Shown here: piece after piece, positions 1 through 64,000 of the stretch
How positions within the stretch are numbered: position 1 is the stretch's first letter
How the letters are laid out: every line of letters begins with the position of its first letter
NCBI GenBank assembly: GCA_050010135.1
Contig: JBEKLP010000001.1
Location: forward strand, 15,289-79,288
From: Anaerolineales bacterium
GTDB taxonomy: Bacteria > Chloroflexota > Anaerolineae > Anaerolineales > RBG-16-64-43
Length of the DNA stretch: 64,000 bases
Direction: 5' to 3'
Program-made: the position numbers and the translations under genes
The notes under the pieces: model-generated
The model's database searches: none
What the model was told of the DNA's origin: nothing
What the model saw: the letters and a program-made list of their open reading frames with translations, nothing else

Positions 1-119
1 CAATAATTACTAGATGGATGAATTATTTCGGGGATTATTCTCGCGAAATCAAACCAACTGTTTTGTTAATCGGATCCCGTGAAGCGCCAGCCCGCGTTCC
101 CGCGAATGCGCTGGTTCGA

Positions 120-566
120 CTATCTTCCCATCAGCGTCACCACACAAACCGCCACCGCAACCCCGACCAACACGCCGATTGCCACCTCGCCGGGCGTGTG
201 CCCGAGCAATTCCTTTAAATTTTCCTCTTTCAGCGGATGACCGTGCGACAGGTCTTCAATAATGGCGTTGATCACCCGGGCGTGTTCCCCGGCCTGCCGC
301 CGCACCCCGGCGGCGTCGTACAGGATGACCATGCTCACCGCCACTCCCAAAGCGAACTCCGGCGAAGCCACCCCCTGCAGCATCCCCAATGCGGTTGTGG
401 CGGCGACGATGATGGCCGAGTGGGTGGACGGCATGCCCCCGGCGCTGAAAAACCACGACCAATTCCACTCCCGGTCGCGTAAATATTGGAGGAACGGTTT
501 GCTGAACTGGGCAATCAGCCAGGCCACGGCCACCGATATCAGGACTTTATTCTGGAAGAGAGCCAT
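120..566 (-). CDS. Divergent PAP2 / YuiD-like (DUF212) membrane protein
   Basis: GGMPSTHSA, YDAAGVRRQAGEHA and LKELLGHTPGEV motifs align along the whole length with the B. subtilis YuiD family. Start set at MALFQNKVL, which matches the family N-terminus; the ORF-track start at 617 would overlap xseB. Confidence 0.75.
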   Translation of the reverse strand: MALFQNKVLISVAVAWLIAQFSKPFLQYLRDREWNWSWFFSAGGMPSTHSAIIVAATTALGMLQGVASPEFALGVAVSMVILYDAAGVRRQAGEHARVINAIIEDLSHGHPLKEENLKELLGHTPGEVAIGVLVGVAVAVCVVTLMGR

Positions 567-570
567 GCCC

Positions 571-825
571 TTAATCATACTCCTTTGGATCATCCGTCTT
601 TTCCGCATCCGGCGCACTTCCCAATTTCCGGATTCGGAGTTCCGCCTTATCCAAGAGTTCCGTGCAGGCTTTGGCCAGAACCCGCCCGCGCTCGTATAAA
701 GCCAGCGCCTCTTCGAGCGAACTGCCGCCGGATTCCAGTTTCGTCACGATCTCCTGCAACTCGGCGTAGGCTTTCTCGTACGATTTTTCCTGCGGGGTAG
801 TTTTTTTGGCTTTTGGAGACATCAT
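571..825 (-). CDS. xseB: Exodeoxyribonuclease VII small subunit
   Basis: 84 aa with YEKAYAELQEIVTKLESGGSSLEEALALYERG, typical of XseB. It overlaps the xseA stop by 4 nt (ATGA). Confidence 0.85.
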   Translation of the reverse strand: MMSPKAKKTTPQEKSYEKAYAELQEIVTKLESGGSSLEEALALYERGRVLAKACTELLDKAELRIRKLGSAPDAEKTDDPKEYD

Positions 826-2075
826 CCCTTCTCCTTTCCGGAGGCCGCTGATGCAGCCGAACCCGTGCCTTGTTCGGATCGTGCGGGAAAAGTGCCGTCG
901 GTCACCTGGACCTGCAACGGGGTTCCTGAAGGCGCCAGAGTTACCGATCGCACCAGGCGTCCGTCCGCTTCGCGCCAGACAAGCGCATATCCCCGGTCGA
1001 GGACCTGTGAGGGGCCCACGCCCTGCAGGATCCGGATCATCCCATCCAGTCGCGTGCGATTCAATGAAAGCCTGCCGCGAATCGATGCATCCGCGCGCCG
1101 CGAATAATCGTCCACCGACTGGCGGATGTTCTGCAACCGGCCCATCGGGGACGCGGATCGAAACCGCGCATCAAGCGATTGGAGGAGATTTCTTTTTTCG
1201 ATCACAATATCCTCCAGGCAAGAGCCCAGCCGCTGCCCGAGCCGAAAGACGTCTTCTTTCAATTCCTCTTGATTGGGAGAGGCCAGTTCCGCGGCGGCCG
1301 AGGGCGTGGGCGCACGCAGGTCGGCGGCGAAATCCACCAGCGTGAAATCGGTCTCATGCCCCACGCCGGTGATGGACGGCGTGTGCAGTGCGGCAACCGC
1401 GCGCACCACCTGTTCGTCGTTGAAGGCCCATAGATCCTCGATGCTGCCCCCGCCGCGCACAAGCAGGATCACGTCCGCGCGGGCCCGGTCGGCCGAACGA
1501 AGCGCGGCGCAAATTTTCTCCGGGGCATCTTCGCCCTGGACCGGCGTGGGCGCCAGCAGCAGTTCCGCCAGCGGGAAGCGACGCGCAAGCACGTTCTGCA
1601 CATCCCTCCAGGCCGCTCCAATGGGCGAGGTGACCACAGCGATCCGGCCGGGCCAGCGCGGGATGGGCCGTTTACGTTCTGGGGCAAACAGCCCTTCGGC
1701 TTCCAATTTGGCCTTCAAGCGGAGATATTCGGCGAATAATTCGCCCTGGCCGGAAGGCCGGAGGATATCCACGTACAGCTGGTATTGGCCGCCGGTTTCG
1801 TACAGGCTGACGTGGCCGTGGGCTTCAACCGCCTCCCCGTCGCGCGGAAGCGAAGCCCGCGCGGCGGCGTCGCGCCACATCACGCAGCGGACAGCGGCGG
1901 AGGAATCTTTGAGCGTAAAGTAAAAGTGCCCCGACGCGGGCCGTGTGATTCCGGAGACCTCGCCGCCCACCCAGATATCCTGGAGGACGGGATCGCTCTC
2001 CAGCGTCAAGCGCGCCAACCGATTCAGTTCCGTGACCGTCAGAAAACTGGGCCGAAGAAGGGGAAGTTGCCGCAT
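822..2075 (-). CDS. xseA: Exodeoxyribonuclease VII large subunit
   Basis: 417 aa. N-terminal OB-fold region (LTVTELNRLARLTLESD...VWVGGEVSG) followed by a catalytic region (VVTSPIGAAWRDV, LVRGGGSIEDLWAFN). Coupled to xseB. Confidence 0.9.
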   Translation of the reverse strand: MRQLPLLRPSFLTVTELNRLARLTLESDPVLQDIWVGGEVSGITRPASGHFYFTLKDSSAAVRCVMWRDAAARASLPRDGEAVEAHGHVSLYETGGQYQLYVDILRPSGQGELFAEYLRLKAKLEAEGLFAPERKRPIPRWPGRIAVVTSPIGAAWRDVQNVLARRFPLAELLLAPTPVQGEDAPEKICAALRSADRARADVILLVRGGGSIEDLWAFNDEQVVRAVAALHTPSITGVGHETDFTLVDFAADLRAPTPSAAAELASPNQEELKEDVFRLGQRLGSCLEDIVIEKRNLLQSLDARFRSASPMGRLQNIRQSVDDYSRRADASIRGRLSLNRTRLDGMIRILQGVGPSQVLDRGYALVWREADGRLVRSVTLAPSGTPLQVQVTDGTFPARSEQGTGSAASAASGKEKG

Positions 2076-2146
2076 GCGTTCACCGTAATCGTAATTATTG
2101 TACCAAGTTTTTTCCGGGCGTCCGGTTCCTGATCGCGTTCCACCGC

Positions 2147-2174
2147 GAAAAAAAAGACCCCGCCGGAGCGGGGT
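2147..2174 (-). terminator. Rho-independent terminator downstream of the ATP-grasp gene
   Basis: On the minus strand: CCCCGC-tccg-GCGGGG stem-loop followed by a T8 run, about 20 nt after the stop at 2192. Confidence 0.7.
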
Positions 2175-2191
2175 CGCTTGGGGTGAGAAGC

Positions 2192-3235
2192 TTAGGCCAT
2201 GGCCATCACACGTTCTGGAATTTCCGCCGGGATGGCGAATCGGGCCGAAGCCAATTCCAGAATGCGCAGGATGGTTTGTCCGTAATCATACCCGGCAGCG
2301 CGCGCGGAACGGGCGAACCCGCCTTCCATGGTGATATCCGGATTCGAGTTGACGTCAACCACGTATGGGATGCCGTCGCGCACGCGCAGATCCACTCGCC
2401 CGTAATCCCGCACGCGCAGCGCGCGCTCGGTCCGCCGGCAGACGTTCTCGATTCGCCGCCGCAGTTCGTCATCCACCGGCGCGGGGCAGAGCACCGAGGT
2501 CATCAGGTAGGCTTGCGAAGCCGGATCCCACTTGGCATCGAAACTGCAAAGCCGGTCGTGATAATCCTGGAACATCGAATAATCGATGCAGGCCAGCGGC
2601 AGCACTTCCATCCGGTCGTTGCCCCAGATGGATACATTGTATTCTGGCCCGTCGATGAAATCTTCCACCAGCGCCTTGCAATGCCAGGTGTCGAGCACGT
2701 ATTCCACGCGCGTGCGCAACTGCTCGGAAGAATCGACCACGGATTCCGATGTGATCCCGAAGGAGCAATGCTCGGTGGCCGGTTTTACCAACGCCGGAAA
2801 ACGCACCCATCCGTTGCGGGCCGGTTTGGAATAGACGGCCGCCTGCGGCGTGGGAATGCGGTGCTTGCGAAAATATTCTTTGGTGTTGATTTTATCCTGG
2901 GTGACGTTGAGGGACCACGCGTCCGATCCGGTATACGCGAATCCCAATCTTTCGAGGACCGGCGGCACCGCGCCGTACGCGTTCGGTTCGCCGTCCAGGC
3001 CTTCGCACCAATTAAAAATAATGCATTCGCGTGGATCGAAACCGCGAAGCGCCCCGGCAATATCCCTCCGGACGGGAATCGATGTCGCTTCCAAACCGAG
3101 CGAGGTCAAACCGTATTTCATTCGCGTGACCGCCTGCTCAGCCGCTTCGATATCCCCCGGAGTCCAATCGCTCATTACATTGTGAAGAATCAAAACCGAA
3201 TACGGATACGGTAACCCTTTTCCGATTCGTCTCAT
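2192..3235 (-). CDS. ATP-grasp ligase, D-Ala-D-Ala-ligase-like
   Basis: 347 aa. C-terminal DYGRVDLRVRDGIPYVVDVNSNPDI resembles the Ddl-type ATP-grasp Mg/ATP site. ALVKPATEHCSFGI resembles the central ATP-grasp strand. Confidence 0.75.
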   Translation of the reverse strand: MRRIGKGLPYPYSVLILHNVMSDWTPGDIEAAEQAVTRMKYGLTSLGLEATSIPVRRDIAGALRGFDPRECIIFNWCEGLDGEPNAYGAVPPVLERLGFAYTGSDAWSLNVTQDKINTKEYFRKHRIPTPQAAVYSKPARNGWVRFPALVKPATEHCSFGITSESVVDSSEQLRTRVEYVLDTWHCKALVEDFIDGPEYNVSIWGNDRMEVLPLACIDYSMFQDYHDRLCSFDAKWDPASQAYLMTSVLCPAPVDDELRRRIENVCRRTERALRVRDYGRVDLRVRDGIPYVVDVNSNPDITMEGGFARSARAAGYDYGQTILRILELASARFAIPAEIPERVMAMA

Positions 3236-3474
3236 AGTTCTCCTGAGATGTTGTCGTTCACTGGTTGAATTATTTTTTCCTTCATGATTTTTATTCTACC
3301 CTACAAAATAGGGAAGTCAATAGTTTTAATCTTAAATTAAGTTTTCACCTCTTTTAACATTCAAACCTTTCCGAAGCCTTTTGCGGACCGTTGCGCGAGG
3401 GATTTTTCTTTTTTTCGGAAAATTATTTTTATAATTATTTTGCGATTCGCTTCGCAACGATAATAAATTCTGAA

Positions 3475-3511
3475 CACGGATTTCACGGAAGGAAAGCACG
3501 GAGAACACGGA
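3475..3511. repeat. Four direct copies of a CACGGA(W) motif in an AT-rich spacer
   Basis: CACGGAtttCACGGAaggaaagCACGGAgaaCACGGAatttt, with copies starting at 3475, 3484, 3497 and 3506. It lies in a ~500-bp AT-rich gap inside the kamA cluster. Confidence 0.5.
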
Positions 3512-3739
3512 ATTTTAAAAATATTTTTATTATTTATTTGAAGGAATGGTGTTCTTGAATAAACCGTTTGATTGTAAGTTCAACAGCCCCGTGAAAGCGG
3601 CGACCCAGAAACCATCTTCGCATTGTGATGCACCCTCCGGAGTAATTCAACCGCCTGAGTGCCCGCCAACGCAAATACGACAGATTGTATTTCTTCGTAT
3701 AAGAATCAAGATCAATCTTCCAGATTGTTCCGGGATCGG

Positions 3740-4261
3740 CTAAAGCGATTCCGTCGACGGGGAAAGATATTTCACGTATACCAGTAAATCCTCGCCGGGC
3801 TTGTAATAATCCGTTATCCTGGCCGCCCGGCGGCAACCCATATGCTCATAGAAACGAACAGCGGGAAGGTAGGCATCCCCGGTGCTGGTCTCGATGACGA
3901 TCATCCGGCCGCGCAGGGCACGAACCGAGGCTTCCACAGCTTGGAACAACCTGCGCCCAACGCCCTGCTCCCGATGGTCGCGGTCCGCGCAGATCCAATA
4001 TAAATCGTACGTCCCTTCCGTGAGCGGGGTCGATCCCCAGCAGGCAAACCCCGCCAGGTCGTCTCCCGCCCTTGCGGAGAGAAACGCATATCCGGAATCG
4101 GACGTTTGAATGTACGCGTCGAACAGCTCCAGGACCGTCGCTTCTTCCTCCGGATTGAAAACATCCGCGCGGCGCGCAATCTCGGCGATGGCGTCCCGAT
4201 CCTCCGGCAGGCTTTCCTCCACCGTGAAGAACGGAGCATTACGTTTCATCCCGTGATCCAT
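3740..4261 (-). CDS. GNAT family N-acetyltransferase
   Basis: 173 aa. DHREQGVGRRLFQAVE matches the acetyl-CoA-binding Q/RxxGxG/A motif, and the size fits GNAT. Confidence 0.75.
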   Translation of the reverse strand: MDHGMKRNAPFFTVEESLPEDRDAIAEIARRADVFNPEEEATVLELFDAYIQTSDSGYAFLSARAGDDLAGFACWGSTPLTEGTYDLYWICADRDHREQGVGRRLFQAVEASVRALRGRMIVIETSTGDAYLPAVRFYEHMGCRRAARITDYYKPGEDLLVYVKYLSPSTESL

Positions 4262-4313
4262 TCCGGTTCCTCCTCCCTTGCATCCGGAGCATGAAACTCT
4301 TCGGAAGAGCGTT

Positions 4314-5555
4314 TTAGATTAATCTTTTCTGTTCATCATTCGCCGGCATGGCATCCGCCCCGTTCATCAGTCCGTATCTTCTCGCCCCGGCTTCCAACAC
4401 CGATTGGATCAACCGGTTGTAACTCCAACCCTCTGCCAGCGCGCAAAGCGTCAAATCGCTGATCGGTGTTAATCCCGGCAGGGAGTTGATCTCCAGGATG
4501 TATGGTTTGAGATTTTCGCCCGTGTGCAGGCGGAAATCCACGCGCGCAAAATCCAGCGATTGGGTTACGCGGAAGGTTTCGACGGCCAGCCGCGCCAAAT
4601 CCGTCGCAATCGATTCCGGCAATGGAGCCGGGCAGAGATAGGGATAGGCCTCCAACGGAAGTTCCTTGACTTTGCGGGAGTAAAACGGGTCCATATCCGG
4701 GATCCGGCTGTAATCCACTTCCGATATGGGGAAAACGTGAATACCGTTCCAATCCATCCCCCCGCCCGGAGTCCGGTCAACGGGGAGCGGATCGGGCACG
4801 GCTTGGCCGGCTTCCAACGCCGTGAGATTCCCCACCAGCCCGCAAGTAACGTCCCGCCCCGGAATGTATTCTTCCACCAGGGCCGACTCACTGTATTCCT
4901 TTAATATATATTCCACGCGCTCGCGCAATTGAGCTTCGGAACGGACCATTGACCCGGTGTCGATCCCCATGCCGGTCCCCTCGCGGTTGGGCTTTACGAA
5001 CAGCGGGAAACGCAGTTCCGGTGAGAGTGCAAGACCGGCGTGGGTGAATTCCTGGAAGCGCGGCGTGGGCAAGCCCGAAGCAATGAGGATGCGTTTGGTG
5101 GCGACCTTGTCGAGCGTGTTGGCCAGGCAGGTCACCTTGCCGCCGGTATAGGGGATTCCGATCATTTCCAGCACCGCGGGCACCTGCGCTTCGCGGCCGT
5201 CTCCGCGATATCCTTCGCAGGTGTTAAAGCAGATGTCCACTTTCAGCCGTTTGAGATGGCGGAAGAGATCCGGATTTCCGTCCAGCCCAATGACGTGATG
5301 GCCGGCGGCGCGCAGGGCTGCGGCATATGCGGCCACGTTGGTTTCGCTGTCGAGTTCAGCCAGCGCATCCGCCGGACGCGGACCATTCTGCGGCGCGTGC
5401 TTTCTCAGATTATGCAGGACGACCACGCGCAATCCGTGCCTGGCGCGCGGGCTTTTCTTTTGCGGCGAAACGGCCTCGACCGGCGTTGCGTTCTCCGGCT
5501 GGGCCAGCACTTCGAAGGCGTACTGCGCAGGATCTTCTTTTATCGAGGGGGACAT
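4314..5555 (-). CDS. ATP-grasp ligase, D-Ala-D-Ala-ligase-like
   Basis: 413 aa with LFVKPNREGTGMGI and DFARVDFRLHTGENLKPYILEINSLPGL, both ATP-grasp hallmarks. Confidence 0.75.
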   Translation of the reverse strand: MSPSIKEDPAQYAFEVLAQPENATPVEAVSPQKKSPRARHGLRVVVLHNLRKHAPQNGPRPADALAELDSETNVAAYAAALRAAGHHVIGLDGNPDLFRHLKRLKVDICFNTCEGYRGDGREAQVPAVLEMIGIPYTGGKVTCLANTLDKVATKRILIASGLPTPRFQEFTHAGLALSPELRFPLFVKPNREGTGMGIDTGSMVRSEAQLRERVEYILKEYSESALVEEYIPGRDVTCGLVGNLTALEAGQAVPDPLPVDRTPGGGMDWNGIHVFPISEVDYSRIPDMDPFYSRKVKELPLEAYPYLCPAPLPESIATDLARLAVETFRVTQSLDFARVDFRLHTGENLKPYILEINSLPGLTPISDLTLCALAEGWSYNRLIQSVLEAGARRYGLMNGADAMPANDEQKRLI

Positions 5556-5594
5556 GATCTTTCCGGCACGCCGGATCGGAATGCGGCGTCCGGT

Positions 5595-6989
5595 TTAGGG
5601 TTTGCCGGATGTTTTTTTCCGTAGAACCGGGGGAACAGGCGTCGCCCCAACGGCTGGGGATTTTTCGGCGCCGATCCCGCGCGGCTGCCACTTCTCTTCG
5701 TCGCGGTTGAGGCGGTGCTTGGATCCGCCGCGCGCATGGAGCGCTTCCCAGCCGACCGGCTCGATCGCCAGCTGTTCCCCCTCGAGCAACCCGCTGACGC
5801 CGGACTGGCCCGGTTCCGTCCATTTGTCGCGGCAATAGGGGCACGCGGCCGGATCGTGGGCCGTGTAATCCACAGGCTCCTCGTAGACGGAGATGTATCC
5901 TTCGTAATTCCGCAGCGCCGTGCGGTGGTCGGACATGCTCAGCAGATAGTTCGGTCCGAGCGGGATCTTCCCGCCTCCGCCAGGCGCATCGACGACGTAT
6001 TGGGGAACGGCGAAGCCGGAAGTGTGGCCGCGCAGTCCCTCAATGATTTCGATTCCCTTGGCGACCGGCGTGCGAAAGTGTCCCGCGCCTTCCACCAGAT
6101 CGCACTGGTAGAGGTAGTACGGCCGTACGCGGATGCGCAGCAAATCCTGCACCAGCCGGCGCTGGATATGCACGCAGTCATTGACGCCCGCCAGCAGGAC
6201 CGACTGGTTGCCCAGCGGGATTCCCGCGCGGGAAAGCCGATCGGCGGCCGCGGCCAGCTCGGTCGTGATTTCGTTGGGATGGTTGACGTGGATGTTGAGC
6301 CACAGCGGATGGTAGCGGGCCAGCATCGAACACAACGCGTCGTCCACGCGCATCGGCAGGAACACCGGCACGCGCGATCCGATGCGGATGATCTCCACGT
6401 GTTCGATGGCACGCAGACGCGCGATCAGCTCTTCCAGCAATCCCGGCGCGAGGGTGAGCGGATCGCCGCCGGAAAGCAGCACGTCCCGGATTTGCGGTGT
6501 GCGCTGGATGTAGTCGAACATCGCGTCAAATTCGGCGCGCGAGAATTGGGCCGACGCATCGCCGACGATGCGCGAGCGGGTGCAGTAGCGGCAATAGGAT
6601 GCGCATTGCGTCGTGACCAGCATCAGCACGCGGTCCGGGTAGCGGTGCACCAAGCCCGGGACCGGGGAATGCCGGTCCTCCGCCAGGGAATCTTCCATCA
6701 TCGCCGTGAACGGGACGAGCTCCGCCGCGGTGGGGATCACCTGGCGGCGAATGGGATCCGCCGGGTCGTCGGGATGGATCAGGGAAATGAAATACGGGGT
6801 GACATCCACACGGAACAGATCGCTGGCATTCAGCGCCGTCCGTTCGCTCTCGGTCAGCGGGAAGATCCGCTCGATCTCCTCCGCCGTGTTCAACCGGTGG
6901 CTGAGCTGCCAGCGCCAATCGTTCCATTGCGCTTCGGGAACATCCCCGAAGGCGCGCGCGCGCCGGGTTTCAAAAACCCTGGGAGACAT
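5595..6989 (-). CDS. kamA: Lysine 2,3-aminomutase (radical SAM, KamA/AblA family)
   Basis: 464 aa with the CASYCRYCTRS radical-SAM cluster motif, LLSGGDPL, and collinear KamA-like sequence. It ends in a Lys/Pro-rich C-terminal tail. Confidence 0.85.
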   Translation of the reverse strand: MSPRVFETRRARAFGDVPEAQWNDWRWQLSHRLNTAEEIERIFPLTESERTALNASDLFRVDVTPYFISLIHPDDPADPIRRQVIPTAAELVPFTAMMEDSLAEDRHSPVPGLVHRYPDRVLMLVTTQCASYCRYCTRSRIVGDASAQFSRAEFDAMFDYIQRTPQIRDVLLSGGDPLTLAPGLLEELIARLRAIEHVEIIRIGSRVPVFLPMRVDDALCSMLARYHPLWLNIHVNHPNEITTELAAAADRLSRAGIPLGNQSVLLAGVNDCVHIQRRLVQDLLRIRVRPYYLYQCDLVEGAGHFRTPVAKGIEIIEGLRGHTSGFAVPQYVVDAPGGGGKIPLGPNYLLSMSDHRTALRNYEGYISVYEEPVDYTAHDPAACPYCRDKWTEPGQSGVSGLLEGEQLAIEPVGWEALHARGGSKHRLNRDEEKWQPRGIGAEKSPAVGATPVPPVLRKKTSGKP

Positions 6990-7030
6990 TCCCGCCTCCG
7001 AAGGCCGCCGATTGTGCTTTCATGGAAAAA

Positions 7031-7198
7031 TTATTTTTGCGGGACGTTGGCTTGGGGGTTGATCTTGAGGATCTTCTGAATCAGGACGGCGCGTGCCTTT
7101 GAATCCTTGGTTTCCGCCAGGCGACCGCGAAGAAACTCCATCTTCTTCCTTTTTTGTCGGCGGCGTGAAATTTCGCGATCCCTCTCGGTTTTCGGCAT
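7031..7198 (-). CDS. Small basic hypothetical protein (55 aa)
   Basis: Internal ATG of the 148-aa ORF gives MPKTERDREISRRRQKRKKMEFLRGRLAE...; the upstream part of that ORF looks non-coding. No family recognised. Confidence 0.35.
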   Translation of the reverse strand: MPKTERDREISRRRQKRKKMEFLRGRLAETKDSKARAVLIQKILKINPQANVPQK

Positions 7199-7457
7199 GC
7201 TGCCCTCCCGGGTGTCTGAAACAAGAATACGAAAAGTATATCCCCTTTCGACGCCGGCGACCAGAGGAAGCGGGAACCAATCGCCGCGGGAAACTTTTTC
7301 TCCACCGATCTCCTTCCCGGAATTTTCGCCGTTCCAATGACGGTCAGCGGGCTGGTATAATCCGTCGCAGAACAATTTTTCACAGTGGACGAAACCCGCA
7401 CGCGGCGAGGAGACGGTGGATTGGCAATTCCTCCAAGATGACGGTTCGGACGGCACA

Positions 7458-7805
7458 ATGGATATCCAACAGCTCACGGAAAAGATGAACCGGTTCGTCC
7501 GGTCGAAGGGCTGGTACGATCAAAACTCGCCACGGCCGCAGACACCTCGCAATCTGGCCGTCTCCCTGATGCTTGAATCCGCGGAAGTGCTGGAACACTT
7601 CCAATGGGATCCACAAGTATCGACCTCGGTCAACCCAGAGCCTAATTCAGCCCTCGAGGAAGAACTCGCCGACGTCGCCCTCTATCTTCTGCAATTAGCC
7701 AGTGTGCTGGGCATCGATCTGGAACAAGCCATCCTTCGGAAACTGGAAAAAAATTATTCCCGCCGCTGGCCCGCCTCCCCAGAGAGGGACAAGGCGGCCG
7801 AATGA
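7458..7805 (+). CDS. MazG-like nucleotide pyrophosphohydrolase
   Basis: SAEVLEHFQW and EELADVALYLLQLASVLGIDLEQA form the EExxE/D-type four-helix MazG signature. Start taken at MDIQQLTEKM. Confidence 0.75.
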   Translation: MDIQQLTEKMNRFVRSKGWYDQNSPRPQTPRNLAVSLMLESAEVLEHFQWDPQVSTSVNPEPNSALEEELADVALYLLQLASVLGIDLEQAILRKLEKNYSRRWPASPERDKAAE

Positions 7806-8515
7806 CGGCTTCCAGTAAACACACAATCCTCGCCGTCAGCGACAACGTCTCACGGATATTGGATTCCTGCCGCGCTCCCGACGCCGTCGGCAAGGTCGAT
7901 TTCATCATCAGCTGCGGCGACCTGCCGTTCGACTATCTGGAACTCCTGATGAGCTGCTTCAACACCGCGATGTATTTCGTCCTGGGAAACCACGACGGCG
8001 AGGGGTTCTGCCGGGAAAACGGCCGGGTGGATTACCAACCGGACGGCGGCGAGAGCATCGACGGGCGCGCCGTGGAATCGCAGGGAATCCTGATGGCGGG
8101 ATTGGGCGGCAGCATCCGCCACGGATTCACATTGAAGAATCAATACACCGAGGCGGAAATGTGGCGACGGGTGTTGCGGCTCACGCCGCAGTTGCTTTCC
8201 AACCAGGCCCGCTACGGACGCCGGCTGGATATTTTCGTCGCTCATTCCCCCGCGCGCGGGATCCATGAAAGCGAAGACCCGGCCCACCGGGGTTTCGCGG
8301 CTTTTCGCTGGCTGCTCGAATGGGCCAAACCGCGCTGGATGCTGCACGGGCATTCGCAGTTCGTCCGACCGCCGCATTCCCTGCAAACCCGCGTCGGGAC
8401 GACGGACGTAACGTACGTTCCGCCGTATCGCGTCCTGCAATGGGAGGCGCAGAGCGTTGCCAAAGAAACGGCGGCGCCCAACTTCCTATTCAGCCGCAAG
8501 CGCATCCGCCGATGA
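7802..8515 (+). CDS. Calcineurin-like metallophosphoesterase
   Basis: ILAVSD, CGDL, GNHD, AHSP and GHS motifs appear in the canonical order. The start overlaps the previous stop. Confidence 0.7.
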   Translation: MTASSKHTILAVSDNVSRILDSCRAPDAVGKVDFIISCGDLPFDYLELLMSCFNTAMYFVLGNHDGEGFCRENGRVDYQPDGGESIDGRAVESQGILMAGLGGSIRHGFTLKNQYTEAEMWRRVLRLTPQLLSNQARYGRRLDIFVAHSPARGIHESEDPAHRGFAAFRWLLEWAKPRWMLHGHSQFVRPPHSLQTRVGTTDVTYVPPYRVLQWEAQSVAKETAAPNFLFSRKRIRR

Positions 8516-9114
8516 CTGCCAAGGCGCAGACAATGGTTGTCTCGGTTTTCGGCGCGGCATTTCTACCGGAAAACGGTCCGGCATACCAAACCGCGCGCGA
8601 ATTGGGGGAACGGATCGCCCGGCAGGGATGGGCTGTGGCGACGGGCGGATACGGCGGCACGATGGAAGCCGTCAGCCGCGGAGCCGCGGAAGCCGGCGGC
8701 CATACGATCGGCGTCACCTGCGAAACGCTGAGCCGCGCCGGACGGCTGACGAACGCCTGGGTTCGCGAGGAAATCCACTGCGAGACGATCCGCGAACGGT
8801 TGGTCACACTGGTGCGGCGGGCCGACGCCGCGATAGCGCTCGACGGTGGAATCGGCACGCTGGCGGAAATAACCTTTTGTTGGGTGCAAATCCAAACCGG
8901 CGAGCTTCCGCCGCGCCCGCTCATTGTCATCGGACCGGTCTGGAAAGAAACCTTGGACGCTTTTTTCCGTTCCGCAGACGGTTATGTAAAGGATTCGGAT
9001 AAAGCGATCATCCGGTTTGCCGCCTCGCCCCTCGAGGCGGTGAGAATGATCCAGAGGAACCTCTCCCCTGCCCCTCCCCTCTTTGGGAGAGATACAAAGG
9101 GGAGGGGTTCTTAG
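8512..9114 (+). CDS. LOG / TIGR00730 family Rossmann-fold protein
   Basis: GGYGGTMEAVSRGA and DGGIGTLAEI match the GGGxGxM and PGGxGTxxE LOG motifs. ATGA overlap with the upstream stop; start set at MTAKAQT. Confidence 0.75.
   Translation: MTAKAQTMVVSVFGAAFLPENGPAYQTARELGERIARQGWAVATGGYGGTMEAVSRGAAEAGGHTIGVTCETLSRAGRLTNAWVREEIHCETIRERLVTLVRRADAAIALDGGIGTLAEITFCWVQIQTGELPPRPLIVIGPVWKETLDAFFRSADGYVKDSDKAIIRFAASPLEAVRMIQRNLSPAPPLFGRDTKGRGS
9071..9112 (+). terminator. Hairpin plus short T-tract overlapping the 3' end of the LOG-family CDS
   Basis: CCCCTCCCCTcTTTG - 9 nt - CAAAGGGGAGGGG followed by ttctt. It encodes the last residues of the ORF, so function as a terminator is uncertain. Confidence 0.4.
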
Positions 9115-9258
9115 CAGCCATCAATCCATTTTATTCTCATCATTTCCAACTGCAATCGGGCAAGCCGTTATTCCCGATAAGCATTCTTCTGCTTGGCTTC
9201 GTCCTTCGAACCGGGTATGATTGCGGGATCAACGTTCCCCGACGGAGGAAATTCACCC

Positions 9259-10695
9259 ATGACCGAAGATCGACTTCCCTCGCGCGCCGAGGACTTTTCC
9301 GAATGGTACAACCAGGTTGTGCTGCGCACCGAACTGGCCGATTACGCGCCGGTGCGCGGCTGCATGGTGGTCCGTCCGTACGGCTGGGCGCTGTGGGAAA
9401 ACATCCAAGCTGCGCTGGACAAACGCTTCAAAGCCACGGGCCATGTCAATGCCGCCTTCCCGATGTTCATCCCCAAATCTTTTTTCGAGAAGGAAAAGGA
9501 GCACATCGAGGGCTTCTCGCCGGAACTCGCGGTGGTGACCATCGGCGGCGGCGAGGAACTCGAGGAGCCGCTCGCCATCCGCCCCACGTCCGAGACCATC
9601 ATCGGCCACATGTACGCCAAATGGGTAAAGTCATACCGCGACCTGCCGATCTTGATCAACCTCTGGAACAGCGTGGTGCGCTGGGAAAAACGGACCAAGT
9701 TATTCCTGCGCACGACCGAATTCTACTGGCAGGAGGGGCACACCGCGCATGCCACGGCCGCCGAGGCCGAAGAGGAAACCCGACGTATGCTCGATATCTA
9801 CACCGATTTCGCCGTGAACGAGGCGGCTATCCCGGTGATCCCGGGGGAAAAAAGCGAGAGCGAAAAATTCGCCGGCGCGGTGACGACCTACGCCATCGAG
9901 GCGATGATGGGGGATTGCAAAGCGCTGCAATCCGCCACGTCGCACTATCTAGGACAAAATTTCGCCAAAGCGTTCAACATCCAATATCTCGATGTGCAAA
10001 ACAACCAGCAATTCGCATGGACGACCTCATGGGGGCTTTCCACCCGGATGATCGGCGCGATCATCATGGTCCACGGCGACGATACCGGCCTGATCTTACC
10101 GCCGCGTCTGGCGCCGATCCAGGCGGTGATCGTGCCGATCTGGAAAAAGGAGGGGGAAAGAACCGCCGTATGCGAAAAGGCCCGGCATATCGCGGACGAT
10201 TTGCAAAAAACGCTACGGATTAAATTGGATCTGCGGGAAGGCGTGACGCCCGGGTTTAAATTCAACGATTGGGAAATGCGCGGCGTTCCGCTCCGGATCG
10301 AAATCGGTCCGCGCGATCTGGCCGCGAGTTCGGTCACCCTCTCGCGCCGGGATCGGCCCGGTCGGGAGGGAAAAACAACCGCTGCCTGGGAAGGCCTGGC
10401 TCAAACTTGCCAGCGGACGCTCGAGGAAATCCAGCACAGCCTGCTGGAGCGGGCCGCGCAATTCCGGAAAGACCACACGTTCGATCCCGCCACCTACGAG
10501 GAATTCCAGACAGCGGTGGAAAATGGTTTCGCGCTTTCTTGGTGGTGCGGCGGGTCCGCTTGCGAAACCAAAATCAAGGAAGACACCAAGGCCACCACGC
10601 GCTGCATCCCCTTCGAACAACCCGGCGGCACGGGCCGGTGCATCGTCTGCGGCATGGAAGCGCCGAAGAAGGCCTACTTCGGCAAGGCGTATTAA
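9259..10695 (+). CDS. proS: Prolyl-tRNA synthetase (archaeal/eukaryote-like type)
   Basis: FSEWYNQVVLRTELADYAPVRGCMVVRPYG, class II motifs, and a C-terminal zinc-binding CIVCG tail ending in Y. Start set at the ATG preceded by GGAGGAAA; the ORF-track start is a TTG 66 nt upstream. Confidence 0.9.
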   Translation: MTEDRLPSRAEDFSEWYNQVVLRTELADYAPVRGCMVVRPYGWALWENIQAALDKRFKATGHVNAAFPMFIPKSFFEKEKEHIEGFSPELAVVTIGGGEELEEPLAIRPTSETIIGHMYAKWVKSYRDLPILINLWNSVVRWEKRTKLFLRTTEFYWQEGHTAHATAAEAEEETRRMLDIYTDFAVNEAAIPVIPGEKSESEKFAGAVTTYAIEAMMGDCKALQSATSHYLGQNFAKAFNIQYLDVQNNQQFAWTTSWGLSTRMIGAIIMVHGDDTGLILPPRLAPIQAVIVPIWKKEGERTAVCEKARHIADDLQKTLRIKLDLREGVTPGFKFNDWEMRGVPLRIEIGPRDLAASSVTLSRRDRPGREGKTTAAWEGLAQTCQRTLEEIQHSLLERAAQFRKDHTFDPATYEEFQTAVENGFALSWWCGGSACETKIKEDTKATTRCIPFEQPGGTGRCIVCGMEAPKKAYFGKAY

Positions 10696-10697
10696 TC

Positions 10698-11486
10698 GTG
10701 CCTTCGATCGATCTCGCGCTCCTGCGTTCGCAGGCGATCGAATTGGCCGGCCTTCTGGATGATCCGGCCCTCTTCCGCGCGTCGTTGCGACTTTTAATGG
10801 AAGGGCACGCTCATCGGCTGTTGCGGCGCGGGCGCTCGATGGATCGCCACGGCGCCTTGCAGGCCTGGGACGTTCCCGGCCTGCTGATCCGCGAAGTGGA
10901 AGCCGCGCTGCGGCCTGCCGCCCAAAGCCGGCCGGATTGCGCGCTGGCTGCGGCCGACGCAGTTTGGATGGAAGGAAAACTTGAGGAGAAACTGCTGGCT
11001 GCCTACCTGGCCGGGTTCTCGCGTGGTTCTGCGGATTTACGGGCTCTGCTTCTCCGCTGGCTGGATGGCACCGAAGATCCGACGGTTTTGCAGGCGCTTT
11101 CCATCCACATCTGCCTTCCTCTGGCCGCGGAGAATCCGACCCTCTTCCGTTCCCAACTCCGGGCTTGGATGGAATCCCCCGTCCCTTCCGTGAGGCGATT
11201 CAGTTGGATGTCGCTTTCCGCTTGGCAGGGAGAAAAATCCTCCGAGTCAATTTTCGCATCCTTCGATCTGCTTCCCATGATCTTTTCGGAAACTGATCCG
11301 GAGGCAATCCAATCGGCCGCCGGCATTCTCGCCCGGCTGGCTCAATCCGTTCCGCAGGAAACCCGCGGATGGCTGGAGGATCTGTCGCCGAAAGTTCTTC
11401 GCAGGGGCCGTCCTTTTTTCCGCGCGGCGCTGCCTTCACTATCCCCGGAGTTATCCGCCGTGATCCATCCCCCGCGCCCGGAGTAG
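10698..11486 (+). CDS. Hypothetical alpha-helical (HEAT-like) protein
   Basis: The coding-looking portion of the 405-aa ORF begins at a GTG just after the proS stop. Leu/Ala-rich helical repeats; no family recognised. Confidence 0.45.
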   Translation: MPSIDLALLRSQAIELAGLLDDPALFRASLRLLMEGHAHRLLRRGRSMDRHGALQAWDVPGLLIREVEAALRPAAQSRPDCALAAADAVWMEGKLEEKLLAAYLAGFSRGSADLRALLLRWLDGTEDPTVLQALSIHICLPLAAENPTLFRSQLRAWMESPVPSVRRFSWMSLSAWQGEKSSESIFASFDLLPMIFSETDPEAIQSAAGILARLAQSVPQETRGWLEDLSPKVLRRGRPFFRAALPSLSPELSAVIHPPRPE

Positions 11487-11490
11487 CCTT

Positions 11491-12627
11491 ATGCGCATTG
11501 GCATCCTGGCGGATCTGTATTTGCCGCACATCAGCGGGATAACCGTTTTCGTTTCCCTGTATCAGAAAACCCTCGAGTCCTTCGGCCACGAAGCGCACGT
11601 ATTCACCTTCGGACCTGCGGAACTTCCGGAAGAGGATCTCCGCGTTCATCGAACACCCGGCATTCCCATCGGAAAGACCGGGTTTTATTTCAATCCGCGG
11701 CATACCTCCCGGAACCGCGAATTAATCCGCTCCATGGACCTGCTGCATACGATGCATCCCTTCGTAAGCGGAACGCTGGCTCTCCGCTACCGGCGGGATT
11801 CCTCCACGCCGGTCGTCTTCACCAGCCAGACCAGATACGATCTCTACATCCGGCACTATCTGCCCGCGCCCGCATCGCCCCTGGCCCGCCGGCTGCTCCA
11901 GGCCTACATGCCGGGGTTCTGCCGCCGCTGCGCGCTGGTGATCGCGCCTTCCGTCAGCGGAGAGGCCATGCTGCGCAACCTCGGGGTGAAGAGGAACGTG
12001 GACATTATTCCCAACGCCGTGGATCTTGAATTATTCCATCCGGCGGAGAAATCCAACAAATACCGCATCCGCGCCGTCTATGTGGGCCGCCTGGCCGCCG
12101 AAAAAAATCTCCCCTTCCTGCTACGCGCATTTTCCATCGCCGTCTCCCTGCACCCGAAGTTGGAACTGGTGCTCATCGGCGATGGACCCGAGCGATCGGC
12201 CCTCGAAACCCTCGCCCGTATCCTGCGGATCGCACCGCAGGTGACTTTCCTGGGCGAGCGCCCGCACCGAGAGCTGCCCGCGTTGCTCGCGGAGTCCGAT
12301 TTGTTTCTCACCGCATCGGCCACCGAAGTCCATCCCCTTTCCCTGATCGAGGCCATGGCCGCCGGGTTGCCCGTCGTCGCGATCGGCGGCGAAGGAATTT
12401 CAGAGACGGTCCAGGACGGCGTAAACGGGCTGCTCTCGGAAGACTCGCCCGCAGATTTTGCGGAGAAGATCCGCCGCATCGCAAGCGACCCGGCGCTCGG
12501 CAGGCGTCTCGCGGCGGGAGCCGCGCAGACTGCGCAGGCCTTCGACATCCACCGCGTGACCCGGCAGCATTTGGAAAAATTCGCCTCCCTGCTTTCCGGG
12601 GAAAGGGCGGCGCATGACGCAGGATAA
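11491..12627 (+). CDS. Glycosyltransferase family 4 (GT-B)
   Basis: N-terminal MRIGILADLYLPHISGI, VGRLAAEKN, and an EVHPLSLIEAMAAGLPVVA (EX7E-type) C-terminal motif. Confidence 0.8.
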   Translation: MRIGILADLYLPHISGITVFVSLYQKTLESFGHEAHVFTFGPAELPEEDLRVHRTPGIPIGKTGFYFNPRHTSRNRELIRSMDLLHTMHPFVSGTLALRYRRDSSTPVVFTSQTRYDLYIRHYLPAPASPLARRLLQAYMPGFCRRCALVIAPSVSGEAMLRNLGVKRNVDIIPNAVDLELFHPAEKSNKYRIRAVYVGRLAAEKNLPFLLRAFSIAVSLHPKLELVLIGDGPERSALETLARILRIAPQVTFLGERPHRELPALLAESDLFLTASATEVHPLSLIEAMAAGLPVVAIGGEGISETVQDGVNGLLSEDSPADFAEKIRRIASDPALGRRLAAGAAQTAQAFDIHRVTRQHLEKFASLLSGERAAHDAG

Positions 12628-12982
12628 TAAACTGCTCGGGAAAATGGGGGAGGACGCCGCTGCGAATCACCTCTCCGGCAAGGGATATACAATTCTCGGG
12701 CGCAACGTGCGAACCCCGTCCGGCGAGCTGGATCTGGTGGCACAGGCCGGAGAATTTCTCGTCTTCGTCGAAGTCAAAGCCCGGCGCGGACGAAGCCATG
12801 GATTGCCGGAGGAGGCGATAACTCGGCGGAAGAAAAAACATCTGTTGGAATCGGCGCAGTATTACCTGCAGGAAACCGGGCGAATGGATAAACCCTGGCG
12901 GATCGACGTGGTGGCGATTGAATATGGCCGGACGGGAACGCTGGAACGAGTCGAGGTCTTCGAAAATGCCGTCAGCGGATAA
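12614..12982 (+). CDS. YraN family (UPF0102) endonuclease-like protein
   Basis: GEDAAANHLSGKGYTILGRNVRTPSGELDLVA...LVFVEVKAR is the typical YraN PD-(D/E)xK core. Confidence 0.8.
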   Translation: MTQDNKLLGKMGEDAAANHLSGKGYTILGRNVRTPSGELDLVAQAGEFLVFVEVKARRGRSHGLPEEAITRRKKKHLLESAQYYLQETGRMDKPWRIDVVAIEYGRTGTLERVEVFENAVSG

Positions 12983-13898
12983 AAGCCCGGTGGTGTTTCT
13001 TGTCGGCCCCACGGGCGCGGGTAAGAGCGCGCTGGCCGTCGCGCTCGCGCAGCGATTGAACGGCGAGATCGTCTCCGCCGACAGCCGGCTGCTCTACCGC
13101 GGGTTCGACATCGGCACGGACAAACCCTCTTCCTCCGTGCGATCCCTCGCGCCGCATCATCTGATCGACGTAACCGATTCGGATCAGCCCTGGAGCCTGG
13201 CGGAATACCAGGCGGCCGCGATGGAATGCATCGCGGAAATCCAGGCCCGCGGTAAGCTGCCGTTTTGCGTGGGAGGAACGGGCCAGTATATTTTTGCGCT
13301 TCTGGAAGGATGGGACATCCCGCCCGCCGCCCCTTCGCCGGAATTGCGCGTCCGGCTCGAGGAACGGGCCGCCGCGGAAGGGCTCGCCGCACTAAATGAC
13401 GAACTCGCGCGGCTCGATCCGGCCGCGGCGGCGGCGATCGATCCGAAGAACCCGCGTCGCGTGATCCGCGCGCTCGAGGTTGTTCTTTCCACCGGCAAAT
13501 TATTTTCGGCGCAACGGACGCGCCGGGAGGTCCCATACCGGCCGTTCCTGATTGGGGTAAGCCGGCCGCGGCCGGAGTTATATGCCCTTGCGGACGCCCG
13601 CATCGACCGGATGTTCCAAGCCGGCTGGGTGGAAGAAGTCAGGACATTGCTGCAGAAAGGATATTCTCCGCGCCTGCCTGCATTCAGTGCGTTGGGGTAT
13701 GGTTCAATCGTGCGCCACCTTCAGGGTAAACTCACCATCGAGGAATGCACCGCCGAAATCCGCCGGTCGACGCGCATTTTGATCCGGCATCAGGCCAACT
13801 GGTTCCGCGCCGACAATCCGCAAATCCACTGGCTGTCCGCCGGTCCGGATCTAGAGGATCAGGCGCAGCAACTCGTTCGTCTTGGCGCGACCGCTTGA
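12966..13898 (+). CDS. miaA: tRNA dimethylallyltransferase
   Basis: VVFLVGPTGAGKSALAVALA P-loop, SADSRLLYRGFDIGTDKP, and a collinear MiaA body. Start set at MPSADKSP. Confidence 0.9.
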   Translation: MPSADKSPVVFLVGPTGAGKSALAVALAQRLNGEIVSADSRLLYRGFDIGTDKPSSSVRSLAPHHLIDVTDSDQPWSLAEYQAAAMECIAEIQARGKLPFCVGGTGQYIFALLEGWDIPPAAPSPELRVRLEERAAAEGLAALNDELARLDPAAAAAIDPKNPRRVIRALEVVLSTGKLFSAQRTRREVPYRPFLIGVSRPRPELYALADARIDRMFQAGWVEEVRTLLQKGYSPRLPAFSALGYGSIVRHLQGKLTIEECTAEIRRSTRILIRHQANWFRADNPQIHWLSAGPDLEDQAQQLVRLGATA

Positions 13899-13942
13899 TT
13901 TTTGCACTAGCCGATCATGGAGTTGTACGGGGTGAGGAAGTG

Positions 13943-14593
13943 TCAGACATTTCCCCGGAATTCCGATTTTCTATTTATACGAAACCCGCATTTACATTGG
14001 ATAACGCCGTCCTTGTCGGCAAGGAGATTTCCCAAATCTCTTCCGCACCGGGGGCAGCGCGAGGAGAATAACATCTGCAGCCGCTGGGCGATGGAACGCC
14101 GGTACACCGCATACATGGCGTCCACCCTTTTCTTGTACCACTCCCAAAGTCCGCGCACGCCTTGCGGAACAAGCACAGCCGCGGCCAGAACCCCGATCAC
14201 AATCGACGCCGCCAGAGCGTTCCCCACCAGCAAGCTTAGGCCATAGTGGGCCGCCCCCACGAGCAAGAAGAGCATCGCCACCGTCAGGATTTTTCCGACT
14301 CCGGCCATGAAACGCGTGAGTACGGGAACAGGGCTCCAGTATTTGCTAAAAACCCCCTGAAGATCGTCCTGCATTTCCTCCAGGGAAATCTCCTGGTCGG
14401 CAACCCGCCTGGCTTGCGACGCGATGTGATAATACTTCCCGTATACCGGAAGAACACGCCCTTTATTTCGATCTTCCCAGCCGATTAGTTCAGTAAAAAC
14501 CCAGGATGAAGATTTTTTCTCCCTGCGTTGGGTTTCCAATAACGTTTCGGTTTCCTGCATTACATCTTCCGGCGTATAGGGAAGAAAAAACAT
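13943..14593 (-). CDS. Hypothetical membrane protein with C-terminal zinc-ribbon
   Basis: Two central hydrophobic helices and a C-terminal CPRCG...CKCG pair. No family recognised. Confidence 0.45.
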   Translation of the reverse strand: MFFLPYTPEDVMQETETLLETQRREKKSSSWVFTELIGWEDRNKGRVLPVYGKYYHIASQARRVADQEISLEEMQDDLQGVFSKYWSPVPVLTRFMAGVGKILTVAMLFLLVGAAHYGLSLLVGNALAASIVIGVLAAAVLVPQGVRGLWEWYKKRVDAMYAVYRRSIAQRLQMLFSSRCPRCGRDLGNLLADKDGVIQCKCGFRINRKSEFRGNV

Positions 14594-14883
14594 GCTCCGA
14601 CCGCGTCCCCTTTCTACACAACGGCATTCAGCAGGTGAAATGTGGCGTCTAAAAACGAGCCAATGCCGGTTCTCTCGATTTAAATTTTCGGAAGAATTTC
14701 TTATTCGGGAGGACCATTAATCAGGCCGACTTCTCAATCCGGCAATGAATAGCGGTGGAATAAGGAAATCCGCTCGATCCCACGTCCCATTACTTTATAC
14801 GCGAAATGGCGTGTAATTTTCAACCCTCCCAAGGACGGAAAATCCCCTGGGACTTAAAAGCCGCTGAAATAAACCCTTCTCCT

Positions 14884-15372
14884 TCAGCCTCCGGAGACTT
14901 TTTTTACAGAACCTTTATCGGCTTCCGGTTTGGCGAAGAGGGAGAGGTACTTGCCATATCCCTCGGCTTCCAGGTTCTCGACCGGGATGAACCGTAGCGA
15001 ACCGGAATTCATGCAATAGCGCTTTCCCGTCGGTTTAGGTCCGTCGTCGAACACATGCCCCAAGTGCGAATCCGCATTCCGGGATCGCACCTCGGTTCGC
15101 TCGATTCCTATTTCACGGTCGATATGAAAAGTGAGATTCGCGGGTTCGAGCGGTTTGAAAAAACTCGGCCAACCGGTTCCGGAGTCGTATTTTTCCAGAG
15201 AACTGAAGAGCGGCTCGCCGGAAACAACATCCACATAGATCCCAGGCTGCTTGTTGTTCCAATAGGTGTTCTGGAACGGCGGCTCGGTAAGCGAGCACTG
15301 GGTAATCTGATATTGATCGGGCGTCAGACGCTGACGTATTTCCTCATCCGAGGGTTTCTTATATTCAGCCAT
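14884..15372 (-). CDS. msrB: Peptide-methionine (R)-S-oxide reductase
   Basis: [26 protein letters not shown] and [21 protein letters not shown]...RYCMNS are the MsrB signature. Start at the ATG 6 nt after GGAGG. Confidence 0.9.
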
Positions 15373-15698
15373 GGCAACCTCCATTAAATAGAAGAGTTGA
15401 TATCGATTTAAGTCTTTCCTGCGGATTATTAATCCAGCTCAGGATCCAATAAATATTATATATCTAATCCATTTTATCTATATTAACATTTGATTTTTTT
15501 TATCACTATCTCTCGTGGAAATCCCAGATTATCGGGCAAAATATTAATCAAATTATCCGAGGTAATGGCCAACTCCCGCACCGTAAGTCAGAAAATGCTT
15601 CCCCGGGTCAGCGTAAATCGGGATCATCAGCAGGAACACCGACAATATTTCAAGGCCCATCTTCCAGTCCCCGCGGGAGAGCCAAGTCACAAGGATCC

Positions 15699-16517
15699 TC
15701 ACCGTACATTCCTTTCCATCCCCCATCGGCCAATGCGCTGCACCGCCAGAACCGTTACCGCCAACGCCAATGCCGTTGCGGCCGCCTGCGCGGGAGCCTG
15801 CCAGAAAACCAAGCGTGCATCGGCGAGCATCCGCCCCCATTCGGCGGCCGAAGGCGAACCGCCGAAACCCAGGAACGTAAGCGATGCGGCGTTCACGATC
15901 GCCCACCCGAAATGCAATGCGCCGTAAACGGACAGCGGGCCGGCGATGTTCGGAAGCAGATGCGATCTCACCATCCGGATTCCGCCCGCGGCCAGGGCGC
16001 GCGAAGCGAGAAAATATTCGCGGTTGCGGATCTGCACCGCCTCGGCCCGCACCAACCGCGCGAAGGTGGCGGCTCCACCCACCCCCACCGCGATTGCCAC
16101 CGCCATCTCCCCGGGCCCGAGGGCGGCCAAGATCACCAACGCCAGGATCAGCGCCGGCACCGAGAGAGCCACATCCATCATGCGATTAAGCACCCGGTCG
16201 ATCCATCCTCCGGACACCCCGGCTGCCATCCCCCAGGTTGCACCCAACAGAATCGAAAGGCACGTCGCGGCCGTCGCGACCGCCAGCGTGGGAATTCCTC
16301 CGGCAAGCAGCCGCCATCCAAAATCCCGGCCCAGCAAATCCGTTCCCAGCCAATGCTGCCAGGAGGGCGATTGCAGCGGTACGGTTTGCGCCGGAACGGG
16401 AAACAGCGCGGTCCAGATCCCGCCGGCGACAATCACCAGAAGCCAGAAGAGCGCGGCCCGCGGGATATCGCGGCGCTCGGAAAGCAGACTTGGGCTCAAC
16501 GTTCCAGCTTGGTTCAT
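15699..16517 (-). CDS. ABC transporter permease (DppC/OppC-like)
   Basis: A multi-TM body matching the DppC/OppC-type permease family. Start set at MNQAGT, giving an ATGA overlap with the upstream permease. Confidence 0.8.
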   Translation of the reverse strand: MNQAGTLSPSLLSERRDIPRAALFWLLVIVAGGIWTALFPVPAQTVPLQSPSWQHWLGTDLLGRDFGWRLLAGGIPTLAVATAATCLSILLGATWGMAAGVSGGWIDRVLNRMMDVALSVPALILALVILAALGPGEMAVAIAVGVGGAATFARLVRAEAVQIRNREYFLASRALAAGGIRMVRSHLLPNIAGPLSVYGALHFGWAIVNAASLTFLGFGGSPSAAEWGRMLADARLVFWQAPAQAAATALALAVTVLAVQRIGRWGMERNVR

Positions 16518-17446
16518 CGCCCCTCCCGCAGGCGCGGATCCAAAGCGGCAGCCGCGAAGTCCGCGACGATCCCAAAGAATACATACCCCAGGGCCGCCAG
16601 CGCCAGCACCGCCTGCACCACCGGATAGTCTCCGCGCAAAATCGCATCCACCAGCATCCGTCCCAGCCCGGGCCGGGCGAAGACCACCTCGGTGATCATT
16701 GTTCCACCCAGGAGGAAGGCGGCTTCCATTCCTGCCAGCGCAAGCAGGGGCGCCAGGTACGCGCGCAGCAATCTCCAATCAAAACGGATGCCGCGCGGAA
16801 AACCGTGGGCCTGCATGGCGAGGCGGAACGGTTCGCCGCGCGATTGGCGGATGGACGATTCGGTTGCGCGCCCGATACTGCATCCGACGGTGACGGCTAA
16901 AGCCGCCGCCGGCATCAGCAGCCGCACCGCGGCGCGGAGCGGCTCCGCGACTACCGCCGAGAGCAAAGGCACCGACGCCCACAGAAGAATCAATCCGGAC
17001 CAGGCGACCGGCGTGGCCGCGCCGATCGCGAGCAGCGGGGCGGTAATGCGTCCGATCCTCCCCCGCGTTCCGTGTTCGTCTCGGCGCGAGGCGATCGCGC
17101 CGAAGGCGATCCCAAAAATCACCGAAAGCAGCCAAGCGACGACCGCCAGCGGTACGGTATACCCGGCGGCCTCGGCGATCATCCCGGCCACGTCCTGACC
17201 GCTGAAGATCGACCGCCCCAGATCGCCGCGCGTTATGCCGCTGAGATAGTCCGCATACTGCGCGAGCAGCGGCCGGTCCAATCCGAGCGAACGGCGCATG
17301 TCCGCCGCCTGCTGCCTGGTCGCCAGACCCTGCGAGAGCAACGCGGCCATCGGGTCAACGCGCCCGAGCCGCAACGCGAAGAATGCGAGGGTGGCCACGG
17401 CCCAAACCACGATCAGGCCCTCCAGCAGACGTCTCAGAAATGACAT
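16514..17446 (-). CDS. ABC transporter permease (DppB/OppB-like)
   Basis: MSFLRRLLEGLIVVWAVATLAFFALRL N-terminus is typical of DppB-type permeases, followed by six hydrophobic segments. No ATPase or binding-protein gene is adjacent. Confidence 0.8.
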   Translation of the reverse strand: MSFLRRLLEGLIVVWAVATLAFFALRLGRVDPMAALLSQGLATRQQAADMRRSLGLDRPLLAQYADYLSGITRGDLGRSIFSGQDVAGMIAEAAGYTVPLAVVAWLLSVIFGIAFGAIASRRDEHGTRGRIGRITAPLLAIGAATPVAWSGLILLWASVPLLSAVVAEPLRAAVRLLMPAAALAVTVGCSIGRATESSIRQSRGEPFRLAMQAHGFPRGIRFDWRLLRAYLAPLLALAGMEAAFLLGGTMITEVVFARPGLGRMLVDAILRGDYPVVQAVLALAALGYVFFGIVADFAAAALDPRLREGR

Positions 17447-17520
17447 GCCGAATATTGTACCCAACTCCGCAACGGCCGGAATACCGGAGGGATATAATTG
17501 CCCATTGCCCGGGAGAGGAA

Positions 17521-18330
17521 ATGGCCGATCCACTGCGCAAGATTGAAATTCAGCTCGAGAATCTCTTCGAAAAGAGAACCGGCACATTGTCCGCCCAGTC
17601 GATGCACACCGGGAAGATCCTCGCGCGCCTGATCGAAACGCTCGAGGAAAGCGCCCGGCCGGGGCCCGAAGGACGCTGGATTGCCCCGAACGTTTTCCAC
17701 TTAGCGTTTGGGAAGCGAATCTCGCAGAGCGCCTCTTCCATTCCGGACCTGAAGGTTCTGTTGACGGCCAAGGTGGAGGAACACATCAAGCAAAGCGAGA
17801 TGATCTTGCTTCATCCAATCCGGATCGAATGGGAAACCGATCCTTCCCTGCGCGAGGAAAGCATTCGCGCCAAGGCGGAAATTTTCCATTCCGGCGAGGA
17901 AAGCACGGATGCCTTTCCCTCCGAGCCTCATCCGGCCATCACGCTGCCGCGCGGCGCGTTTCTAATCGTCAACGGGCGGCGCCACGTTGCGCTCAACCGG
18001 CCGGTAATTAACATCGGCCGCCAACTCGACAACCACCTGGTGCTGGACGATACACTGGTCAGCCGCCGGCACGCGCAATTGCGGGCCCGCGAGGGGCAGT
18101 ATTTGCTCACCGACCTGGGATCCAAACACGGGATCCGGGTGAATAACATCACCGTCCACGAGTGGGTGCTGCAACCCGGGGATGTGTTTCGCCTGGGCAA
18201 GACCGAACTTATCTACGGCGACGAGCGCGAAGAAAGCATCACCCAGCCGATCCGGCCGGAGAATGCGCCTACCGCCCCGCCCGATCACCCCGCACCCGCC
18301 CCCGCCGGAGAGGAAGGAACGCCCGGATGA
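17521..18330 (+). CDS. FhaA-like FHA-domain protein (DUF3662 N-terminus + FHA)
   Basis: C-terminal FHA core INIGRQLDNHLVLDDTLVSRRHAQL...LTDLGSKHGIRVNN. N-terminus MADPLRKIEIQLENLFE resembles FhaA. Confidence 0.75.
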   Translation: MADPLRKIEIQLENLFEKRTGTLSAQSMHTGKILARLIETLEESARPGPEGRWIAPNVFHLAFGKRISQSASSIPDLKVLLTAKVEEHIKQSEMILLHPIRIEWETDPSLREESIRAKAEIFHSGEESTDAFPSEPHPAITLPRGAFLIVNGRRHVALNRPVINIGRQLDNHLVLDDTLVSRRHAQLRAREGQYLLTDLGSKHGIRVNNITVHEWVLQPGDVFRLGKTELIYGDEREESITQPIRPENAPTAPPDHPAPAPAGEEGTPG

Positions 18331-18803
18331 GCGCGTCGATCCTGATGCTCTCGGCCCGCATCGCGCTCGCCGCTTGTCTGTATGCATTCCTGACGCTGAT
18401 CCTGATCGTCCTTTGGCGCGATCTGCGCGCGGCGCGTTCCTTCGGTGCCGCCCGGGGCCGGCGTCCGGTCCTGCAAAGGATTCGCGATGACGGCACGCCG
18501 TCCCAACAGTTTTCCCTGTCGAAGGATTCCTGCTTGATCGGACGATCCTCCAGCGTGGAGATCCCCCTCGCCGACGAGACCGTATCCGCGGTGCACGCAC
18601 GGGTATGGAAGGAAGGCGACCGTTGGTGGCTGGAGGATCTCGACTCCCGCAATGGAACGTTTCTCAACCAAATTCCGGTGGCCAAAAGTGCGGTCCTGTG
18701 CTCGGGTGACCGGATCCGTACCGGCCGCGTCCTGCTGGAATTCCGCGCCGTGGATTCCGTAACGACCCCCAATCCTCCGCCTCCCGCGGAACTGCCCGCA
18801 TGA
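18327..18803 (+). CDS. FhaB/FipA-like membrane-anchored FHA-domain protein
   Basis: N-terminal TM helix followed by the FHA core CLIGRSSSVEIPLADETVSAVHARV...LEDLDSRNGTFLN. ATGA overlap with the upstream gene. Confidence 0.75.
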   Translation: MSASILMLSARIALAACLYAFLTLILIVLWRDLRAARSFGAARGRRPVLQRIRDDGTPSQQFSLSKDSCLIGRSSSVEIPLADETVSAVHARVWKEGDRWWLEDLDSRNGTFLNQIPVAKSAVLCSGDRIRTGRVLLEFRAVDSVTTPNPPPPAELPA

Positions 18804-21334
18804 ACAATCGTTCCCGTTTGGAAGCGATGCTGCTGGGTCTTGGCTTCGCCTTCCAGGCCTTCAACGCCGCGGCGCTGATGCTGGCTCCGTCGGTCCAAGA
18901 CGGCCGCTGGAATTTCCAACCGACGTATCTGGTGGCGTTTGTCCCGCTTGCGGTTTGGGGAGCGGCGGCCTGGATCGTCCATCGGCAGCTCGATCGGACG
19001 CTTCCCGAACGCGATCCATTCCTCTTTTCCACGGCGATGTTCTTGTGCGGATGGGGCCTGCAAATTCTCGCCCGGTTATCGCCGAACACGGCGCTCCGGC
19101 AAACACTTTGGCTGGCGGTCGCCGCAACCGCGGTAATCATCATCCTGCATCTGCCCCACGATCTGAATTGGCTGAGAAAATACCGCTACCTTTGGCTGGG
19201 TGCGGTTCTGATTACGCTGGCCGCCACACTTTTCATCGGCGTAGGTGCCGAGCCGGGGTCGGCACGGTTGTGGCTGGGTTTGGATGGGATCTTTTTCCAA
19301 CCGTCGGAATTCTTGCGCTGGGTGTTGCCTGTTTTTGCCGCATTCACCCTGGCGCCCGGTAAAGACTCCTCCGACGACCCCCGCCCGAGGGCTGCGCTTC
19401 CGGTGGTTCTCTTCGGCGCGGCGGGCGTCGGGCTGCACCTTCTCCAGCAGGACCTGGGTGCGGCGGTCCTGCTGATCGCCGCGATTGTAATTCTGCTTTT
19501 TCTGGCCTACCGCAAACCGATCATCCCGATATTGGGCATTTTGCTGGTCGCTTCCCTATTGGGCGCCGGGTACGCCGTCGACGCCACCGTGAGAATGCGA
19601 TTGGCCACCTGGTGGAATCCGTGGGCGGATCCGTCCAACACTTCGTATCAAGTGGTGCAATCGCTGATCTCGGTCGCTGCGGGAGGCTTGATCGGCCGCG
19701 GACCCGGGTTGGGCGCACCGGCGCTGGTTCCGGTGGCGTACTCCGATTTTCTGTTCACCGCCCTGAGTGAAGAATACGGCGTGGTGGGTGCGGTGGGGTG
19801 CCTGATTGCGATTGCCATCCTCGTGATGCGCGGACTTCATGCGGCGCTGCGTTCCCCCGGGAGCGCCGGCCGGCTGATCGCCGGATGCCTGAGTGCACTG
19901 CTGGGAATCCAATCCATCCTCATCATCGGGGGCATTCTCCGCCTGCTCCCCCTCACCGGTGTCACCCTGCCCTTCATGAGCTATGGCGGCTCCTCGCTCC
20001 TGGCCAGCATGATCGTACTGGGATTGCTGCTGGTCCTTTCGGCGCCCGCGCCGGATTGCGCGCGCGATGTTTCCGCGGATCGCCCGGTGCGGACGATGGC
20101 CGCCCTGCTCATTTTGGCATTCGCCGCAGTCGGGATTTCCCTGGGATGGTGGGGCATTTACCGCGCGTCCGCGCTCCGCGAACGGACCGACAACTACCGG
20201 CGCGTGTTGCACGACCGCCAGGCGCGGCGCGGAAATCTCTACGACCGCAACGGCGAGCCGCTCGCACTGACCGCCGGCGCGCCAGGAAGTTACACGCGCC
20301 AGTACCCCGACCCGGCGGCCGCCCCAGTCGTCGGCTACACCACGGCCTATTACGGTCAGGGCGGGATGGAATCCGTTCTCGATCCGTGGCTGCGCGGCGA
20401 GGCGGTGCGCAATTCCCTCGACATCTGGTGGTCGGAAACGGTGCTGGGTGTCCCGGCCGAAGGCGTGGATGCGTATCTCAGCATCGACCGTACCCTGCTG
20501 GATTTCGGAAGCGCCCGGATGGACGGGCAAGCCGGTGCGATCGTCGTGATGCGAGCCGGAAGCGGGGAAATCCTGGCGCTCGCCTCGATGCCCACGTTCA
20601 ATCCGGCGACACTCGAACAAAACTGGGACAAGATCCTCAGCCAGCCGCTCTCGCCCCTGCTCAACCGCGCCACCCAGGGTTTGTATCCGCCGGGACAAAT
20701 GTTGTACCCATTCCTCGCGGCGGAAGCCATCGACCGCGGATGGCTCGCGAGCGGTTCCGGTCTGTGCACTGCGCCCTTCTCCGATTGGATCCTCGCCCAT
20801 CCCGATTATCCGGAACAGGTTTTCTCGGCATTCCGCTTCAATGCCGACCCGGTGATGGATTTGCCGACGGTCTATGCCTTCTCTCCGGCCTTTCCGGCGG
20901 ATGCGGGCGGCGTTCAGCGGGAATTGGAGGGAGAGGGAAAGATTCTTATCAGCCCGATCCAGCTTGCCGTCGCCCTCGCATCCATCGCGGACGGCGGGAT
21001 GGCGCCCGCCCCGCGATTGGTCTTGCGGTTGGATTCACCCTCCGGATGGATCACGCCAGAGGTGCCCGGCCGGACGGCGGCGATGATCCCGGCCGATACC
21101 GCCGCCCGTGTGAGGAATATGCTCTCGCAATTTAACGGGGCCGGCGATCCGGCGGCGTTGGAATGGTCCGGCTGCGGCGGTGGCGCGGAAACCAACCCGG
21201 ATGTTTCCTGGTATGCCGGGCTGCAAACGGGGACGGCCGATCCGATCGTGGTGGTCGCGGTGATGGAAGGACAACCGTCTACTGCGGTGGATATCGGCCG
21301 AAAAATTCTGGCCGAGGCGCTGACAACCGTATGA
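18800..21334 (+). CDS. SEDS (RodA/FtsW) polymerase fused to a PBP transpeptidase-like domain with degenerate catalytic motifs
   Basis: N-terminal half has SEDS motifs (QPSEFLRW, YSDFLFTALSEEYG, LPFMSYGGSS). C-terminal half is collinear with class B PBPs, but YPPGQMLYP replaces PPGSxxK and LQTGT replaces KTGT. Confidence 0.8.
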   Translation: MNNRSRLEAMLLGLGFAFQAFNAAALMLAPSVQDGRWNFQPTYLVAFVPLAVWGAAAWIVHRQLDRTLPERDPFLFSTAMFLCGWGLQILARLSPNTALRQTLWLAVAATAVIIILHLPHDLNWLRKYRYLWLGAVLITLAATLFIGVGAEPGSARLWLGLDGIFFQPSEFLRWVLPVFAAFTLAPGKDSSDDPRPRAALPVVLFGAAGVGLHLLQQDLGAAVLLIAAIVILLFLAYRKPIIPILGILLVASLLGAGYAVDATVRMRLATWWNPWADPSNTSYQVVQSLISVAAGGLIGRGPGLGAPALVPVAYSDFLFTALSEEYGVVGAVGCLIAIAILVMRGLHAALRSPGSAGRLIAGCLSALLGIQSILIIGGILRLLPLTGVTLPFMSYGGSSLLASMIVLGLLLVLSAPAPDCARDVSADRPVRTMAALLILAFAAVGISLGWWGIYRASALRERTDNYRRVLHDRQARRGNLYDRNGEPLALTAGAPGSYTRQYPDPAAAPVVGYTTAYYGQGGMESVLDPWLRGEAVRNSLDIWWSETVLGVPAEGVDAYLSIDRTLLDFGSARMDGQAGAIVVMRAGSGEILALASMPTFNPATLEQNWDKILSQPLSPLLNRATQGLYPPGQMLYPFLAAEAIDRGWLASGSGLCTAPFSDWILAHPDYPEQVFSAFRFNADPVMDLPTVYAFSPAFPADAGGVQRELEGEGKILISPIQLAVALASIADGGMAPAPRLVLRLDSPSGWITPEVPGRTAAMIPADTAARVRNMLSQFNGAGDPAALEWSGCGGGAETNPDVSWYAGLQTGTADPIVVVAVMEGQPSTAVDIGRKILAEALTTV

Positions 21335-21609
21335 ATGTGTTATCCCGCCTCCGTTCGCACCAACACGATATAATCGCAGACAGGCCGCGGGAATAAATTG
21401 AATCCGTCATTGCAGGCGATCCGCGCACTTCCCGCGGGGTGGATTGCCCCGCTTCCCACGCTTCCCACGCTTTGCGAGGGAAGGTATGAGGGCGAGCGCA
21501 ATGGTGAGCCCGAATGCGGTGGCGAGGGGACAGATTCGCTTCGATAGCGATTGATTTTTTCCGCGACTTGTTGGAGATAACGGCCGGCAGATTTCTTTTT
21601 GGGGCGGTA

Positions 21610-22101
21610 ATGAAAATGGATGCGTCTGAATTTTCCATACGAGCGGTTCTACCGGAGGATACAGAATGGATTCGGCGGCTGATGCGGGAGCGCTGGGCGG
21701 CTGAGTTCGTCGTTGTGCATGGCGACGTTTTCCATCCTCACGCACTCCCCGGGTTTGTGGCCGCGGCGGGAGAAAGAAAGGGGGGCCTGATTACGTATCA
21801 TATCGCCGGCAAGCTTTGCGAGATTGTGACCCTCGACAGCCTGATCCCGGCGCATGGAATCGGAACGGCGCTCCTGGCGGCGGTGAAGACCGACGCCGTC
21901 CGGTTGGGCTGCTGCGCGTTGCACCTGACCACGACCAACGACAATCTCCATGCGCTGCGGTTCTATCAGAAGCGGGGATTCGCATTCGCCGCGGTGCGGC
22001 CGAATGCGGTCGATAGCACGCGGAAAGTGAAACCCGTCCCCCTTCTCGGAGAAAACCAGATCCCTATCCGGGATGAGATCGATATGGAATTATTGATTTA
22101 G
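21610..22101 (+). CDS. GNAT family N-acetyltransferase
   Basis: PAHGIGTALLAAVK (acetyl-CoA loop) and NDNLHALRFYQKRGF. Start set at MKMDASEF. Confidence 0.7.
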   Translation: MKMDASEFSIRAVLPEDTEWIRRLMRERWAAEFVVVHGDVFHPHALPGFVAAAGERKGGLITYHIAGKLCEIVTLDSLIPAHGIGTALLAAVKTDAVRLGCCALHLTTTNDNLHALRFYQKRGFAFAAVRPNAVDSTRKVKPVPLLGENQIPIRDEIDMELLI

Positions 22102-22156
22102 ATTAACCATAGCGTAAGCCAAACAATCCAATGATAGGTTAGAATTTAAAAAAATA

Positions 22157-22681
22157 TTATTGAGCCTTTCCGCGGTTTTTCAACTCGTCAAATACTACCA
22201 GCGTCCGCGGTCCGCGGCGATGCGCTTCCCACAACGCGGATGACGCCCGCGAGAGCATCTCGTCGGCGGTAATTCCGTCGCCGCCCGGGTGGAAGGCCAC
22301 CCCGGCACAGATGGATACACCGAACTCTTTCATCTCCCGGGTCACCCGTTTGCCATGGAACTCTTCGACTAAGCGTTGAGCCGCCTTCCGCGCTCCTCCG
22401 GCGTCGGATTCCGGCATGACGATCAGATAATTCCCTTGATAATGTCCAGGCATGTCCACTTCGCGCAGTCCTGTATGGAGGATATTGGTCAGGTAGGAAT
22501 TCGCGCTCTCCATGATTTCCGGCGAAGGGCTCTCGTCAAAGCACAGGCCGATGTAGAGTAATGCGATGGGGCTGGGATAACGTCTGGCCCGGAGGAGCTC
22601 GCCGGTCAGGAGCGACTCCAGCATCTTCTGGGTATAGAGCCCGGATTTTGCGTCGAGTCGAGCGTCTTGATCCATACCCAC
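22157..22681 (-). CDS. Stand-alone GGDEF-like domain protein with degenerate active site
   Basis: DAKSGLYTQKMLESLL...RARRY...ALLYIGL is GGDEF-domain-like, but the GGDEF position reads QGNYL. Confidence 0.6.
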   Translation of the reverse strand: MGMDQDARLDAKSGLYTQKMLESLLTGELLRARRYPSPIALLYIGLCFDESPSPEIMESANSYLTNILHTGLREVDMPGHYQGNYLIVMPESDAGGARKAAQRLVEEFHGKRVTREMKEFGVSICAGVAFHPGGDGITADEMLSRASSALWEAHRRGPRTLVVFDELKNRGKAQ

Positions 22682-22761
22682 CTCTATTCCGTTTTTATCC
22701 CTCTCTCAACCAATCCCCAGTTGCCTTATTTAATACCAAATCCTGATTCTCCGCAAACCGG

Positions 22762-23274
22762 TCATTCGTTCTTTTTGACCATTTCCCCGTACACCACCAG
22801 GCTTTTGGGTCCGCGTTTTTGCGCTTCCCACAGCGCGGTGGAAGCGTTGGATAGAAGCCGGGCGGCCGAGATTTCCGGTCCGCCTTTATGCGATGCCACC
22901 CCGATACACATCGACATCTGGAAAAGTTCCGCGGTGCGCGTGATCTGCGAACGGGGGAAATCGTCGAGCATGCGTTGGGCGGCCGTCCTGGCGCCGTCGC
23001 TTTCGGTGGAAGGCATGATCACCAGATAATTGCCCTCGAAAAGGCCCGGCAGATCCGCCTCGCGCATGGCCGCGTGCAGGTGATTGGCGATCAGGATTTG
23101 CGCGCTCTCGACGATTTCCGGGGAAGGATCCATGGGAAACCGCAATGCAAAATAAAGGAGCGAGATCGGGCTGGGATACCGGCGCGAACGGGCCACTTCA
23201 TGGACCAGCAGAGTCTCGAGCATGGCCTGCGGGAATAAACCGGACGATGCATCGATACGCTTTTGTTGTTCCAT
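22762..23274 (-). CDS. Stand-alone GGDEF-like domain protein with degenerate active site (paralog of 22157..22681)
   Basis: Collinear with its neighbour (DASSGLFPQAMLETLL...SRRYPSPISLLYF). The GGDEF position reads EGNYL. Confidence 0.6.
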   Translation of the reverse strand: MEQQKRIDASSGLFPQAMLETLLVHEVARSRRYPSPISLLYFALRFPMDPSPEIVESAQILIANHLHAAMREADLPGLFEGNYLVIMPSTESDGARTAAQRMLDDFPRSQITRTAELFQMSMCIGVASHKGGPEISAARLLSNASTALWEAQKRGPKSLVVYGEMVKKNE

Positions 23275-23405
23275 GGATCCCCTTTCCTATGGATGTCCCC
23301 GTCCCCCGCTTCGTAATCGCACAGGTTCCCAAATGATCCGGGACCTCGTGGACTCCCTCCGCTTCCCCCGCTTCGCGAGGGCATGCGCGAGGGCGGGCCG
23401 AATAT

Positions 23406-24641
23406 CTATATGGATTTCTTCAATCGGACGAATCTGCGTTTTCCCACCCGGAGCACCGGTTCGTCCTGCGGCGAAACCGGCGCCGCGGGATCCTTGAGCG
23501 TCACACCGTTCAGGCGCACGCCGCCCTGCTCGATCAGGCGCCGGGCGTCGCTGCGGCTTTTGGCCAGCCCGTTTTCGGTCAGAAGATCCATAAGCTTCGG
23601 CGTACCTTTCACTTCCAGGACGGCGATATCCTCCGGCAATTCCTCGCGCTGGAACACGCGCCGGAATTGCTCTTCGGCTGAGTCGGCCTGTTCGGTGCCG
23701 TGATAAATCGCGACGATCTCCCGCGCCAATTGCATCTTGGCGTCGCGCGGATGGAGCGTGCCGGATTGCACTGAACGCTCCACCGCGGCGATTTGCGCCG
23801 GCGGAAAGCGGGTGAGCAGGCGGTAGTAGGTCATCATCGCCGCGTCCGGAACGCTCATCACCTTGCCGTACATATCGCCCGCGGAGGCCATCAGGGGAAT
23901 GTGGTTCCCCAGACTTTTGCTCATCCGAATCACACCGTCGGTTCCCGGAAGGATTCCCAGGAGAACGCCGATATTGGGGCGGACGTCGTAATATTCCATG
24001 ATCTTCCGCCCGGCGGTGAGTATGTTAAACAGCTGTTCCGTCCCGCCCACTTGAACGTCGGCTTGCAAGGAGTAGGCGTCGTAGCCTTGCATGATGGAGT
24101 AGAAGAATTCGTGCAGGTAGATGGCGTCTCCCCGGTCCCAGCGCAGTCGGAAATTCTCGCGGGTGGTGAACTGCTGGATGGTGAAGTTGGAACCCAGCCG
24201 GATCAATTCGGCGAACGTGAGTTTGGAGAGCCACTCGGAGTTGTAGCGGACTTCGGTCTGATTCCGGTCCAGAATCCGGAACGCCTGCTCGGCGTAGGTG
24301 CGCGCGTTCTCGCGGATCCTTTCCTCCAACAACTGTGGACGCAGAGTATTTTTATCCGACGGATCCCCCACGCGCGCGGTGTAATCACCGATCAGGAAGA
24401 TGGTCGTATGACCCAGCTCCTGGAACTGGCGCAGTTTGCGCATGGTGACGGTGTGCCCGAGGTGCAAATCCGAGGAGGTGGGATCGTATCCGCAATAGAC
24501 GCGCAGCGGACGCCCTTCCTTCCGGGCCAGGATCAGGCGCTCGCGCAATTCGGCGGCCATGGCCTCCTGGAGCGCCCGGTCTCCGTATTCGGTTCCCTGC
24601 ATTAATATTTCAACTTGCTCTTCCAACGAGGGTGCTGGCAT
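23406..24641 (-). CDS. tyrS: Tyrosyl-tRNA synthetase
   Basis: YCGYDPTSSDLHLGH (HIGH) and IRMSKSLGN (KMSKS-type), with a C-terminal S4-like domain. Confidence 0.9.
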   Translation of the reverse strand: MPAPSLEEQVEILMQGTEYGDRALQEAMAAELRERLILARKEGRPLRVYCGYDPTSSDLHLGHTVTMRKLRQFQELGHTTIFLIGDYTARVGDPSDKNTLRPQLLEERIRENARTYAEQAFRILDRNQTEVRYNSEWLSKLTFAELIRLGSNFTIQQFTTRENFRLRWDRGDAIYLHEFFYSIMQGYDAYSLQADVQVGGTEQLFNILTAGRKIMEYYDVRPNIGVLLGILPGTDGVIRMSKSLGNHIPLMASAGDMYGKVMSVPDAAMMTYYRLLTRFPPAQIAAVERSVQSGTLHPRDAKMQLAREIVAIYHGTEQADSAEEQFRRVFQREELPEDIAVLEVKGTPKLMDLLTENGLAKSRSDARRLIEQGGVRLNGVTLKDPAAPVSPQDEPVLRVGKRRFVRLKKSI

Positions 24642-24817
24642 TCCGGCTCCGATCCTTGGGAAGAAGCTTTTCTTCGCCTTGGTTTTGAATGTAAATTATA
24701 GCATCAACCCCCGGAATTATGCGAAAAAACAGCCGAAAAAATCCGAATGGTATAATTTCCGGTCGTCCTCCAGACACGGTTCGACCGTCGATTTCCGCCA
24801 TTTCCTAGGAGAACACT

Positions 24818-25882
24818 TTGCGCAATCCCGTTCAATGGCTGCTTAGTCTCGTTACGTTGGACATCAGCATAGATCTCGGAACAGCCAACACGCTGGTCAA
24901 CGTCTTTGGGAAAGGCATTGTCATTAACGAACCCTCCTGGGTGGCCGTTGACAAGAAAACCCGCCGGGTCCTCAAGGTCGGCCGGGCGGCGAAGGAGATC
25001 ATCGGCCGGACGCCGCCTAACGTCGTCACCCTGCGCCCCATCCGCGACGGTGTGATTTCCGAGTTTGACGCGACGGCCACCATGCTGGAGTATTTCATCC
25101 GCCGGGTGATCAACCAGAGCGTTGTACCGGTGCCCCTCACCCGGGTGATCGTCGGCGTTCCCGTGGGAGCCACCAGCGTGGAACGCAGGGCGGTGGTGGA
25201 TGCAGCCCAATCGGCAGGTGCGCGCGAGGCGCTGCTGGTGGAGGAACCGGTCGCTTCGGCGCTTGGCGCCGGACTACCCATCCGCGGGGTCCACAGCACG
25301 ATGCTAATGGACATCGGCGGGGGCACCACCGAGATCGCAGTCTTCGCCTCACGCAAGATCGTGATCTCGAATTCGATCCGCGTGGCGGGCGACGAGATGG
25401 ACGAGAACGTCGTCACCTACCTGCGGGATAAATACAATCTGCTCGTCGGCCAGACGATGGCGGAAACGGCCAAGAAGACGGTCGGCGCCGCGGCCCCCTT
25501 GGGCGAAGAGAAAGTGATGACCGTGCGCGGGCGCAACCTTATATCCGGATTGCCGGAGGAAGTGGAAATATCCTCGATTGAAATGCGCGAAGCGCTGGCT
25601 CCTTCATTGAAGGCGATCTCCCAGGCTCTGAGAGACCTCCTCGAGCAGGCTCCGCCGGAGGTCATGGCCGACCTGCTGGATTCCGGGCTTTGCCTGACGG
25701 GCGGCGGATCCCTGCTGAACGGCTTGCCGGAAAAACTCGGCGAGGAATTCCATATTCGCGTATGGCGGGCCGACGACCCGCTTACCTGCGTCGTGCGCGG
25801 CGCGGCGGCCATCCTGGCCGGCATGGACGATCATCGCGAGTTCCTCGCCTCCTCCGAACGGGATCATCGCGGCCGCCGGTAA
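24818..25882 (+). CDS. mreB: Rod shape-determining protein MreB
   Basis: DISIDLGTANTLV, the actin-fold phosphate motifs and DIGGGTTEIAV. TTG start 4 nt after AGGAGAA. Confidence 0.9.
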   Translation: MRNPVQWLLSLVTLDISIDLGTANTLVNVFGKGIVINEPSWVAVDKKTRRVLKVGRAAKEIIGRTPPNVVTLRPIRDGVISEFDATATMLEYFIRRVINQSVVPVPLTRVIVGVPVGATSVERRAVVDAAQSAGAREALLVEEPVASALGAGLPIRGVHSTMLMDIGGGTTEIAVFASRKIVISNSIRVAGDEMDENVVTYLRDKYNLLVGQTMAETAKKTVGAAAPLGEEKVMTVRGRNLISGLPEEVEISSIEMREALAPSLKAISQALRDLLEQAPPEVMADLLDSGLCLTGGGSLLNGLPEKLGEEFHIRVWRADDPLTCVVRGAAAILAGMDDHREFLASSERDHRGRR

Positions 25883-25914
25883 ACCCTCCGACCCATTCCT
25901 TCCCTTGACGAATT

Positions 25915-26760
25915 ATGTTTAATCCCAGAAGACGTTTTTTCCTGATTGCTCTTGCTCTGCTGTTGGCAGCGGCCGGACTAGTTGTCCTCGGTCAGGTGGG
26001 CGTCATCCAACCGGTGCAGGATCTGGCGCTGCGTGGCGTAACCGGCGCACAGCAAACAATCTCCACCGCGTTTTTCAACGTCCGCGATTTCATCACCGCC
26101 CCGCGCAACCTGCAGGAACTGATCCAGCGCAACAACCAGTTGGAGGCCCAGGTGGCCCAGCTCGAAGCGGAATTGGTCACCCTGCAGGAACAGGCCTCCG
26201 AAGCCGACGCCCTCCGCGCGCTGCTTGGCGCCGCCCGGCAGCAGCCGGAGAACCGTTACCTCGTGGCGCAGGTGATCGGCCGGGATACCAACCCCTTCCT
26301 GCATTACCTGATTCTCGATGAGGGATCCGATGCGGGAGTCCGCCGTGGAATGCCGGTGGTCAATGAAAAAGGTCTGGTGGGCAGGGTCACCGAGGTGAGC
26401 GCCACGGCCTCCAAAGTGCAGCTGATCATCGATCCGAATTCGGTCATCAACGCGCGGATCCAGGCAAGCCGGGCGGAAGGAGTGCTCGTGGGCCAGTCGA
26501 CGGGCGGCCTGCAGATGATCTATATTCCACAGGACGTCACGGTGACCACTGGCGATCTCATCGTCACCTCCGGGCTGGGAGGAGGATTTCCGCCGGAGAT
26601 TCTGATCGGGCGCGTGGTCAGCGTTCACAAACGGGATTACGAACTGTACCAGACCGCCGTCATCGAACCGCGCAACGACTTCGCCAGCCTGGAAATGGTC
26701 CTGATCATCACCAACTTCGAGCCGGTGCAAATCGGCCCGTTGCAAGGGACAAGCTCCTAA
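25915..26760 (+). CDS. mreC: Rod shape-determining protein MreC
   Basis: N-terminal TM, a coiled coil (LEAQVAQLEAELVTLQEQ), and beta-barrel domain motifs GMPVVNEKGLVGRV and TSGLGGGFPPEILIG. Confidence 0.85.
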   Translation: MFNPRRRFFLIALALLLAAAGLVVLGQVGVIQPVQDLALRGVTGAQQTISTAFFNVRDFITAPRNLQELIQRNNQLEAQVAQLEAELVTLQEQASEADALRALLGAARQQPENRYLVAQVIGRDTNPFLHYLILDEGSDAGVRRGMPVVNEKGLVGRVTEVSATASKVQLIIDPNSVINARIQASRAEGVLVGQSTGGLQMIYIPQDVTVTTGDLIVTSGLGGGFPPEILIGRVVSVHKRDYELYQTAVIEPRNDFASLEMVLIITNFEPVQIGPLQGTSS

Positions 26761-26770
26761 AGCTGCCGCG

Positions 26771-27274
26771 ATGATCTGGTTTCTATCCATCCCACTCCTG
26801 GCGCTGCTGGCTTTGCTGCAAACCACAATCTTCCGTCAGATCCTCTTCCTGGACGGAAGCCTCGATCTGTTGCTCGTGGCGGTTATTTGCTGGAGCATGC
26901 TGCGCCCGGAGGAGGGACTGGTTTGGGCTTTGCTGGGTGGAATATTCGCAGATATGTTTTCCGGCGGCCCGTTCGGCATCACTGCCATCGCCTACCTCCT
27001 GGTGGCGATCTGCATCGGAGCGCTGCACGGCCGCCTATGGACCCGCAGTCCGATAGCGGTGATGGCGATCGGGATGTCCGGGACCGTCATTGCCCATCTG
27101 GCGTCCGTCGCCATGCTCGTGTTTTTTGGCCATTCTCTCGAGGTTGGATACCTCCTCGCCTATGTCACACTGCCTACCGCGTTTCTTAACACCATCGCCT
27201 CGGTTCCCGTCTATCTCGCCCTGCGCCGGCTGCATTTCGTCGGGGCTCCGGTTCTTGCGGAGGAGGAAGCATGA
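26771..27274 (+). CDS. mreD: Rod shape-determining protein MreD
   Basis: 167-aa polytopic membrane protein directly after mreC and overlapping the mrdA start. Confidence 0.7.
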   Translation: MIWFLSIPLLALLALLQTTIFRQILFLDGSLDLLLVAVICWSMLRPEEGLVWALLGGIFADMFSGGPFGITAIAYLLVAICIGALHGRLWTRSPIAVMAIGMSGTVIAHLASVAMLVFFGHSLEVGYLLAYVTLPTAFLNTIASVPVYLALRRLHFVGAPVLAEEEA

Positions 27275-29310
27275 AGACCGCTTCCACGGATAACCGGGTC
27301 ACCCCGCAGCGTATCCGGATCTTCCTCGGAGCGATGATCGTCCTGTTCGCGATCTTCGCCGCGCGCCTGTTCTTCCTCCAGGTGATCCTTGGCAAATACT
27401 ACCTGGCGCTGGCTGAAACCAACCGCACCCAGGTGATCAGCCTGCCCTCCTCGCGGGGCGTGATCTACGATCGCAACGGGGTGATCCTGGCGCGCAACGT
27501 GCCTTCCTATAACATCACCATCACCCCCGCCGATCTACCCGACGACACGGGCGGCGTGCAGACCATCTACCGGACGCTCTCGGATCTGACCGGCGTCCCG
27601 ATCACCGTCCCGGGCTCGCGCCCGTCGCAGGAATGCGCGCCCGGCCGCGGTATCGAGGATCTGGTCAACGAGTGGATCGAACTGGCGCCGTATTACGCGG
27701 TGAAGATCCAGTGCGACGCCGACCCGGCCGTGGCCCAGATCATCCAGGAAAGAGCCGCCGATATGCCGGGGGTTGGCGTATCGGTCTCGTCGATTCGGGA
27801 CTATCCCAACGGCCGCTTTACCGCGGACGTCATCGGATACATGGGACGTGTTCCACCGGACCTTTCGGACAAATACAAAGCCCTCGGGTACAACCTCGAC
27901 CAGGATAAAATCGGCTATGCGGGCATCGAACTCGCCTCGCAGGATATCCTGGCGGGAACCTACGGCAGGGAAAAGGTCGAGGTGGACGCCGCCGGGAAGA
28001 TCATCCGGTTGCTGGAACCGCCGACCGAACCGATTGCCGGCAAGAACATTCAATTGACGATCGATTCGCGGCTGCAGGAAGCGGCGACCATCATTCTGGA
28101 AAATAAGATCGCGGAGACGCGGGCGAACAAACCGCCCGCCCAGCGCAGCCCGATGATCACCGGCGTGGTGATCGCCATGAATCCGCAAACGGGCGAAATC
28201 CTGGCAATGGTGTCGGTGCCAACCTACGACAACGAGAAATTTTCACGCTACATCCCGCTGGATTATTACAATTCGCTCGCGACCGACATCAGCCGCCCGA
28301 TGCTCAACCACGCCATTTCCGGGACGTATCCTCCGGGTTCGATCTTCAAACTATCCACGGCGATTGGGGCGCTGAACGAAAAAATCGTCACCCCCGACAC
28401 GCAAATCATCTGCAACGGGTCGATTTCCATCCTGCAAAAGTTCTATCCCGGCGATCCGGGCACGCCGATGTTGTTCTACTGCTACAACCGCAAGGGCCAT
28501 GGGGTGGTGAATTTCCTCTACGGGCTTTCGCAATCCTGCGACGTGTATTTCTACAACCTGGGCGGCGGCTATCCGGGCGGTCCGGTACCCGAGCCGGGGC
28601 TGGGGATCGACAATATTAAACGCTACGCCGATGCCCTGGGTTACGACCAGCTCCTCCTAGGGGGCCAACTCCCCGGTGAAGTAAAAGGTCTCATCCCGGA
28701 TGAGACGTGGAAACGGCAGAACAAGGGCGAGAACTGGGCGACAGGGGATACCTACATCTCAACCATCGGCCAGGGCTACGTGGAAGTGACACCGCTCCAA
28801 GTGCTGGAATCCATCGCCACCATCGGCAACGGCGGGAAGCTGATCAAACCCACATTGCTGAAGAAATATCTCGACGGGGAAGGTAATGTCACCCAGACTT
28901 TTCCGCCGCAGGTGATCTACAACCTGGCCGACAATACGCTTGTTCCCAATACCTTCGACATCGTCGTACAACCTTGGGTCCTGCAAGAGGTGCAAATGGG
29001 GTTGCGCCTGGTGGTCACGCAGGGCACCGCCGCCCAGTATGCCCAGATCGACAACATTCCCTCCGCCGGAAAAACAGGCACGGCGGAATACTGCGACGAC
29101 ATCGCCCAATCGCGCAACTTGTGCCAACGCGATGCATGGCCGACGCACGCCTGGTACGGCGCCTACGCTCCCCCCGACAATCCAGAAATCGCCGTTCTGG
29201 CATTCATGTACGACGGCGGGGAAGGTTCGGTGACCGCCGGGCCGATCGTCCGGGATGTGCTGAAGGCGTATTATCAGTTGAAGGCCAACGACGCGCAGCG
29301 GACCGGATAA
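27271..29310 (+). CDS. mrdA: Penicillin-binding protein 2 (class B transpeptidase)
   Basis: Intact catalytic motifs PPGSIFK, SCDVYF and GKTGTAE. Sits in mreBCD context. Confidence 0.9.
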   Translation: MKTASTDNRVTPQRIRIFLGAMIVLFAIFAARLFFLQVILGKYYLALAETNRTQVISLPSSRGVIYDRNGVILARNVPSYNITITPADLPDDTGGVQTIYRTLSDLTGVPITVPGSRPSQECAPGRGIEDLVNEWIELAPYYAVKIQCDADPAVAQIIQERAADMPGVGVSVSSIRDYPNGRFTADVIGYMGRVPPDLSDKYKALGYNLDQDKIGYAGIELASQDILAGTYGREKVEVDAAGKIIRLLEPPTEPIAGKNIQLTIDSRLQEAATIILENKIAETRANKPPAQRSPMITGVVIAMNPQTGEILAMVSVPTYDNEKFSRYIPLDYYNSLATDISRPMLNHAISGTYPPGSIFKLSTAIGALNEKIVTPDTQIICNGSISILQKFYPGDPGTPMLFYCYNRKGHGVVNFLYGLSQSCDVYFYNLGGGYPGGPVPEPGLGIDNIKRYADALGYDQLLLGGQLPGEVKGLIPDETWKRQNKGENWATGDTYISTIGQGYVEVTPLQVLESIATIGNGGKLIKPTLLKKYLDGEGNVTQTFPPQVIYNLADNTLVPNTFDIVVQPWVLQEVQMGLRLVVTQGTAAQYAQIDNIPSAGKTGTAEYCDDIAQSRNLCQRDAWPTHAWYGAYAPPDNPEIAVLAFMYDGGEGSVTAGPIVRDVLKAYYQLKANDAQRTG

Positions 29311-29329
29311 ATTCCGCATGCTATAATCG

Positions 29330-30055
29330 ATGAAGAAGTATTCCGGGATCCGACGAATCGCCATGCCCGTTGAGGTCAATGTCAAGGGTATTCGCGAAGG
29401 CCTCCTGATCAGCTTCGGTGAAGGGAGTTGGGAGGAAGCATTCCCTTCGCTACTGAGCCACCTGGATTCCAAACCTGATTTCTTTCTCGGCGCAAACGCC
29501 ATCGTGCAGCTCGGGGCGTTCCCCCTTCAAGTGACCGACCTGGCACGGCTGCGCAGCGCCCTGGCGGACCGCGGGATGGGGCTGCGGACGGTGCTTTCGC
29601 AATCCCCCGTGACCGTCAAGGCCGCGAAGAATCTGGGATTGGAAGTTGCGCTTCCCGTCCGTGAAGCGAGAGAAACCCCGCTCGATACTGAACTCACCGG
29701 ATCGGAGGCGATTCTGCTGCACCAAACCCTCCGGTCCGGAAACAGCGTCCACTTTCCCGGGCACGTGACGATCCTGGGCGACGTCAACCCCGGAGCCGAG
29801 ATCGTGGCCGGAGGGAGCGTCTTCGTGTGGGGGCATCTGCGGGGAACGGTACACGCAGGGGCAAAAGGCGACAACCGTTCGGTCGTTTGCGCCCTGGATT
29901 TGAGCCCGATGCAGCTGCGGATCGCGGGAGTCGTGGCCACCTCGCCGCCCCGCAACGGGAACAGCCGCCCGGAAATCGCATCGCTGCGCGACGGCCAACT
30001 GGTGGCGGAAACCTGGAACCCCAAGGAAAAACCTCCCACACTCACTGGAGGATGA
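29330..30055 (+). CDS. minC: Septum site-determining protein MinC
   Basis: C-terminal beta-helix region [44 protein letters not shown]. The start may instead be the ATG at 29363. Confidence 0.8.
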
Positions 30056-30098
30056 GTTCGGTTTAGGCCGGAAGAAAATTCGTTGCCAAGGAGCGGGA

Positions 30099-30395
30099 AT
30101 GACGGTAACGGTGATGACGGTTACATCGGGGAAAGGCGGCGCAGGCAAAACCACCGCCACAGCCAACATCGGCGTCGCCCTGGCGCTCGTCGGGCAGAAG
30201 GTGGTCTGCATCGACAGCGACATCGGATTACGCAACCTCAACGTGGTCATGAGGCTGGAGAACCGCATCGTCTACGATCTGGTCGACGTGGATCCCTCGA
30301 CGGTCCAGGTCGATCTTTTCTCGGAAGGCCGGGAGCAGCATCTCAAAGCCCACATTCCCCTGCCCGGCCATTCGCGTCGAAAGCGCAACCTCTAA
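30099..30395 (+). pseudogene. minD: minD remnant: N-terminal ~64 aa of the MinD ATPase followed by unrelated sequence
   Basis: [11 protein letters not shown]...[14 protein letters not shown]...IVYDLVDV matches the first ~64 residues of MinD, then similarity stops. rodA starts at 30405, so about 170 codons are missing. Confidence 0.7.
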
Positions 30396-30404
30396 GAGAC
30401 CCCC

Positions 30405-31505
30405 ATGTTTGATTGGCGACGTTGGCGCCATTTTGATTTCTGGCTGTTGGGAAGCGCCGTCCTGCTGACGATCTTCGGCATCGTGATGATCCGCTCGGCG
30501 GTGGCCGACAACGCGACGCTCGCCGACACGGCGCAGCGCCAGGCGTTGTTCGCCCTGATCGGCCTTGGCATCCTGCTTCTGGCCACCGTCATCGATTATC
30601 ATTTCTGGCGCGGACTTACGCGGATCCTCTTTGTCGGCGTCATTCTGCTGCTTCTGTACGTGGAACTGGTGGGCGCCAAGACCTTCGGCGCCACGCGCTG
30701 GATCCGCATCGGGTCGTTCACCCTCCAGCCTTCGGAAGTGGCGAAGGTAACGCTGATTCTGATTCTGGCCGACGACATTGCGCGCAACGAAGACCGGTTG
30801 CAATCCTGGGCCGGCATCCTACGCACGCTGATCATCGCCGCCATTCCCATGTTGGTCATTTTGCGGGAACCGGATCTAAGCACCGCCATTCTCGTCATGG
30901 CGCTGTGGGCGGCCATGGCGTTCGCCGCCGGTATGCCCGCGAAATATTTCCTCTTCATCGGCGGCGCAGTAATCGTGGGAGTGATGGTAGCGCTCGCCTT
31001 CAACCTGGTGGCGGCCTATCAGATGCACCGGCTGGCCCTTTTTCTCTTCCCCGAGTCGGATCCCAGCGCCGCCTACAACATCAAGCAATCGCTGATCGCC
31101 ATCGGATCGGGCAGCGTGCTCGGCCAAGGGTACGGATTGAGCACCCAGGTGCAGCTGCGATTCCTCAAAGTGCGCCAGACCGATTTCATCTTCTCGGTTC
31201 TCACCAGCGAGTTCGGCTTCGTCGGTGCGATCGTTTTTTTCGCCATCCTCGGATTCGTCGTCTTCCGCTGCCTGCAGGCGGCGCGCAATGCGCGGGATAC
31301 CTACGGGGCGCTGATTGGATACGGCGTAGCTACGTTGATTTTTTATCAGGCGGCGTTTAATATCGGAATGAATCTCAATTTGCTGCCGGTCGCCGGGTTG
31401 CCGCTGCCGTTCATCAGCTCCGGGGGCAGTTCGCTGTGGTCGGTGTTGCTCGGGATCGGGCTGGTGGAAAGCACCATTCTGTACCGGAAGGAAATGGAAT
31501 TCTGA
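30405..31505 (+). CDS. rodA: SEDS peptidoglycan polymerase RodA
   Basis: LQPSEVAKV, TDFIFSVLTSEFGFVG and LPLPFISSGGSS. Follows mrdA/minC. Confidence 0.9.
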   Translation: MFDWRRWRHFDFWLLGSAVLLTIFGIVMIRSAVADNATLADTAQRQALFALIGLGILLLATVIDYHFWRGLTRILFVGVILLLLYVELVGAKTFGATRWIRIGSFTLQPSEVAKVTLILILADDIARNEDRLQSWAGILRTLIIAAIPMLVILREPDLSTAILVMALWAAMAFAAGMPAKYFLFIGGAVIVGVMVALAFNLVAAYQMHRLALFLFPESDPSAAYNIKQSLIAIGSGSVLGQGYGLSTQVQLRFLKVRQTDFIFSVLTSEFGFVGAIVFFAILGFVVFRCLQAARNARDTYGALIGYGVATLIFYQAAFNIGMNLNLLPVAGLPLPFISSGGSSLWSVLLGIGLVESTILYRKEMEF

Positions 31506-31506
31506 G

Positions 31507-32997
<1,491 letters not shown>

Positions 32998-33025
32998 TTA
33001 TTACCACAGATTACACGCAGAAGAA

Positions 33026-33098
33026 CACGGATTTCATCGAAATGAAATTTAAAAATTAATAATTCCGTGTAATCCGAATTCATTCCGTGAAATCCGTG
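33026..33098. repeat. Inverted arrangement of the CACGGAW motif (one forward copy, three reverse copies)
   Basis: CACGGATTTCA ... ATTCCGTG ... ATTCCGTGAAATCCGTG. The outer 11-mers CACGGATTTCA / TGAAATCCGTG are perfect inverted repeats. AT-rich gap between gltX and radC. Confidence 0.5.
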
Positions 33099-33189
33099 GT
33101 ACGACCTATCCGACAAACAATCTGCCAGTTGCAGTTTTTCATTTTTCAGGTAGAATATTTTTAGATAGTCCAACAAGGGGGAGACGAAC

Positions 33190-33897
33190 ATGAGCCAACT
33201 TGCCACGATGTATAGAATCCAGGATTTGCCTGCCGGGGAACGGCCGCGCGAACGACTGACCGCGACCGGACCGCAGGCGCTATCCACCGCCGAGCTGATC
33301 GCGGTGCTCCTGCGCACCGGCGGACGCGGCCACGGCGCGATGCAGACCGCCCAGACTCTGCTCCAGCAGACCGGCGGGTTGCACGGATTGCGCAAAGCAT
33401 CCATCTCAGACTTATGCGCCATTCCTTTTGTCGGCCCTTCCAAGGCGGCGTTGATCTTGGCCGCGGTCGAACTCGGTCGCCGGCTCGCCGTGTCGGATGC
33501 GGAAGAGGCGCCGACGGTTTCCTCCCCGGCAGCGGCGGCGGGGCTGGTGCAGTATGAAATGTCGGGATTGGAACAGGAGGAATTGCGGACGATTCTACTG
33601 GATTCGCGCAACCGGCTGATCCGGATCCACGCGGTCTATCGCGGTTCGCTGACCACTTCCCTGATCCGCACCGGCGAGGTATTTCGCGAGGCGATTAAAG
33701 CCAACGCGGCCGGGATGATCGTCGTGCACAACCATCCCAGCGGCGATCCCTCGCCCAGCCCGGAGGATCTGTCCGTCACGCGAAACCTCGCCGAAGCCGG
33801 CCGGCTGCTGGACATCCCGGTGCTTGACCACGTTGTCATCGGCCGCGGGAGATTCGTATCCATGCGCGAGCAGGGATTGGGGTTTGTAGAAAAATAG
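33190..33897 (+). CDS. radC: RadC-family JAB/MPN domain protein
   Basis: N-terminal HhH region ([10 protein letters not shown]) and the JAMM motif [14 protein letters not shown]. Confidence 0.85.
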
Positions 33898-33956
33898 CCA
33901 ACGCCGGGTTCTGATCCCCCGCCGATAGAAATTTTCCGGCAGCCGCGATTAACGGT

Positions 33957-34235
33957 CTACCGCAGACCGAACATCCGGAATTCCGAGGTGGGCTCCTCCC
34001 AGGATTCTTCCACCCGCTCGACCGTGGAGGCCGACGGCCCGCAGCCAACGTCCGCCAGCAGTGATTCGAGCGCAGCACGGGAGCCCTCGGCGATCAGCTC
34101 CACGCTGCCGTCAAAGCGGTTGCGCACCCATCCGGTCAGGCCGAGCCCCATCGCGCGCCGAAGAACGAACGCGCGAAAACCCACCCCCTGCACCTCCCCG
34201 TACACTTCCGCATGCAGACGCGCCTTCCCAGTCAT
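33957..34235 (-). CDS. acyP: Acylphosphatase
   Basis: VYGEVQGVGFRAFV...GLTGWVRNRFDGSVE is the acylphosphatase signature. Start at MTGKARL, overlapping the upstream TAA by 1 nt. Confidence 0.85.
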   Translation of the reverse strand: MTGKARLHAEVYGEVQGVGFRAFVLRRAMGLGLTGWVRNRFDGSVELIAEGSRAALESLLADVGCGPSASTVERVEESWEEPTSEFRMFGLR

Positions 34236-35467
34236 TACGCCGTTTTCTTTCGCACAGGAATCGGTTTCCTTCGCCGCCGGAGGATCCATCCGGCAGCCAA
34301 TACCCCGACGAGCAGAACGGATGCACCCAAGACTAGCGCCCAGGTAGTGAGCCTACCGGTCTGCTTTTCGGTCAACCCGGTCCGCCAGGATTTTTCCAGC
34401 GTCTCCAGATTCTTCCCCGTCGATCCGACAAATCCCTGTCCGCAATCCGCGCCGGCAGCATAATCCTCCATCGCTTTTCGAACCGCCGCCAGCCCGTAGA
34501 TTCCCCGAAGATACGCGACAAATGATTTGCTCTCGGCGTACGCCAGAAGCGCGGGACGCTCATCGGATGGAAACGTCCAGCACAGCGTTGCGACGGGGAT
34601 CAGGCTGCCGTCCTTCGCCGCCTGTTGCAACGCCTGATCCGTCTCCGGGTAGAGATTCACTTCATAACCGGCCGCCATCCCCTCCACCAGCCAAAGCGGC
34701 AGGGAAGCGTAGGCAGCCTTCCACTTCGCGCCCAATAAAATATGAACCGTCTCGTGCGGGAGCAGCGCGGCGAGCGCCTGCCTTCCCTCCGCTCCGGATG
34801 CTGCCGCGATCAGGATGGTCCCGGAAGCGGGATCCGAGATCGCCCCCTCCCAGCCGTACGCGAGCTTTCCCAAACCGGAATGGAAATCCGCAAGGCGCGG
34901 ATATATATAGAGCGACGTTGTATCCGGGATCGGGGTTTCCAAGTCAGCCGAGATTGTCCCGAGGTCCAGAAGCAGAAGGTCAGCGGCATCCTCCGCCGAC
35001 CCGTTATCCCCTTCCACCCAGTGGATCGTTGCGCGTCCTTTTTCGAGGACTTGCCAGGAATAGCGGTCATCGAGGTATTGCAGCGATTGTTTTTCGGAGA
35101 CGATCTTGTCACCCGAATTCAGGATGACCTCCCACCAGTAAGCGACCGAGGAAAAAGGAAAGACCGGTTCAGAGTGTAAATCCCGGCGGGCCGCGATCGT
35201 ATATCCGTCTTGTACCGAAATTTCCGCGGGATACACGAAGGAACGGAAGGAAGAGTCTTCGAGGACCAGTTCCGCCTCGCGCACCGGTTCGACCGATTGG
35301 ACCGTCGCGGAAAACACCATTTCGCTTCCGAAGGCGACGCGCGCGGGATTGGGAATAACCGTCGGGCCATCCCGGCGCATACCCGGCGAACCGAACAGCG
35401 CGGGGACAAACAGGATGGGATAAAACCAACTAGGCATCGGTTCCCGGCCGGTCCTTGTACAAACCAT
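34235..35467 (-). CDS. Membrane-anchored putative zinc metallopeptidase (HExxH)
   Basis: HETVH motif, an N-terminal signal-like segment and a C-terminal TM helix followed by RRRRK. Family not identified. Confidence 0.45.
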   Translation of the reverse strand: MVCTRTGREPMPSWFYPILFVPALFGSPGMRRDGPTVIPNPARVAFGSEMVFSATVQSVEPVREAELVLEDSSFRSFVYPAEISVQDGYTIAARRDLHSEPVFPFSSVAYWWEVILNSGDKIVSEKQSLQYLDDRYSWQVLEKGRATIHWVEGDNGSAEDAADLLLLDLGTISADLETPIPDTTSLYIYPRLADFHSGLGKLAYGWEGAISDPASGTILIAAASGAEGRQALAALLPHETVHILLGAKWKAAYASLPLWLVEGMAAGYEVNLYPETDQALQQAAKDGSLIPVATLCWTFPSDERPALLAYAESKSFVAYLRGIYGLAAVRKAMEDYAAGADCGQGFVGSTGKNLETLEKSWRTGLTEKQTGRLTTWALVLGASVLLVGVLAAGWILRRRRKPIPVRKKTA

Positions 35468-35596
35468 CGAAAGGGAATTCCACCGGATGAATGCGGAAGG
35501 CCTTTATGAAATCATTGGAAAAGAGACGGGGGATGGGAAGCGGTTCCGTGCGTCGGAGGGAGGTCGCAGGGATGGAATTGCCTGGGCGGGAGTTTT

Positions 35597-36619
35597 TCAC
35601 CCTTCCGGATCCTCGTCTTCCTCGTCGTCCTCGTCGCTCTCTGCGTCTTCCTCATCCTCATCGTCCAAAGTCAACAGGGGAAGATCGCCGATCGAATCCT
35701 GAAATTCCGCATTCTCCAGGGCTTCTTCGATCCGATCCCATTCGTCGCTTTCTGCTTCCCCCTGCAATTCCTCCAAGGCCTGGCGCGCCGATTCGCCCCC
35801 GATCTCGCCGAGGGAGTCGATCGTGTTCCAGCGGACGTTTCCATCCGGGTCTTCCAGCAGTTCGATGAGCAGCGGGACGGCGCTGCGCAAGCCGAGGGCG
35901 CCCGCGGCGCGCGCCGCCTCCGCCCGAAGCGCGGGCGAGCGGCTGCCCAGTTCCCTCAGGATAGTAGCGGACCAGCGGGAATCCGCCGACCGGCCCATGG
36001 CAAAGAGCGAGCTGGCCTTCATCGATTCTTCGTGTTGGCGATAGGCTTTTGCGAGGATCTCGTACACACCCGGTTCGGACGAAAAGCCGATCGATTCCAC
36101 CGCGCGCCGCCTTACTTCCAGATCGTCGGTCCCGCCGGCGACGACTTTCAACCGTTCCACGATCTTTCCGCCGATCGAAGCCGGAATTTTTTCCAGTTCC
36201 ATTCGTTCCACGAAGGCACCCAGCGCCGAAGCGGCGGCGGAACGCACCGCGGAATCCGAATCCTTTTCCATCAACTGCAGGAACCGGTCGATCAGTTTGG
36301 GATCCTCACATTCCCACAACGTCCGGATCGCGTGCACCCTCACCCCGCCGTCCGCATCGTCAAGGGTGACGTGCGCGATGCCGGTAAAGTCAAGCTCGAA
36401 GTTGGCCCGCGCCATTTCCTCCATCCGCGCGATGAGATCCCGACGGGTTGCCGCCGGAAGTTTGCGCCAGGTACCCAGAAATTCCCGGACCTGGAGCCTG
36501 CCCAGATCCGAAAGCCAATGCAGCGGGAACCGGACTCCGGAGCCCGACGTCGGAGCAACGTTTTCGGATTCCTTTTTCAGGAGAACCATCGCCGCATCGA
36601 ATAATTTCTGCTCAGACAT
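35597..36619 (-). CDS. HEAT-repeat protein with poly-acidic C-terminal tail
   Basis: Repeated D..VR..A..ALG-type HEAT units. C-terminus is DDEDEEDAESDEDDEEDEDPEG. Confidence 0.6.
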   Translation of the reverse strand: MSEQKLFDAAMVLLKKESENVAPTSGSGVRFPLHWLSDLGRLQVREFLGTWRKLPAATRRDLIARMEEMARANFELDFTGIAHVTLDDADGGVRVHAIRTLWECEDPKLIDRFLQLMEKDSDSAVRSAAASALGAFVERMELEKIPASIGGKIVERLKVVAGGTDDLEVRRRAVESIGFSSEPGVYEILAKAYRQHEESMKASSLFAMGRSADSRWSATILRELGSRSPALRAEAARAAGALGLRSAVPLLIELLEDPDGNVRWNTIDSLGEIGGESARQALEELQGEAESDEWDRIEEALENAEFQDSIGDLPLLTLDDEDEEDAESDEDDEEDEDPEG

Positions 36620-36637
36620 TTTCGCCGGCTTCTCCGA

Positions 36638-37699
36638 TTATCTGGGCAATACCGGGAAGAAGAAATCCAGATAGGTGACGAACAGCATCAGCACGAGCAG
36701 CACCAGCAAAGTATAGGCGTGTACCATGCGTTCTTTTTCCGGATTCACCCGCTTTCCGCGGATGGCTTCGATGTAAATGAACACCAGGCGGCCGCCGTCG
36801 AGCGCCGGGATCGGAAGGATATTGCCAATCGCCAGGGCCAGATTGATCATCCCGATCCAGCTCAAAATGATCACCCAGCGGTTGTTTTGACGGGCCGACC
36901 CCACGATCTGCTGGGTGACGTCCAGGATTCCCACCGGGCCGACCGGGCGTTCGGTGGACGCATTGAAGTTACCGCGCAGAATCATCGACGGCAACTGGAG
37001 GATGAGTTTCACCTGATCGCCCATGGTCGTAAGCCCCATCCCCAAGGCTTCGATCCAATTGTGCCGGCCGGAGAACGCCATGGTGATGACCATCCCGCTC
37101 GGGCCCTGATCAGAAGGCCAGGTGGAACGAGGCACTACGCCTACTTCCAGTGTCTGACTTCCCCGTTCCAGGCGGAGCGTGATTTCCTTTCCGAGATGGG
37201 TTGTAATATATTGGATGACCTGCTGCGTGTTCTGAGCCGTCATGCCGTCCACCGCCAGAATGCGGTCCCCCGCCATCAAGCCGGCCTGTTGCGCCGGCGT
37301 GTCGGCGACGACCGAATCGATTATTACGCCGTCCGGATAGGCGATTTTAAATCCGATCGTGAAAGCCAAAATGGCCGCCAGGAGGTTGGCCAGCACGCCG
37401 CCGCAAAGAACGGCAAAGCGCACCCGTTTTGAAGCGGAAGCCAGGCCGCCCGGCACGGAGGGGTCGTCCTCCCCCAGGGGACGGACGAACGCACCGAAGG
37501 GGATAACGTTCAAAGTGAACTCGGTCCCCTGCCAGTTGAATAATTTCTTCAGCCGCGGCGGAAATCCAAATCCGAACTCCTCGACCTTGACTCCGGTCAG
37601 GCGCGCCATGACAAAGTGGCCCGCCTCGTGAATAAAGAGGAGCAGGCCGAAAAGAAAAATTGTCAGGACCCAGTCGAAGATATTGCCGAATAAACTCAT
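36638..37699 (-). CDS. rseP: RIP metalloprotease RseP (M50 site-2 protease)
   Basis: HEAGHFVMA zinc motif, a central PDZ-like segment and a C-terminal LPIPALDGG motif. Confidence 0.85.
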   Translation of the reverse strand: MSLFGNIFDWVLTIFLFGLLLFIHEAGHFVMARLTGVKVEEFGFGFPPRLKKLFNWQGTEFTLNVIPFGAFVRPLGEDDPSVPGGLASASKRVRFAVLCGGVLANLLAAILAFTIGFKIAYPDGVIIDSVVADTPAQQAGLMAGDRILAVDGMTAQNTQQVIQYITTHLGKEITLRLERGSQTLEVGVVPRSTWPSDQGPSGMVITMAFSGRHNWIEALGMGLTTMGDQVKLILQLPSMILRGNFNASTERPVGPVGILDVTQQIVGSARQNNRWVIILSWIGMINLALAIGNILPIPALDGGRLVFIYIEAIRGKRVNPEKERMVHAYTLLVLLVLMLFVTYLDFFFPVLPR

Positions 37700-37940
37700 T
37701 TCTGCGCCTTTCCGTCCTGCAGTCTTTGCGGATTATAACAGGCTACCAGGTTGGAATCATCGTTTGGTTTTCAATATTAGAGAAATATCATTGGATGGTT
37801 GGCTTGGCAAAAGGAGTACACCGAAATCATCGAAGAAAATGGAACTCACGGAAGAGATCCATAATAATTAAATTCTTATTCGAACCTCTTCTTGATTTTT
37901 ATGTATTCCTTGGGTTTTTCGGCGGCTTCCATGCACTCTG

Positions 37941-38933
37941 TCAATCGTTCGGTTTTAAAGGAATCGCCTTCGCTCCGAGTCCCGGCCGCGCCCGCAGGAT
38001 TTGGCGTACGGCGGGGAGTTCCCGCAAACGCCGTTCCACCTCTTCGGCGGATTCCGCCAAACACAGGCAGTGCACATTGGGTCCGGCGTCGACCGTGTAT
38101 GCCACGGGCAAACCGCCCACCCGCCATTCCGGAATGAGCCGCATCAATTCCAAAGACTCCGGTTCCCAATACGTCAGGGACGGCCGGGAGGTCATCATCA
38201 CTGCGTGCATCAGGCGGGTGTCTTCTTCGACGATCTCCGCAAGGGCGGTGAAATCTTTTTCCACAATTGCCCGGCGGCAAAGGTCCAGTCGCCGCGGGGC
38301 GTCGGCCACGCGCGCCGCCTGCAACGGGCTGGTCCTCGCCAGGACGTTCCCCTCCGCAGAACCGACTTTCTTGGGGCCGGCGTTTACGATCGCGATCAGA
38401 TCGATCAACGGCCAATGGGAGGGTGGAGCGATGGACACGGCGAACGAATCTTCGTCCCGGTTTGCCACAGACCATTCGACAAATCCCGCCGGCACCGAAC
38501 GGCCGGCGGATCCGGAACCGCGCCGGGCCAGGATCGAGAGCTCCCGCTCAGTAAGTTCCAACCCCAGCGCGGCGGCCGCGGCGACGGTCAGCGCCGCGAA
38601 GGCCGAGGCCGAGGAGGCGATTCCTGCACCGATGGGAAAATTATTTTCGCTGACGATTCGGGCTTTCCAAGCTACTCCGGCCATATTTCGAAGCAGATTA
38701 AGGTGGTCCGAGACACGCTCGGCGGTCGTTCCGGTTTGCACAACGCCCTGCAGCGTAAACTCATCCTTCCCTCGCTGCGGGTCGAACTCCGCCGAAGTGT
38801 GCGTTTCCAATCCGTCCAAATTCATCGAGATCGAACCATTGGCCGGAAGGCGCAATGCGTCGTCCCGGTTCCCCCAATATTTGATGAAGGCGATGTTAGC
38901 ACAAGCGACCGCCGTTGCGCACCGAGTTTGCAT
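37941..38933 (-). CDS. mvaD: Mevalonate (di)phosphate decarboxylase (GHMP kinase fold)
   Basis: NIAFIKYWGNRD, NNFPIGAGIASSASAFAAL (GHMP motif) and a TVDAGPNVH C-terminal motif. Confidence 0.85.
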   Translation of the reverse strand: MQTRCATAVACANIAFIKYWGNRDDALRLPANGSISMNLDGLETHTSAEFDPQRGKDEFTLQGVVQTGTTAERVSDHLNLLRNMAGVAWKARIVSENNFPIGAGIASSASAFAALTVAAAAALGLELTERELSILARRGSGSAGRSVPAGFVEWSVANRDEDSFAVSIAPPSHWPLIDLIAIVNAGPKKVGSAEGNVLARTSPLQAARVADAPRRLDLCRRAIVEKDFTALAEIVEEDTRLMHAVMMTSRPSLTYWEPESLELMRLIPEWRVGGLPVAYTVDAGPNVHCLCLAESAEEVERRLRELPAVRQILRARPGLGAKAIPLKPND

Positions 38934-40546
38934 TTTATATACGCTACCTTTTCCTGGTCTTCCAGCGCCAACTTGCAGCGCAGGTCCAATAGGTCCATGT
39001 ACCGCCGCTTATCTTCGAAGGTCGCGTTATCCAACCCGCTTCGGACTTCCGAACAAAACGATTCTATCACTTCAATATTCTCATCGGGAAGGCCTACAGG
39101 AATCAGATAAGAGGATAATTCCGTTTGCTCTCGGATCATTTCCGCAAGTTCCCTTTCCAGCTCGGCCTTTCGATCGTTTAGCACCTCTTTGGGAAAATTG
39201 TCTTCAAGGTACAGGTCTAATAATTTCTCAAGCTGGTTCCGGGTTTTGGATATACGGATCTCCAGCAATGATTCTCGTTCTCGGATTACATTGTTTGCGG
39301 CTTCCATTTCAGCCTGCTTTCCGCGTAATCCCTGAGCCAGCTGGTCGGGGTGCAGCAGCAGGCTTCTTAACCATTCCCAAACTGCAGTTTCCAGCCTCTT
39401 TGCCTGGAATAAGGGCATATCGCATAAAGACACCGGCCTTTGACTTCTGCCGTGACAAAAATAATATTGATTCTTACCACTCCGAGTTCGTCCCTGGTAT
39501 GTGTACCCGCATTTTGCGCATCGTAATCTTCGGCCTAATAGATATTCATTTTTAGAACTTCTCTTGCTTTGCTCGAAATTTATCAGACGCCGGTCTTTAG
39601 CCTTGTCAAAGATATCATTACCAATAATTGCGGGAACCTCAACCGGAACCCATTCGGCTCGTGGTCGTTGAACCTGCTTTCCAAGACCTCGCTTCATTCC
39701 GGTTAGCCGCTTCTTTTTGTTCCCATCCATAACCATAACTGTCTTTCCATAGTGCCAGACTCCGGTATAAGTTTCATTCATTAATATATGTCTCACCATA
39801 GCAGCAGTCCATATTCCAAAACCTCTTTTCTTGGCAACATGTTTGACCTTATCGCCGCGGGTTGGTATACGCATTTTCGTCAGCCAAAGTGCGATTTTTT
39901 GAATAGAAAAAGGAACGGTCCTTCCTTCACCGTTCACATACCAATGGAATACCATACGTACAATCTCAGCTTCTTTTTCATCGATTACGAGCCAGGATTT
40001 ATGCGGTTCACTTCGAACGATATAGCCATACGGAGGTCTGGAACCACATAAGACATGGCCCGATTGAGCTTTTCCCCGTTTTCCCCTCTTACTCCGTTCC
40101 ATAATTTTTGCTTTTTCGTATTCCGCCACGCTGGCCTGGATTTGTTTCTGCAACCGCCCCTCTTCCGTATCAGCGTACTGTCCCATCACATATTCCACGC
40201 GGATACCGGCTTTTTCGAACTCCTCGTCGATTAGTAGTTGATAAACGCATTTACGCGCTAAGCGATCCACGCAATATACAATCACTATAGCAACCGGATG
40301 AGAAGCTACAAATTCACGGAGAATATTTAGACCGGGCCGGTCGATGCTCTCACCGGTATAGTCATCTGTAAACTCCTTAAGAACGCAATATCCTCGATCC
40401 GCAGCATATTTTATACACGCCTCGATTTGAGTCGGAATACTGTAACCTCGGCTCTGTTCATCTGTGGAGACTCGTGCATAAATAACAGCCGATTTAATAC
40501 GGGTATCGGAAGTTTGCAGTACATCTTTCTGGGCATCATCTATCAT
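38822..40546 (-). CDS. Large serine recombinase (resolvase catalytic domain + recombinase domain + zinc ribbon + coiled coil)
   Basis: AVIYARVSTDEQSRGYSIPTQ catalytic Ser motif, a CAKCGYTY...YYFCHGR zinc ribbon and a coiled-coil C-terminus. The last ~37 codons lie in GC-rich host DNA overlapping mvaD in another frame. Confidence 0.9.
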   Translation of the reverse strand: MIDDAQKDVLQTSDTRIKSAVIYARVSTDEQSRGYSIPTQIEACIKYAADRGYCVLKEFTDDYTGESIDRPGLNILREFVASHPVAIVIVYCVDRLARKCVYQLLIDEEFEKAGIRVEYVMGQYADTEEGRLQKQIQASVAEYEKAKIMERSKRGKRGKAQSGHVLCGSRPPYGYIVRSEPHKSWLVIDEKEAEIVRMVFHWYVNGEGRTVPFSIQKIALWLTKMRIPTRGDKVKHVAKKRGFGIWTAAMVRHILMNETYTGVWHYGKTVMVMDGNKKKRLTGMKRGLGKQVQRPRAEWVPVEVPAIIGNDIFDKAKDRRLINFEQSKRSSKNEYLLGRRLRCAKCGYTYQGRTRSGKNQYYFCHGRSQRPVSLCDMPLFQAKRLETAVWEWLRSLLLHPDQLAQGLRGKQAEMEAANNVIRERESLLEIRISKTRNQLEKLLDLYLEDNFPKEVLNDRKAELERELAEMIREQTELSSYLIPVGLPDENIEVIESFCSEVRSGLDNATFEDKRRYMDLLDLRCKLALEDQEKVAYIKCKLGAQRRSLVLTSPSSNIGGTGTTHCAFRPMVRSR

Positions 40547-40562
40547 CTAGCAACCTACCTCC

Positions 40563-40702
40563 AAAACAAAGCGGATCGCTTGCCATAAGTGCGACCAAGC
40601 GACCCGCTCCCGCGATCGGGCCAGCTTGCCGCCTGTTCGGCCTGCTGGACCGTCCATTCGGGTGTTCGTAGCAACCGAAAGAACGGCGATTATTCAATTA
40701 CT
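40563..40702 (-). ncRNA. Candidate structured leader/sRNA, copy A, ending in an intrinsic terminator just before the recombinase RBS
   Basis: Starts downstream of a TTGACA-N17-CATAAT promoter. Has a hairpin with a CUACGAA loop and a second hairpin presenting GAACAGG. A 12-bp terminator stem (GCGGGUCGCUUG / CAAGCGAUCCGC) plus UUUGUUUU lies at 40563-40607. Homologous to 45728-45875. Confidence 0.5.
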
Positions 40703-40708
40703 GGTAAT

Positions 40709-40737
40709 ATTATGTTACCTATTATTCCTTTTGTCAA
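40709..40737 (-). promoter_or_regulatory. Sigma70-like promoter with an imperfect palindrome over the -10
   Basis: Minus strand reads TTGACA (overlapping the HTH gene's TGA stop) - 17 nt - CATAAT. GGTAACAT/ATATTACC is an imperfect inverted repeat across the -10. Confidence 0.55.
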
Positions 40738-40940
40738 GCGCGCGGACCCCTGCGTGTATCGTTTGATTTTTCAGCAGCCTGCAGGTAAGCCTTCAGGCTG
40801 GAAATGCTGATCATCCAGTCCCGGACCCACTTTTGGGACTTGATCTTCTTTTGCCGGACAAGGCGCCTGATATATTGGGCGCTATAACCAGTCAATTCGG
40901 ATGCCTCGTTTACGGTTATCCAGTCTTCGGCCATGGGCAA
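40734..40940 (-). CDS. HTH_17 (excisionase/MerR-like) DNA-binding protein
   Basis: 68 aa. WITVNEASELTGYSAQYIRRLVRQKKI...RDWMISISSLKAYL is the typical excisionase-family HTH. Paralog of 45469..45684. Confidence 0.75.
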   Translation of the reverse strand: MPMAEDWITVNEASELTGYSAQYIRRLVRQKKIKSQKWVRDWMISISSLKAYLQAAEKSNDTRRGPRA

Positions 40941-40970
40941 GCCCTCGAGGCCGATTCTAGACCAAAACTG

Positions 40971-41249
40971 TCAAGATGCAATCGGTTTTTTTCCCCCATT
41001 TTCGATCAGGTCGCTTTCTTGCCTCCTGTCGGCCGGCTGGCTCTGGTTTTCGTCGCATTTGACTGCCTGATTTCGTGCGATCGCTAGACGATAGCATTGA
41101 GCAAGAATCACTGCGATCTCCTGATTTTCCTCAGGTTGAAAAAGCTCTGTCTCTTTATTCATTTCGGCTGTTTCCGATGGATTCTCGGATATCCATTTCC
41201 CGTCCGGGCTCAACTGGCACGGGATTTGCATGCTTTCCCTTAGGGTCAA
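40971..41249 (-). CDS. Hypothetical protein (92 aa)
   Basis: ORF co-directional with, and 30 nt upstream of, the HTH gene. No recognisable motif. Confidence 0.35.
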   Translation of the reverse strand: MTLRESMQIPCQLSPDGKWISENPSETAEMNKETELFQPEENQEIAVILAQCYRLAIARNQAVKCDENQSQPADRRQESDLIENGGKKPIAS

Positions 41250-41472
41250 TTATCGATTCCTTCGCTTCATCTTGAAGGGCGTCCCTTCTCGATGGTAATA
41301 CCCAGATAAGGATGAACTTGATTTTTCTTTCCTTGTCGACGGACTGCTTCTTCAAATTTTGTTGCCTCTCTCGAAATAGGCTCCTTCGGGAATCTTATTG
41401 ACCTCCAAAATATCACCATCTCTCCACCTCGAACCATCGAATTTCCACGAATGGAGGGGAATAATTGTGAAA

Positions 41473-44400
41473 ATGGAATCCATCAATAAAAAAGCCGGAT
41501 TGTCACAATTGCGAAGAAAGGTAAAAGCAATCGCTTTACTCAGCGATTCCAGCTATCTGGAAATTTGCGATGAAATTGGTGAAATATTAGGAAAATCTGG
41601 CGATATTATTCAGGATTGGCTGCAAGACTCAAGCAGTCATAAATTTAGCGCTTCAGAAATAAATAAATTTGTTAATTATTCAATGTCTCATTTACTGGAT
41701 TTGGATCGTAAATGGGCTGAATACATTTTTTCCTGTTTTTGTTTTTCATTTTCTTTATTTTCTCGGGATGTCTTTGAATTATGCAATCAGCGAGACGCAA
41801 TAAAATCGTTTATCTCCGTCCCCCGACATGCCAAAACCAGAATCCCGTTTTTTATAGAGCAGTTCTTATCGGGAATTCGCAATAATGCCCAGCAGTATGC
41901 AAATAACCAATTCAATCATCACGGCAAATCCGGTTTCTTTATTCATCACCGGCTTGAGTTAAATGCTGTAAATCGGAACAATAACGAAAAGAAAAATGTT
42001 CCGACTAGCATCCGGGCTGATGACCTATTGTTTACGGAAGGGGTATTTGCTATCGTCGGATCGCCAGGGAGCGGGAAGACAACTCTTTTTTGGCATTTAT
42101 GCGCGATATTGGCCAATAAGGACAGGCATGGACTCATTCCAATACCTATTGACTTGGAGGGTATTCCCCCATCGGTTGATGAGGTGGAGTTTTTGACTTT
42201 GGCTATTCGCCAAAACGTCCGGGATGTTCTGGCCCACGAAATCCAAATTTTTGCCAGGTATCTCGATAAATGTCTACGTGAAGGCACGGCAGTTCTCCTT
42301 GCGGATAATTGGTCTTCTGAATTCAAGGGCTTGCCGAATACGTTCAAGGGCTGGAAACGAATCCTGTTTTTTAGCAAATATGTACCCTTTCATCCGGACA
42401 ATCGGATCGTTTTCTACAAGCTTCCGGAATTGTCCGATTCGGATATCCGCCTCTTTATAAAAAGCTGGCTATTTTCATCGCGTCAATATGCGGATTCGGA
42501 ACTGCTCTTTTCCAATATATCCTCATCCCGCGAAGTAAATTCCTTGGCCCGGATTCCATTGTTTCTCAATCTGATATGCGCTTCTTTTTACACCAATTCC
42601 CGGTTTCTGATCGGCCGTTGGCAGCTAATCGATGCTTCCCTGGAGATTTTTCTTGGTAAGCATGGCTTGTCTGATCAAGAGGTCTTCGCGTATAGAAGAT
42701 TTCTTTCACGTCTGGCTCTTTCCGGATATTCGAAAAGAGATCCCAATACAGGGATAAGGCGGCAATTTACATATGCGGATATTGAAATGTTTTTATGGCC
42801 GACTGACAGGCATCAAATTGACCTCACTCCGAAGAAAATCGTCGAGCACGGTTTTCTGCGTCCCATCCATGGCGGCGCACTTTTTTCATTTCCCCATTCG
42901 GAAATTCAAGCGGCATTGGCCGCCGAAGCCCTGCTAAATGATCCTTTCTGGGATGCATGGATACCTTTTTACAAGGATATCCCGGCTTGGGGCGATGTCA
43001 TCGTATACGCAGTTGCTCAACTCGGGGCTCTAGGCGATTTAGAGAGATTGGTAAAGTTATTGGGATTAATTGAAAATTTCCAGGATAAGATCATCCCTGA
43101 ATGCCACTTACTCCTATTGTGCCGGTGTTTTGCTGAATTGGAAGAGTCGATTCGAAACAAACTCGAACGACGAGATATTGGAAGGACTTTTATAACCAGG
43201 ATAATGTCTTTTTTACATTCCCGATCGTCCACGTTTTTTTATGAAATATTCGATTTACTACCCCGGCTCATGACAACTGATTTGGAAACCGAATTGATAC
43301 GATTTTTCTCTCATTGGAATTGTAACGACCTTTCCAGATGTATGATTGTGCGAATTTTAGGTTATTCAAAGAGCTCCTTGGCGGTAAAGAGTCTCGGCGA
43401 ATTCGCTTTATATGAAAAGGAAGATCACGGCTTGCGAGCAGAAGCAATTCTAGCATTGGGAAAAACCCGCCATGCAGAGGCGATCCCCATCCTTAATCTC
43501 CTACTCCAAGACCAAAGCGTTTTCTCTTATGTCGTCACCGCATTAGTCAACCATAACTCGGTTGAATCCATGAGGTCATTGCTCTCCACAGAAAAAACGC
43601 TTTATTGGGATCCTTCGGCAATGTCTCTTTTCAACCCCGAGATCTTGTCTGTTCTGGAAGGAGCATTATGCGCCGGGGAGCAGCATCTTCTTTTTATTTT
43701 ACAGGCAATATCTTCTATCGGCACGGATGATTCGGTCCTTCTTCTTGAACGATTCCTATACAAGAAAGATACTTTTTCGCTTGCGGCGCGTTTGCTAAGG
43801 AACATAACACTCCCCGAAGCTAATGAAGTATTATTACGTTTTGCGGAAGACTACCGAACCTCCCGATACGACCGATTCACTGCGTTGGAAAACATCCCCT
43901 GCGATATCATCCCAGCAGATTCCCGACGGCTCCTTAACCTTCTGTTTCCAACAGATACCCCTGCCTTTTCGTGCGGCGCAATTGAAGCATTACGCAAAAA
44001 CAGCGATATCAATCTGCCCGATCTATTAATCGCTGAAATTGTGGAATCCTCCGAGCAAAAGAGAAGCACCCTATTGTCAATCATGATTTCCCAGAATCGT
44101 CCGGAGTACATCCCGGTTTATCGGCGGCTTTTCCAGGATCCCGACCCGTTCATCCGTTCCAAGGCAATATACGGGCTGGCAAAGACGGATAAATCCCTGG
44201 ACCCGGCCGTCGTCACTGACGAACTTCGATTCGCCCTGGAGAATAACCTCATTCCCGATTACCTTTGTCAAGCCGCCGGCGAATTACGAATAAAGGAATC
44301 CGTCCCCTTGTTGGCGAAATTATTCTTGCGTCGTTCCTGGGATGGGAATTGTTGCGAATTATCTGCGTTGCAGGACATCGGAGGGCCCGAATCGGCGAAG

Positions 44401-45285
44401 GTTTTACTCTCTGCAAAACACCTTTGGTGGAGCGGCGAGGATAGCATCTTCTATAATTCTGATTTAATTTTTCAAACCCTTGGTGAATTAGGTGAGCCGA
44501 TAGGCCTGCAAACGATTCTGGATTGCGGGAATAGTCAGTGCGCAATTAATAAAGAATTTTCCACCGGGATAATAAATACTTTAATGAGGGTCCATAATCC
44601 ATTCGCTGCTCCATTTCTGCTTGAGGCATTGGGCCATCCCAACCCCGAAGTCAGGCATAATTCCATCATTTCGCTTGCCCAAATGGGATATGAAAAAGCG
44701 ATCCCCAAAATCATCGCGCTCTTATCCGACGAGGTCGATTACGTGCGGGATATGGCCTACACCGCCATAACCCGCACGTATAAATCCTTTGAGAATCCGG
44801 ACGCTGTCGCCGCGCTGGAGGAATTGTTTCAATCCGCCGATGACCGGCTTTGGTACGCGGCCCTTATTGGATTAGGAAATGCTCGGCGCGACTTGATTCA
44901 CTTTTACACATTAGAGAGGATGCGTCAAATCATCAAGACCGAACCGCAAGATTTTCTGTTCCGGGAAACATTAGGCACATACGCAGAAAGCGGGGACAAT
45001 CATACTTTCCAATACATATGGGACATGCGAAGCAATGTTGGAAAATGTGTTGGTCTATCGATGGATTTTCAGAGAAGAGAAAGAGATCTATTCATGAGTC
45101 TGGGCCGGATCAGATTCCTACCCTTCCTTATTAACAAACTCCCAGAAACCCGTCCTTTATTGAAGAAAATATGCGAAGAATGTAACATCCGGGTGCTGGA
45201 GAACGGAACCGTCGTATTGCCGGAAGGCCAGGAGCTTTCCGCGGACAATGCCGTAAAATTCCTGTGGCATTATTCAAAGCAGTAG
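41473..45285 (+). CDS. STAND NTPase: HTH-like N-terminus + NACHT-type P-loop + long HEAT/PBS-lyase-type repeat array
   Basis: Walker A FAIVGSPGSGKTTLF and Walker B AVLLADNW. C-terminal HEAT units: DPFIRSKAIYGLAK, NPEVRHNSIISLAQMG, DYVRDMAYTAI. A GTG at 41467 (after GGAGGGG) is an alternative start. Confidence 0.8.
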   Translation: MESINKKAGLSQLRRKVKAIALLSDSSYLEICDEIGEILGKSGDIIQDWLQDSSSHKFSASEINKFVNYSMSHLLDLDRKWAEYIFSCFCFSFSLFSRDVFELCNQRDAIKSFISVPRHAKTRIPFFIEQFLSGIRNNAQQYANNQFNHHGKSGFFIHHRLELNAVNRNNNEKKNVPTSIRADDLLFTEGVFAIVGSPGSGKTTLFWHLCAILANKDRHGLIPIPIDLEGIPPSVDEVEFLTLAIRQNVRDVLAHEIQIFARYLDKCLREGTAVLLADNWSSEFKGLPNTFKGWKRILFFSKYVPFHPDNRIVFYKLPELSDSDIRLFIKSWLFSSRQYADSELLFSNISSSREVNSLARIPLFLNLICASFYTNSRFLIGRWQLIDASLEIFLGKHGLSDQEVFAYRRFLSRLALSGYSKRDPNTGIRRQFTYADIEMFLWPTDRHQIDLTPKKIVEHGFLRPIHGGALFSFPHSEIQAALAAEALLNDPFWDAWIPFYKDIPAWGDVIVYAVAQLGALGDLERLVKLLGLIENFQDKIIPECHLLLLCRCFAELEESIRNKLERRDIGRTFITRIMSFLHSRSSTFFYEIFDLLPRLMTTDLETELIRFFSHWNCNDLSRCMIVRILGYSKSSLAVKSLGEFALYEKEDHGLRAEAILALGKTRHAEAIPILNLLLQDQSVFSYVVTALVNHNSVESMRSLLSTEKTLYWDPSAMSLFNPEILSVLEGALCAGEQHLLFILQAISSIGTDDSVLLLERFLYKKDTFSLAARLLRNITLPEANEVLLRFAEDYRTSRYDRFTALENIPCDIIPADSRRLLNLLFPTDTPAFSCGAIEALRKNSDINLPDLLIAEIVESSEQKRSTLLSIMISQNRPEYIPVYRRLFQDPDPFIRSKAIYGLAKTDKSLDPAVVTDELRFALENNLIPDYLCQAAGELRIKESVPLLAKLFLRRSWDGNCCELSALQDIGGPESAKVLLSAKHLWWSGEDSIFYNSDLIFQTLGELGEPIGLQTILDCGNSQCAINKEFSTGIINTLMRVHNPFAAPFLLEALGHPNPEVRHNSIISLAQMGYEKAIPKIIALLSDEVDYVRDMAYTAITRTYKSFENPDAVAALEELFQSADDRLWYAALIGLGNARRDLIHFYTLERMRQIIKTEPQDFLFRETLGTYAESGDNHTFQYIWDMRSNVGKCVGLSMDFQRRERDLFMSLGRIRFLPFLINKLPETRPLLKKICEECNIRVLENGTVVLPEGQELSADNAVKFLWHYSKQ

Positions 45286-45372
45286 AATTGAATTCCTAAA
45301 CTATTTCCCCCCAATATATCGCAGTCACCGCGTTTATAAACAATACTTTTCCCGAATCGGTAGAATTTTGAC

Positions 45373-45395
45373 AATTCTCCCAATCTGGGAGAATT
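45373..45395. promoter_or_regulatory. Perfect 10-3-10 palindrome upstream of the second HTH_17 gene
   Basis: AATTCTCCCA-atc-TGGGAGAATT immediately after a TTGACA hexamer. A TTGGCT-N17-TATAGT promoter candidate follows closer to the ATG. Confidence 0.45.
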
Positions 45396-45468
45396 CTTAT
45401 ATTTGACAAAATTTCCATAAGCCCACCCGTTTGGCTAGTTCGGACCCTTAAGTTATAGTATTGCCAAG

Positions 45469-45684
45469 ATGGCTAAAAGGGTCGATCCTCAGGAATTGAT
45501 TACCATAACCGAAGCTGCTCGTCGCTTTGGATTAAGCCCTCAATATCTTCGTGATATTGCCCGGTCCGGCCGGCTAAGGGCCCGAAAAATGGGCCGCGAT
45601 TGGCTTACTACCCCCGCCGATGTGGAAATATATATTCAAAGCCGGCGGAAGAAAGGTGCTTTTCGCGAGGATCTGAAAAGATAA
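45469..45684 (+). CDS. HTH_17 (excisionase/MerR-like) DNA-binding protein
   Basis: 71 aa. LITITEAARRFGLSPQYLRDIARSGRLRARKMGRDWLTTPADVEIYI is collinear with the 40734..40940 product. Confidence 0.75.
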   Translation: MAKRVDPQELITITEAARRFGLSPQYLRDIARSGRLRARKMGRDWLTTPADVEIYIQSRRKKGAFREDLKR

Positions 45685-45692
45685 TCTCCCCC

Positions 45693-45721
45693 TTGACTAT
45701 ACAGCGTATACGCTGTATATT
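45693..45721 (+). promoter_or_regulatory. Sigma70-like promoter whose spacer is a perfect 22-bp palindrome (operator)
   Basis: TTGACT - 17 nt - TATATT. TATACAGCGTATACGCTGTATA (45698-45719) is its own reverse complement. Confidence 0.6.
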
Positions 45722-45727
45722 ATTTTA

Positions 45728-45875
45728 ATAATGGAATAGGCAAAGTAACGCCGTCCGCGGGTGCTACGAACACCAACGGACGGCTAACCCACAGAACTGA
45801 ACAGGCAGTCGTGCGGGCTGGTGTTTATTATAACGGCCGCTTCTGCCTTACGGTGGAAATGGCCGTTTTTCTTTG
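45728..45875 (+). ncRNA. Candidate structured leader/sRNA, copy B, ending in a terminator-like hairpin plus T-tract
   Basis: CGCCGTCCG...GGTG-CTACGAA-CACC...CGGACGGC nested hairpin, a GAACAGG-presenting second hairpin, then AACGGCC...GGCCGTTTTTCTTT. The core is homologous to copy A on the opposite strand. Confidence 0.5.
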
Positions 45876-45914
45876 CCTTTCTAGCGATACAGATAAATCG
45901 CAAGGGAGACGCGA

Positions 45915-46106
45915 ATGACTCGAGGTAAAAACTTGGTTTGTCCAAGAATCACAGTAACTCACTCATCAAAACCGAAATTTTCTTCGCAGGATGAATTATG
46001 GTCTGTCGCCGGGCCAATTTTGGCCAGAATTATGACCCAGGTGCTTGTTCGGGAAATACCCATCCGAAACAATCATATAAAGAACGATTCATCTAACAAT
46101 TCCTAA
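45915..46106 (+). CDS. Small hypothetical ORF (63 aa)
   Basis: ATG preceded by AAGGGAG. First ORF after leader B. No motif; weak support. Confidence 0.3.
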   Translation: MTRGKNLVCPRITVTHSSKPKFSSQDELWSVAGPILARIMTQVLVREIPIRNNHIKNDSSNNS

Positions 46107-46121
46107 TTTCCGGGAGGAGCA

Positions 46122-46613
46122 ATGACAAGTACTTCAAAGAACGATCCCAATGAATTTGATTATCTCAGATTGTTTGGTTTGAAAGGCATAACCTCGATCA
46201 ACGAATTACTACTCGCCGATTCAAAAGGGCTAAAGTCATCTCATGTTTCAACTTTCTGCAGAATAACAGGTCTTTCAATGGATGATATTGCCACAATAAT
46301 GGGGATTTCTCGTAAACAAGCGGATAACAAAATGCGAACAGGTGTATTTTCAGCCAAGGAGGCGGATATTTTGCTTAGTGTTGCACGTATTATCTGCGAA
46401 TTTTTCCGTGTTTATCCTGATAACCAAGATTTTTGGATGCTTTTCCTTCCAGACTCTGAAGAAACCAATGATATGCAATCTCTATATCTCTCCAAGACCG
46501 AGAACGGAAAAGGAAAAGCCCTTCTTCAAATACATATTGAGCGCGAAGATTATCTTAGAGTATTTTCTACTGATATTTCAACTCATAAGAAGGTCAATTC
46601 TAGTAAAGGTTGA
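46122..46613 (+). CDS. Xre-like HTH + DUF2384 (MbcA/ParS-type antitoxin-like) protein, copy 1
   Basis: 163 aa. ITGLSMDDIATIMGISRKQ (HTH) then SAKEADILLSVARIICEFFRVY...FWMLF...LYLSKTENGKGKALLQI, the pattern of the toxin-binding DUF2384 domain. Confidence 0.7.
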   Translation: MTSTSKNDPNEFDYLRLFGLKGITSINELLLADSKGLKSSHVSTFCRITGLSMDDIATIMGISRKQADNKMRTGVFSAKEADILLSVARIICEFFRVYPDNQDFWMLFLPDSEETNDMQSLYLSKTENGKGKALLQIHIEREDYLRVFSTDISTHKKVNSSKG

Positions 46614-46650
46614 TCTTTTTTCCGACAATTCTTAATTTCCAGGAGGAGCA

Positions 46651-47142
46651 ATGACAAGCGCTTCAAAGGCCGTTACTCATGAATTCGAATATCTCAAATT
46701 ATTTGGCGTGAAAGCCAGGAACTCCAAAAATGAATTACTAATCGCCGAAGTAAAAGGATTAAAGTCTACTCACATCTCGACCTTTCGCCGAATAACCGGT
46801 TTAACAGTAGATCATATTGCCATCCTATTGGATATTTCTCGAAGACAAATTAATTACAAGATGCGAAAGGGGATTTTTTCAGCCAAGGATGCGGATATTT
46901 TGCTCAATGTTGCCAAGATAATTTACGAATTCTTCTGCTTATATCCTGATATCCAAGATTTTTGGCTTCTCTTCCTTGCCGGCCGAGACGAATTTAGCGG
47001 AAAGTCAGCCTTGTATCTCTCAAAAACCGAGATTGGAAGGGGACGCGTTCTTGCACAAATTATTAAGGAACGTGATGATTATTTACAGGATATTTCAAAG
47101 GATAGTAAAACTCCTAAGAACGTCAAAGTTAAAAAGGAGTGA
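46651..47142 (+). CDS. Xre-like HTH + DUF2384 (MbcA/ParS-type antitoxin-like) protein, copy 2
   Basis: Also 163 aa and collinear with copy 1. The RBS region is duplicated too (aatttccRggaggagcaATGacaag); the repeat period is 529 bp. Confidence 0.7.
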   Translation: MTSASKAVTHEFEYLKLFGVKARNSKNELLIAEVKGLKSTHISTFRRITGLTVDHIAILLDISRRQINYKMRKGIFSAKDADILLNVAKIIYEFFCLYPDIQDFWLLFLAGRDEFSGKSALYLSKTEIGRGRVLAQIIKERDDYLQDISKDSKTPKNVKVKKE

Positions 47143-47163
47143 CCCCATTCACCAACCTTTGCA

Positions 47164-47207
47164 GCCCAAATTCGGTTCATGGGATCAAGCCTGATATATT
47201 TTTGGGC
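47164..47207 (-). repeat. Possible internally deleted attC remnant (distal end of the array)
   Basis: GCCCAAA ... TTTGGGC perfect 7-nt inverted ends 30 nt apart. The ends resemble the GCCCAAC/GTTGGGC family, but the centre is missing. Confidence 0.3.
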
Positions 47208-47276
47208 CGTTCCAGGTATAGATACAGTCGCAGATATCTCCCGTCGGGTGTACTATTCATTCTAAAGTGAGGCCAT

Positions 47277-48497
47277 ATGGATACCATTTCTTTTATCGTC
47301 ACATTGCTTATTGCGATTGTTGTATTTCTTATTGTGGGATTTATATTAGGGTATCTGATTGCGCGTCTCCGGGAAAGATCCTCCGGCGAGCAATCGCGCA
47401 TTCAGGTGGCGCAATTGGAGGCCGAAGCGCGTGCCGCTAATGAGAAAGTAGCATATCTTCAGAATAGTAAACAGGAAATGGAGAATTCCTTTACCGCCCT
47501 AGCGAATGGTGTTTTGTCAAAAGCAACCGACGATTTGTTGAAGAATAATTCGACACAGTTGGAACTTGGCAAGAACGCCATCACCGCAATTGTCGATCCA
47601 TTAAAGGCTAATTTAACTGATCTCGACAAAAATATTCGTGATTTGGAAGGGAAGCGTGAAAGCGCCTATGGTTCGCTTACTACTCAAGTAACGGCATTAA
47701 CCAAAACGAACGATTCCCTCCAATTATCAACGCAAGCGCTCGCCAATGCCATGCGGTCCCCCACCATACGCGGCCGTTGGGGTGAGATTCAGTTGCGCCG
47801 GATCGTGGAGCTCGCCTCGATGAACCGAAACGTGGACTTCGAGGAACAAGTTACCGGGGATGAAGGGCGAGCGGATATGATCATTCATTTACCAAACGAA
47901 GGCATTCTTCCACTCGATTCGAAGGCCCCGCTGAATGCCTATCTGGAAGCTATGGAATGCCAGAGCCAGGATGATAGGGATGCGAAAATGGATTTGCATG
48001 CAAAGGCAATGAAGGCGCGCATCTCCGAACTTGGGCAAAAGAAATATTGGGAACAATTCAAGGAATCAAAAGCTCCTGATTTTGTTATTATGTTCGTGCC
48101 GAATGAAAGCTGTCTAGGAGAGGCGCTGGAAGCGGATGCCGGCTTGATGGAATACGCCATTTCCCAAAAAGTTATCATCGCGTCGCCTTTTACGCTTTTA
48201 GCCCTCTTGCGCACCGTTGCTTATGGATGGTCACAGACCCAAGTTGCGGAAAACGCACAAGAAATCGCAGAGCTTGGAAAAGAGCTGTACAAGCGTCTCG
48301 ATAAATTTGTGTCCCTTCTGGATGGGGTCGGTACCGGCCTTAATAGCGTAGTCAAACAATATAACGAGGTTATCGGATCCCTTGACCATCGTTCGATGCC
48401 TGCGTCGAGGAAAATGGAACAAGCGGGGCTATCGGAAAGTGAATTGGCGCTGCCCGAAGCCATTGACTTGAAGGCGAAAAGCGGACACGATTCATAA
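47277..48497 (+). CDS. rmuC: DNA recombination protein RmuC (N-terminal TM + coiled coil + RmuC nuclease-like domain)
   Basis: N-terminal hydrophobic helix and a long coiled coil. RGRWGEIQLRRIVE, DMIIHLPNEGILPLDSKAP and DFVIMFVPNES are collinear with the RmuC family. Confidence 0.85.
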   Translation: MDTISFIVTLLIAIVVFLIVGFILGYLIARLRERSSGEQSRIQVAQLEAEARAANEKVAYLQNSKQEMENSFTALANGVLSKATDDLLKNNSTQLELGKNAITAIVDPLKANLTDLDKNIRDLEGKRESAYGSLTTQVTALTKTNDSLQLSTQALANAMRSPTIRGRWGEIQLRRIVELASMNRNVDFEEQVTGDEGRADMIIHLPNEGILPLDSKAPLNAYLEAMECQSQDDRDAKMDLHAKAMKARISELGQKKYWEQFKESKAPDFVIMFVPNESCLGEALEADAGLMEYAISQKVIIASPFTLLALLRTVAYGWSQTQVAENAQEIAELGKELYKRLDKFVSLLDGVGTGLNSVVKQYNEVIGSLDHRSMPASRKMEQAGLSESELALPEAIDLKAKSGHDS

Positions 48498-48503
48498 TTA
48501 TTG

Positions 48504-48643
48504 ACCCAACTTACTAGCGTCTTGCGGTTCTGGCGCTTTACCGGCTGCGCAGGATTAGGTTAATTCTATATTATCCACCGCTGAAGAGCATACTAACGAA
48601 GAGTCTAGTCGAAGACCAAGTTAGCTACAAGCGCGGGTAGGGT
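48504..48643 (-). repeat. attC-like recombination site
   Basis: ACCCAAC...GGCGCTTTACCGGCTGCGCA......GACCAAG..GCGCGGGTAGGGT, the same family as the sites below. It lies 21 nt after the stop of the 48665 gene on the minus strand. Confidence 0.6.
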
Positions 48644-48664
48644 GTAGTAAAAGTCCATCCAATA

Positions 48665-49237
48665 TTATTTATATATATCCCCTGTAAACATAAAAATAAC
48701 CCTTTTCGTTTTCCGCGGAAATACATCGATTTCTTGATTCGAATCTTCTTTTCTTAACTTCACTTTTTCAATTATTCTTTCTTCGATATACCAATGAATA
48801 TCATTATTTTTTAGGCTGTCAATTATCGTAAAGCAATTTGCAAATGCCAAACTTGATGCCTGTAAGTAATTCATCCTTGGTATTTCTTCATTTACTTTCC
48901 AATCTACGGGAGGAGGAAACGCCTGACCTTTTACACAAACCACAAAACTACCTTTCGGCGAGTTAATTCTGTCAATAATCTTTTTAATCTTTCTCACTTC
49001 ATCTATTGCATGTTTATAAGTGTCTCTTTGTGAAACATCCACTTTTGCCAGTAATAATACTGAATCATTCCAAAAGCAAATTTCTTCGTGATATCTAATC
49101 CAGGTTTTACTTTTCATGATAGCGTCATGCATATTTCGAATAATTGTTACTCCAACACCTTTACTATTATTAAGTAATTCTCCTGTATCAATCATATCAA
49201 TGTATGAGATTATACAATCTGGTCCGATATTAGTCAT
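48665..49237 (-). CDS. Hypothetical protein with weak class III nucleotidyl-cyclase/GGDEF-fold-like motif order
   Basis: IISYIDMIDTGELL, CFWNDSVLLLA, a helix AIDEVRKIKKIIDRI, then GSFVVCVKGQAF follow the order of cyclase palm-domain elements. Similarity is judged by eye only. Start at the ATG (MTNIGPD). Confidence 0.35.
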   Translation of the reverse strand: MTNIGPDCIISYIDMIDTGELLNNSKGVGVTIIRNMHDAIMKSKTWIRYHEEICFWNDSVLLLAKVDVSQRDTYKHAIDEVRKIKKIIDRINSPKGSFVVCVKGQAFPPPVDWKVNEEIPRMNYLQASSLAFANCFTIIDSLKNNDIHWYIEERIIEKVKLRKEDSNQEIDVFPRKTKRVIFMFTGDIYK

Positions 49238-49267
49238 ATGATTTCCTGCTCTCAACAACTTCGAGAT

Positions 49268-49350
49268 GAGCCTCCTGGCCAGCCTAAGGCTAGCATCGCA
49301 CGAATGCCAAACACTCAGCTAGCCGGGTCAACTCCATCTAGTGATTTGGC
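49268..49350 (-). repeat. Decayed attC-like site (one end retained, the other lost)
   Basis: CCTGGCCAGCC...GTGATTTGGCGG aligns with the CTTGGCCGGCT...GCGTGTTGGGCGG parts of the family. The GCCCAAC end is absent. Confidence 0.4.
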
Positions 49351-49361
49351 GGAATTGCTGA

Positions 49362-52052
49362 TTATGAGCTGGCCAGTTGGTACTTAGTACTTCGCTTACG
49401 GAGGGCGGCTTCGCCCCCTTCGAGTTGCTTGAGGAAATATATCGACTGCTCGTCCTCGAAGCCGGCAGCATGCTCCACACGGCAGCGTGGTTCGCCAGGT
49501 ACTTTTGTAACCTTGATTATGAGCTCGGCGTCTCCAAGGACCGGAATGTTAGGGTTATGGGTGCAGACCAGGATTTGGCGCTTCCCCTTTGCTGACCGAA
49601 TACTTTCGACCACGCTGCTGCATATAAATTCGTGGTCGAGCTCGGCCTCGGGCTCGTCGATTATCAAAGGGTGATCGCCAGAGGAGAGCATTAAGGATAG
49701 GATGACACTGCACTTCTCACCTATGCTGAGTTGATCCAGGGAGGAGAAGTCCGCGTGTCCCTCGCGCTTAAGGGAAATAACGGGCTTGTCTTCGAGCAGA
49801 CTCTCCTCGATACGCTCAACTTCTTCTTCTGGGAGAGCGAGAAGTTTGGATGTGGCGTCGGGTGAGATGCCTGCGGCCGTGATCGCGTCTTCATTCTTAG
49901 AACGGATCAAGTTGGCAAGGGTCCGTGGAGGGAAGGAGGACACTAGAGTCTGGATGTGTCGCTCGCGGTTCCGGATGCCCAGCCCAGCCAAGACTACGGA
50001 GCTGAGAAATGTGAAGTACGCCGTGTCGTCGGCGAGGGGCATGATTCGAACATTGACGTTTTCTGGAAGCCTAGAATTAAGTAGATCGGCAGTGGTTTGA
50101 CGGACCTGGGTACGTTTGCCAAGGATTGTGCCAATTCTGTCGAGGGCGGAAGTTCTCTCTTGCGAGAGGGATAAGAGCTTCTCGTCAATACGCTTGAGTG
50201 CGGGTTCGTGTTGCCTTTGGATCTTGTTTAGCTGACCTTGGAGCTCGTTGCGTTCGGAGTGCACGTGTTCAATGTCGGAGAGCTTTAGCTTCCTTAGGTT
50301 GGCTTGGAGGCTGGCTTTTGCAGCGTCGTAGTCCTTCCTCCATTTATCGCGCGCTTGTCTGACAGCGCGCAACGCGACTTGGAGGGACGCTTGGTCCTTG
50401 TCCGTGGAGGCTCTAAGTTCGCGGAGAAGGAGCTTAAGGGCGGAGTGGGCGTCTTTGAGGGGAGAGGCTGCGGGGGTCTTGTCTGGCAGCTCAGGTAACT
50501 CGAGGTCTGCATACGGATCGCCCTCAGGGATAATCTCAGAAATTTCCTGAATCAATCTATCAGACTCATCAAGGTAGATCTTCTGGTCCTCCCAACGTTG
50601 ATGGTGTGCAAAGACAGGGTTCTGGAGGTGGGCGTCAATCTCCGAAATTCTCTGAGTAATGCTTGGTTTGGAGGCGAGCTCCTCGAGGACCGCACCCCTT
50701 TTTTCGGCCTGCTCGAGGCGAGCCTTGTTTGCGGCGTCAAGCCGTTCTCTCTGGATCTTGAGTTCTTTATGGATCTCGGTCAGGTCTGTAAATGAGTCGA
50801 TGAGCGTTAGCTGGTCGTCTCCCTTCTTGGAGATCTCCATCACTTCGCCCTGGCCGTAGATACCGACGGGGAGAAGGTCCCCGATTGTTTGGCTTTCTTT
50901 CATAGGGCCAGTGTCTCTCAGACGGAACAGATCGGGTGGCGAGGAAATCCTAATCTCATCCCGAACGCGCGTCGATGACATTACTCTTCGAACGCAGTAT
51001 TGAGCTCCTTGGAGGGATATATAAAGACGGACTTCGTCTCCGTCGGAGAGGAAACCCACTAACCGATGGTTCACGGCCTGCTGGTACGTAGCGGCAATTG
51101 CATCGTGACCAATGCAGAAGGAAAGGATGTCAATTAGCGCAGATTTACCGGCGCCTCGGCCACCAATAATGGCGTTGAGATCGGAGTTGAACGGGATGGC
51201 AGTGTCTTGGTATAGGCCGTGATCGATGACGATGCCAGTAAGTGTAGCGGAGGCGGAAGCGGCGAGGGAAGTGCCACTTGTTCGGAGGTGAGGCTCAAAG
51301 GAGAGTTGGCGAAGACCGGAAAAGGATGGGCGATGCATCTTGACAAGAGATACATCGGGAATAATCTCAGACTCTGAATGTGAGTCGGAGGAGTATACGA
51401 ATGGGAGTGCTGGATATCGGAGATCATTGATGACGTAACTGCAAGTCTTAATTGACTTGGCGCGGGATTGGTCGGCGCGGAGCTCTAATAACGACATCGC
51501 GTTAAGGGCGTTCTGCCTGGGGACACCGTCTAGGCCGTCAACGACCCCATTCTTCGAATTGCAGTGGGCCCCTACTAGAAGACCGCCTTCCTTATTAACT
51601 TCTGATGCTATATCTGCAATGGACTTGAAGACGCACGTCTTCTCCTTGCCGAAATCGTCTTGGTGGAGGCCAAGTCTTCCGAGAAGGAGCGATATGGACG
51701 CAGACGTGGAGTTCTCGGGGAGGATCGCAGAGATATGGATACCATTTGCGTTGAGTTCCACTCCCGGAAGGATGGTAAAAGGCGTCTGACTTCTTGCAGA
51801 ATATTTTTTTGCAGCTTCCTTCAGCTGGTCTACCCAGACTCCGGTACTATGGTCAGTGATGGCGACTAATGAGATGCCTTTTTTTGCATAGGCTGCAACG
51901 AAGTCATGCGGGGTAGTAGAGGTCAACCAACGCGAGTCCTCGGAGGCTGGTGAGTGAGTGTGGAGGTCCACTCTCCAGAAGGACGAGCCAGAGGACTCTT
52001 TACTTAGCTTTTGTATGTCTCTTTCGACGGTTTCTCTTGAGAGGTTCGACAT
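49362..52052 (-). CDS. PHP-domain phosphoesterase fused to an SMC/ABC-type ATPase with coiled-coil insert
   Basis: N-terminal WRVDLHTHSPASED...AITDHST (PHP). Walker A IIGGRGAGKSALI, a long coiled coil, signature-like LSIGEKCS and Walker B LIIDEPEAELD. Confidence 0.75.
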   Translation of the reverse strand: MSNLSRETVERDIQKLSKESSGSSFWRVDLHTHSPASEDSRWLTSTTPHDFVAAYAKKGISLVAITDHSTGVWVDQLKEAAKKYSARSQTPFTILPGVELNANGIHISAILPENSTSASISLLLGRLGLHQDDFGKEKTCVFKSIADIASEVNKEGGLLVGAHCNSKNGVVDGLDGVPRQNALNAMSLLELRADQSRAKSIKTCSYVINDLRYPALPFVYSSDSHSESEIIPDVSLVKMHRPSFSGLRQLSFEPHLRTSGTSLAASASATLTGIVIDHGLYQDTAIPFNSDLNAIIGGRGAGKSALIDILSFCIGHDAIAATYQQAVNHRLVGFLSDGDEVRLYISLQGAQYCVRRVMSSTRVRDEIRISSPPDLFRLRDTGPMKESQTIGDLLPVGIYGQGEVMEISKKGDDQLTLIDSFTDLTEIHKELKIQRERLDAANKARLEQAEKRGAVLEELASKPSITQRISEIDAHLQNPVFAHHQRWEDQKIYLDESDRLIQEISEIIPEGDPYADLELPELPDKTPAASPLKDAHSALKLLLRELRASTDKDQASLQVALRAVRQARDKWRKDYDAAKASLQANLRKLKLSDIEHVHSERNELQGQLNKIQRQHEPALKRIDEKLLSLSQERTSALDRIGTILGKRTQVRQTTADLLNSRLPENVNVRIMPLADDTAYFTFLSSVVLAGLGIRNRERHIQTLVSSFPPRTLANLIRSKNEDAITAAGISPDATSKLLALPEEEVERIEESLLEDKPVISLKREGHADFSSLDQLSIGEKCSVILSLMLSSGDHPLIIDEPEAELDHEFICSSVVESIRSAKGKRQILVCTHNPNIPVLGDAELIIKVTKVPGEPRCRVEHAAGFEDEQSIYFLKQLEGGEAALRKRSTKYQLASS

Positions 52053-52181
52053 AGTTCCACCTGAGACGATGAGCCGTGCTTGATCTCACTCCATAGTTTG
52101 GCGCATGACAGTACGGGAGTCAAGGAGCACGTCAGTTTGAGTGGTGGGGAGAAGTGAATGTAGCTCCTTTTGGCGCAATTC

Positions 52182-52310
52182 CGCTTATCGGAGGCGACTC
52201 AGATGCTTGGCTTGTTGTTTAACACTTTCATCATTTTACATGAAAGCTCATCACCTCAAATTTCGACTTTTTACGGCCGTAAACGAGGGCGTTTTCAGCC
52301 GCGTGTTGGA
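52182..52310 (-). repeat. attC-like recombination site (one end degenerate)
   Basis: Plus-strand right end is CAGCCGCGTGTTGGAC. The left part GGAGGCGACTCAGATGCTTGGC aligns with GGCTGGCGGCTCAAGCGCTTGGC, and the GCCCAAC position reads GCTTATC. Confidence 0.55.
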
Positions 52311-52332
52311 CGGAATAAATGGCTAATGGTAA

Positions 52333-53661
52333 TCAGTAGAATGGTACAGAAATTACTTGGTCGATTGTTTGACGCAATTTTGTGATTGAATAAAGAAGAT
52401 TCCTTGCATCGAGGGAAGAAGCGAGTTGTTGAAGTCCAGTCCGAATTATATTGTCTCCTCTATGTAAATCATCGCCGAATGATATAGCTTCATCAAAAGC
52501 CAACTGGACATTGTTATTAACTCGAGTTAATAGGTCGAGGTACTGAGGTAATTCTTCTAAAATAAATGGGCGATAACGATTGGATGGGTCGGAAAGGGCC
52601 AACATTTGATTCGCAAATGTTGTTGTAAGTCGAAAGTTATTTAGATCGGATCGGCTCAATAGTATTACTTGTGATTCTATCGTTGCCCATTTGCCAATCA
52701 CATGTGAGTTATAAATAAGTTCATTATCTAGAGAGTATGTATTGTAACGGAAAGTTAAGCGGCGTAAATAGGTTTCTATATAGCCAAGATTGTCATGATA
52801 TCCAAGCCATTTTCTTAATATATGAACGGAAATCATTCGAATGACCTCACTCTCGGCAAGGTCCGATCTTAGGGCGACAAACCACTTGACTCTTTGCGTA
52901 ATGGCATCGGGGACATCGGAATAACGAATGGCAAAAGAAGGGGCATCACGTTCGGTACTTCTGAACCGGTTTAATTCCTGAGTATTTATGTATGAACTAG
53001 TATGAGTGTATAGATTTCTGAGTGAGAATAAGTAGTCAGCAAGTAGAACATATCGATCTTCCACTCCAAGTTGATTCCACGGGAGCGTTTGAGGTGATAT
53101 CGTATCTCTGAAAGGCGCGTTTTTAGCTATAAAGTAAATTGAGCATAGCCATTCTCGCATCCAATGGTCAACACCTTCGCGAAGAATTCGCTTGAAGAGG
53201 CGAGAGACACCCTCTTCGTAATAATATGCAGTTTTTAGATTTGGTATTGTCGTGCGGAGGATATCAATAATGGAGACAGCATTTTTATTTTCTAGTGCAT
53301 CAATCATCGAGACAATGGATGGCTTAGTAATGGGGTCCTCAAGCGATGCAAACAACCAATCTGGGAAATCGCGGAACTCACGACATTGATATTCCTCCCT
53401 TGAAATAATATCCAACGAAGTAAGGGCTAGATATGTTATAAGACGATCAACTTGATATTCGCGGTTTAATTGTCCTCCGACAGCAGTGAAATGGGTAAAG
53501 CGGGAATTGTACTTTAGGAGTTCACCGAATTCTAATCTTTCGCATATTTCAATAGTAATTTCTAGGCGGCGCGGATTGAGGTCCTGAAGCCTTTCTAGGT
53601 TTCGGTTGAATTCAACTTCATCGCCCCCTTCTCGTAATACGCGGTGAATAGGGTCTGTCAA
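52333..53661 (-). CDS. Hypothetical alpha-helical protein with an RNxxxH (HEPN-type Rx4H) motif
   Basis: 442 aa. LFSLRNLYTHTSSY contains R-N-x-x-x-H, the canonical HEPN catalytic motif. No other recognisable domain. Confidence 0.4.
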   Translation of the reverse strand: MTDPIHRVLREGGDEVEFNRNLERLQDLNPRRLEITIEICERLEFGELLKYNSRFTHFTAVGGQLNREYQVDRLITYLALTSLDIISREEYQCREFRDFPDWLFASLEDPITKPSIVSMIDALENKNAVSIIDILRTTIPNLKTAYYYEEGVSRLFKRILREGVDHWMREWLCSIYFIAKNAPFRDTISPQTLPWNQLGVEDRYVLLADYLFSLRNLYTHTSSYINTQELNRFRSTERDAPSFAIRYSDVPDAITQRVKWFVALRSDLAESEVIRMISVHILRKWLGYHDNLGYIETYLRRLTFRYNTYSLDNELIYNSHVIGKWATIESQVILLSRSDLNNFRLTTTFANQMLALSDPSNRYRPFILEELPQYLDLLTRVNNNVQLAFDEAISFGDDLHRGDNIIRTGLQQLASSLDARNLLYSITKLRQTIDQVISVPFY

Positions 53662-53724
53662 TTCACAAATCTCCGGTAAATGGGATCTAGGTGGGGATGC
53701 AAAGATACTAGAATAATATTGTAT

Positions 53725-53914
53725 CCCCCGCCGGCTGGTGGCTCAACGTACCCCCGGTTCTACCGTGAGGGCCGGGGAGCTTGGCCGCACCCGCATTTCA
53801 ATCACCATTTTAACAGGAAATCGAAACCCAAATCAAACGTGTTCTCTCTGAACATTGGTCAAAGCCTGTCCTCGCGTGTTCTTAGCAAGTGTCGCCCGCA
53901 ATCGCGTGCTTGGC
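53725..53914 (-). repeat. Decayed attC-like site
   Basis: CCCCGCCGGCTGGTGGCTCAACG aligns with GCCCAACGGCTGGCGGCTCAAGCG. GTCGCCCGCAATCGCGTGCTTGGCC aligns with GTCGTCTGCAGCCGCGTGTTGGGC. Confidence 0.4.
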
Positions 53915-53920
53915 CATGGA

Positions 53921-54553
53921 TCATTTACGACGTCGTGTAGATCGGGAACCCTTCTTTACATCGAGATCTCGCAGGTCCTTTCGAATCGAGTATCTGTTAT
54001 TAACCGAAACCCAATGATCAAGCGAGTCTAAATCATATATATAGGAATGCTTGAGACTAAGGGAATCACGACAAGTTAAAGTGAGCCGTGCGATGACACG
54101 TTCATATCGGTCGTTAAGATTCGGTACTCCGCTTTCGGTGGCTAATTTAGAAGGGACGGTAATTGATTCTCTACCGATTCGGTCCCTAACCGTGAACATT
54201 GTTCCACCAGTTTTAAATATCATGGCGACTGTTTCCCCTGATTGAAGAGGAAGATTATATCGGAGAGATAACTGAGGAGGAACCCATGGTAAAGAATCAG
54301 AATAAGGAAAAAGTACTCCCCATATATCAGTAGCAACGCCACTACCAACATTTTTAATATCGAATTGCCTTTGTTGAGCATTTATAAGATCCTCTGTGTT
54401 GGGGATATTTGTTGGGATCAATATGGGGCGAACTAGAGCGCGTTGGGCATCTCGCGCTTGTCTTACGCTTAAATATGTAAAGAATGCGAGTACAAGTGTG
54501 GCAACTACTACACCAATCGCTGCAAGGTTAGCAATTCCTATTTCAGCAAACAT
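53921..54553 (-). CDS. Hypothetical protein with a single N-terminal TM anchor
   Basis: Start at MFAEIGIANLAAIGVVVATLVLAFF, preceded by GGAAGGGAAGGAG. The upstream part of the ORF-track ORF lies inside an attC-like repeat. Confidence 0.45.
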   Translation of the reverse strand: MFAEIGIANLAAIGVVVATLVLAFFTYLSVRQARDAQRALVRPILIPTNIPNTEDLINAQQRQFDIKNVGSGVATDIWGVLFPYSDSLPWVPPQLSLRYNLPLQSGETVAMIFKTGGTMFTVRDRIGRESITVPSKLATESGVPNLNDRYERVIARLTLTCRDSLSLKHSYIYDLDSLDHWVSVNNRYSIRKDLRDLDVKKGSRSTRRRK

Positions 54554-54574
54554 TGTCTCTCCTTCCCTTCCTAC

Positions 54575-54713
54575 CGCCAACGGCCTGCGGTTAAGCCGCC
54601 TGGCCGGTCGCGAGGAAAACACTGTGACTTAGAGGCATTTTACGCGATTCTTAAAAAGCCCGCAGCCTTGCCTCTTGGCCTTTGGCCATGTCGCCTGCAG
54701 CCGCGTGTTGGGC
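54575..54713 (-). repeat. attC-like recombination site
   Basis: CGCCAACGGCCTGCGG...CCTGGCCGG......GGCCATGTCGCCTGCAGCCGCGTGTTGGGC. Confidence 0.7.
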
Positions 54714-54787
54714 ACCCTGAAATATTATTAATTACGCCTAGCTCGAAAGCTTATTACTCTTCGGTGCGTTCACCGTGAGTAATTTTA

Positions 54788-55516
54788 CTACTCAACATTT
54801 TCTTTATGCGGTAAAAAAAGGGTGATGGCGACAACGAAACAAAGGACTTTGGATATTGCATTTAATGCAATCGGGATTGGGGCGGAGGGAAAAGTAAAAC
54901 CAAATGCGGCCCAGATAGCAAAAACCAGGAACATGGCAGACAGAGAGTAAAGAGTTGCTCTCGACAATTTCACCAACGGCGAGAAAGTCAGCAAAGAATA
55001 GGTCGAAATCTCTATCAGGAATAACGGCAGGAAATACAACCCCCTGAACGAGAGTGCGGGCAAAGGCGTATATACTTTCCCCACGATAATAAGATCAAAG
55101 GGAAGCTCGAATATCCATGGCGCGACCAGTGCACCGAGGACGGCGCTGCCCAGCGCTATTTTCCAGCCATGATGTCTACTTATAACCAGGATGACGATAA
55201 AGGTAACAAGAACGCCTATATACGTAATTGGCGTGATCGGGTTGGCTGCCCCTGTGATCTTCGGAACCTGCCCACTCGCAATCTGCTGGGCAAACGCGCG
55301 AATATAAACGCCAACCGCATTGAGGTACATCACCAGCGATAAGAACCATAAAACACACAGGAAAAAAGTGACCGCTTTTCCAGGCCTGGCAGCTCCGATC
55401 GCCCGATGCATCCTGGTTCCAACAATTGCGAGAGTAAATGCGATGATCCCCAGCACGATGGTCAGGATTACAGCGCCGCTTCCAGTATAAGCAGCCCAAC
55501 TACCACTTACGGTCAT
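54788..55516 (-). CDS. Polytopic integral membrane protein, unknown family
   Basis: 242 aa, hydrophobic almost throughout, with about seven predicted helices by eye. Confidence 0.55.
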   Translation of the reverse strand: MTVSGSWAAYTGSGAVILTIVLGIIAFTLAIVGTRMHRAIGAARPGKAVTFFLCVLWFLSLVMYLNAVGVYIRAFAQQIASGQVPKITGAANPITPITYIGVLVTFIVILVISRHHGWKIALGSAVLGALVAPWIFELPFDLIIVGKVYTPLPALSFRGLYFLPLFLIEISTYSLLTFSPLVKLSRATLYSLSAMFLVFAIWAAFGFTFPSAPIPIALNAISKVLCFVVAITLFLPHKENVE

Positions 55517-55579
55517 GATTGAGCTCCTTTCAGTGTTTATAAAATCATCGGTGGATCGAATATGTATTCATTTACTACC

Positions 55580-55711
55580 GCCCAACGGTAGCGCTCAGGT
55601 GCATGGCGATATTTTTTATTTGCTCGACATTTTATCCAAAACCGCGAAAAGCTGGGATTTGCCGGTTTTTTCGCCGCCCGTGGCCGCGTCAGCCGCAGCG
55701 CAGGGTTGGGC
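55580..55711 (-). repeat. attC-like recombination site
   Basis: GCCCAACGGTAGCGCTCAGG......CGTCAGCCGCAGCGCAGGGTTGGGC. Lies 13 nt after the stop of the DUF1254 gene. Confidence 0.7.
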
Positions 55712-55724
55712 CGTTTTTCAACTG

Positions 55725-56312
55725 CTATTGTCCGGGTGGCCCACCCCTTAGCGGTTTTAGTTGTATCTGCGATGTAAGAGCATGGGCAGTTGCCAGGTCG
55801 CTGTCGCTTTTCACAAGCACGCGCCCGGCCACGAACACCGAGTTGTTCGGCGAGGATATCTGCTTCATGCCGCCCGGTACCTGGCCTTTCCAATTCCGCC
55901 CCGTAATAAGATAGTCTCCCGCCTGCGGACCCGTGGTGCGCGTGCCGACGTATGCGAAATTGGTGTTTTTCGACGGATCTGTGAATTGCACGCTGTAGTA
56001 ACGATCGGTCATGTCGGGTACGTGCAAGACGAGCGGCCCTTTCCGGAGGTCCAACCAGCCGAGCGTAAGGAGCGTGTCGTGGTTCACGCCGGAAGTCGCC
56101 ACTTTTGGGGCCGAGGCGGGCAGGCTGAACGGGTCTGCAAAAAACGCCTGGGGTTCAGTGTATAGCGTATTGATCGGGACTGGGCCTTCGCCGAAGCCTT
56201 TCACGAGGATCGCTCTCTTGAAGACTGACAGCAGCAAGCTCGGCCAAAAGTAGATCACCACGCACCACACCACGATCACCACCACACCGAAGATCAGTAA
56301 ATTCTGGGTCAT
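55725..56312 (-). CDS. DUF1254 domain protein with N-terminal TM helix
   Basis: HDTLLTLGWLDLRKGPLVLHVPDMTDRYYSVQFTD...GTRTTGPQAGDYLITG matches the DUF1254 consensus. Start at MTQNLL, 5 nt after the upstream stop. Confidence 0.75.
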   Translation of the reverse strand: MTQNLLIFGVVVIVVWCVVIYFWPSLLLSVFKRAILVKGFGEGPVPINTLYTEPQAFFADPFSLPASAPKVATSGVNHDTLLTLGWLDLRKGPLVLHVPDMTDRYYSVQFTDPSKNTNFAYVGTRTTGPQAGDYLITGRNWKGQVPGGMKQISSPNNSVFVAGRVLVKSDSDLATAHALTSQIQLKPLRGGPPGQ

Positions 56313-56317
56313 AGCCG

Positions 56318-56980
56318 TCAGCTCGCTTCGACCACCGGCGGGACGATGTACTCGCCCTTGAGGATGGCCTCGCCGGGAATGTAGACGCGCAGCCAGAGGA
56401 TGAAATTGCCCGCAGGCGCGGGCAGCCAGTTGGGCTCGTGCCCCGCCGGAGCCGCCTTTTGAATGTAAACATCGATCGAACCATCGGGGTTTTGGGCCAA
56501 GTCGGTGCGATCGCTGACGTTGTACCGGTTGAGCGGATTCGCCACAAAGTGATTCCCCGCATCCCCCATCGTAATCGACCAGAATGCCTTGTTCGGCGGG
56601 AGTCCTCCCGGCGGGAAGTGCAGGATGTAGTCGTGCGCCCCGGAGAGCGTGTGGCCGGCGCCGTCTGAATTCGTCCACCAGTACATCGCCTCTCGCGGAG
56701 TATTTACCGGGCCGGGGAAAAGCTGGGCGTGCGCGGCGCGCAAGAACATGCCGTTGCCGGGTTCGCCCAACCCGTACATGGTGATCCAGCCGTTGATCTT
56801 TTTGGCCTTGATCCGGGCGTAAACCTGGGCCGAGACGAACGCCAGCCCGAAGCCGATCAGGGCGCCCTGAATGATGGCATTCCGCAAGATCATGTTTTGG
56901 GGGAAGAGGACGGTGCGGACGAGGAAGTAGACGCATACCGCGCCGATGAGGATTGCTAGGTATGTGTATGTTCTGCTCAT
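56318..56980 (-). CDS. DUF1214 domain protein with N-terminal TM helices
   Basis: NGW..., AFWSITMGD..., NPLNRYNVSDRTDL...DGSIDVYIQ...EPNWLPAPAGNFILWLRVYIPG matches the DUF1214 consensus. Confidence 0.75.
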   Translation of the reverse strand: MSRTYTYLAILIGAVCVYFLVRTVLFPQNMILRNAIIQGALIGFGLAFVSAQVYARIKAKKINGWITMYGLGEPGNGMFLRAAHAQLFPGPVNTPREAMYWWTNSDGAGHTLSGAHDYILHFPPGGLPPNKAFWSITMGDAGNHFVANPLNRYNVSDRTDLAQNPDGSIDVYIQKAAPAGHEPNWLPAPAGNFILWLRVYIPGEAILKGEYIVPPVVEAS

Positions 56981-57046
56981 ATAATTATTCTATCACCTCT
57001 GATTCAGCAGCTTTCTCCCGCTTGTGAACTCCCATCAATTTTCAAG

Positions 57047-57178
57047 GCCCAACGGCTGGCGGCTCAAGCGCTTGGCCGGCTGTGCAACACCAGGTTCACT
57101 TTACTCGGAATTTCAACGAAGCAAGTTGTGTTACCTCTCGCAGCTATAGGCCAAGTCGTCTGCAGCCGCGTGTTGGGC
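57047..57178 (-). repeat. attC-like recombination site (best-preserved copy)
   Basis: GCCCAAC-GGCTGGCGGCTCAAGCG-CTTGGCC-...-GGCCAAG-TCGTCT-GCAGCC-GCGT-GTTGGGC. The ends match RYYYAAC / GTTRRRY, and the inner CTTGGCC/GGCCAAG and GGCTG/CAGCC segments pair. Confidence 0.75.
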
Positions 57179-57194
57179 GGCGTAATTCTCTTAA

Positions 57195-58571
57195 TTAATC
57201 TGAAGTTTCCTTTTTGATGATTATATGCAATTCTCCATTTGATCTTCTTGGCAAATTGGCTGCAAGAAGTTCATATGTAATATTAAATGACTTTGCAGTT
57301 TCATAGGATTCAAAAATAACATATAACGGATCAAAAGGTTCAATTAATTGATGCTTAATACGGTTTACATGAATATTTACATCATAGCTTCCAGTACGCT
57401 TTATTTTAGGAAATGAAATATTTGGCGGAGAAGATATTGGTCCCATTACGGGATTTATATTGGATGGTAAATAAGGAACATTTCCAAGAACACTTAATCC
57501 ACCCATTAGATGTTCCATTTGTGATTTAGGTTTTTCTGGCGGCTGAGGTGGTTTAGGTGCCTTCGGAAGATCTTCTTTGTGGAATAATTGAAAACCATCA
57601 GGAAAATGAATAAAGACATCTATATCTTCTGCGGGTGCTGTTCCATCATTTGAAAGCAATATTGATAATTTAATTGCTCTTCGTTTAATATTCTCAAAAT
57701 TTGTTTCAAGAGTTAAATATTGAGGATAATTAGTATAATACTCGTCAAGATCATTATTGTACTTTTCGTAATCTTCGGGAGAAAGTCCAATAAGCATTGA
57801 ATCGCGTAATTTGGTGGCCAAATTAACCAATTCTTGACTTTTTTTGTCAGACATTTCTGGTATTTCTAATTTATATGGCTTTATTTCCATATGAGGATAT
57901 TTCTCTTTTACTTTAGCAATTCGATTTTCAATATTTTCTTCCGTTAAAACAACTGGAGAAGGAAGAGTAAATGTTGCATATTGGTTTTCATCTTCAAATA
58001 CTAATGATAATTGCGGGTTTTTTAGTTTTAATTGCCTAAGCTCCTCTTCTAGATCCCTCATTTTTGCGACTTCGGGATCAGGTTCTTCTGGGAGACGTAA
58101 GTTTTCATCAATATTAATAGTTGAAATATTATGAGAATTAGCTTTTGCCCATAGAGAAAGCCCAGAATCAGAAGTAAATAAAACAATATCCGCCTCTGGA
58201 TTCTCATTGTGATAGGTAAGTATACTTGCAATTAGGTGATCATCTTGAATATCACGGCTTAGTTGAAAAGAACCAAAATCTATAAGGGGATCGCGTGGTT
58301 CTAAGACTAATTCGATTAATGGATTTATTTGCGCATGAAGGTTTTGATCAATTATTCCCGAGATCTTTCGGAGTATCAAACCCGCACGTTTTCGAATCCT
58401 TTGTCTTTGATTACCATCTTTATGTTTATTAAGTTCGCGAATTGTTATTGGCGGGATTAATATAATTACCGAATCGGCATGTGAAATAGCAGGCCAATCA
58501 ATTTGGTCAAAATCATAGTAGTGAATAAATATATTTGTGTCAACGAATAATATCTTTTTCATATTCATCAT
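57195..58571 (-). CDS. PIN-domain protein with a large uncharacterised C-terminal region
   Basis: KILFVDTNIFIHYY (first acidic residue), ITIRELNKH, DDHLIASIL and VLFTSDSGL give the PIN acidic-residue spacing. The remaining ~300 aa are not recognised. Confidence 0.65.
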   Translation of the reverse strand: MMNMKKILFVDTNIFIHYYDFDQIDWPAISHADSVIILIPPITIRELNKHKDGNQRQRIRKRAGLILRKISGIIDQNLHAQINPLIELVLEPRDPLIDFGSFQLSRDIQDDHLIASILTYHNENPEADIVLFTSDSGLSLWAKANSHNISTINIDENLRLPEEPDPEVAKMRDLEEELRQLKLKNPQLSLVFEDENQYATFTLPSPVVLTEENIENRIAKVKEKYPHMEIKPYKLEIPEMSDKKSQELVNLATKLRDSMLIGLSPEDYEKYNNDLDEYYTNYPQYLTLETNFENIKRRAIKLSILLSNDGTAPAEDIDVFIHFPDGFQLFHKEDLPKAPKPPQPPEKPKSQMEHLMGGLSVLGNVPYLPSNINPVMGPISSPPNISFPKIKRTGSYDVNIHVNRIKHQLIEPFDPLYVIFESYETAKSFNITYELLAANLPRRSNGELHIIIKKETSD

Positions 58572-58618
58572 ATTATAAATTAATTACATGTTTTGACAAG
58601 TAAGCATAAATTATTAAG

Positions 58619-58742
58619 CCGCCCAACGGCTGTTGGCTCAGGCGCTTGGTCGGCTATGCAACATATGGTTCATTTTATCCGAAACTTCATCGAAGCAATA
58701 TTTGACATTTCTCACATTCAAAAGCTAAACCGCATGGAGCTG
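58619..58742 (-). repeat. attC-like recombination site (one end degenerate)
   Basis: GCCCAACGGCTGTTGGCTCAGGCGCTTGGTCGGCTATGCAAC is near-identical to the 57047 copy over its first ~80 nt. The other end reads GATCGGGC instead of GTTGGGC. Confidence 0.6.
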
Positions 58743-58767
58743 TGGATCGGGCGCGGATAATTCTGAT

Positions 58768-60294
58768 TCATATGGCCTCCATCATCTCGTTCAAACTTCG
58801 GAGTGCATCAAAGAATTCAATGGTTAGCATAACCAAGCGACATTTTAACTTATGTAATGTAATCTTCTTATTATAGAGCGATGACACTTCTTGCGAAGTA
58901 TATTGAACAGGTAGGTTTTTGAGATTATTTATTCGTCGCCTGATTTCTCGTGAATGGCCAATTAGGGAAAATATATCAGCACTCGATCCAGTACCTGTGT
59001 ATGTAGATGAAAGCTTATTAAGGAACTCTTTTTCCGAAGGCAGGGCCGAAGGTGATAACTCGGCTGGAGGCAGTGCTCTTAAGAGGTCGCGTAGCGATAT
59101 CTTGTTGCGTTCCAACAATGCCATTATTTGATCATATGTCAGATCCGACATAAAGGAAGTATTTATTGATGTGTTTTCGAAGAATCCTATCGTTTGTGAG
59201 AAATCCGACCGGCTATCAATTAGGGTGGCTAACGCTTCTGTTGGATCAATCTCATAGATTTTTAACGGATGCTCTTCAATTAACGGGTCTATTGACCGAA
59301 ACTCATCGAGAAGTGCGGATGGGGATGAAATAAGCGAGAGTGGCGAGAAGAAGAATACATCGTATCTACTTGAGAGACCAAGAACTGGCAAATTTGCAAT
59401 CGAAGAATAGTTAAGAATGAAGTGAGGACATTGTGTTATATAGGATTGTATCGCCTTAGGAAGATTTTTATCACTTACAACCACGAAGAGTTTTCGATAC
59501 AATTTACGATCACTGATGAACCGCTTAAGGTAGCCTAAGTTAAACCTACCTGAGTTGGCGATTGAAGAAAGTGAGGCTTTAAAAGTTCTTATCTGGCCTT
59601 CTTTGTAATTGAGCTTCTTTGCAACCTCTTCCACGTAATCATCTTTGAGGAAACGATCATAGAAGTGGAAGCGCGCGTGCTCAAATAAAGTATCATCAAG
59701 CGGTGAGAAGTAAGTCTCGACAACTGAGTATTTCCGATCCAAGATTGCTATCTGATTATATGCGAGAACAAACTCGGTCTTACCCTTGTCAGTAAGTCCC
59801 CGGTAAATGGATTTGATGTATAAGAAAGAAGCATCTTGATCTTGTGGATGGAGATGTTCGCGATACCAAATAAGGAATAAAGCTATAACCATGGGACGAC
59901 GGCGTTTATCATCAATATCTGATGCACCCAATGACCGGGCAGGTATCTGTGCGCAGACAAGTTCCAGTTGAGAAAAGAGTGGAAGTGATTGTCGTGCTTG
60001 TGATTCAGGAAGTGATAAAAGAAAATAATCGAGTAGGAAAGTGCGAAATTTGATTACAGAGGATTTTACGGATCGCTGGTAATCCGAGGGGCCAACGTAT
60101 TTTTGAAGGCGCGAAAGGATTTCTGGAGCAAAATCGTTTATAAGTCCCACGAATGGGATGAGTAGTGAAAAGTAGGCTAGAGGTGTAACATTCTGTTTTG
60201 AGGTGATAAACAGATTGAGGAAAAACAAGCCAATTAGAAAAAACAATGAAATACTTAATCGTATTATTGGGCGTAAACGGAAAAATGTTGTCAT
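58768..60294 (-). CDS. Hypothetical protein with two N-terminal TM helices
   Basis: 508 aa. N-terminus LSISLFFLIGLFFLNLFI / YFSLLIPFVGLI. The rest is soluble with no recognised motif. Confidence 0.5.
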   Translation of the reverse strand: MTTFFRLRPIIRLSISLFFLIGLFFLNLFITSKQNVTPLAYFSLLIPFVGLINDFAPEILSRLQKYVGPSDYQRSVKSSVIKFRTFLLDYFLLSLPESQARQSLPLFSQLELVCAQIPARSLGASDIDDKRRRPMVIALFLIWYREHLHPQDQDASFLYIKSIYRGLTDKGKTEFVLAYNQIAILDRKYSVVETYFSPLDDTLFEHARFHFYDRFLKDDYVEEVAKKLNYKEGQIRTFKASLSSIANSGRFNLGYLKRFISDRKLYRKLFVVVSDKNLPKAIQSYITQCPHFILNYSSIANLPVLGLSSRYDVFFFSPLSLISSPSALLDEFRSIDPLIEEHPLKIYEIDPTEALATLIDSRSDFSQTIGFFENTSINTSFMSDLTYDQIMALLERNKISLRDLLRALPPAELSPSALPSEKEFLNKLSSTYTGTGSSADIFSLIGHSREIRRRINNLKNLPVQYTSQEVSSLYNKKITLHKLKCRLVMLTIEFFDALRSLNEMMEAI

Positions 60295-60504
60295 TTTTGG
60301 CTCCTTTTACGGAGGTATGGTTTCCTCAGCTGCACAAAATGGTCTATAGGATCGATTGCATCTACGGGAGGTGTTGCGAAGGGTTTGAGAATTCCTCCGT
60401 GCGGTCTTGTCATCCATCGTAAGGGAATCGCCTAATGAGGCTCCGGTTTCTATCTAAACTAGGTATAGCCCTGAATTATTTTTGGTTTATTTTTAGCTGT
60501 GTCG

Positions 60505-63474
60505 TCAGGTCCTCGTGTGTTTGACTGTGGTCTCTTCCACAATCGCAATCTCTTCTGGCGTCAGTTCATATAACTCATACACCAGCGCGTCAATCTGCTG
60601 GTCGGTGGAATCTATCACCCGCTGCAATCGCTCTTGTTCAGTTGCGTCTATTGCTTCGGCTTGGCGTTTATGAAGATCAAGCATTTGATCAACCAGAGCT
60701 ACCATCTTGTCGTTTAGAGATTTGTCCGTAACGTTAGAATTATTAATTGATCGGATGGGCAATTGAACGACATATTGAGTTAAATACTCAAAATAACCAC
60801 CTCGCCGTTGTACAGCAAGACTGGCGAAGTAGTAGAACATCATTTTAGAATTTAATAATCCTAGCAAATACTTATCATCGGAAGGAATAAAATAGCAGGT
60901 CTTATCAACAAAAGTTCCTTCTTCATCGAGGACAAATGTGCCACGTTGGGCAACGCTTGCATAGATAATCTTAGGTTTGCGCAATAGATCATAGTAACTA
61001 CATGGCCGCAATTCATACCATTTCTTTGATGTATTCTTTATGTCTGTCCGAGCTTCCAGCTTAGCTCTATGATCTCTGAGATAGGACATTACATTAGGAT
61101 GACTGGTGTCGGTTATGCCATCTGTGAACAGCAAATATTCTCCTGTATGTTCATAACCGTAACGCTTCACATTTCGACCACGGAGGTAAGGTAGAAAAAT
61201 ACCACGTTCACTTTTCCGCTTTTTCGTAATAACGTCAATTTGAGTATCAGTAACAATAAACACCTCATTGAGACCTGTTTTCACACCAAATAGAGGTTCG
61301 CATCCACAGTATTCCGGTAAGAGTTGTCCAGCCATAGCGATCTTTTCTAATATATTTTTTTCGTTGGTAGGTTGGAGATGCCAGACTCCTTCCATAAGAG
61401 TGGATTGGGGAACGGTAAAGTGATTATCATTCACATAATCACTCAAATCTCGGAAGCTCAGGCTCTTTACATTACTAATAACAACTTGATTGTCTTCTTT
61501 TAATTTTGTTGTAGATTCCTTCTCTATCACTAAGATGCAAGGATAGACAGTTGCGCCTAAAAATACCGGCAAGTCACCAAAGTCTATAAACTGATGGATT
61601 ATGCCTTGTTGAGATAAATAACTTCGAAGTTTATTCCCGTAACCTGCTCGCACAAATTTATTTGAGACAATATACGAGAAAAAGCCATGCTCTCGGGTTA
61701 TACGCAAAGAACATTCTATAAAGTAAGCGAACAGATCAGCGATGCTATCGTAAACTTGGTAATGTGTCTCAAAATAGTCTTTAAACCCAGCAATTGTTTC
61801 TTGCCGCACATATGGTGGGTTTCCAATTACGCAATCAAACCCTCCCTCCTTTATTGCCGCGGGAAATCCCTGTTGCCAATCGAATGGGTTCACGCGCCTT
61901 AGTTCGTCGTCATCCGGCATCATCTGGCCGGCGAAGTAATCCGGCCCGATCAGGCTGTTGCCGCATTTGATGTTGCTATCAAGGTTCGGTAAGGCACGCT
62001 CATTAAAGAGAGTAAGTTGTTTCAGTCCTTCCAACACTTTGAGCAGCAGCGAAAGTTTGGTGACTTCGACCGCCTGCCGGTCAATATCCACTCCGTAGAT
62101 GTGCTCGGTGAGTATGCGTTTGCGTTCCGGCAAGGTAAGCTGCCAGCTTCCATCCGGTTGCTGCGCCACGGCCTCCTTGTGCTTCCCTGGCTCGTGTGCA
62201 ATGTACCAATCGTGGTAATACTCCAATAAAAGCGTATACGCCCCCAACAGAAACGAGCCGGAGCCACATGCCGGATCGAGAACGCGGAAACCATTGAGCT
62301 GCGCGGGACTCTTGCCTTCGATCTGCTTGCCAACCGTGTTTTTGACGATATATTCCACGATATAGGAGGGCGTGTAATAGACTCCCCCCGCCTTTTTTAC
62401 TTCCGGTTTTTCTTCAACTTTAGCATGATGTGTTGGAGTGAACTTAATAACTTTGCCCAGGAACTGCTCGTATATGTTACCAAGGATCTCGACGGGCAAG
62501 TATCTAAATTCATACGGCTGGGGATAGTATAGGTCGGCCAGGATCGACTTAAGAGGCTTGTCGTCCACTGCAAGCCGAGAGGTAACCTGGTCGCCCGATT
62601 TGGTAAAGTCGAACAAACCAGAGTTGTATTTGGCATCCGCCTTTTTGGAAAGCGCGAGAAGTTTGGAGTAGATATCCTCGCCTTCACCAATTCGCTGGAG
62701 CTGGCCGTACTCTTCCATGCCGCGGTCCTCGACCATGCGAAGAAAAATAATACGGTCGATGGTGCGTTGCACGGAGTCGTTCAACTCGTCTAGCGAAATG
62801 TCGGGGTTGCGCAAGGCGATGTTGTGCGCCAGTGAATTGCGCCATCCTTCGATTTCCTTCAGAAATTCGGCGTCAACTTCCGACGTGCCGCGTTTGGCTT
62901 TGCTGCCCTGTGCAAACTGATCGAAGGATCCGCCCCACACCGCATCGCGCGAATAAATATCCCAGATTTCATGCCATCGATCGGCATACTCCTCATAGGT
63001 CAGATAGGCCAACCGCGCTACGGAGGATTTATCCTTTTCGGAAGGCCGGATGCGGCAATCGTACGCGGCCCACTCTTGAAAGTCCGTCAGCACCGAAAGC
63101 GGCAGCTTGGCGCTCCAGGCGTAGCGCCGCAATTGGTAGGCCGGCCCGGTCGACGTCTTCAGATCCACCCCCGGCCGCTTCGCCTCCGCAAAAAACTTCG
63201 GGTCGTGCCCCACGCGGAACACGTAATCCGGCGCTTTCCGTGCTTCGTGAGCCTCCATCTCCAGTGAATATTCCACGACAACATCGCGATAATCGGGCGC
63301 TGCCTGCTGCTGATTGTGCACGTCCCAGTTTAGGGCGATGAACAGAGGGTCGATGAATTCCTGGCGTGCCTGGGCTTCATTGTAGGCTGTAGCCAGGTAA
63401 GCAGCCCGGTTGGTCTCGAAGTGCTTTACGAGGCGGGCGATTTCATCCTTGGATTGATCAAAAGTATAGGCCAT
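60505..63474 (-). CDS. Type IIG restriction-modification enzyme (PD-(D/E)xK nuclease + N6-adenine methyltransferase + TaqI-like specificity domain)
   Basis: N-terminal NEAQARQEFIDPLFIALNWDV...DYVF...EAK nuclease region, LDPACGSGSFL (SAM motif I), VIGNPPY (motif IV), and a long C-terminal target-recognition region. Confidence 0.85.
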   Translation of the reverse strand: MAYTFDQSKDEIARLVKHFETNRAAYLATAYNEAQARQEFIDPLFIALNWDVHNQQQAAPDYRDVVVEYSLEMEAHEARKAPDYVFRVGHDPKFFAEAKRPGVDLKTSTGPAYQLRRYAWSAKLPLSVLTDFQEWAAYDCRIRPSEKDKSSVARLAYLTYEEYADRWHEIWDIYSRDAVWGGSFDQFAQGSKAKRGTSEVDAEFLKEIEGWRNSLAHNIALRNPDISLDELNDSVQRTIDRIIFLRMVEDRGMEEYGQLQRIGEGEDIYSKLLALSKKADAKYNSGLFDFTKSGDQVTSRLAVDDKPLKSILADLYYPQPYEFRYLPVEILGNIYEQFLGKVIKFTPTHHAKVEEKPEVKKAGGVYYTPSYIVEYIVKNTVGKQIEGKSPAQLNGFRVLDPACGSGSFLLGAYTLLLEYYHDWYIAHEPGKHKEAVAQQPDGSWQLTLPERKRILTEHIYGVDIDRQAVEVTKLSLLLKVLEGLKQLTLFNERALPNLDSNIKCGNSLIGPDYFAGQMMPDDDELRRVNPFDWQQGFPAAIKEGGFDCVIGNPPYVRQETIAGFKDYFETHYQVYDSIADLFAYFIECSLRITREHGFFSYIVSNKFVRAGYGNKLRSYLSQQGIIHQFIDFGDLPVFLGATVYPCILVIEKESTTKLKEDNQVVISNVKSLSFRDLSDYVNDNHFTVPQSTLMEGVWHLQPTNEKNILEKIAMAGQLLPEYCGCEPLFGVKTGLNEVFIVTDTQIDVITKKRKSERGIFLPYLRGRNVKRYGYEHTGEYLLFTDGITDTSHPNVMSYLRDHRAKLEARTDIKNTSKKWYELRPCSYYDLLRKPKIIYASVAQRGTFVLDEEGTFVDKTCYFIPSDDKYLLGLLNSKMMFYYFASLAVQRRGGYFEYLTQYVVQLPIRSINNSNVTDKSLNDKMVALVDQMLDLHKRQAEAIDATEQERLQRVIDSTDQQIDALVYELYELTPEEIAIVEETTVKHTRT

Positions 63475-63571
63475 GGCTGAATACAGGAGATTATATGCTT
63501 ACTATAGGAAATCGACAAATTTATTGGATTTGCATAATTAATCAGGAAATCGTCAACTTTTTTTCGCATGA

Positions 63572-63611
63572 TCCAAACGGCTCGCGGTTTTTGAACCTTT
63601 GCGTGTTATAC
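63572..63611 (-). repeat. Possible internally deleted attC remnant upstream of the R-M gene
   Basis: TCCAAACGGCTCGCGG...GCGTGTTATAC matches both ends of the family (CCCAACGGCTGGCGG / GCGTGTTGGGC), but only 40 bp remain. Confidence 0.3.
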
Positions 63612-63822
63612 CTTTAATATGTTTCTACCCATAGCTGCGACGAAACATAAAAAAAGTGATTTTCACAGGGAAAAGCAATTCCACAATGAAATACTTTTTG
63701 GCGACCCCGATTTGACAAAGCGGTGAGCCGTGCTAGAGTATGAAAATACCACTTATCCCTTCGGGGGCAAGCCGCGAGACCGTACTCGAAAGAGTACGGT
63801 TTCTGCTTCCTGGAAGGAAGTA

Positions 63823-64000
63823 ATGCCACCCAGAACTTACGTCTACATCGACGGTTTCAACCTCTATTATGGAGCCGTTAAGGGCACATCGTTCAAGTGG
63901 TAAATGGTAGACGGCTGTGCGAATTGCTTCTCCCTAACTCGTAGATTGACAAGGTAAAGTCCTTCACCGCGAGAGTCGGCGCCCGAAAAATAATCCTGGT
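63823..64000 (+). pseudogene. NYN-domain (LabA-like) gene fragment with frameshift and in-frame stop; runs off the window
   Basis: MPPRTYVYIDGFNLYYGAVKGTSFKW then TAA. A shifted frame continues LNGRRLCELLLPNS-stop-IDKVKSFTARV, the typical continuation of NYN proteins. Confidence 0.55.

Follow-up and report, generated by a model that had tools for sequence, protein, structure and literature searches.

Plasmid pIP501 adds a small repressor, CopR, to antisense attenuation. Antisense-RNA attenuation is known from pT181, pIP501 and pAMbeta1, as is initiation through kissing loops (PMC2879508). In pCF10, the antisense RNA Anti-Q promotes termination at the leader terminator (PMC3181467), and in Shigella flexneri the cis-antisense RNA RnaG acts on icsA through kissing loops, converting an antiterminator into a terminator (PMC2879508). 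The locus compared here with these systems lies in a 64-kb window (the whole stretch of DNA that was analysed, to which all positions refer).

Two inverted modules and their genes

The sequence-only reading of the window had described two inverted modules, each comprising an HTH_17 gene, a palindromic sigma70-type promoter, a structured non-coding stretch of ~140 nt and a terminator, and our analysis found them present as described. The HTH_17 genes are excisionase-like. Gene A (40734..40940, minus strand), whose probable start is the ATG at 40934, matches Pfam HTH_17 (E 1.4e-10) and PHROG excisionase families, and gene B (45469..45684, plus strand) matches HTH_17 (E 1.9e-9) and PHROG excisionase/RDF families; they share 31% identity (E 1e-12). 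As the earlier reading had noted, terminator A is directly followed by a large serine recombinase (LSR) gene (38822..40546, minus strand; Pfam Resolvase, Recombinase and Zn_ribbon_recom), with its RBS GGAGG at 40558-40562 (minus strand) and a gap of 16 nt between the U-tract of leader A and the recombinase start. This recombinase, for which 465 homologues were found and whose gene overlaps at its 3′ end the start of the MVD gene, would be the gene under the control of leader A. Terminator B precedes a plus-strand operon (45915..47142) in which orf63 (45915-46106), the first gene after leader B, is followed by two paralogues of 163 aa each (46122-46613 and 46651-47142), previously labelled DUF2384 and matching Pfam Xre-like-HTH (E 1.2e-5 and 4e-3). 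The gene between the modules (41398..45285, plus strand) encodes a STAND/HEAT-repeat NTPase (Pfam HEAT_2, E 3e-32; weak nSTAND3/NACHT P-loop matches), which is cargo and stands outside the RNA switch. The double-module layout is also present in the two closest relatives, L166 and L167, with genes homologous to the orf63/Xre-like operon at the same position; the place of the STAND gene is also filled in L167 and holds a shorter gene in L166. On the best explanation, the modules serve an integrative mobile element as regulatory cassettes.

The near-consensus promoters proposed after each HTH_17 gene were the top two sites of the region in a promoter scan. Sense promoter A (TTGACA-17-CATAAT, 11/12 matches; 40737..40709, minus strand, with the -35 at 40732-40737 and the -10 at 40709-40714) carries a putative operator, the palindrome GGTAA-CATAATA-TTACC (40703-40719, minus strand), which overlaps the -10 CATAAT. 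The putative operator of sense promoter B (TTGACT-17-TATATT, 10/12 matches; 45693..45721, plus strand) is the perfect 22-bp palindrome TATACAGCGTATACGCTGTATA (45698-45719, plus strand). Related loci show TATAAT and a locus-specific palindrome where the window has the sense promoter, and the sense -35 scores at least 4/6 in 54 of 114 copies. The palindrome at the sense promoter probably serves to bind the excisionase-like HTH_17 protein.

Folding and a terminator scan recovered the predicted hairpins with CUACGAA and AACAGG loops, followed by intrinsic terminators. Leader A (minus strand) consists of hairpin P1 (40650..40688; loop CUACGAA, 40665-40671), hairpin P2 (40621..40648; loop AACAGG), a small hairpin CCCGAUCGCGGG (40609-40620), the terminator (40571-40607) and the U-tract UUUGUUUU (40563-40570). 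Leader B (plus strand) consists of P1 (45749-45784; loop CUACGAA, 45764-45770), P2 (45788-45817; loop AACAGG), P3, which contains AUUAUA (45816-45838), the terminator (45832-45867) and its U-tract (45867-45875), the 3′ arm of P3 overlapping the 5′ arm of the terminator. The two copies have in common 13 nt of P1, UGCUACGAACACC, and the P2 segment GAACAGGC. The shared core GCTACGAACAC occurs exactly twice in the 64-kb window, and four times when one mismatch is allowed, against 0.55 expected. Fold z-scores of the two non-coding stretches were -3.9 and -5.6, and none of 200 shuffles folded as well. The point that P2 has undergone compensatory changes stands, although the example first offered for it matched the outer stem of A to the inner stem of B; the homologous pairs are GCCG/CGGC (A) versus ACUG/CAGU (B) in the inner stem and CCAGC/GCUGG (A) versus CCC.CA/UG.GGG (B) in the outer stem.

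A leader RNA family of Chloroflexota mobile elements

Modules A and B are true copies of a structured leader RNA that is widespread, had not been described before and lies between the excisionase-like and integrase genes of Chloroflexota mobile elements. A covariance model (R1) built from five copies matched copy A at 40605-40694 (E 1e-13) and copy B at 45740-45838 (E 2e-26). In 38 of 44 homologous genome loci it gave one strong match (E 1e-10 to 1e-27) upstream of the recombinase, on the recombinase strand and at a distance of 400-1600 nt. A motif scan added at least 120 metagenome loci; its pattern included ATTATA, GGGCTR and ACCC..CCACCG, the conservation of which counts only in the 36 protein-anchored copies. 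The co-occurrence with HTH_17 and recombinase genes suggested by the window extended to these loci: an HTH_17-like gene was found no more than 400 nt upstream of the RNA in 97 of 109 metagenome loci and an LSR lay downstream in 65 of 71 loci. The order HTH_17, RNA, LSR was found in almost all loci; at L080 the same RNA precedes a tyrosine integrase and at L088 an FtsK gene. Most loci carry a single copy, and one host with the element is Ornatilinea apprima P3M-1 (locus L036). In line with the earlier reading, which recognised no named family in it, the RNA is absent from Rfam, where no riboswitch, leader or plasmid ctRNA family matched it.

A typical member of the family is ordered P1, P2, P3, terminator P4 and P5. 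Covariation supports P1, P2, P4 and P5 and upholds the claim of a conserved structured RNA: paired cells amounted to 86.8%, against 77.0% in shuffles and 39-48% in slid controls, and double-change cells to 426, against 152±9 in shuffles, counts which are not independent events, the sequences being phylogenetically related. None of 500 shuffles reached the observed values.

Strand preference and a proposed antisense RNA

Of 116 sequences, 114 had a P1-P2 region that was more stable as antisense (-39.8 kcal/mol) than as sense RNA (-30.6 kcal/mol), and in 111 P4-P5 was more stable as sense RNA. On the sense strand, the ratio of C·A to G·U cells was 153:51 in P1 and 90:3 in P2, in contrast to 26:210 in P4 and 26:154 in P5; a sense C·A in P1-P2 is an antisense U·G. 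The preference flips at P3, which itself has none and is the site of a near-invariant ATTATA, read as TATAAT on the opposite strand. Selection on the P1 and P2 hairpins seems to act mainly through the opposite strand. The sequence-only reading had offered a cis-acting leader or attenuator, or an sRNA. The first is reasonable, since the leader ends in an intrinsic terminator; the second is refined by the strand preference, because of which the 'sRNA' is most likely a cis-encoded antisense RNA with the leader as its target.

Of the 36 protein-anchored copies, 31 have ATTATA; in the variants ATTCTA and ATTTTA, TAnnnT is still preserved on the opposite strand. TGn precedes this candidate -10 box in 41 of 117 copies, and 5-7 nt separate the box from the base of P2. 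No recognisable -35 accompanies it, the best match being 1-2/6 in most copies. In copy B, the proposed antisense unit (45738..45832, minus strand) has its -10 TATAAT at 45832..45827 and a predicted start at ~45820, and its target would be P1 and P2 of leader B (45749..45817, plus strand). Antisense-B would comprise two hairpins, the reverse complements of P2 and P1, and a U-rich tail, GUUACUUUGCCU, ending at ~45738; its fold (-43.8 kcal/mol) has a z-score of -6.45, and that of the antisense of copy A -1.7. The terminator scan placed a terminator-like site on the minus strand at 45772..45752. Behind the antisense P1 hairpin the U-tract is no more than moderate, and some clades (e.g. the L017 type) lack it.

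We consider it probable that these features reflect countertranscript-driven transcription attenuation of the pT181/pIP501/pCF10 type, with antisense-B also acting on leader A. The sense promoter would drive the leader with P1, P2, P3 and terminator P4 (plus P5 in typical members), and the opposite-strand TATAAT just 3′ of P2 would, judging from sequence statistics, drive an antisense RNA of ~80-90 nt consisting of P2 and P1 in reverse complement. In the nascent leader, the P2 5′ strand (CCCACCG) would pair with the 5′ arm of the terminator (CUGGUGGG), and this preemptor pairing would hinder the terminator and let RNA polymerase read into the integrase operon. The antisense RNA would touch the P1 and P2 loops first and then pair with the P1-P2 region, sequestering the P2 5′ strand, so that the terminator would form and transcription would stop before the integrase. 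Folding predictions are consistent with such a switch: in nascent leaders (n=114) the mean probability was 0.76 for the seg1:seg2 pairing and 0.03 for P2, and in full leaders (n=114) it was 0.73 for the terminator. The same nascent preemptor and full terminator behaviour was predicted for leader A of the window, the P2 region pairing with the terminator 5′ arm. At equilibrium the full leader is predicted to favour the terminator even without antisense RNA, so read-through rests on a kinetic argument; because the nucleotides of the preemptor helix are nearly invariant, covariation speaks neither for nor against it.

The apical loops are hypervariable between elements, with 40 different P1 loops in 116 sequences, and only 31% of sequence pairs with identical lower stems share the loop. 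In the window, copies A and B have exactly the same P1 and P2 loops. The B copies of the window, L166 and L167 are 100% identical over 98 nt; the A copies of all three have diverged in their stems, keep B's loops and lack ATTATA. Of 116 leaders, leader A formed the strongest duplex with antisense-B after that RNA's own leader (-91.7 vs -66.3±6.2 kcal/mol). Since one DNA segment encodes both partners, loop changes leave them complementary, which would let elements diversify their specificity and would explain the hypervariable loops. Given that only copy B has the proposed antisense promoter and that A keeps B's loops, antisense-B would throttle both the recombinase and the orf63/Xre-like operon. 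The two copies probably couple these operons, in keeping with the co-regulation proposed earlier.

Alternative readings and known systems

An unlikely alternative, yet the strongest of those considered, is a cis-regulatory leader acting on the sense strand only, in which P1-P3 would be a sensor that decides between preemptor and terminator P4, AUUAUA would be a recognition motif in the sense RNA, and the HTH_17 protein, the product of a small EWQ-motif ORF, the recombinase itself or a small molecule would be sensed. Several features suit this reading: support is good for the leader, the terminator and the alternative pairing, no -35 accompanies the proposed antisense promoter, and some nucleotides outside the helices (RACGG, CUNACCC, GGGCU, AUUAUA, GGUGGGAUUC and GCCGGG) are highly conserved. 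However, it leaves unexplained the gain of ~9 kcal/mol of antisense P1/P2 (114/116), the mismatch contrast between P1/P2 and P4/P5, the hypervariable loops and the retention of B's loops in diverged A copies, and no Rfam riboswitch or leader family matches.

We regard as improbable a processive antitermination of the HK022 put type, in which the nascent hairpins would act in cis on RNA polymerase and allow it to pass P4 and subsequent terminators and reach the integrase and, in the MVD clade, the mevalonate operon. Two conserved hairpins directly 3′ of a strong promoter, followed by a terminator, would fit, as would one element with two copies behind two promoters, and the MVD gene may require read-through transcription where the recombinase gene runs into it, as it does in ~40 species. 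Put function, however, depends on defined structure and sequence; here the hairpins appear selected on the opposite strand, the loops are hypervariable and the conserved preemptor complementarity would stay unexplained.

The earlier reading had also raised, as speculation, a link to guide or bridge-type RNAs. In such a role the RNA would be a cofactor of the serine recombinase, and its variable loops would specify att sites or the direction of recombination. Bridge RNAs and seekRNAs of IS110 and IS1111 bind a DEDD-type recombinase and have loops complementary to target and donor DNA, and LSRs recognise att sites through protein-DNA contacts. Despite conserved stems flanking variable loops and the tight linkage to LSR genes, this role is not supported and we hold it very improbable, because the RNA also stands before a tyrosine integrase and an FtsK gene, the recombinases it accompanies are only 21-55% identical to one another, the junction between element and MVD contains neither the loop CTACGAA nor its complement (the window has just one other exact match to the 7-mer, at 32974, ~6 kb away), and elements at the same MVD site have at least 10 different loops. 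Moreover, the P1 and P2 loops behave as unconstrained or diversifying.

Equally remote is the idea that P1, P2 and P3 are DNA palindromes bound by the recombinase or HTH proteins as accessory, att-like or inversion sites, the inverted copies flanking an invertible segment: the copies are inverted around a 5-kb segment beside a recombinase gene, P3 has no strand preference and the window loop reappears as its reverse complement in the L006 group, but most loci have a single copy, the element lies 0.4-1.6 kb inside the recombinase end and not at the junction, its orientation relative to the promoter is fixed, the segment has the same orientation in the window, L166 and L167, and a palindrome predicts no bias between C·A and G·T, against 243:54 in P1+P2 and the reverse in P4/P5. 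Neither chance similarity nor an att remnant accounts for the RNA, which lies inside the element, keeps a constant orientation to promoter and genes and shows covariation above all 500 shuffles.

Among known systems, the bridge RNAs share with this family a structured RNA beside a recombinase gene and conserved stems around variable loops; unlike them, it accompanies a serine recombinase, has loops without a junction match and also precedes a tyrosine integrase and an FtsK gene. Countertranscript-driven attenuation as proposed here resembles pT181, pIP501 and pAMbeta1 in having a sense promoter, a leader closed by an intrinsic terminator shortly upstream of the regulated gene, a candidate convergent promoter within the leader that would give an antisense RNA of ~80-140 nt with at least two stem-loops, a preemptor inside the antisense target that would compete with the terminator, and loops that would be specificity determinants; as in pIP501 (RNAIII-repR, CopR), a small DNA-binding repressor would act at the sense promoter. 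It differs from these plasmids (pT181 RNAI/II-repC etc.) in that its targets are integrases (mostly LSRs) and cargo operons rather than replication initiators, its antisense promoter has no -35, a second target copy without that promoter would be regulated in trans, and its function is inferred from sequence; to the plasmid ctRNA families in Rfam it bears no sequence or covariance-model similarity. With RnaG/icsA it would share antisense control of a leader through loop contacts, outside plasmid replication, in a mobile-element family rather than at a single virulence locus and with unrelated sequences. Unlike pCF10, which controls conjugation through a peptide pheromone, it would govern integration and excision genes without pheromone sensing and through unrelated RNAs, yet as in prgQ/Anti-Q and PrgX of Enterococcus faecalis (PMC3181467), an operon of a mobile element would be placed under both a promoter repressor and a cis-encoded antisense RNA.

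The two leader modules of the window

Both strands of the window were read, and the arrangement described in the sequence-only reading was borne out: two inverted modules, A on the minus strand before the recombinase gene and B on the plus strand before orf63, each comprise an HTH_17 gene, a promoter, a palindrome, a structured stretch and a terminator. The HTH_17 genes (A, 40734-40940, minus; B, 45469-45684, plus) match PF12728 with 41.7 and 38.1 bits against a cut-off of 27, share 31% identity and also match PHROG phage excisionase/RDF families. Directly 3′ of them, a promoter scan placed the two top-scoring sigma70-like sites of the region, TTGACA-17-CATAAT for A (40737..40709, minus) and TTGACT-17-TATATT for B (45693..45721, plus). 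Each of these sense promoters is overlapped by a palindrome, a putative operator, which in B is a perfect one of 22 bp (45698-45719). The next 140-150 nt of both copies fold into a hairpin P1 with the loop CUACGAA, a hairpin P2 with the loop AACAGG and an intrinsic terminator, with fold z-scores of -3.9 and -5.6. Terminator scan and fold located terminator A at 40571-40607 (minus), followed by the U-tract UUUGUUUU, and terminator B at 45832-45867 (plus), followed by the U-tract UUUUCUUUG. The gene that starts 16 nt after terminator A (38822-40546, minus) encodes a recombinase of the large serine type, in which the N-terminal resolvase catalytic, recombinase and zinc-ribbon domains are all present (Resolvase, PF00239, E 1e-29; Recombinase, PF07508, E 3e-16; Zn_ribbon_recom, PF13408, E 1e-11). 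Terminator B is followed by orf63 and then by two Xre-like-HTH genes. A second promoter-like site at 45368-45405, between the STAND gene and HTH_17 B, consists of TTGACA and then a 23-bp palindrome, AATTCTCCCAATCTGGGAGAATT, at 45373-45395, and is probably the own regulated promoter of HTH_17 B.

A structured RNA family between excisionase-like and integrase genes

The recombinase has hundreds of homologues, chiefly in Anaerolineales, and their protein alignment yielded 44 genome loci. A covariance-model search, proposed from the sequence alone as a way to find homologues, was carried out with a model built from five sequences, both copies of the window plus three from elsewhere. Homologues proved abundant: 38 of the 44 loci contained one strong match (E 1e-10 to 1e-27), always on the recombinase strand and 0.4-1.6 kb 5′ of the gene, and three of the six loci without a match had no upstream sequence. 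A weak second match in locus L004 is not a copy of the leader RNA. Scanning metagenomes with a motif derived from the model alignment gave at least 120 loci. Co-occurrence of the RNA with HTH_17 genes and serine recombinases, also proposed in that reading, was seen at most metagenome loci listed: among these matches, 97 of 109 loci had an HTH_17-like gene no more than 400 nt upstream, and 65 of 71 had a large serine recombinase downstream, encoded by the strand of the RNA, with 56 of the 65 less than 40% identical to the window recombinase. Among the exceptions, the downstream position was occupied by a tyrosine integrase (L080) or an FtsK/SpoIIIE gene (L088). From these linkage counts and exceptions we infer that the conserved unit is a triad, in which the RNA stands between an excisionase-like gene and an integrase gene. 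The leader RNA is a large family rather than a local duplication.

When the window and ten related loci were compared with Rfam 15, including its plasmid ctRNA families, no family matched at the gathering threshold except one tRNA elsewhere, and E values up to 10 brought up chance-level matches only; judged by these comparisons, the leader RNA belongs to no catalogued RNA family. No match was obtained in annotated phage and plasmid collections, and the one motif match among viral contigs (L001), which sits within a coding region of an AT-rich phage, is due to chance. Searches of the literature turned up nothing specific on RNA tied to serine recombinases or on integrase attenuation. One GC-rich contig (L121, matches of 69-74% GC) carries two tandem, divergent copies on the minus strand (5886-5984 and 6345-6443), 460 nt apart and with different loops, and suggests that the family extends beyond Anaerolineae. 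In another locus (L037, ~5750-5790) about 40 A residues stand in place of the sequence 5′ of the leader -10 box, which is probably an assembly artefact.

Throughout the family, the sense promoter has a TATAAT box, with a -35 element of at least 4/6 matches in 54 of 114 copies, and a locus-specific palindrome comes next. In helix P1 the lower stem covaries, the upper stem (R)GUG/CAC(Y) is conserved and the loop measures 6-7 nt. The 5′ strand of P2 reads CCCAACCCACCG, and GGGCUG, 5-7 nt and an ATTATA box within the palindromic P3 follow in this order. P4 is the terminator stem of 10-12 bp, CGCCCUGGUGG-GAUU-CCAUCGGGGCG with a subsequent U-tract, and shows sense-strand G·U pairs and compensatory changes; in copies A and B as in the family, an intrinsic terminator is present inside the leader, 5′ of the regulated ORF. 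Helix P5 exposes the loop GCCGGG; the repeat ACGCCC comes after it, and then the next ORF with its RBS. Both the loop and this pre-RBS repeat are conserved (columns 170-228 of the family alignment A7; for example L113, ~1040-1084). The repeat is a copy of the terminator 5′ arm and can pair with the terminator 3′ arm; a possible role of repeat and loop would be to control how the first ORF is translated.

RNAalifold on the raw MAFFT alignment recovered just parts of P1, P2 and P4; the helices were set by hand from locus L006 and verified by counting. Over 116 distinct sequences, standard pairs amounted to 86.8% compared to 77.0% in shuffles, and double-change cells to 426 compared to 152±9. None of 500 shuffles reached the observed values, and slid controls were 39-48% paired. 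Compensatory changes were found in 9 of the 12 P1 pairs. We are highly confident that the leader is a real, conserved, cis-regulatory structured RNA.

Strand preference and a proposed model of antisense attenuation

The deciding feature of the leader is the opposite strand preference of its two halves. Non-Watson-Crick cells on the sense strand were C·A rather than G·U in P1 (153 vs 51) and in P2 (90 vs 3), 243 vs 54 in total, a sense C·A cell being a U·G wobble on the opposite strand. The bias was reversed in P4 (G·U 210 vs C·A 26) and P5 (154 vs 26). Folding energies agreed with the mismatch bias: in 114 of 116 sequences the antisense version of the P1-P2 segment was the more stable one (-39.8 vs -30.6 kcal/mol), and in 111 of 116 the sense version of the P4-P5 segment. 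Taken singly, P1 (104/116) and P2 (115/116) preferred the antisense strand, P4 (108/116) and P5 (84/116) the sense strand, and P3 was neutral. The point at which the preference flips coincides with the ATTATA box, a TATAAT when read from the opposite strand. These counts and energies point to a P1-P2 antisense RNA that would be structured and selected for its own fold.

A perfect ATTATA box was present in 31 of the 36 copies found through the recombinase protein, which were not chosen by this motif. Four others had ATTCTA or ATTTTA (TAGAAT/TAAAAT on the opposite strand), so that TAnnnT is kept; A2 and T6 are the critical positions of a -10 box, and both are retained in these variants. Window copy A is the exception, the box being absent. 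The box stands at a fixed distance of 5-7 nt from the P2 base, and the opposite-strand TATAAT, the -10 box of a possible promoter convergent with the sense promoter, is accompanied by TGn in 41 of 117 copies. We looked for an antisense -35 element at this TATAAT and found none, the -35 match being poor; the U-tract after antisense P1 is moderate, and missing in some clades. The P3 palindrome around ATTATA (A7 columns 80-110; window 45816-45838) covaries between clades and may be an operator at the DNA level, overlying the putative antisense -10 box, instead of an RNA hairpin. The antisense transcript, with a start ~7 nt from TATAAT, would run from the base of P2 through P1, both as reverse-complement hairpins, and end beyond P1. 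The RNA predicted in this way for copy B (antisense-B, 83 nt) forms two clean hairpins and a GUUACUUUGCCU tail (-43.8 kcal/mol, z -6.45), and the terminator scan flagged this minus-strand site as well.

The P2 5′ strand (CCCACCG) is complementary to the terminator 5′ arm (CUGGUGGG), a preemptor pairing that we call seg1:seg2. Partition-function folding of 114 leaders cut just 5′ of the terminator 3′ arm gave mean probabilities of 0.76 for seg1:seg2 and 0.03 for P2; in the complete leaders the terminator reached 0.73 and the alternative pairing 0.05. On account of this difference, nascent RNA is predicted to hold the terminator arm in the preemptor helix. The same prediction was obtained for window leader A, where P2 opens without the 3′ arm and its GAACAGGCGGC region pairs with the terminator 5′ arm. 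In silico, the preemptor pairing is incompatible with the terminator and falls inside the region that the antisense RNA would target. Its cells are 87% complementary, and because its nucleotides are nearly invariant, covariation speaks neither for nor against the helix. An RNA pairing with P1-P2 would free the terminator arm and bring about termination, and the read-through state would rely on a kinetic argument. Antisense attenuation is a reasonably likely mechanism of the leader.

The main rival is a sense-only leader that senses a protein or a ligand, with no antisense RNA. Such a leader leaves the strand asymmetry unexplained, and also the behaviour of the loops. P1 loops took 40 different forms among 116 sequences; two sequences with identical lower stems had the same loop in only 31% of pairs, and in 2-3% of pairs the loop was shared where the stems are less than 70% identical. 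P2 loops varied in a similar manner, and inspection revealed no consistent complementarity for kissing between P1 and P2 loops inside one RNA. Three further rivals (an antiterminator of the put type, an RNA that guides the recombinase, and sites that act as DNA) are disfavoured by evidence that includes the occurrence of the RNA with a tyrosine integrase and an FtsK gene, a loop without a match at the junction, the many different loops at one insertion site, the single copy at most loci and the bias of C·A over G·U mismatches. The guide- or bridge-RNA link, offered as speculation in the sequence-only reading, finds no support in the first two of these points, the loop 7-mer being absent from the junction region; a bridge RNA or seekRNA is also at odds with the recombinase, which is of Resolvase+Recombinase+Zn_ribbon_recom and not of DEDD (IS110-type) architecture.

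The P1 loop of L006 (TTCGTAG, 5530-5536) is the exact reverse complement of the window CTACGAA on the same GGTG/CACC stem, and occurs also in L007, L008, L015, L038, L026 and L083. Chance may account for this, or the inversion of a small hairpin loop; in the antisense model, what is the sense loop in one would be the antisense loop in the other. The idea of an att or inversion site, prompted by this loop, was rejected because the mismatch bias points to RNA; against it are also the unchanged orientation of the rest of the element, the single copy at most loci and the internal position of the RNA element.

Antisense attenuation also bears on the two window copies. The closest relatives (L166 and L167), fetched via recombinases 74-75% identical to that of the window, have an identical two-module layout around a HEAT/STAND gene. 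Over 98 nt, both of their B copies show 100% identity with that of the window. The stems of their A copies have strongly diverged, and GCUACGAACACC (the P1 loop of B) and CCG(A/G)ACAGGCGG (the P2 loop of B) are kept. ATTATA is absent from all A copies, those of the window, L166 and L167, which have no consistent antisense preference. Among 116 leaders, the best non-self duplex partner of antisense-B was leader A (-91.7 vs -66.3±6.2 kcal/mol), the only exact run of 13 nt lying at the P1 loop. The simplest reading of these sequences is that an antisense RNA is made from copy B and acts in trans on copy A, a leader that serves as target only; the recombinase operon would therefore be coupled to the orf63/Xre-like operon.

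Genomic setting, implications and known attenuators

The elements that carry the leader RNA are integrative. In the window clade, the recombinase 3′ end always overlaps the start of the gene for diphosphomevalonate decarboxylase (MVD) in the mevalonate operon, which suggests that the 5′ end of this operon is a conserved insertion site; MVD may need transcription that reads through from the element in order to be expressed. The overlap measures ~100 nt (window 38822-38933) and recurs in L002-L045, from ~40 Anaerolineae species; further mevalonate-pathway genes follow MVD in the window and in ~40 species. Breakpoints determined by blast from near-identical loci differ from genome to genome and fall inside the conserved MVD gene, and are therefore not att sites.

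Many loci have, between leader and recombinase, an ORF of 79-92 aa (L006 5691-5930; L017 5679-5957) that begins with M..QPP and contains R.EWQ. Pfam and PHROG were both searched and gave no family for it, and its product could be an accessory or directionality factor. In L009 (2063-5997), which belongs to another clade, the gene between leader and recombinase codes for a membrane protein of 280 aa that has a winged HTH at its C-terminus, and an 827-aa DUF3854 protein is encoded upstream. A 1295-aa HEAT/STAND NTPase is encoded at 41398-45285 of the window and also in L167. Cargo comprises an MmeI-type methyltransferase/restriction gene, an Mrr-like nuclease and DUF6119 in L166 (1-5600), and an OLD-family nuclease and SbcCD-like genes in L167 (1-4402); RmuC is next in the window and L166. 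The cargo adjoining the modules looks defence-related.

We think it very improbable that the hypervariable P1 and P2 loops form an 'immunity code' by which incomers with the same loop are silenced or, more radically, that the RNA binds the recombinase or the EWQ protein. If the code existed, the antisense RNA would shut the integrase operon of any same-loop incoming element, and target-only leaders would wire cargo, for example defence genes, into the same switch. In the radical form, binding of leader or antisense RNA to the recombinase or EWQ-motif protein would set the direction of recombination, and this would be the first case of an RNA that partners a serine integrase.

The leader RNA represents a large uncatalogued family of structured RNA, with hundreds of copies and none in Rfam. 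It marks the xis-int junction of Chloroflexota integrative elements, is a practical handle for annotating them and offers a testable system in the cultured host Ornatilinea apprima P3M-1, whose leader lies at 4478-4576 of locus L036 (NZ_LGCL01000003.1). To our knowledge, Chloroflexota have hardly been studied for their mobile elements and RNA regulation. Should the antisense model be true, kissing-loop, plasmid-style copy/immunity control would also govern integrase expression in chromosomal elements, and the loops would serve as a specificity code that evolves fast. Large serine recombinases are used as tools in genome engineering, and a natural RNA switch that is compact and comes in many orthogonal loop variants would make a useful regulatory part.

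By analogy, the element would work like a countertranscript-driven attenuator plus a promoter-bound repressor. Countertranscript attenuation is known from pT181, pIP501/pAMbeta1 and RnaG/icsA (PMC2879508), and the same scheme operates in pCF10 (PMC3181467). The closest parallels are pIP501, with CopR and RNAIII, and pCF10, with PrgX and Anti-Q. In these plasmid systems replication or conjugation genes are regulated, whereas here the regulated genes would be the integrase operons of Chloroflexota integrative elements, with a putative second, promoter-less target, copy A.

Follow-up and report, generated by a model that had tools for sequence, protein, structure and literature searches.

A NACHT-fold STAND protein in the integration module of Anaerolineae serine-integrase islands, a possible ligand-sensing regulator

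The DNA analysed here, a 64,000-nucleotide stretch from an Anaerolineales bacterium (the window), encodes a STAND protein whose gene is an accessory yet long-established part of the regulatory and integration module in a family of serine-integrase islands of Anaerolineae (Chloroflexota). Our best reading, which we offer tentatively, is that the protein is a ligand-sensing regulator of its island, and on this reading it would signal rather than kill directly. From its position among integrase and excisionase genes and its lack of a killing domain, the protein looks more like a controlling sensor of the island than an ordinary self-contained antiphage toxin. The NACHT fold with HEAT repeats, the rapid divergence, the patchy distribution and the defence-rich surroundings would suit an arms-race immune receptor equally well.

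Domain organization of the STAND protein

The open reading frame runs uninterrupted from the ATG at 41473 to the stop at 45285 on the forward strand (1,270 aa), as initially annotated, and the NCBI record holds the same version of the protein. A metagenome gene caller chose instead a GTG two codons upstream (41467; P0001, 1,272 aa), 7 nt downstream of the ribosome-binding site (Table 1). In the protein, a six-helix N-domain precedes a NACHT-fold NTPase, which is followed by a HEAT solenoid. It belongs to a very rare family, in which 18 cluster representatives among 1.84 billion reach E<1e-10, and its nearest sequence relatives are canonical NACHT proteins. At least six lineages keep intact full-length reading frames of 1,250-1,320 aa, with identities of 22-39%; the copy at locus L107 is split into four reading frames.

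Table 1. Features of the STAND locus, in window coordinates.
Feature	Position	Strand	Residues, size or site	Basis
Large serine recombinase (integrase), left end of low-GC island	38822..40546	-		Pfam, PHROG
HTH17a, excisionase/RDF-like HTH_17	40734..40934	-	66 aa	Pfam HTH_17 1.3e-10, PHROG excisionase families
LAxCY small protein, divergent partner of STAND gene	40971..41231	-	86 aa	shared motif
Divergent LAxCY/STAND intergenic region	41232..41466	.	RBS GGAGGGG 41453-41459	
STAND: family-specific six-helix N-domain, Xre-like topology	41473-41814	+	residues 1-114	AlphaFold, Foldseek
STAND: long pre-P-loop helix and strand of NTPase module	41815-42027	+	residues 115-185	conservation, model
STAND: NACHT-fold NBD-HD-WHD module	42028-43092	+	residues 186-540	model, Foldseek
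STAND: helical HEAT/PBS-lyase-type solenoid, putative ligand sensor	43093-44892	+	residues ~541-1140	Pfam, alignment
STAND: conserved C-terminal tail (…LP.TR…N.R……G…)	44893-45285	+	residues 1141-1270	family consensus
HTH17b, second excisionase-like HTH_17, directly 3' of STAND gene	45469..45684	+	71 aa	HMM 3.5e-31
Promoter-like TTGACT-17-TATATT	45693..45721	+		conserved in L002
Candidate small RNA of element backbone	45745..45880	+		conservation, folding
Conserved backbone ORF	45915..46106	+	63 aa	90% identical to L002; homologues in L003, L056
Two tandem paralogous Xre-like-HTH proteins	46122..47142 (46122-46613, 46651-47142)	+	163 aa each	Pfam
RmuC, 2 kb 3' of STAND gene	47277-48497			partial match to PADLOC 'RTasRmuC' model

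The Walker A (GSPGSGKTT, residues 196-204, 42058-42084) and Walker B (LLADNW, residues 275-280, 42295-42312) motifs described earlier were located in the NTPase module, as was a PLFL motif (42553-42570). The accompanying assignment to NACHT-type STAND proteins agrees with the fold, since NLRC4, NOD2, NLRP3 and NAIP make up the top 38 Foldseek matches in the PDB (E 1e-10 to 1e-7) to a model of mean pLDDT 88, but the Walker B signature departs from it and the label needs this caveat. Pfam NACHT and nSTAND3 match only the P-loop and stay below threshold (19.6 bits; cut-off 26.7); NACHT status rests on fold and transitive homology. Because Walker B reads D-N-W-S-S in place of D[GAS]hDE, the NACHT-defining acidic pair is lost, and D-N-W-x-x takes its place in 12 of the 14 core family members; in the window protein the sensor-1 Arg is also replaced by Lys. 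In the family alignment, conserved residues are restricted to positions 194-517, among them K202, D278, P362 and the WHD His475, and outside the NTPase core no polar position is conserved. Thus the core family retains nucleotide-binding residues (K202, D278 and His475) and has lost the catalytic acidic pair, whereas P0121, a member of a sister lineage (locus L054) that is homologous across the NTPase and HEAT regions at about 27% identity, still has acidic residues following the Walker B Asp (ALIDEFES).

The C-terminal ~600 aa had been described as HEAT/PBS-lyase-type repeats. Pfam supports HEAT repeats significantly (HEAT_2 2.7e-32, best stretch residues 1047-1134; HEAT 1.8e-11; HEAT_PBS 2e-7), HEAT_2 is matched by 11 of 14 family members and the region matches AlphaReps in the PDB, but canonical HEAT by Pfam is limited to about residues 1000-1140; the HEAT array of P0004 aligns co-linearly, which together with a reading of the sequence suggests degenerate HEAT-like units of ~30 aa across residues ~620-1000. 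The tail beyond the solenoid is 44% identical to that of P0005, with no family match and no invariant polar residues. An enzymatic effector was sought at both ends of the protein with Pfam, PADLOC, NCBIfam, PHROGs and Foldseek against the PDB and BFVD, and none was found, in line with the earlier statement that no effector is recognisable; nor does the protein match any antiphage model of PADLOC or NCBIfam.

The N-terminal region, first given as ~200 aa, shrinks to a family-specific domain of ~114 aa, residues 115-185 being part of the NTPase module: they carry the conserved pattern Y..A...GF(I/V)HSRL and, in a model of residues 1-620, form a helix (118-147) and two strands (160-163 and 179-181). 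The N-domain itself is predicted by AlphaFold as a confident helical bundle (pLDDT 93-98; helices 6-23, 28-39, 43-49, 60-73, 79-88 and 98-114). Its proposed HTH-like character is half supported. The best compact Foldseek neighbours in two independent libraries are exclusively Xre/Cro/CI HTHs, P0121 carries a true Pfam HTH_31 (8.4e-11)/HTH_3 in the same position, and the N-terminus of the more distant relative P0114 is likewise Xre-like. On the other hand, no fold match in either library is significant (best E 0.2-0.9), Pfam gives no match at E<=10, hhalign is empty against both Xre HTHs (probability 0.26%) and the HTH of P0121, and the putative HTH segment is acidic (net -6). The domain is longer than the canonical HTH of P0121 and unrelated to it in sequence; it is not demonstrably an HTH, and DNA binding is putative.

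A variable gene pair in a conserved island backbone

The neighbourhoods of homologs bear out the presumed association with mobile and defence contexts. In seven of the eight independent loci with upstream sequence, the STAND gene is divergent to LAxCY, an excisionase-like HTH_17 gene and a large serine integrase, an arrangement held at 22-39% STAND protein identity and with recombinases only 20-28% mutually identical; a second HTH_17 gene usually follows 3' of the STAND gene, and then variable defence cargo. Around P0121 the synteny is conserved, recombinase, HTH17a and HTH17b all being present. PHROG assigns both HTH_17 genes to excisionase/RDF families and the recombinase to phage-type integrases (phrog_95, 6.5e-94, in the window). 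The window recombinase, at whose gene GC drops from 0.61 to 0.45, has Pfam Resolvase, Recombinase and Zn_ribbon_recom domains and is 71% and 51% identical to the recombinases beside P0005 and P0012. HTH17a is present in L002, L008, L054 and L107, and HTH17b lies 3' of the STAND gene in L002, L003, L054, L056, L060 and L107 (79% and 86% identity to L002, respectively).

Downstream, the promoter-like element holds a perfect 22-bp palindrome, TATACAGCGTATACGCTGTATA (45698-45719), and is followed by the candidate small RNA, which is ~98% identical to L002 where flanking coding sequences are ~80% identical, folds at -67.6 kcal/mol (z = -5.9), ends in a hairpin and U-run, and matches no Rfam family. 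The tandem Xre-like genes share 58% identity; the first, which matches Pfam Xre-like-HTH at 1.2e-5, is 61% identical to the single L002 gene. They form the right edge of the conserved backbone; blastn homology with L002 ends at 47135, and variable cargo lies beyond. This cargo differs in every locus, and therefore the STAND gene belongs to the backbone and not to the cargo slot. The neighbourhoods are rich in defence genes, with TrlF/Ppl-like ATPase, PIN and type IIG R-M genes in the window, OLD, SbcCD-like and Schlafen genes in L002, and SIR2-STAND, CHAT and type I R-M genes in L005.

Within this backbone the STAND and LAxCY genes form a hypervariable cassette. Between the window and L002 the backbone is 61-90% identical, but the STAND protein, product of its fastest-evolving gene, is 39% and LAxCY 32% identical, so LAxCY diverges together with the STAND gene; the arms around the pair are 73-86% identical at the nucleotide level, and homology breaks exactly around it. 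LAxCY is defined by the motif LA(Q/A)CY(R/A)(L/V)A..R, common to the window, L002, L003, L008 and L107 and similar in L106. STAND and recombinase divergence do not correlate significantly (Spearman 0.39, p 0.26).

The STAND gene is missing from all 45 elements with related recombinases, so it is dispensable for the basic life cycle of such elements. In four of these 45, a LexA-type signal-responsive repressor lies directly upstream of the excisionase-integrase pair, which suggests that the STAND neighbourhood is a regulatory slot.

Proposed mechanism and competing explanations

As a regulator, the STAND protein would bind a macromolecular ligand through its HEAT solenoid, the likeliest candidate being a protein from an invading phage or competing element, and binding would free the NTPase from a closed, ADP-type state. 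If hydrolysis is slow or does not occur, the STAND protein may then persist as an NTP-bound oligomer in which the N-domains, derived from or replacing an Xre-type HTH, would be clustered. These could alter transcription of LAxCY, excisionase and integrase on one side and of the STAND operon with HTH17b on the other, coupling the detected signal to island excision or maintenance or to cargo expression, with LAxCY as a putative co-evolving partner or antagonist. STAND proteins are known to work as transcription factors, as in MalT (PMC4381067) and AfsR (10.64898/2026.09.02.748808). The initial annotation had likewise proposed a regulator rather than a killer, for example of the flanking operator-promoters; the conserved position in the integrase/excisionase module speaks for this, but a scan of the divergent intergenic region at six loci gave no operator-like repeats above chance, and no sigma-70-like promoter was called between 41232 and 41466.

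The main rival, which we consider somewhat less likely, is that the protein works by itself as an antiphage NLR of the bNACHT/Avs type: its solenoid would recognise a phage protein and its NACHT module would oligomerise, and the clustered N-domains would serve as a non-enzymatic effector, for instance by sequestering a host or phage component, by disrupting one, or by recruiting a host factor, with growth arrest or abortive infection as the outcome. A NACHT fold with a repeat sensor is the standard design of bacterial NLR-related defence proteins, and the N-termini of bacterial NACHT proteins include non-enzymatic 'adaptors', DNA-binding domains among them (Kibby et al., 10.1101/2022.07.19.500537). 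The defence genes around the STAND gene in the window, L002 and L005, its rapid evolution and its absence from most related elements, as for accessory defence genes, also fit, and adjacency to the integrase would merely mark a favoured first cargo position. That position, however, is fixed in the backbone across deep divergence while true cargo varies; moreover, no known effector type or antiphage model is matched, the Walker B catalytic residues are gone, the sister protein P0121 has a true Xre DNA-binding domain where an effector would sit, and a search of neighbouring genes, effectors included, found no paralogue of the N-domain.

We regard as improbable a conflict cassette in which the actual output is LAxCY, acting as toxin, anti-repressor or antagonist and held or released by the STAND protein, and the pair determines hetero-immunity or exclusion towards related elements. 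It would account for the divergent transcription of the two genes, their low identity relative to the remaining backbone, the break in nucleotide homology around them, and the nearly exclusive linkage of LAxCY to the STAND gene (weak matches in only 2 of 45 STAND-less loci). LAxCY, however, has no Pfam or PHROG match and no recognisable family or fold, its HMM detects nothing in L054, and by gene order it sits within the excisionase-integrase operon, to which it may simply belong.

It is very improbable that the protein is a decaying or functionless NACHT remnant carried passively by the island, as the missing acidic pair, the sensor-1 Lys and the fragmented L107 copy might suggest, given the full-length frames kept in at least six lineages, the conserved P-loop, Walker B Asp, PLFL motif and WHD His, and the confident structure predictions; the DNW motif is itself conserved, which argues for a selected state rather than drift. 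Signalling to a separate effector such as RmuC, an option raised earlier and favoured by its proximity and partial 'RTasRmuC' match, is just as improbable and largely refuted by the comparative data, RmuC being missing from every other family locus, where downstream genes differ each time, lying beyond the backbone homology with L002 and sharing, like all neighbours, no domain with the STAND N-terminus.

Relation to known systems

The window protein resembles bNACHT proteins (10.1101/2022.07.19.500537) in its tripartite layout with a C-terminal HEAT-type sensor and in an NBD-HD-WHD fold closest to NLRC4, NOD2 and NLRP3. It differs from them in its D-N-W-x-x motif, in missing the Pfam NACHT threshold and the antiphage NACHT models (HyoA, EruA and PADLOC entries), and in its fixed place in the integrase/excisionase module. 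With Avs it shares large size, a repeat sensor and a defence-rich mobile island, but it has a NACHT fold rather than an Avs-clade NTPase, lacks a nuclease, protease, TIR or SIR2 effector, and matches no PADLOC or NCBIfam Avs model.

MalT, AfsR and GutR join a NOD nucleotide switch to a repeat sensor and a DNA-binding output domain and control transcription through ligand-driven oligomerisation (PMC4381067; 10.64898/2026.09.02.748808), and the STAND protein may, by analogy, work alike; in AfsR, too, the DNA-binding domain is N-terminal. These regulators, however, represent other STAND clades and carry significant HTHs of LuxR or SARP type, unlike the window N-domain; none is a backbone gene of a mobile element.

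The immunity regions of lambda (cI/cro), SaPI (Stl) and ICEBs1 (ImmR) are divergently transcribed pairs adjoining int/xis and are hypervariable between otherwise similar elements, and Stl-type repressors sense phage proteins directly; known immunity repressors are small proteins of the HTH type that lack a STAND NTPase. Although no operators were detected at the STAND loci, the hypervariable, divergent STAND and LAxCY cassette beside the excisionase and integrase genes resembles such regions, and sister elements carry the LexA-type repressor at this place.

The NTPase core and the family

The reading frame of the STAND gene runs uninterrupted from ATG to stop and encodes 1,270 residues (NCBI MGD0172859.1, 'HEAT repeat domain-containing protein [Anaerolineales bacterium]'); a metagenome gene caller placed the start two codons upstream, at GTG 41467, 7 nt after a Shine-Dalgarno sequence (GGAGGGG, 41453-41459). 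The initial annotation had read the product as a NACHT/HEAT STAND NTPase, and the motifs it quoted are present, Walker A GSPGSGKTT at residues 196-204 and LLADNW at residues 275-280, as are HEAT-type repeats on the C-terminal side, where Pfam thresholds are exceeded by HEAT_2 (111.3 bits, cut-off 27.7; 2.7e-32), HEAT (43.6 bits, cut-off 23.5) and HEAT_PBS (31.3 bits, cut-off 20.9). A home-made HEAT-repeat HMM proved too narrow for a repeat count. HEAT/PBS-type repeats occur in host housekeeping contexts too, as shown by a 340-aa HEAT-repeat protein (HEAT_2, 1.9e-32) unrelated to the island, whose gene lies in the high-GC core genome and is flanked by genes for a Peptidase_MA_2 protein and an M50 (RseP-like) protease.

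Residues 1-620 were modelled with AlphaFold from 52 sequences (mean pLDDT 88, pTM 0.77). In Foldseek searches with this model, every one of the best 38 PDB neighbours is a NACHT-type NLR (NLRC4, NOD2, NLRP3, NAIP and other NLRPs; E 1e-10 to 1e-7), with Apaf-1, Dark and ORC/Cdc6 ranked below them, and we therefore assign the fold to NACHT. The P-loop conforms to GxxGxGK[ST], with K202 kept in 50/50 aligned relatives; also conserved are D278, the proline of the (N)PL(F/L)L motif (P362, invariant in 52/52) and the winged-helix histidine (H475, His in 42/52), while the sensor-1 position is Lys302 in the window protein and Arg in 49/52. What defines the NACHT clade is a Walker B motif of the form D[GAS]hDE, in which the Mg-binding Asp is followed by a small residue and then by two acidic residues (Kibby et al., 10.1101/2022.07.19.500537). 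The STAND protein has D278-N-W-S-S at this place. Asn occupies position +1 after the Walker B Asp in 12 of the 14 close relatives that make up the core family, most of which lack the acidic pair, the core pattern being (L/I)-D-N-W followed by non-acidic residues, together with FGRYxP; the wider relatives have textbook LLLDG(L/F)DE and TCR motifs, with canonical DG(L/F)DE in 34-38 of 52. The Pfam NACHT model (PF05729) matches the P-loop only and stays below its gathering threshold (19.6 bits, cut-off 26.7), as does the equally P-loop-restricted nSTAND3 match; 4/14 aligned relatives pass the PF05729 threshold (best 1.3e-14), and the homologues P0003 and P0004 lie above it. The NACHT assignment thus stands for the P-loop, the NLR-like fold, the PLFL motif and the winged-helix His, but not for the Walker B motif or the Pfam threshold, and because the defining signature was tested and is missing we treat the protein as part of a derived lineage with a NACHT fold, not as a canonical NACHT member. 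Going by what is known of ASCE P-loop NTPases, the core family probably still binds nucleotide, with slow or absent hydrolysis.

This family is very rare, since an exhaustive HMMER search with residues 1-600 against 1.84 billion cluster representatives returned 18 proteins at E<1e-10. Its recovery needed that search: a word-indexed search with the full protein gave the protein itself, one HEAT-only match and two weak 870-aa NACHT+HEAT proteins, both with a true Pfam NACHT and co-linear with the STAND protein from the P-loop into the HEAT array, its matches being otherwise HEAT-driven. No close relatives were found in viral or metagenome contigs by a single-protein search and none in phage records, plasmids yielded only one distant NACHT, and no earlier description of the family or of its gene arrangement was found in the searchable literature.

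The N-terminal domain and the search for an effector

Family alignments delimit a family-specific N-terminal module of ~114 aa, shorter than the helical region of ~200 aa first proposed; residues 115-185 (…Y…A…GF(I/V)HSRL) form a long helix and a strand that precede the P-loop. The module is modelled with pLDDT 93-98 as six helices (residues 6-23, 28-39, 43-49, 60-73, 79-88 and 98-114). Foldseek returned nothing significant for it (best E 0.9 in the PDB and 0.2 among viral predicted structures); at this non-significant level, the compact, well-superposed neighbours in both libraries are mostly Xre/Cro/CI-type HTH domains (the HppE N-domain, lambda cI, a phage 186 regulator, Aca1 and entries named 'HTH_XRE', 'Repressor' and 'Cro/C1'), superposed over 58-81 columns with an rmsd of 2.7-4 Å and probabilities up to 0.84. 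Ten family N-termini matched nothing in Pfam at E<=10, and hhalign of the N-domain against a set of classical Xre domains gave a probability of 0.26%. A profile search with the N-domain alignment gave zero matches and missed family members as well, and is hence uninformative. The putative HTH segment has a net charge of -6 in the window protein and is neutral to slightly acidic in relatives.

A true HTH occurs in P0121 (1,308 aa), the longer model of the sister-lineage protein P0013: an XRE-family HTH according to the JGI annotation, it is confirmed by Pfam at residues 9-71 (HTH_31, 8.4e-11; HTH_3, 1.5e-6) and lies N-terminal to the homologous NTPase, in the position equivalent to the window N-domain. 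The two domains are not alignable (hhalign E 0.21), and no intermediates between them were found. From the Xre-like topology, the true HTH of P0121, the lack of alignability and the lack of intermediates we conclude that the window-type N-domain is an Xre HTH that has diverged extremely far or else a domain of similar topology that has replaced one; the HTH-like character claimed for it initially is backed by the compact Xre-type neighbours and by P0121, but not by a significant match in fold or sequence.

The accompanying claim that the protein has no recognisable effector domain holds, with Pfam, PADLOC, NCBIfam, PHROGs and Foldseek negative for both ends: the four family collections revealed no nuclease, protease, TIR, SIR2, transmembrane or similar domain in residues 1-185 or 1141-1270, and Foldseek found no enzyme fold for the N-domain. 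The C-terminal tail (1141-1270) is short and conserved, has no invariant polar residues and matches no family in the same collections. Curated defence models gave no match either, the best PADLOC hits being HEAT-only (4e-6) or P-loop-only and the NCBIfam models HyoA (0.0019) and EruA (0.052) both falling far below cut-off. In EAD and Death-like adaptor systems, the N-terminal domain is reportedly repeated on a neighbouring effector. Run over every ORF in the window and in 56 loci, an N-domain HMM recovered the STAND proteins alone, and Foldseek gave no death-fold matches to the N-domain; as no neighbouring ORF carries a second N-domain, an EAD-style homotypic adaptor was ruled out.

The STAND gene in an integrase/excisionase module

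The GC content falls from ~0.61 to 0.45 at ~38-40 kb of the window, and the island starts there with a large serine recombinase. Between it and the STAND gene lie the excisionase-like gene HTH17a and the gene of the 86-aa protein LAxCY, with the motif LA(Q/A)CY(R/A)LA; PHROGs places HTH17a and HTH17b in excisionase/RDF families and the recombinase among phage-type integrases. Both of the 163-aa Xre-like ORFs further downstream are homologous to a single 194-aa gene of the related locus L002, and the first alone reaches the Pfam Xre-like HTH; they are 58% identical tandem paralogues, and a toxin-antitoxin pair was rejected on this ground. The cargo that follows in the window comprises RmuC, a TrlF/Ppl-like PHP-ATPase, several unknown genes, a PIN protein and a type IIG R-M enzyme.

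Coordinates of features in the window and in related loci
Feature	Sequence	Position	Strand
340-aa HEAT-repeat protein	window	35597-36619	minus
Diphosphomevalonate decarboxylase	window	37941-38933	minus
Recombinase/decarboxylase overlap	window	38822-38933	minus
Large serine recombinase (island start)	window	38822-40546	minus
HTH17a, excisionase-like HTH_17	window	40734-40934	minus
LAxCY, 86 aa	window	40971-41231	minus
STAND gene	window	41473-45285	plus
HTH17b, second excisionase-like HTH_17, downstream of STAND gene	window	45469-45684	plus
63-aa ORF, downstream of HTH17b	window		plus
Promoter and small-RNA segment	window	45693-45880	
Promoter and small-RNA segment	L002	~14185-14375	
Xre-like 163-aa paralogue, first	window	46122-46613	plus
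Xre-like 163-aa paralogue, second	window	46651-47142	plus
896-aa PHP-domain/SMC-like ATPase	window	49362-52052	minus
458-aa PIN_4 protein, then 508-aa protein	window	57195-60294	minus
Type IIG R-M enzyme	window	60505-63474	
Mutasome cassette (P0012 element)	L003	7055-13741	
Split family member	L107	2374-6288	
LexA-type repressor	L024, L032, L040, L047	~8210-8980	

The order of recombinase, HTH17a and/or LAxCY-type ORF and divergent STAND gene was found at six loci, the window and L002, L003, L005, L054 and L107 (family members P0005, P0012, P0015, P0013 and P0006, respectively); L008 (P0008) has HTH17a and LAxCY before the contig ends, and the sole exception, L106 (P0016), combines a LAxCY-like ORF with an FtsK/SpoIIIE translocase and lacks a recombinase within 4 kb. 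HTH17b lies 3' of the STAND gene in seven loci. This synteny is kept across STAND identities of 22-39% and recombinases 20-28% identical to each other. The survey of neighbourhoods bears out an association of the homologues with mobile and defence contexts, the integrase/excisionase module and defence genes recurring across loci: TrlF/Ppl-like, PIN_4 and type IIG R-M genes in the window, OLD, SbcCD-like and Schlafen in L002, SIR2-STAND, CHAT and type I R-M in L005, and type I R-M in L107. Since the cargo differs at every locus, the STAND gene belongs to the backbone and not to the variable cargo. In L003, a DnaE2-ImuB-ImuA-like (RecA_N) mutasome cassette takes the place of defence genes, so the backbone mobilises more than immunity genes.

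At 45 loci of GTDB genomes with related recombinases (36-61% identical), nearly all from Anaerolineae/Chloroflexota, no STAND family member was found (0/45), and on that count we rejected the idea that this recombinase clade needs the STAND protein as an obligatory partner. A home-made HMM for small Xre repressors, which proved insensitive, detected none at the corresponding place in STAND-less elements (0/34). In four of the 45 STAND-less loci, the gene directly preceding the excisionase-integrase pair on its upstream side encodes a LexA-type repressor (247 aa; PDB LexA, E ~6e-6), for which reason we regard the neighbourhood as the element's regulatory slot; this arrangement suggests SOS-controlled excision in these four relatives.

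Divergence within the module is uneven. The window and L002 are 71% identical in the recombinase, 79% in HTH17a, 86% in HTH17b, 90% in the 63-aa ORF and 61% in the Xre-like protein, and 39% in STAND and 32% in LAxCY; nucleotide homology extends over 38877-40986 and 45451-47135 and is lost between. Divergence within the STAND protein is greatest in the N-domain (29% identity) and the pre-P-loop linker (20%). A comparison of STAND and recombinase co-divergence is uninformative, as STAND identities level off at about 25%. At the other extreme, a near-consensus promoter (TTGACT-17-TATATT) encloses a perfect 22-bp palindrome (TATACAGCGTATACGCTGTATA), and behind this promoter lies a ~135-nt non-coding segment ~98% identical between the window and L002, against ~80% for flanking genes. 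The segment folds at -67.6 kcal/mol (z = -5.9), with a 3' hairpin and U-run, and matches no Rfam family; its exact 35-nt core is found in L001 and L002 only, with none in viral contigs. We regard the segment as a small-RNA candidate belonging to the island backbone.

Possible roles of the STAND protein

On current understanding, the NLR-like proteins of bacteria are immune proteins that combine a sensor with an effector. What is unusual in this rare, deeply diverged NACHT-fold lineage is that it has no effector, that the catalytic Walker B residues are lost and the nucleotide-binding ones kept, and that its gene is fixed in the integrase/excisionase module of defence islands, outside the cargo. 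HTH/adaptor-NACHT-HEAT architectures have already been catalogued, with an 'adaptor' class of bacterial NACHT N-termini (Kibby et al., 10.1101/2022.07.19.500537); the conserved DNW Walker B, the family-specific N-domain and the fixed, hypervariable backbone position set the lineage apart from them.

We tentatively favour a ligand-sensing STAND regulator of the island. A macromolecule would be bound by the HEAT solenoid, the hydrolysis-poor NACHT module would go to an oligomeric NTP state, and the clustered Xre-like N-domains would change transcription of the divergent LAxCY-excisionase-integrase operon and of their own operon. Domain anatomy, synteny and the loss of catalytic residues are established by the analysis; ligand binding, oligomerisation and DNA binding are proposed here by analogy with the known STAND transcription factors MalT (PMC4381067) and AfsR (10.64898/2026.09.02.748808) and with the 'adaptor' NACHT N-termini; the resemblance to MalT and AfsR is a functional analogy only, because the STAND protein does not have the NTPase of their clade (SWACOS / AP-ATPase-like) and its fold is nearest to NACHT NLRs. 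The idea that the protein regulates the flanking operator-promoters, raised in the initial annotation, gains from its fixed place in the integrase/excisionase module, whereas the HTH evidence for the window protein is not significant, the putative HTH segment is acidic, and a search for operators in the divergent intergenic regions of six loci gave only short repeats at chance level (ACCATCGA, 5 occurrences against 2.8 expected). With a regulator of this kind, sensing of the innate-immune type would be tied to how defence islands move or are expressed, and the STAND transcription factors would extend into the NACHT clade.

The main rival, somewhat unlikely in our view, is a direct-acting antiphage NLR, whose helical N-domain of 114 aa would then represent a new effector without enzymatic activity; the divergence pattern of STAND and LAxCY fits an arms-race receptor and a phage-style immunity region equally well. 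Slightly less probable is that an NLR-like receptor (NACHT fold plus HEAT sensor) was recruited as the master switch of a mobile element. An Xre-derived N-domain would then hold the divergent excisionase-integrase promoter region, recognition of an invader protein by the HEAT solenoid would lock the hydrolysis-deficient NTPase as an oligomer, and on infection the island would excise and escape, or induce its cargo, the hypervariable STAND+LAxCY cassette serving as hetero-immunity determinant of the element; such a receptor would be the first NLR-type sensor to run a mobile-element life cycle and not to kill the cell. That STAND and LAxCY, both divergent, are a two-gene cassette is improbable. 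A trans effector such as RmuC, also put forward initially, has not been borne out: RmuC follows the backbone in the window, but the downstream cargo is different at every family locus, on which we rejected it as a dedicated trans effector and hold this reading to be highly unlikely, as we do decay of the STAND gene, the reading frame of which is intact. The module is compact (integrase, two excisionase-like genes, LAxCY, the STAND gene and a very highly conserved candidate small RNA) and testable either way.

Further features of the island and its relatives

The recombinase and diphosphomevalonate decarboxylase ORFs share ~110 nt, the 3' end of the former lying on the 5' end of the latter. This overlap coincides exactly with the change in GC content and may be the attachment junction of an integration at the host gene start. 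Within the cargo, the PHP-domain protein with an SMC-like ATPase passes the NCBIfam TrlF-family cut-off (1.1e-115) and partially matches antiphage Ppl (PADLOC 3.9e-48); its possible partners are the unannotated ORFs around it (197, 442, 233 and 242 aa). The PIN_4 protein is paired with a 508-aa protein that has no family match, and this pair, which adjoins the Eco57I/MmeI-like type IIG R-M enzyme, may be another uncharacterised defence system. In L107, the family member is broken by frameshifts into four overlapping ORFs, representing either a pseudogene or a long-read assembly error. At L016-L018, L027, L029, L037 and L041, among many related recombinases of this kind, the recombinase gene ends another co-oriented gene set that lies upstream of it (ORFs of ~369, ~880 and ~261 aa), which is a distinct element type with the same integrase clade.

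Follow-up and report, generated by a model that had tools for sequence, protein, structure and literature searches.

A 64,000-nt stretch of DNA from an Anaerolineales MAG (hereafter, the window) contains a run of minus-strand genes between which a related element of ~130–140 bp recurs, and it lies beside genes of a large-serine-recombinase island. This locus raises the question of whether the genes are cassettes of an integron, as an earlier note based on the letters alone had proposed, and, if so, how they are related to an integron integrase and to the island that they adjoin. The predicted features are collected in Table 1.

Table 1. Predicted features of the island and of the putative cassette array (window coordinates)
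Feature	Coordinates	Strand	Evidence or remark
Large serine recombinase, left end of low-GC block	38822..40546	-	Pfam Resolvase, Recombinase and Zn_ribbon_recom
Island left junction	38890..38905		In 5′ end of mevalonate-diphosphate-decarboxylase (MVD)-like gene; blastn break 38897
RmuC-family gene, last island backbone gene	47277..48497	+	Pfam RmuC 298 bits
Last predicted attC	48504..48643	-	R1 102.6 bits
197-aa cassette protein, GC 0.32	48665..49258	-	No family match
Possible attC half-remnant, not significant	49268..49350	-	R1 11.4 bits at 49248-49353, E 0.59; nhmmer no match
PHP + SMC-like ATPase, TrlF family, related to anti-phage Ppl	49362..52052	-	NCBIfam, PADLOC, Pfam
Predicted attC	52183..52311	-	3′ of 442-aa gene; R1 106.5 bits
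442-aa cassette protein	52333..53661	-	No family match
Predicted attC, long, decayed	53725..53914	-	nhmmer 53776-53861, E 1e-5
210-aa cassette protein	53921..54553	-	No family match
Predicted attC	54575..54713	-	3′ of 242-aa gene; R1 104.2 bits
242-aa cassette protein	54788..55516	-	No family match
Predicted attC, intact	55580..55711	-	3′ of DUF1214/DUF1254 pair; R1 103.8 bits
Two-gene cassette DUF1214 + DUF1254, GC 0.58-0.61	55725..56980	-	Between both intact attC sites
Predicted attC, intact	57047..57178	-	3′ of PIN gene; R1 137 bits
PIN_4-domain cassette protein, 458 aa, GC 0.33	57195..58571	-	Pfam
Predicted attC	58621..58752	-	3′ of 508-aa gene; R1 123 bits; nhmmer E 4.5e-25
508-aa cassette protein	58768..60294	-	No family match
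Type IIG R-M enzyme, proximal end	60505..63474	-	Pfam Eco57I/TaqI_C/N6_Mtase; PADLOC REase_MTase_IIG 720 bits

The repeat family and its predicted fold

A direct-repeat search and alignments identified six clear copies of the ~130–140-nt family and one long decayed copy, all in uniform orientation. These six strong sites and one decayed site are clustered within 10.3 kb, and within the 74 kb examined all copies are confined to 48.5–58.8 kb. A covariance model, R1, was built from the six best window copies on the gene strand, and the whole window was scanned with the filters off. The six copies score 103–137 bits, in agreement with the family that had been described between the minus-strand genes, and all other matches in the window are at or below 14.4 bits; the same scan of the 10 kb past the window, which were taken from an identical ENA contig (L001), gave nothing above 11.3 bits. 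A sequence HMM (nhmmer) of 26 family members was constructed later than R1. The copy that had been placed at 58619–58742 is genuine, with its limits corrected to 58621–58752. Among the copies previously listed as decayed, those at 52183–52311 (106.5 bits) and 53725–53914 (HMM E 1e-5) were recovered and that at 49268–49350 was not (11.4 bits, E 0.59), and the short remnants proposed at 47164–47207 and 63572–63611 are not supported, as they lie below every listed R1 background match (less than about 6.3 bits) and gave no nhmmer match. A strict regular expression, RYYYAAC...GTTRRRY, proved too rigid and returned just two copies together with chance pairs.

The copies share a moderate identity of 57–71%, in place of the high similarity initially described, and they differ in the state of their ends. 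The inverse core RYYYAAC and the core GTTRRRY are exact at the 57047 site (R″ GCCCAAC, R′ GTTGGGC) and at the 55580 site, in which both sides of the L stem are shorter (GCGCT/AGCGC); the ends GCCCAAC...GTTGGGC reported in the earlier note are thus present in the intact copies, and both the AAC and the GTT triplets are kept only at these two sites. One of R″ and R′ is intact at four further sites: at 58621, R″ is degenerate (GCCCGAT) and R′ is intact (GTTGGGC); at 54575, R″ is intact and R′ has lost one base (GTTGGCG); at 52183, R″ reads GTCCAAC and R′ is decayed (GATAAGC); and at 48504, R″ reads ACCCTAC and R′ (GTTGGGT) is displaced by a small insertion. The long site at 53725–53914 carries a nested GC-rich hairpin insert and an R′ without GTT (GGCGGGG), and long variants with a nested insert of this type are also found elsewhere (L120:136-361). 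In total, R″ or R′ is damaged in six of eight sites.

In the intact copies, read on the gene strand, the ″ arm consists of GCCCAAC, 2 unpaired nt, GCGGCT, a bulged G, CAGGCG, AC and TTGGCC, followed by a terminal structure of ~70 nt and by a ′ arm consisting of GGCCAA, G, CGCCTG, AGCCGC, 5 unpaired nt and GTTGGGC. The pairs GCGGCT/AGCCGC, CAGGCG/CGCCTG and TTGGCC/GGCCAA covary, and compensatory changes include GCGGCT/AGCCGC to GTGGCT/AGCCAC or GCCGCT/AGCGGC and CAGGCG/CGCCTG to CAGCCG/CGGCTG. In an alignment of 26 members from several genomes, which was fitted to the model and therefore favours structure, 91.7% of the cells are paired and both sides have changed in 12 of the 22 pairs; these pairing values were reached by none of 500 shuffles, and controls with slid partners were 20–47% paired. 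The inner pairing that had been suggested holds, with covariation, for TTGGCC/GGCCAA; the other proposed pair, GGCTG/CAGCC, is lost in copy 55580. The centres, previously regarded as variable, do not vary freely and contain a conserved TAAAATG block. The folding energies of the single repeats are not unusual (z −1.8 to +0.5).

The consensus fold comprises an R box, an unpaired spacer, an L box and a variable terminal structure, the elements by which an attC site is recognized. The unpaired spacer is roughly 5/6 nt in classical attC sites compared with 2/5 nt here, and the extrahelical base of classical sites, a feature of the ″ arm of the bottom strand by which strand choice is set, is usually G or T; in this family, one base is bulged between the two L-side helices of the ″ arm, and it would be C on the bottom strand.

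Association of the family with reading frames and integron integrases

Relatives of the repeat were sought by a pattern scan of species-representative genomes, in which most matches were chance occurrences in GC-rich genomes and approximately ten loci were real, the true relatives being separated by R1. They are found in a Chloroflexia MAG (L080), an Anaerolineae MAG (L078 and L114) and Anaerolineae contigs (L105, L043 and L096), and weaker R1 matches occur in Myxococcota (L088, L026 and L006). L078 and L114 contain at least 10 copies on one strand, each directly 3′ of an ORF, and the sites in L078/L114, L080, L105, L043 and L096 are all co-oriented with the ORFs and lie just 3′ of them. In addition, a metagenome scan was performed with the conserved R′-side 19-mer as query, which matched at least 120 stretches; among the matches listed, R1 detected the family in 83 of 120 stretches (198 matches), and a co-oriented ORF stop precedes 74 of the 98 sites with enough flank, at a median of 12.5 nt, and an opposed ORF follows 19 of the 98. 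In other Chloroflexota and in metagenome stretches, the repeat is thus always co-oriented and usually lies directly 3′ of an ORF; a search of related genomes had been advised in the earlier note.

The same polarity is seen in the window, where the gaps from the ORF stop to the element (16, 15, 13, 74, 6, 21, 11 and 21 nt) and from the element to the next start (66, 63 and 63 nt in three cases) confirm the distances of 6–74 nt and 63–66 nt given earlier. These observations bear on the view that the copies belong to a miniature transposable element or a REP-like intergenic repeat unrelated to integron recombination. The inverted repeats at the ends, the length of ~130 nt, the intergenic location and the small hairpins nested in some copies would suit such an element. 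However, the copies have a single orientation and lie 3′ of ORF stops, the other 57 kb examined contain no copy, strands are mixed in none of the 53 multi-copy metagenome stretches among the matches listed, the ends match attC core motifs, and the family repeatedly adjoins integron integrases, all of which makes this view highly improbable.

The integrase linkage was examined by searching all six-frame ORFs with an approximate IntI1 sequence that served only as a probe, which matched L080:7120-7998 and L088:2336-3403 only and nothing in the window. Both products pass the cut-off of 265 of the NCBIfam model TIGR02249, “integron integrase” (L080, 389.9 bits; L088, 444.7 bits), as do products of further metagenome contigs among the matches listed (L199, 477.6 bits; L200, 454.2 bits; L227, 347.3 bits; L223, 297.7 bits). 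The repeat family adjoins an integrase that passes TIGR02249 in at least four contigs, namely L080, L199, L200 and L227. The first three have an attI-like GTTGGGC and an integrase gene that diverges from the array, and in L227 the integrase is co-oriented; the integrase of L199 is divergent from six family attC sites, and the first cassette of L080 has an ACCCAAC...GTTGGGC site 15 nt ahead of its ATG. The 57047 site and the IntI-proximal attC of L080 have 89% identity, compared with 57–71% between this site and its neighbours in the window.

The position of the copies 6–21 nt past stop codons on the coding strand and their long covarying hairpin could also be read as a sign that they are mainly 3′-UTR RNA structures, that is, terminators or mRNA stabilizers common to a set of genes. 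The hairpins are not followed by a T-run, none is flagged by a terminator scan, Rfam and tRNA scans gave no match, and this explanation would leave the integrase linkage and the RYYYAAC/GTTRRRY ends unaccounted for. It is therefore very unlikely as the main function, and a terminator side effect of attC hairpins is possible.

Because of the integrase linkage elsewhere, the polarity relative to ORFs and the covariation, the repeats are, as judged from sequence comparison, predicted to be attC sites, and the region is predicted to be a cassette array. According to established integron biology, the bottom strand of each site, which is the plus strand of the window, would fold into the attC hairpin, and an integron integrase would cut at the R box and join it either to attI or to a further attC. 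Cassettes, each an ORF with its attC, would be inserted and excised singly, and such one-at-a-time exchange would explain why genes and repeats alternate, why the orientation is uniform and why the GC content is mixed.

Cassettes, cargo and the search for an integrase

The array would hold about eight gene cassettes separated by attC sites, and their GC content of 0.32–0.61, compared with 0.60 for the host, bears out the heterogeneous composition noted previously, including the 0.58–0.61 of the DUF1214/DUF1254 pair. This pair is also found directly 3′ of an attC in a metagenome contig (L248) at 63–64% identity. A promoter-like site at 58599–58572 precedes the PIN gene, and another precedes the type IIG R-M gene. 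The R1 scan of the intergenic sequence between the R-M gene and the 508-aa gene revealed no attC; since no such site separates the two, the R-M gene may belong to the backbone and not be a cassette. The DUF1214/DUF1254 cassette is the one most likely to be still excisable, because the flanking sites at 57047 and 55580 alone keep both triplets, and for the same reason the remainder of the array is probably fixed or frozen.

Recognized defence cargo is limited to the type IIG R-M enzyme and the TrlF/Ppl-like ATPase (NCBIfam NF045780, 388 bits at a cut-off of 350; PADLOC Ppl, 162 bits). The description of the cargo as defence-like in the earlier note is upheld for these two products and not for the others, which were not recognized as defence proteins, and its labels “HEPN-motif” and “membrane protein” were not recovered in searches with Pfam, NCBIfam and PADLOC. 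The 508-, 442-, 242-, 210- and 197-aa products have no match in these three collections; these five products, together with the PIN protein, are plausible candidates for previously undescribed functions in defence.

As had been stated, the window contains no detectable tyrosine recombinase, and no intI gene or pseudogene was found in positions 1–64000 or on to position 73474; intI is absent from the 25 kb on the left side of the array and from the 10 kb on its right side. A tblastn search of the window and the 10 kb beyond with the L080 and L088 integrases gave nothing better than E ~1, and the genes called in these 10 kb include those for a chromate transporter, a methyltransferase, LplA, HycI and NiFe hydrogenase. 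A candidate attI remnant upstream of the R-M gene was rejected, its 11-mer in common with L078 being at chance level (E 0.43), and comparison of the region upstream of this gene with the attI regions of L078 and L080 revealed no significant similarity. A complete integron has intI within a few kb, attI and Pc, and here no IntI match was obtained through position 73474; a CALIN has at least two clustered attC sites and no intI within the clustering distance, as is found in this region. Because the window and the 10 kb that follow it contain neither an intI gene nor a pseudogene, the 48.5–63.5 kb region is, with a probability of roughly 0.88, an integron gene-cassette array without its own integrase (CALIN). 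Of the two possibilities offered earlier, a CALIN or an integrase just beyond 64 kb, the former is therefore retained, and no integrase was found up to 73.5 kb. The array would have been built by an integron integrase and would now depend on one supplied in trans.

CALINs were described in 2016, as were integrons of Chloroflexi (PMC4889954), and the window array resembles published CALINs in having at least two attC sites, co-oriented cassettes, no intI or pseudogene within 10 kb and mostly unassigned functions. It differs from them in abutting a large-serine-recombinase island with cassette-variable versions, and in its attC sites, which are long (129–190 nt) and mostly damaged. With sedentary chromosomal integrons such as the Vibrio VCR arrays (bioRxiv 10.1101/2024.07.02.601686), it shares attC sites of a family type, heterogeneous GC content, defence genes and promoter-like sites internal to cassettes, but it has only about eight cassettes, no integrase and a copy identity of 57–71%, compared with a high identity in the large arrays. 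The complete Chloroflexota integrons of L080, L199 and L200 have the same attC family and the same ORF-then-attC polarity, and the first attC of L080 is the close counterpart of the 57047 site described above; unlike the window, they contain a TIGR02249 integrase and, by the first cassette, an attI-like GTTGGGC. Defence genes in integron cassettes have also been published (bioRxiv 10.1101/2024.07.02.601686; bioRxiv 10.1101/2024.07.02.601719). CALINs, Chloroflexi integrons and defence cassettes are each known, so the array is not unprecedented, and its occurrence in an Anaerolineales MAG is not the unusual setting that the earlier note had supposed.

Relation to the serine-recombinase island

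The island provides the MVD-like gene with a replacement N-terminus, and close relatives in which the M50 protease is 95% identical lack the block and represent empty sites (L120-L122). A related island at the same site (L123-L126) contains a recombinase (74% identical), HTH genes, two Xre-like genes and RmuC (92% identical); past its RmuC stop codon lie a Mrr-type nuclease, an attC with a 40-nt internal deletion and a DUF6119 gene. In a third variant (L127-L130), a TIR gene, an attC (52.8 bits), Shedu SduA, a decayed attC, an SMC-like ATPase and a type IIG fragment are found. The linkage of backbone and array is thus kept in three island variants, and RmuC homologues at 59% identity (L131-L133) have no attC linkage. 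Homology with the sister islands ends at the RmuC stop codon (48495–48497), 6 nt from the 48504 site, and ~24 nt separate the break from the R′ crossover point. Cassettes on a non-integron backbone at this stop codon could be explained by attG insertion, as in SALINs and small CALINs (bioRxiv 10.1101/2022.09.11.507474), but no attG-type junction is definable in the window.

On the right side, neither the displaced MVD 5′ end (ATGACCACCACTATGGCCATCGCACACCCC) nor GlnRS occurs up to 73.5 kb, and no right junction was found in that interval, in which a 225-aa protein at 72.2–72.9 kb is a widely conserved Anaerolineales protein. In the nearest relative, L254, the gene order differs after the YgaP-like gene, and the flank is non-syntenic and without a junction. 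L254 carries an R′-side attC remnant.

Because the sister strains keep the backbone but carry other defence cassettes, the array probably behaves as a variable defence module of this serine-recombinase island family. A stronger form of this idea, in which serine-recombinase islands directed to the MVD-like 5′ end in Anaerolineales have the array as an integral and exchangeable part, is more tentative and is considered possible but doubtful. A rival account, regarded as similarly tentative, is that the array is a piece of a chromosomal integron that was split by rearrangement at the island, has its integrase elsewhere in the genome and is still serviced by it. The rearrangement of the right flank relative to relatives, the presence in an island-less close relative of a family attC 7 kb from the site (L120:136-361), the remnant in L254 and the variation in cassette content between sister islands are all consistent with this account, as is the finding that approximately half of CALINs sit in genomes encoding IntI (PMC4889954). 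The lack of intI within 25 kb to the left and 10 kb to the right speaks against it, and the damage to most of the attC sites argues against ongoing turnover.

As a CALIN, the array adds a documented attC family and a pool of cassettes for Chloroflexota, in which integrons have barely been studied, and it would be another case of defence genes being kept as cassettes. The apparent coupling to a serine-recombinase island family is the one point that could raise its value. If the link to these islands is true, it would provide a route by which whole cassette arrays are moved without an integron integrase: cassettes, mostly for defence, would be ferried between genomes by the serine recombinase and reshuffled in trans by resident integron integrases. 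To our knowledge, such a division of labour between two recombinases has not been described for integrons.

Variant attC sites and their occurrence elsewhere

Several attC sites of the array family, otherwise repeats of about 130-140 nt, are extended to 180-230 nt by GC-rich hairpins, one or two per site, that are nested within them, and the sequence of these inserts is common to different genomes. At the other extreme, an internally deleted mini-attC of 40 nt (GCCCAACCCGCGCCTGAGCCGCCAGCCGTTAGGC; L123:386-425) lies between two cassettes in the sister island and is scored at 33 bits by the covariance model R1, built from six window copies. A near-consensus family attC was also identified in a contig binned as Bacteroidota (L009:145-282), which reflects either transfer between phyla or a mistake in the binning.

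Promoter-like sites and attC sites with nested hairpin inserts
Feature	Location	Strand	Motif
Sigma-70-like match, PIN gene	window 58572-58599	minus	TTGTCA-16-TATAAT
Sigma-70-like match, type IIG R-M gene	window 63490-63518	minus	TTGTCG-17-TATAAT
attC with insert(s)	window 53725-53914		
attC with insert(s)	L120:136-361		
attC with insert(s)	L078:4362-4543		
attC with insert(s)	L078:5197-5395		
attC with insert(s)	L248		

Integrase, possible attI and promoter-like sites

In another contig, an integron integrase with a TIGR02249 score of 347 bits (L227:818-3298) has family attC sites on both sides and shares their orientation, rather than being divergent from the array. A possible attI was found upstream of the first cassette in a further contig (L078:1-632), where AGATGC repeats precede a GTTGGGC at 554-560; on the minus strand, a gene that may be intI begins at position 48 of this locus and runs off its end. 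In the window, the PIN gene and the type IIG R-M gene are each closely preceded by a strong sigma-70-like promoter match, and an integron Pc promoter may not be needed for the expression of either.

The serine-recombinase island and the right flank

The island carrying the large serine recombinase (38822-40546) is inserted at approximately position 38898, within the 5′ end of a gene resembling that for mevalonate diphosphate decarboxylase; the first 10-12 or so codons of this gene are replaced by island sequence, and about 75 nt of the recombinase ORF are host-derived. Three close relatives (L120-L122) represent empty sites, and in one of them (L120:1-1600) the empty site has, only about 7 kb away, a family attC with RibD_C and DpnII/MboI genes after it. 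Within the island, a gene for a 163-aa Xre-like-HTH protein is present in two tandem copies (46122-46613 and 46651-47142; duplication 46096-46924, 75% identity across 300 nt), both retained in the sister island. A P-loop/STAND-like protein of 1295 aa, encoded at 41398-45285 and carrying HEAT repeats in its C-terminal part, is replaced at the same position in L123 by a 528-aa HEAT protein, which marks a second variable module.

The right flank of the array, from window 64000 to extended position 67400 (L001:6085-10000, in the identical, longer contig), shows no synteny with L254:5900-10800 in the closest relative, from which the chromate transporter and methyltransferase are missing and relative to which a 200-aa gene is inverted. 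An attC remnant of the R′ (core-end) side is also present in L254 (7923-7942, E 0.0065). Together, these observations suggest a second recombination-prone spot.
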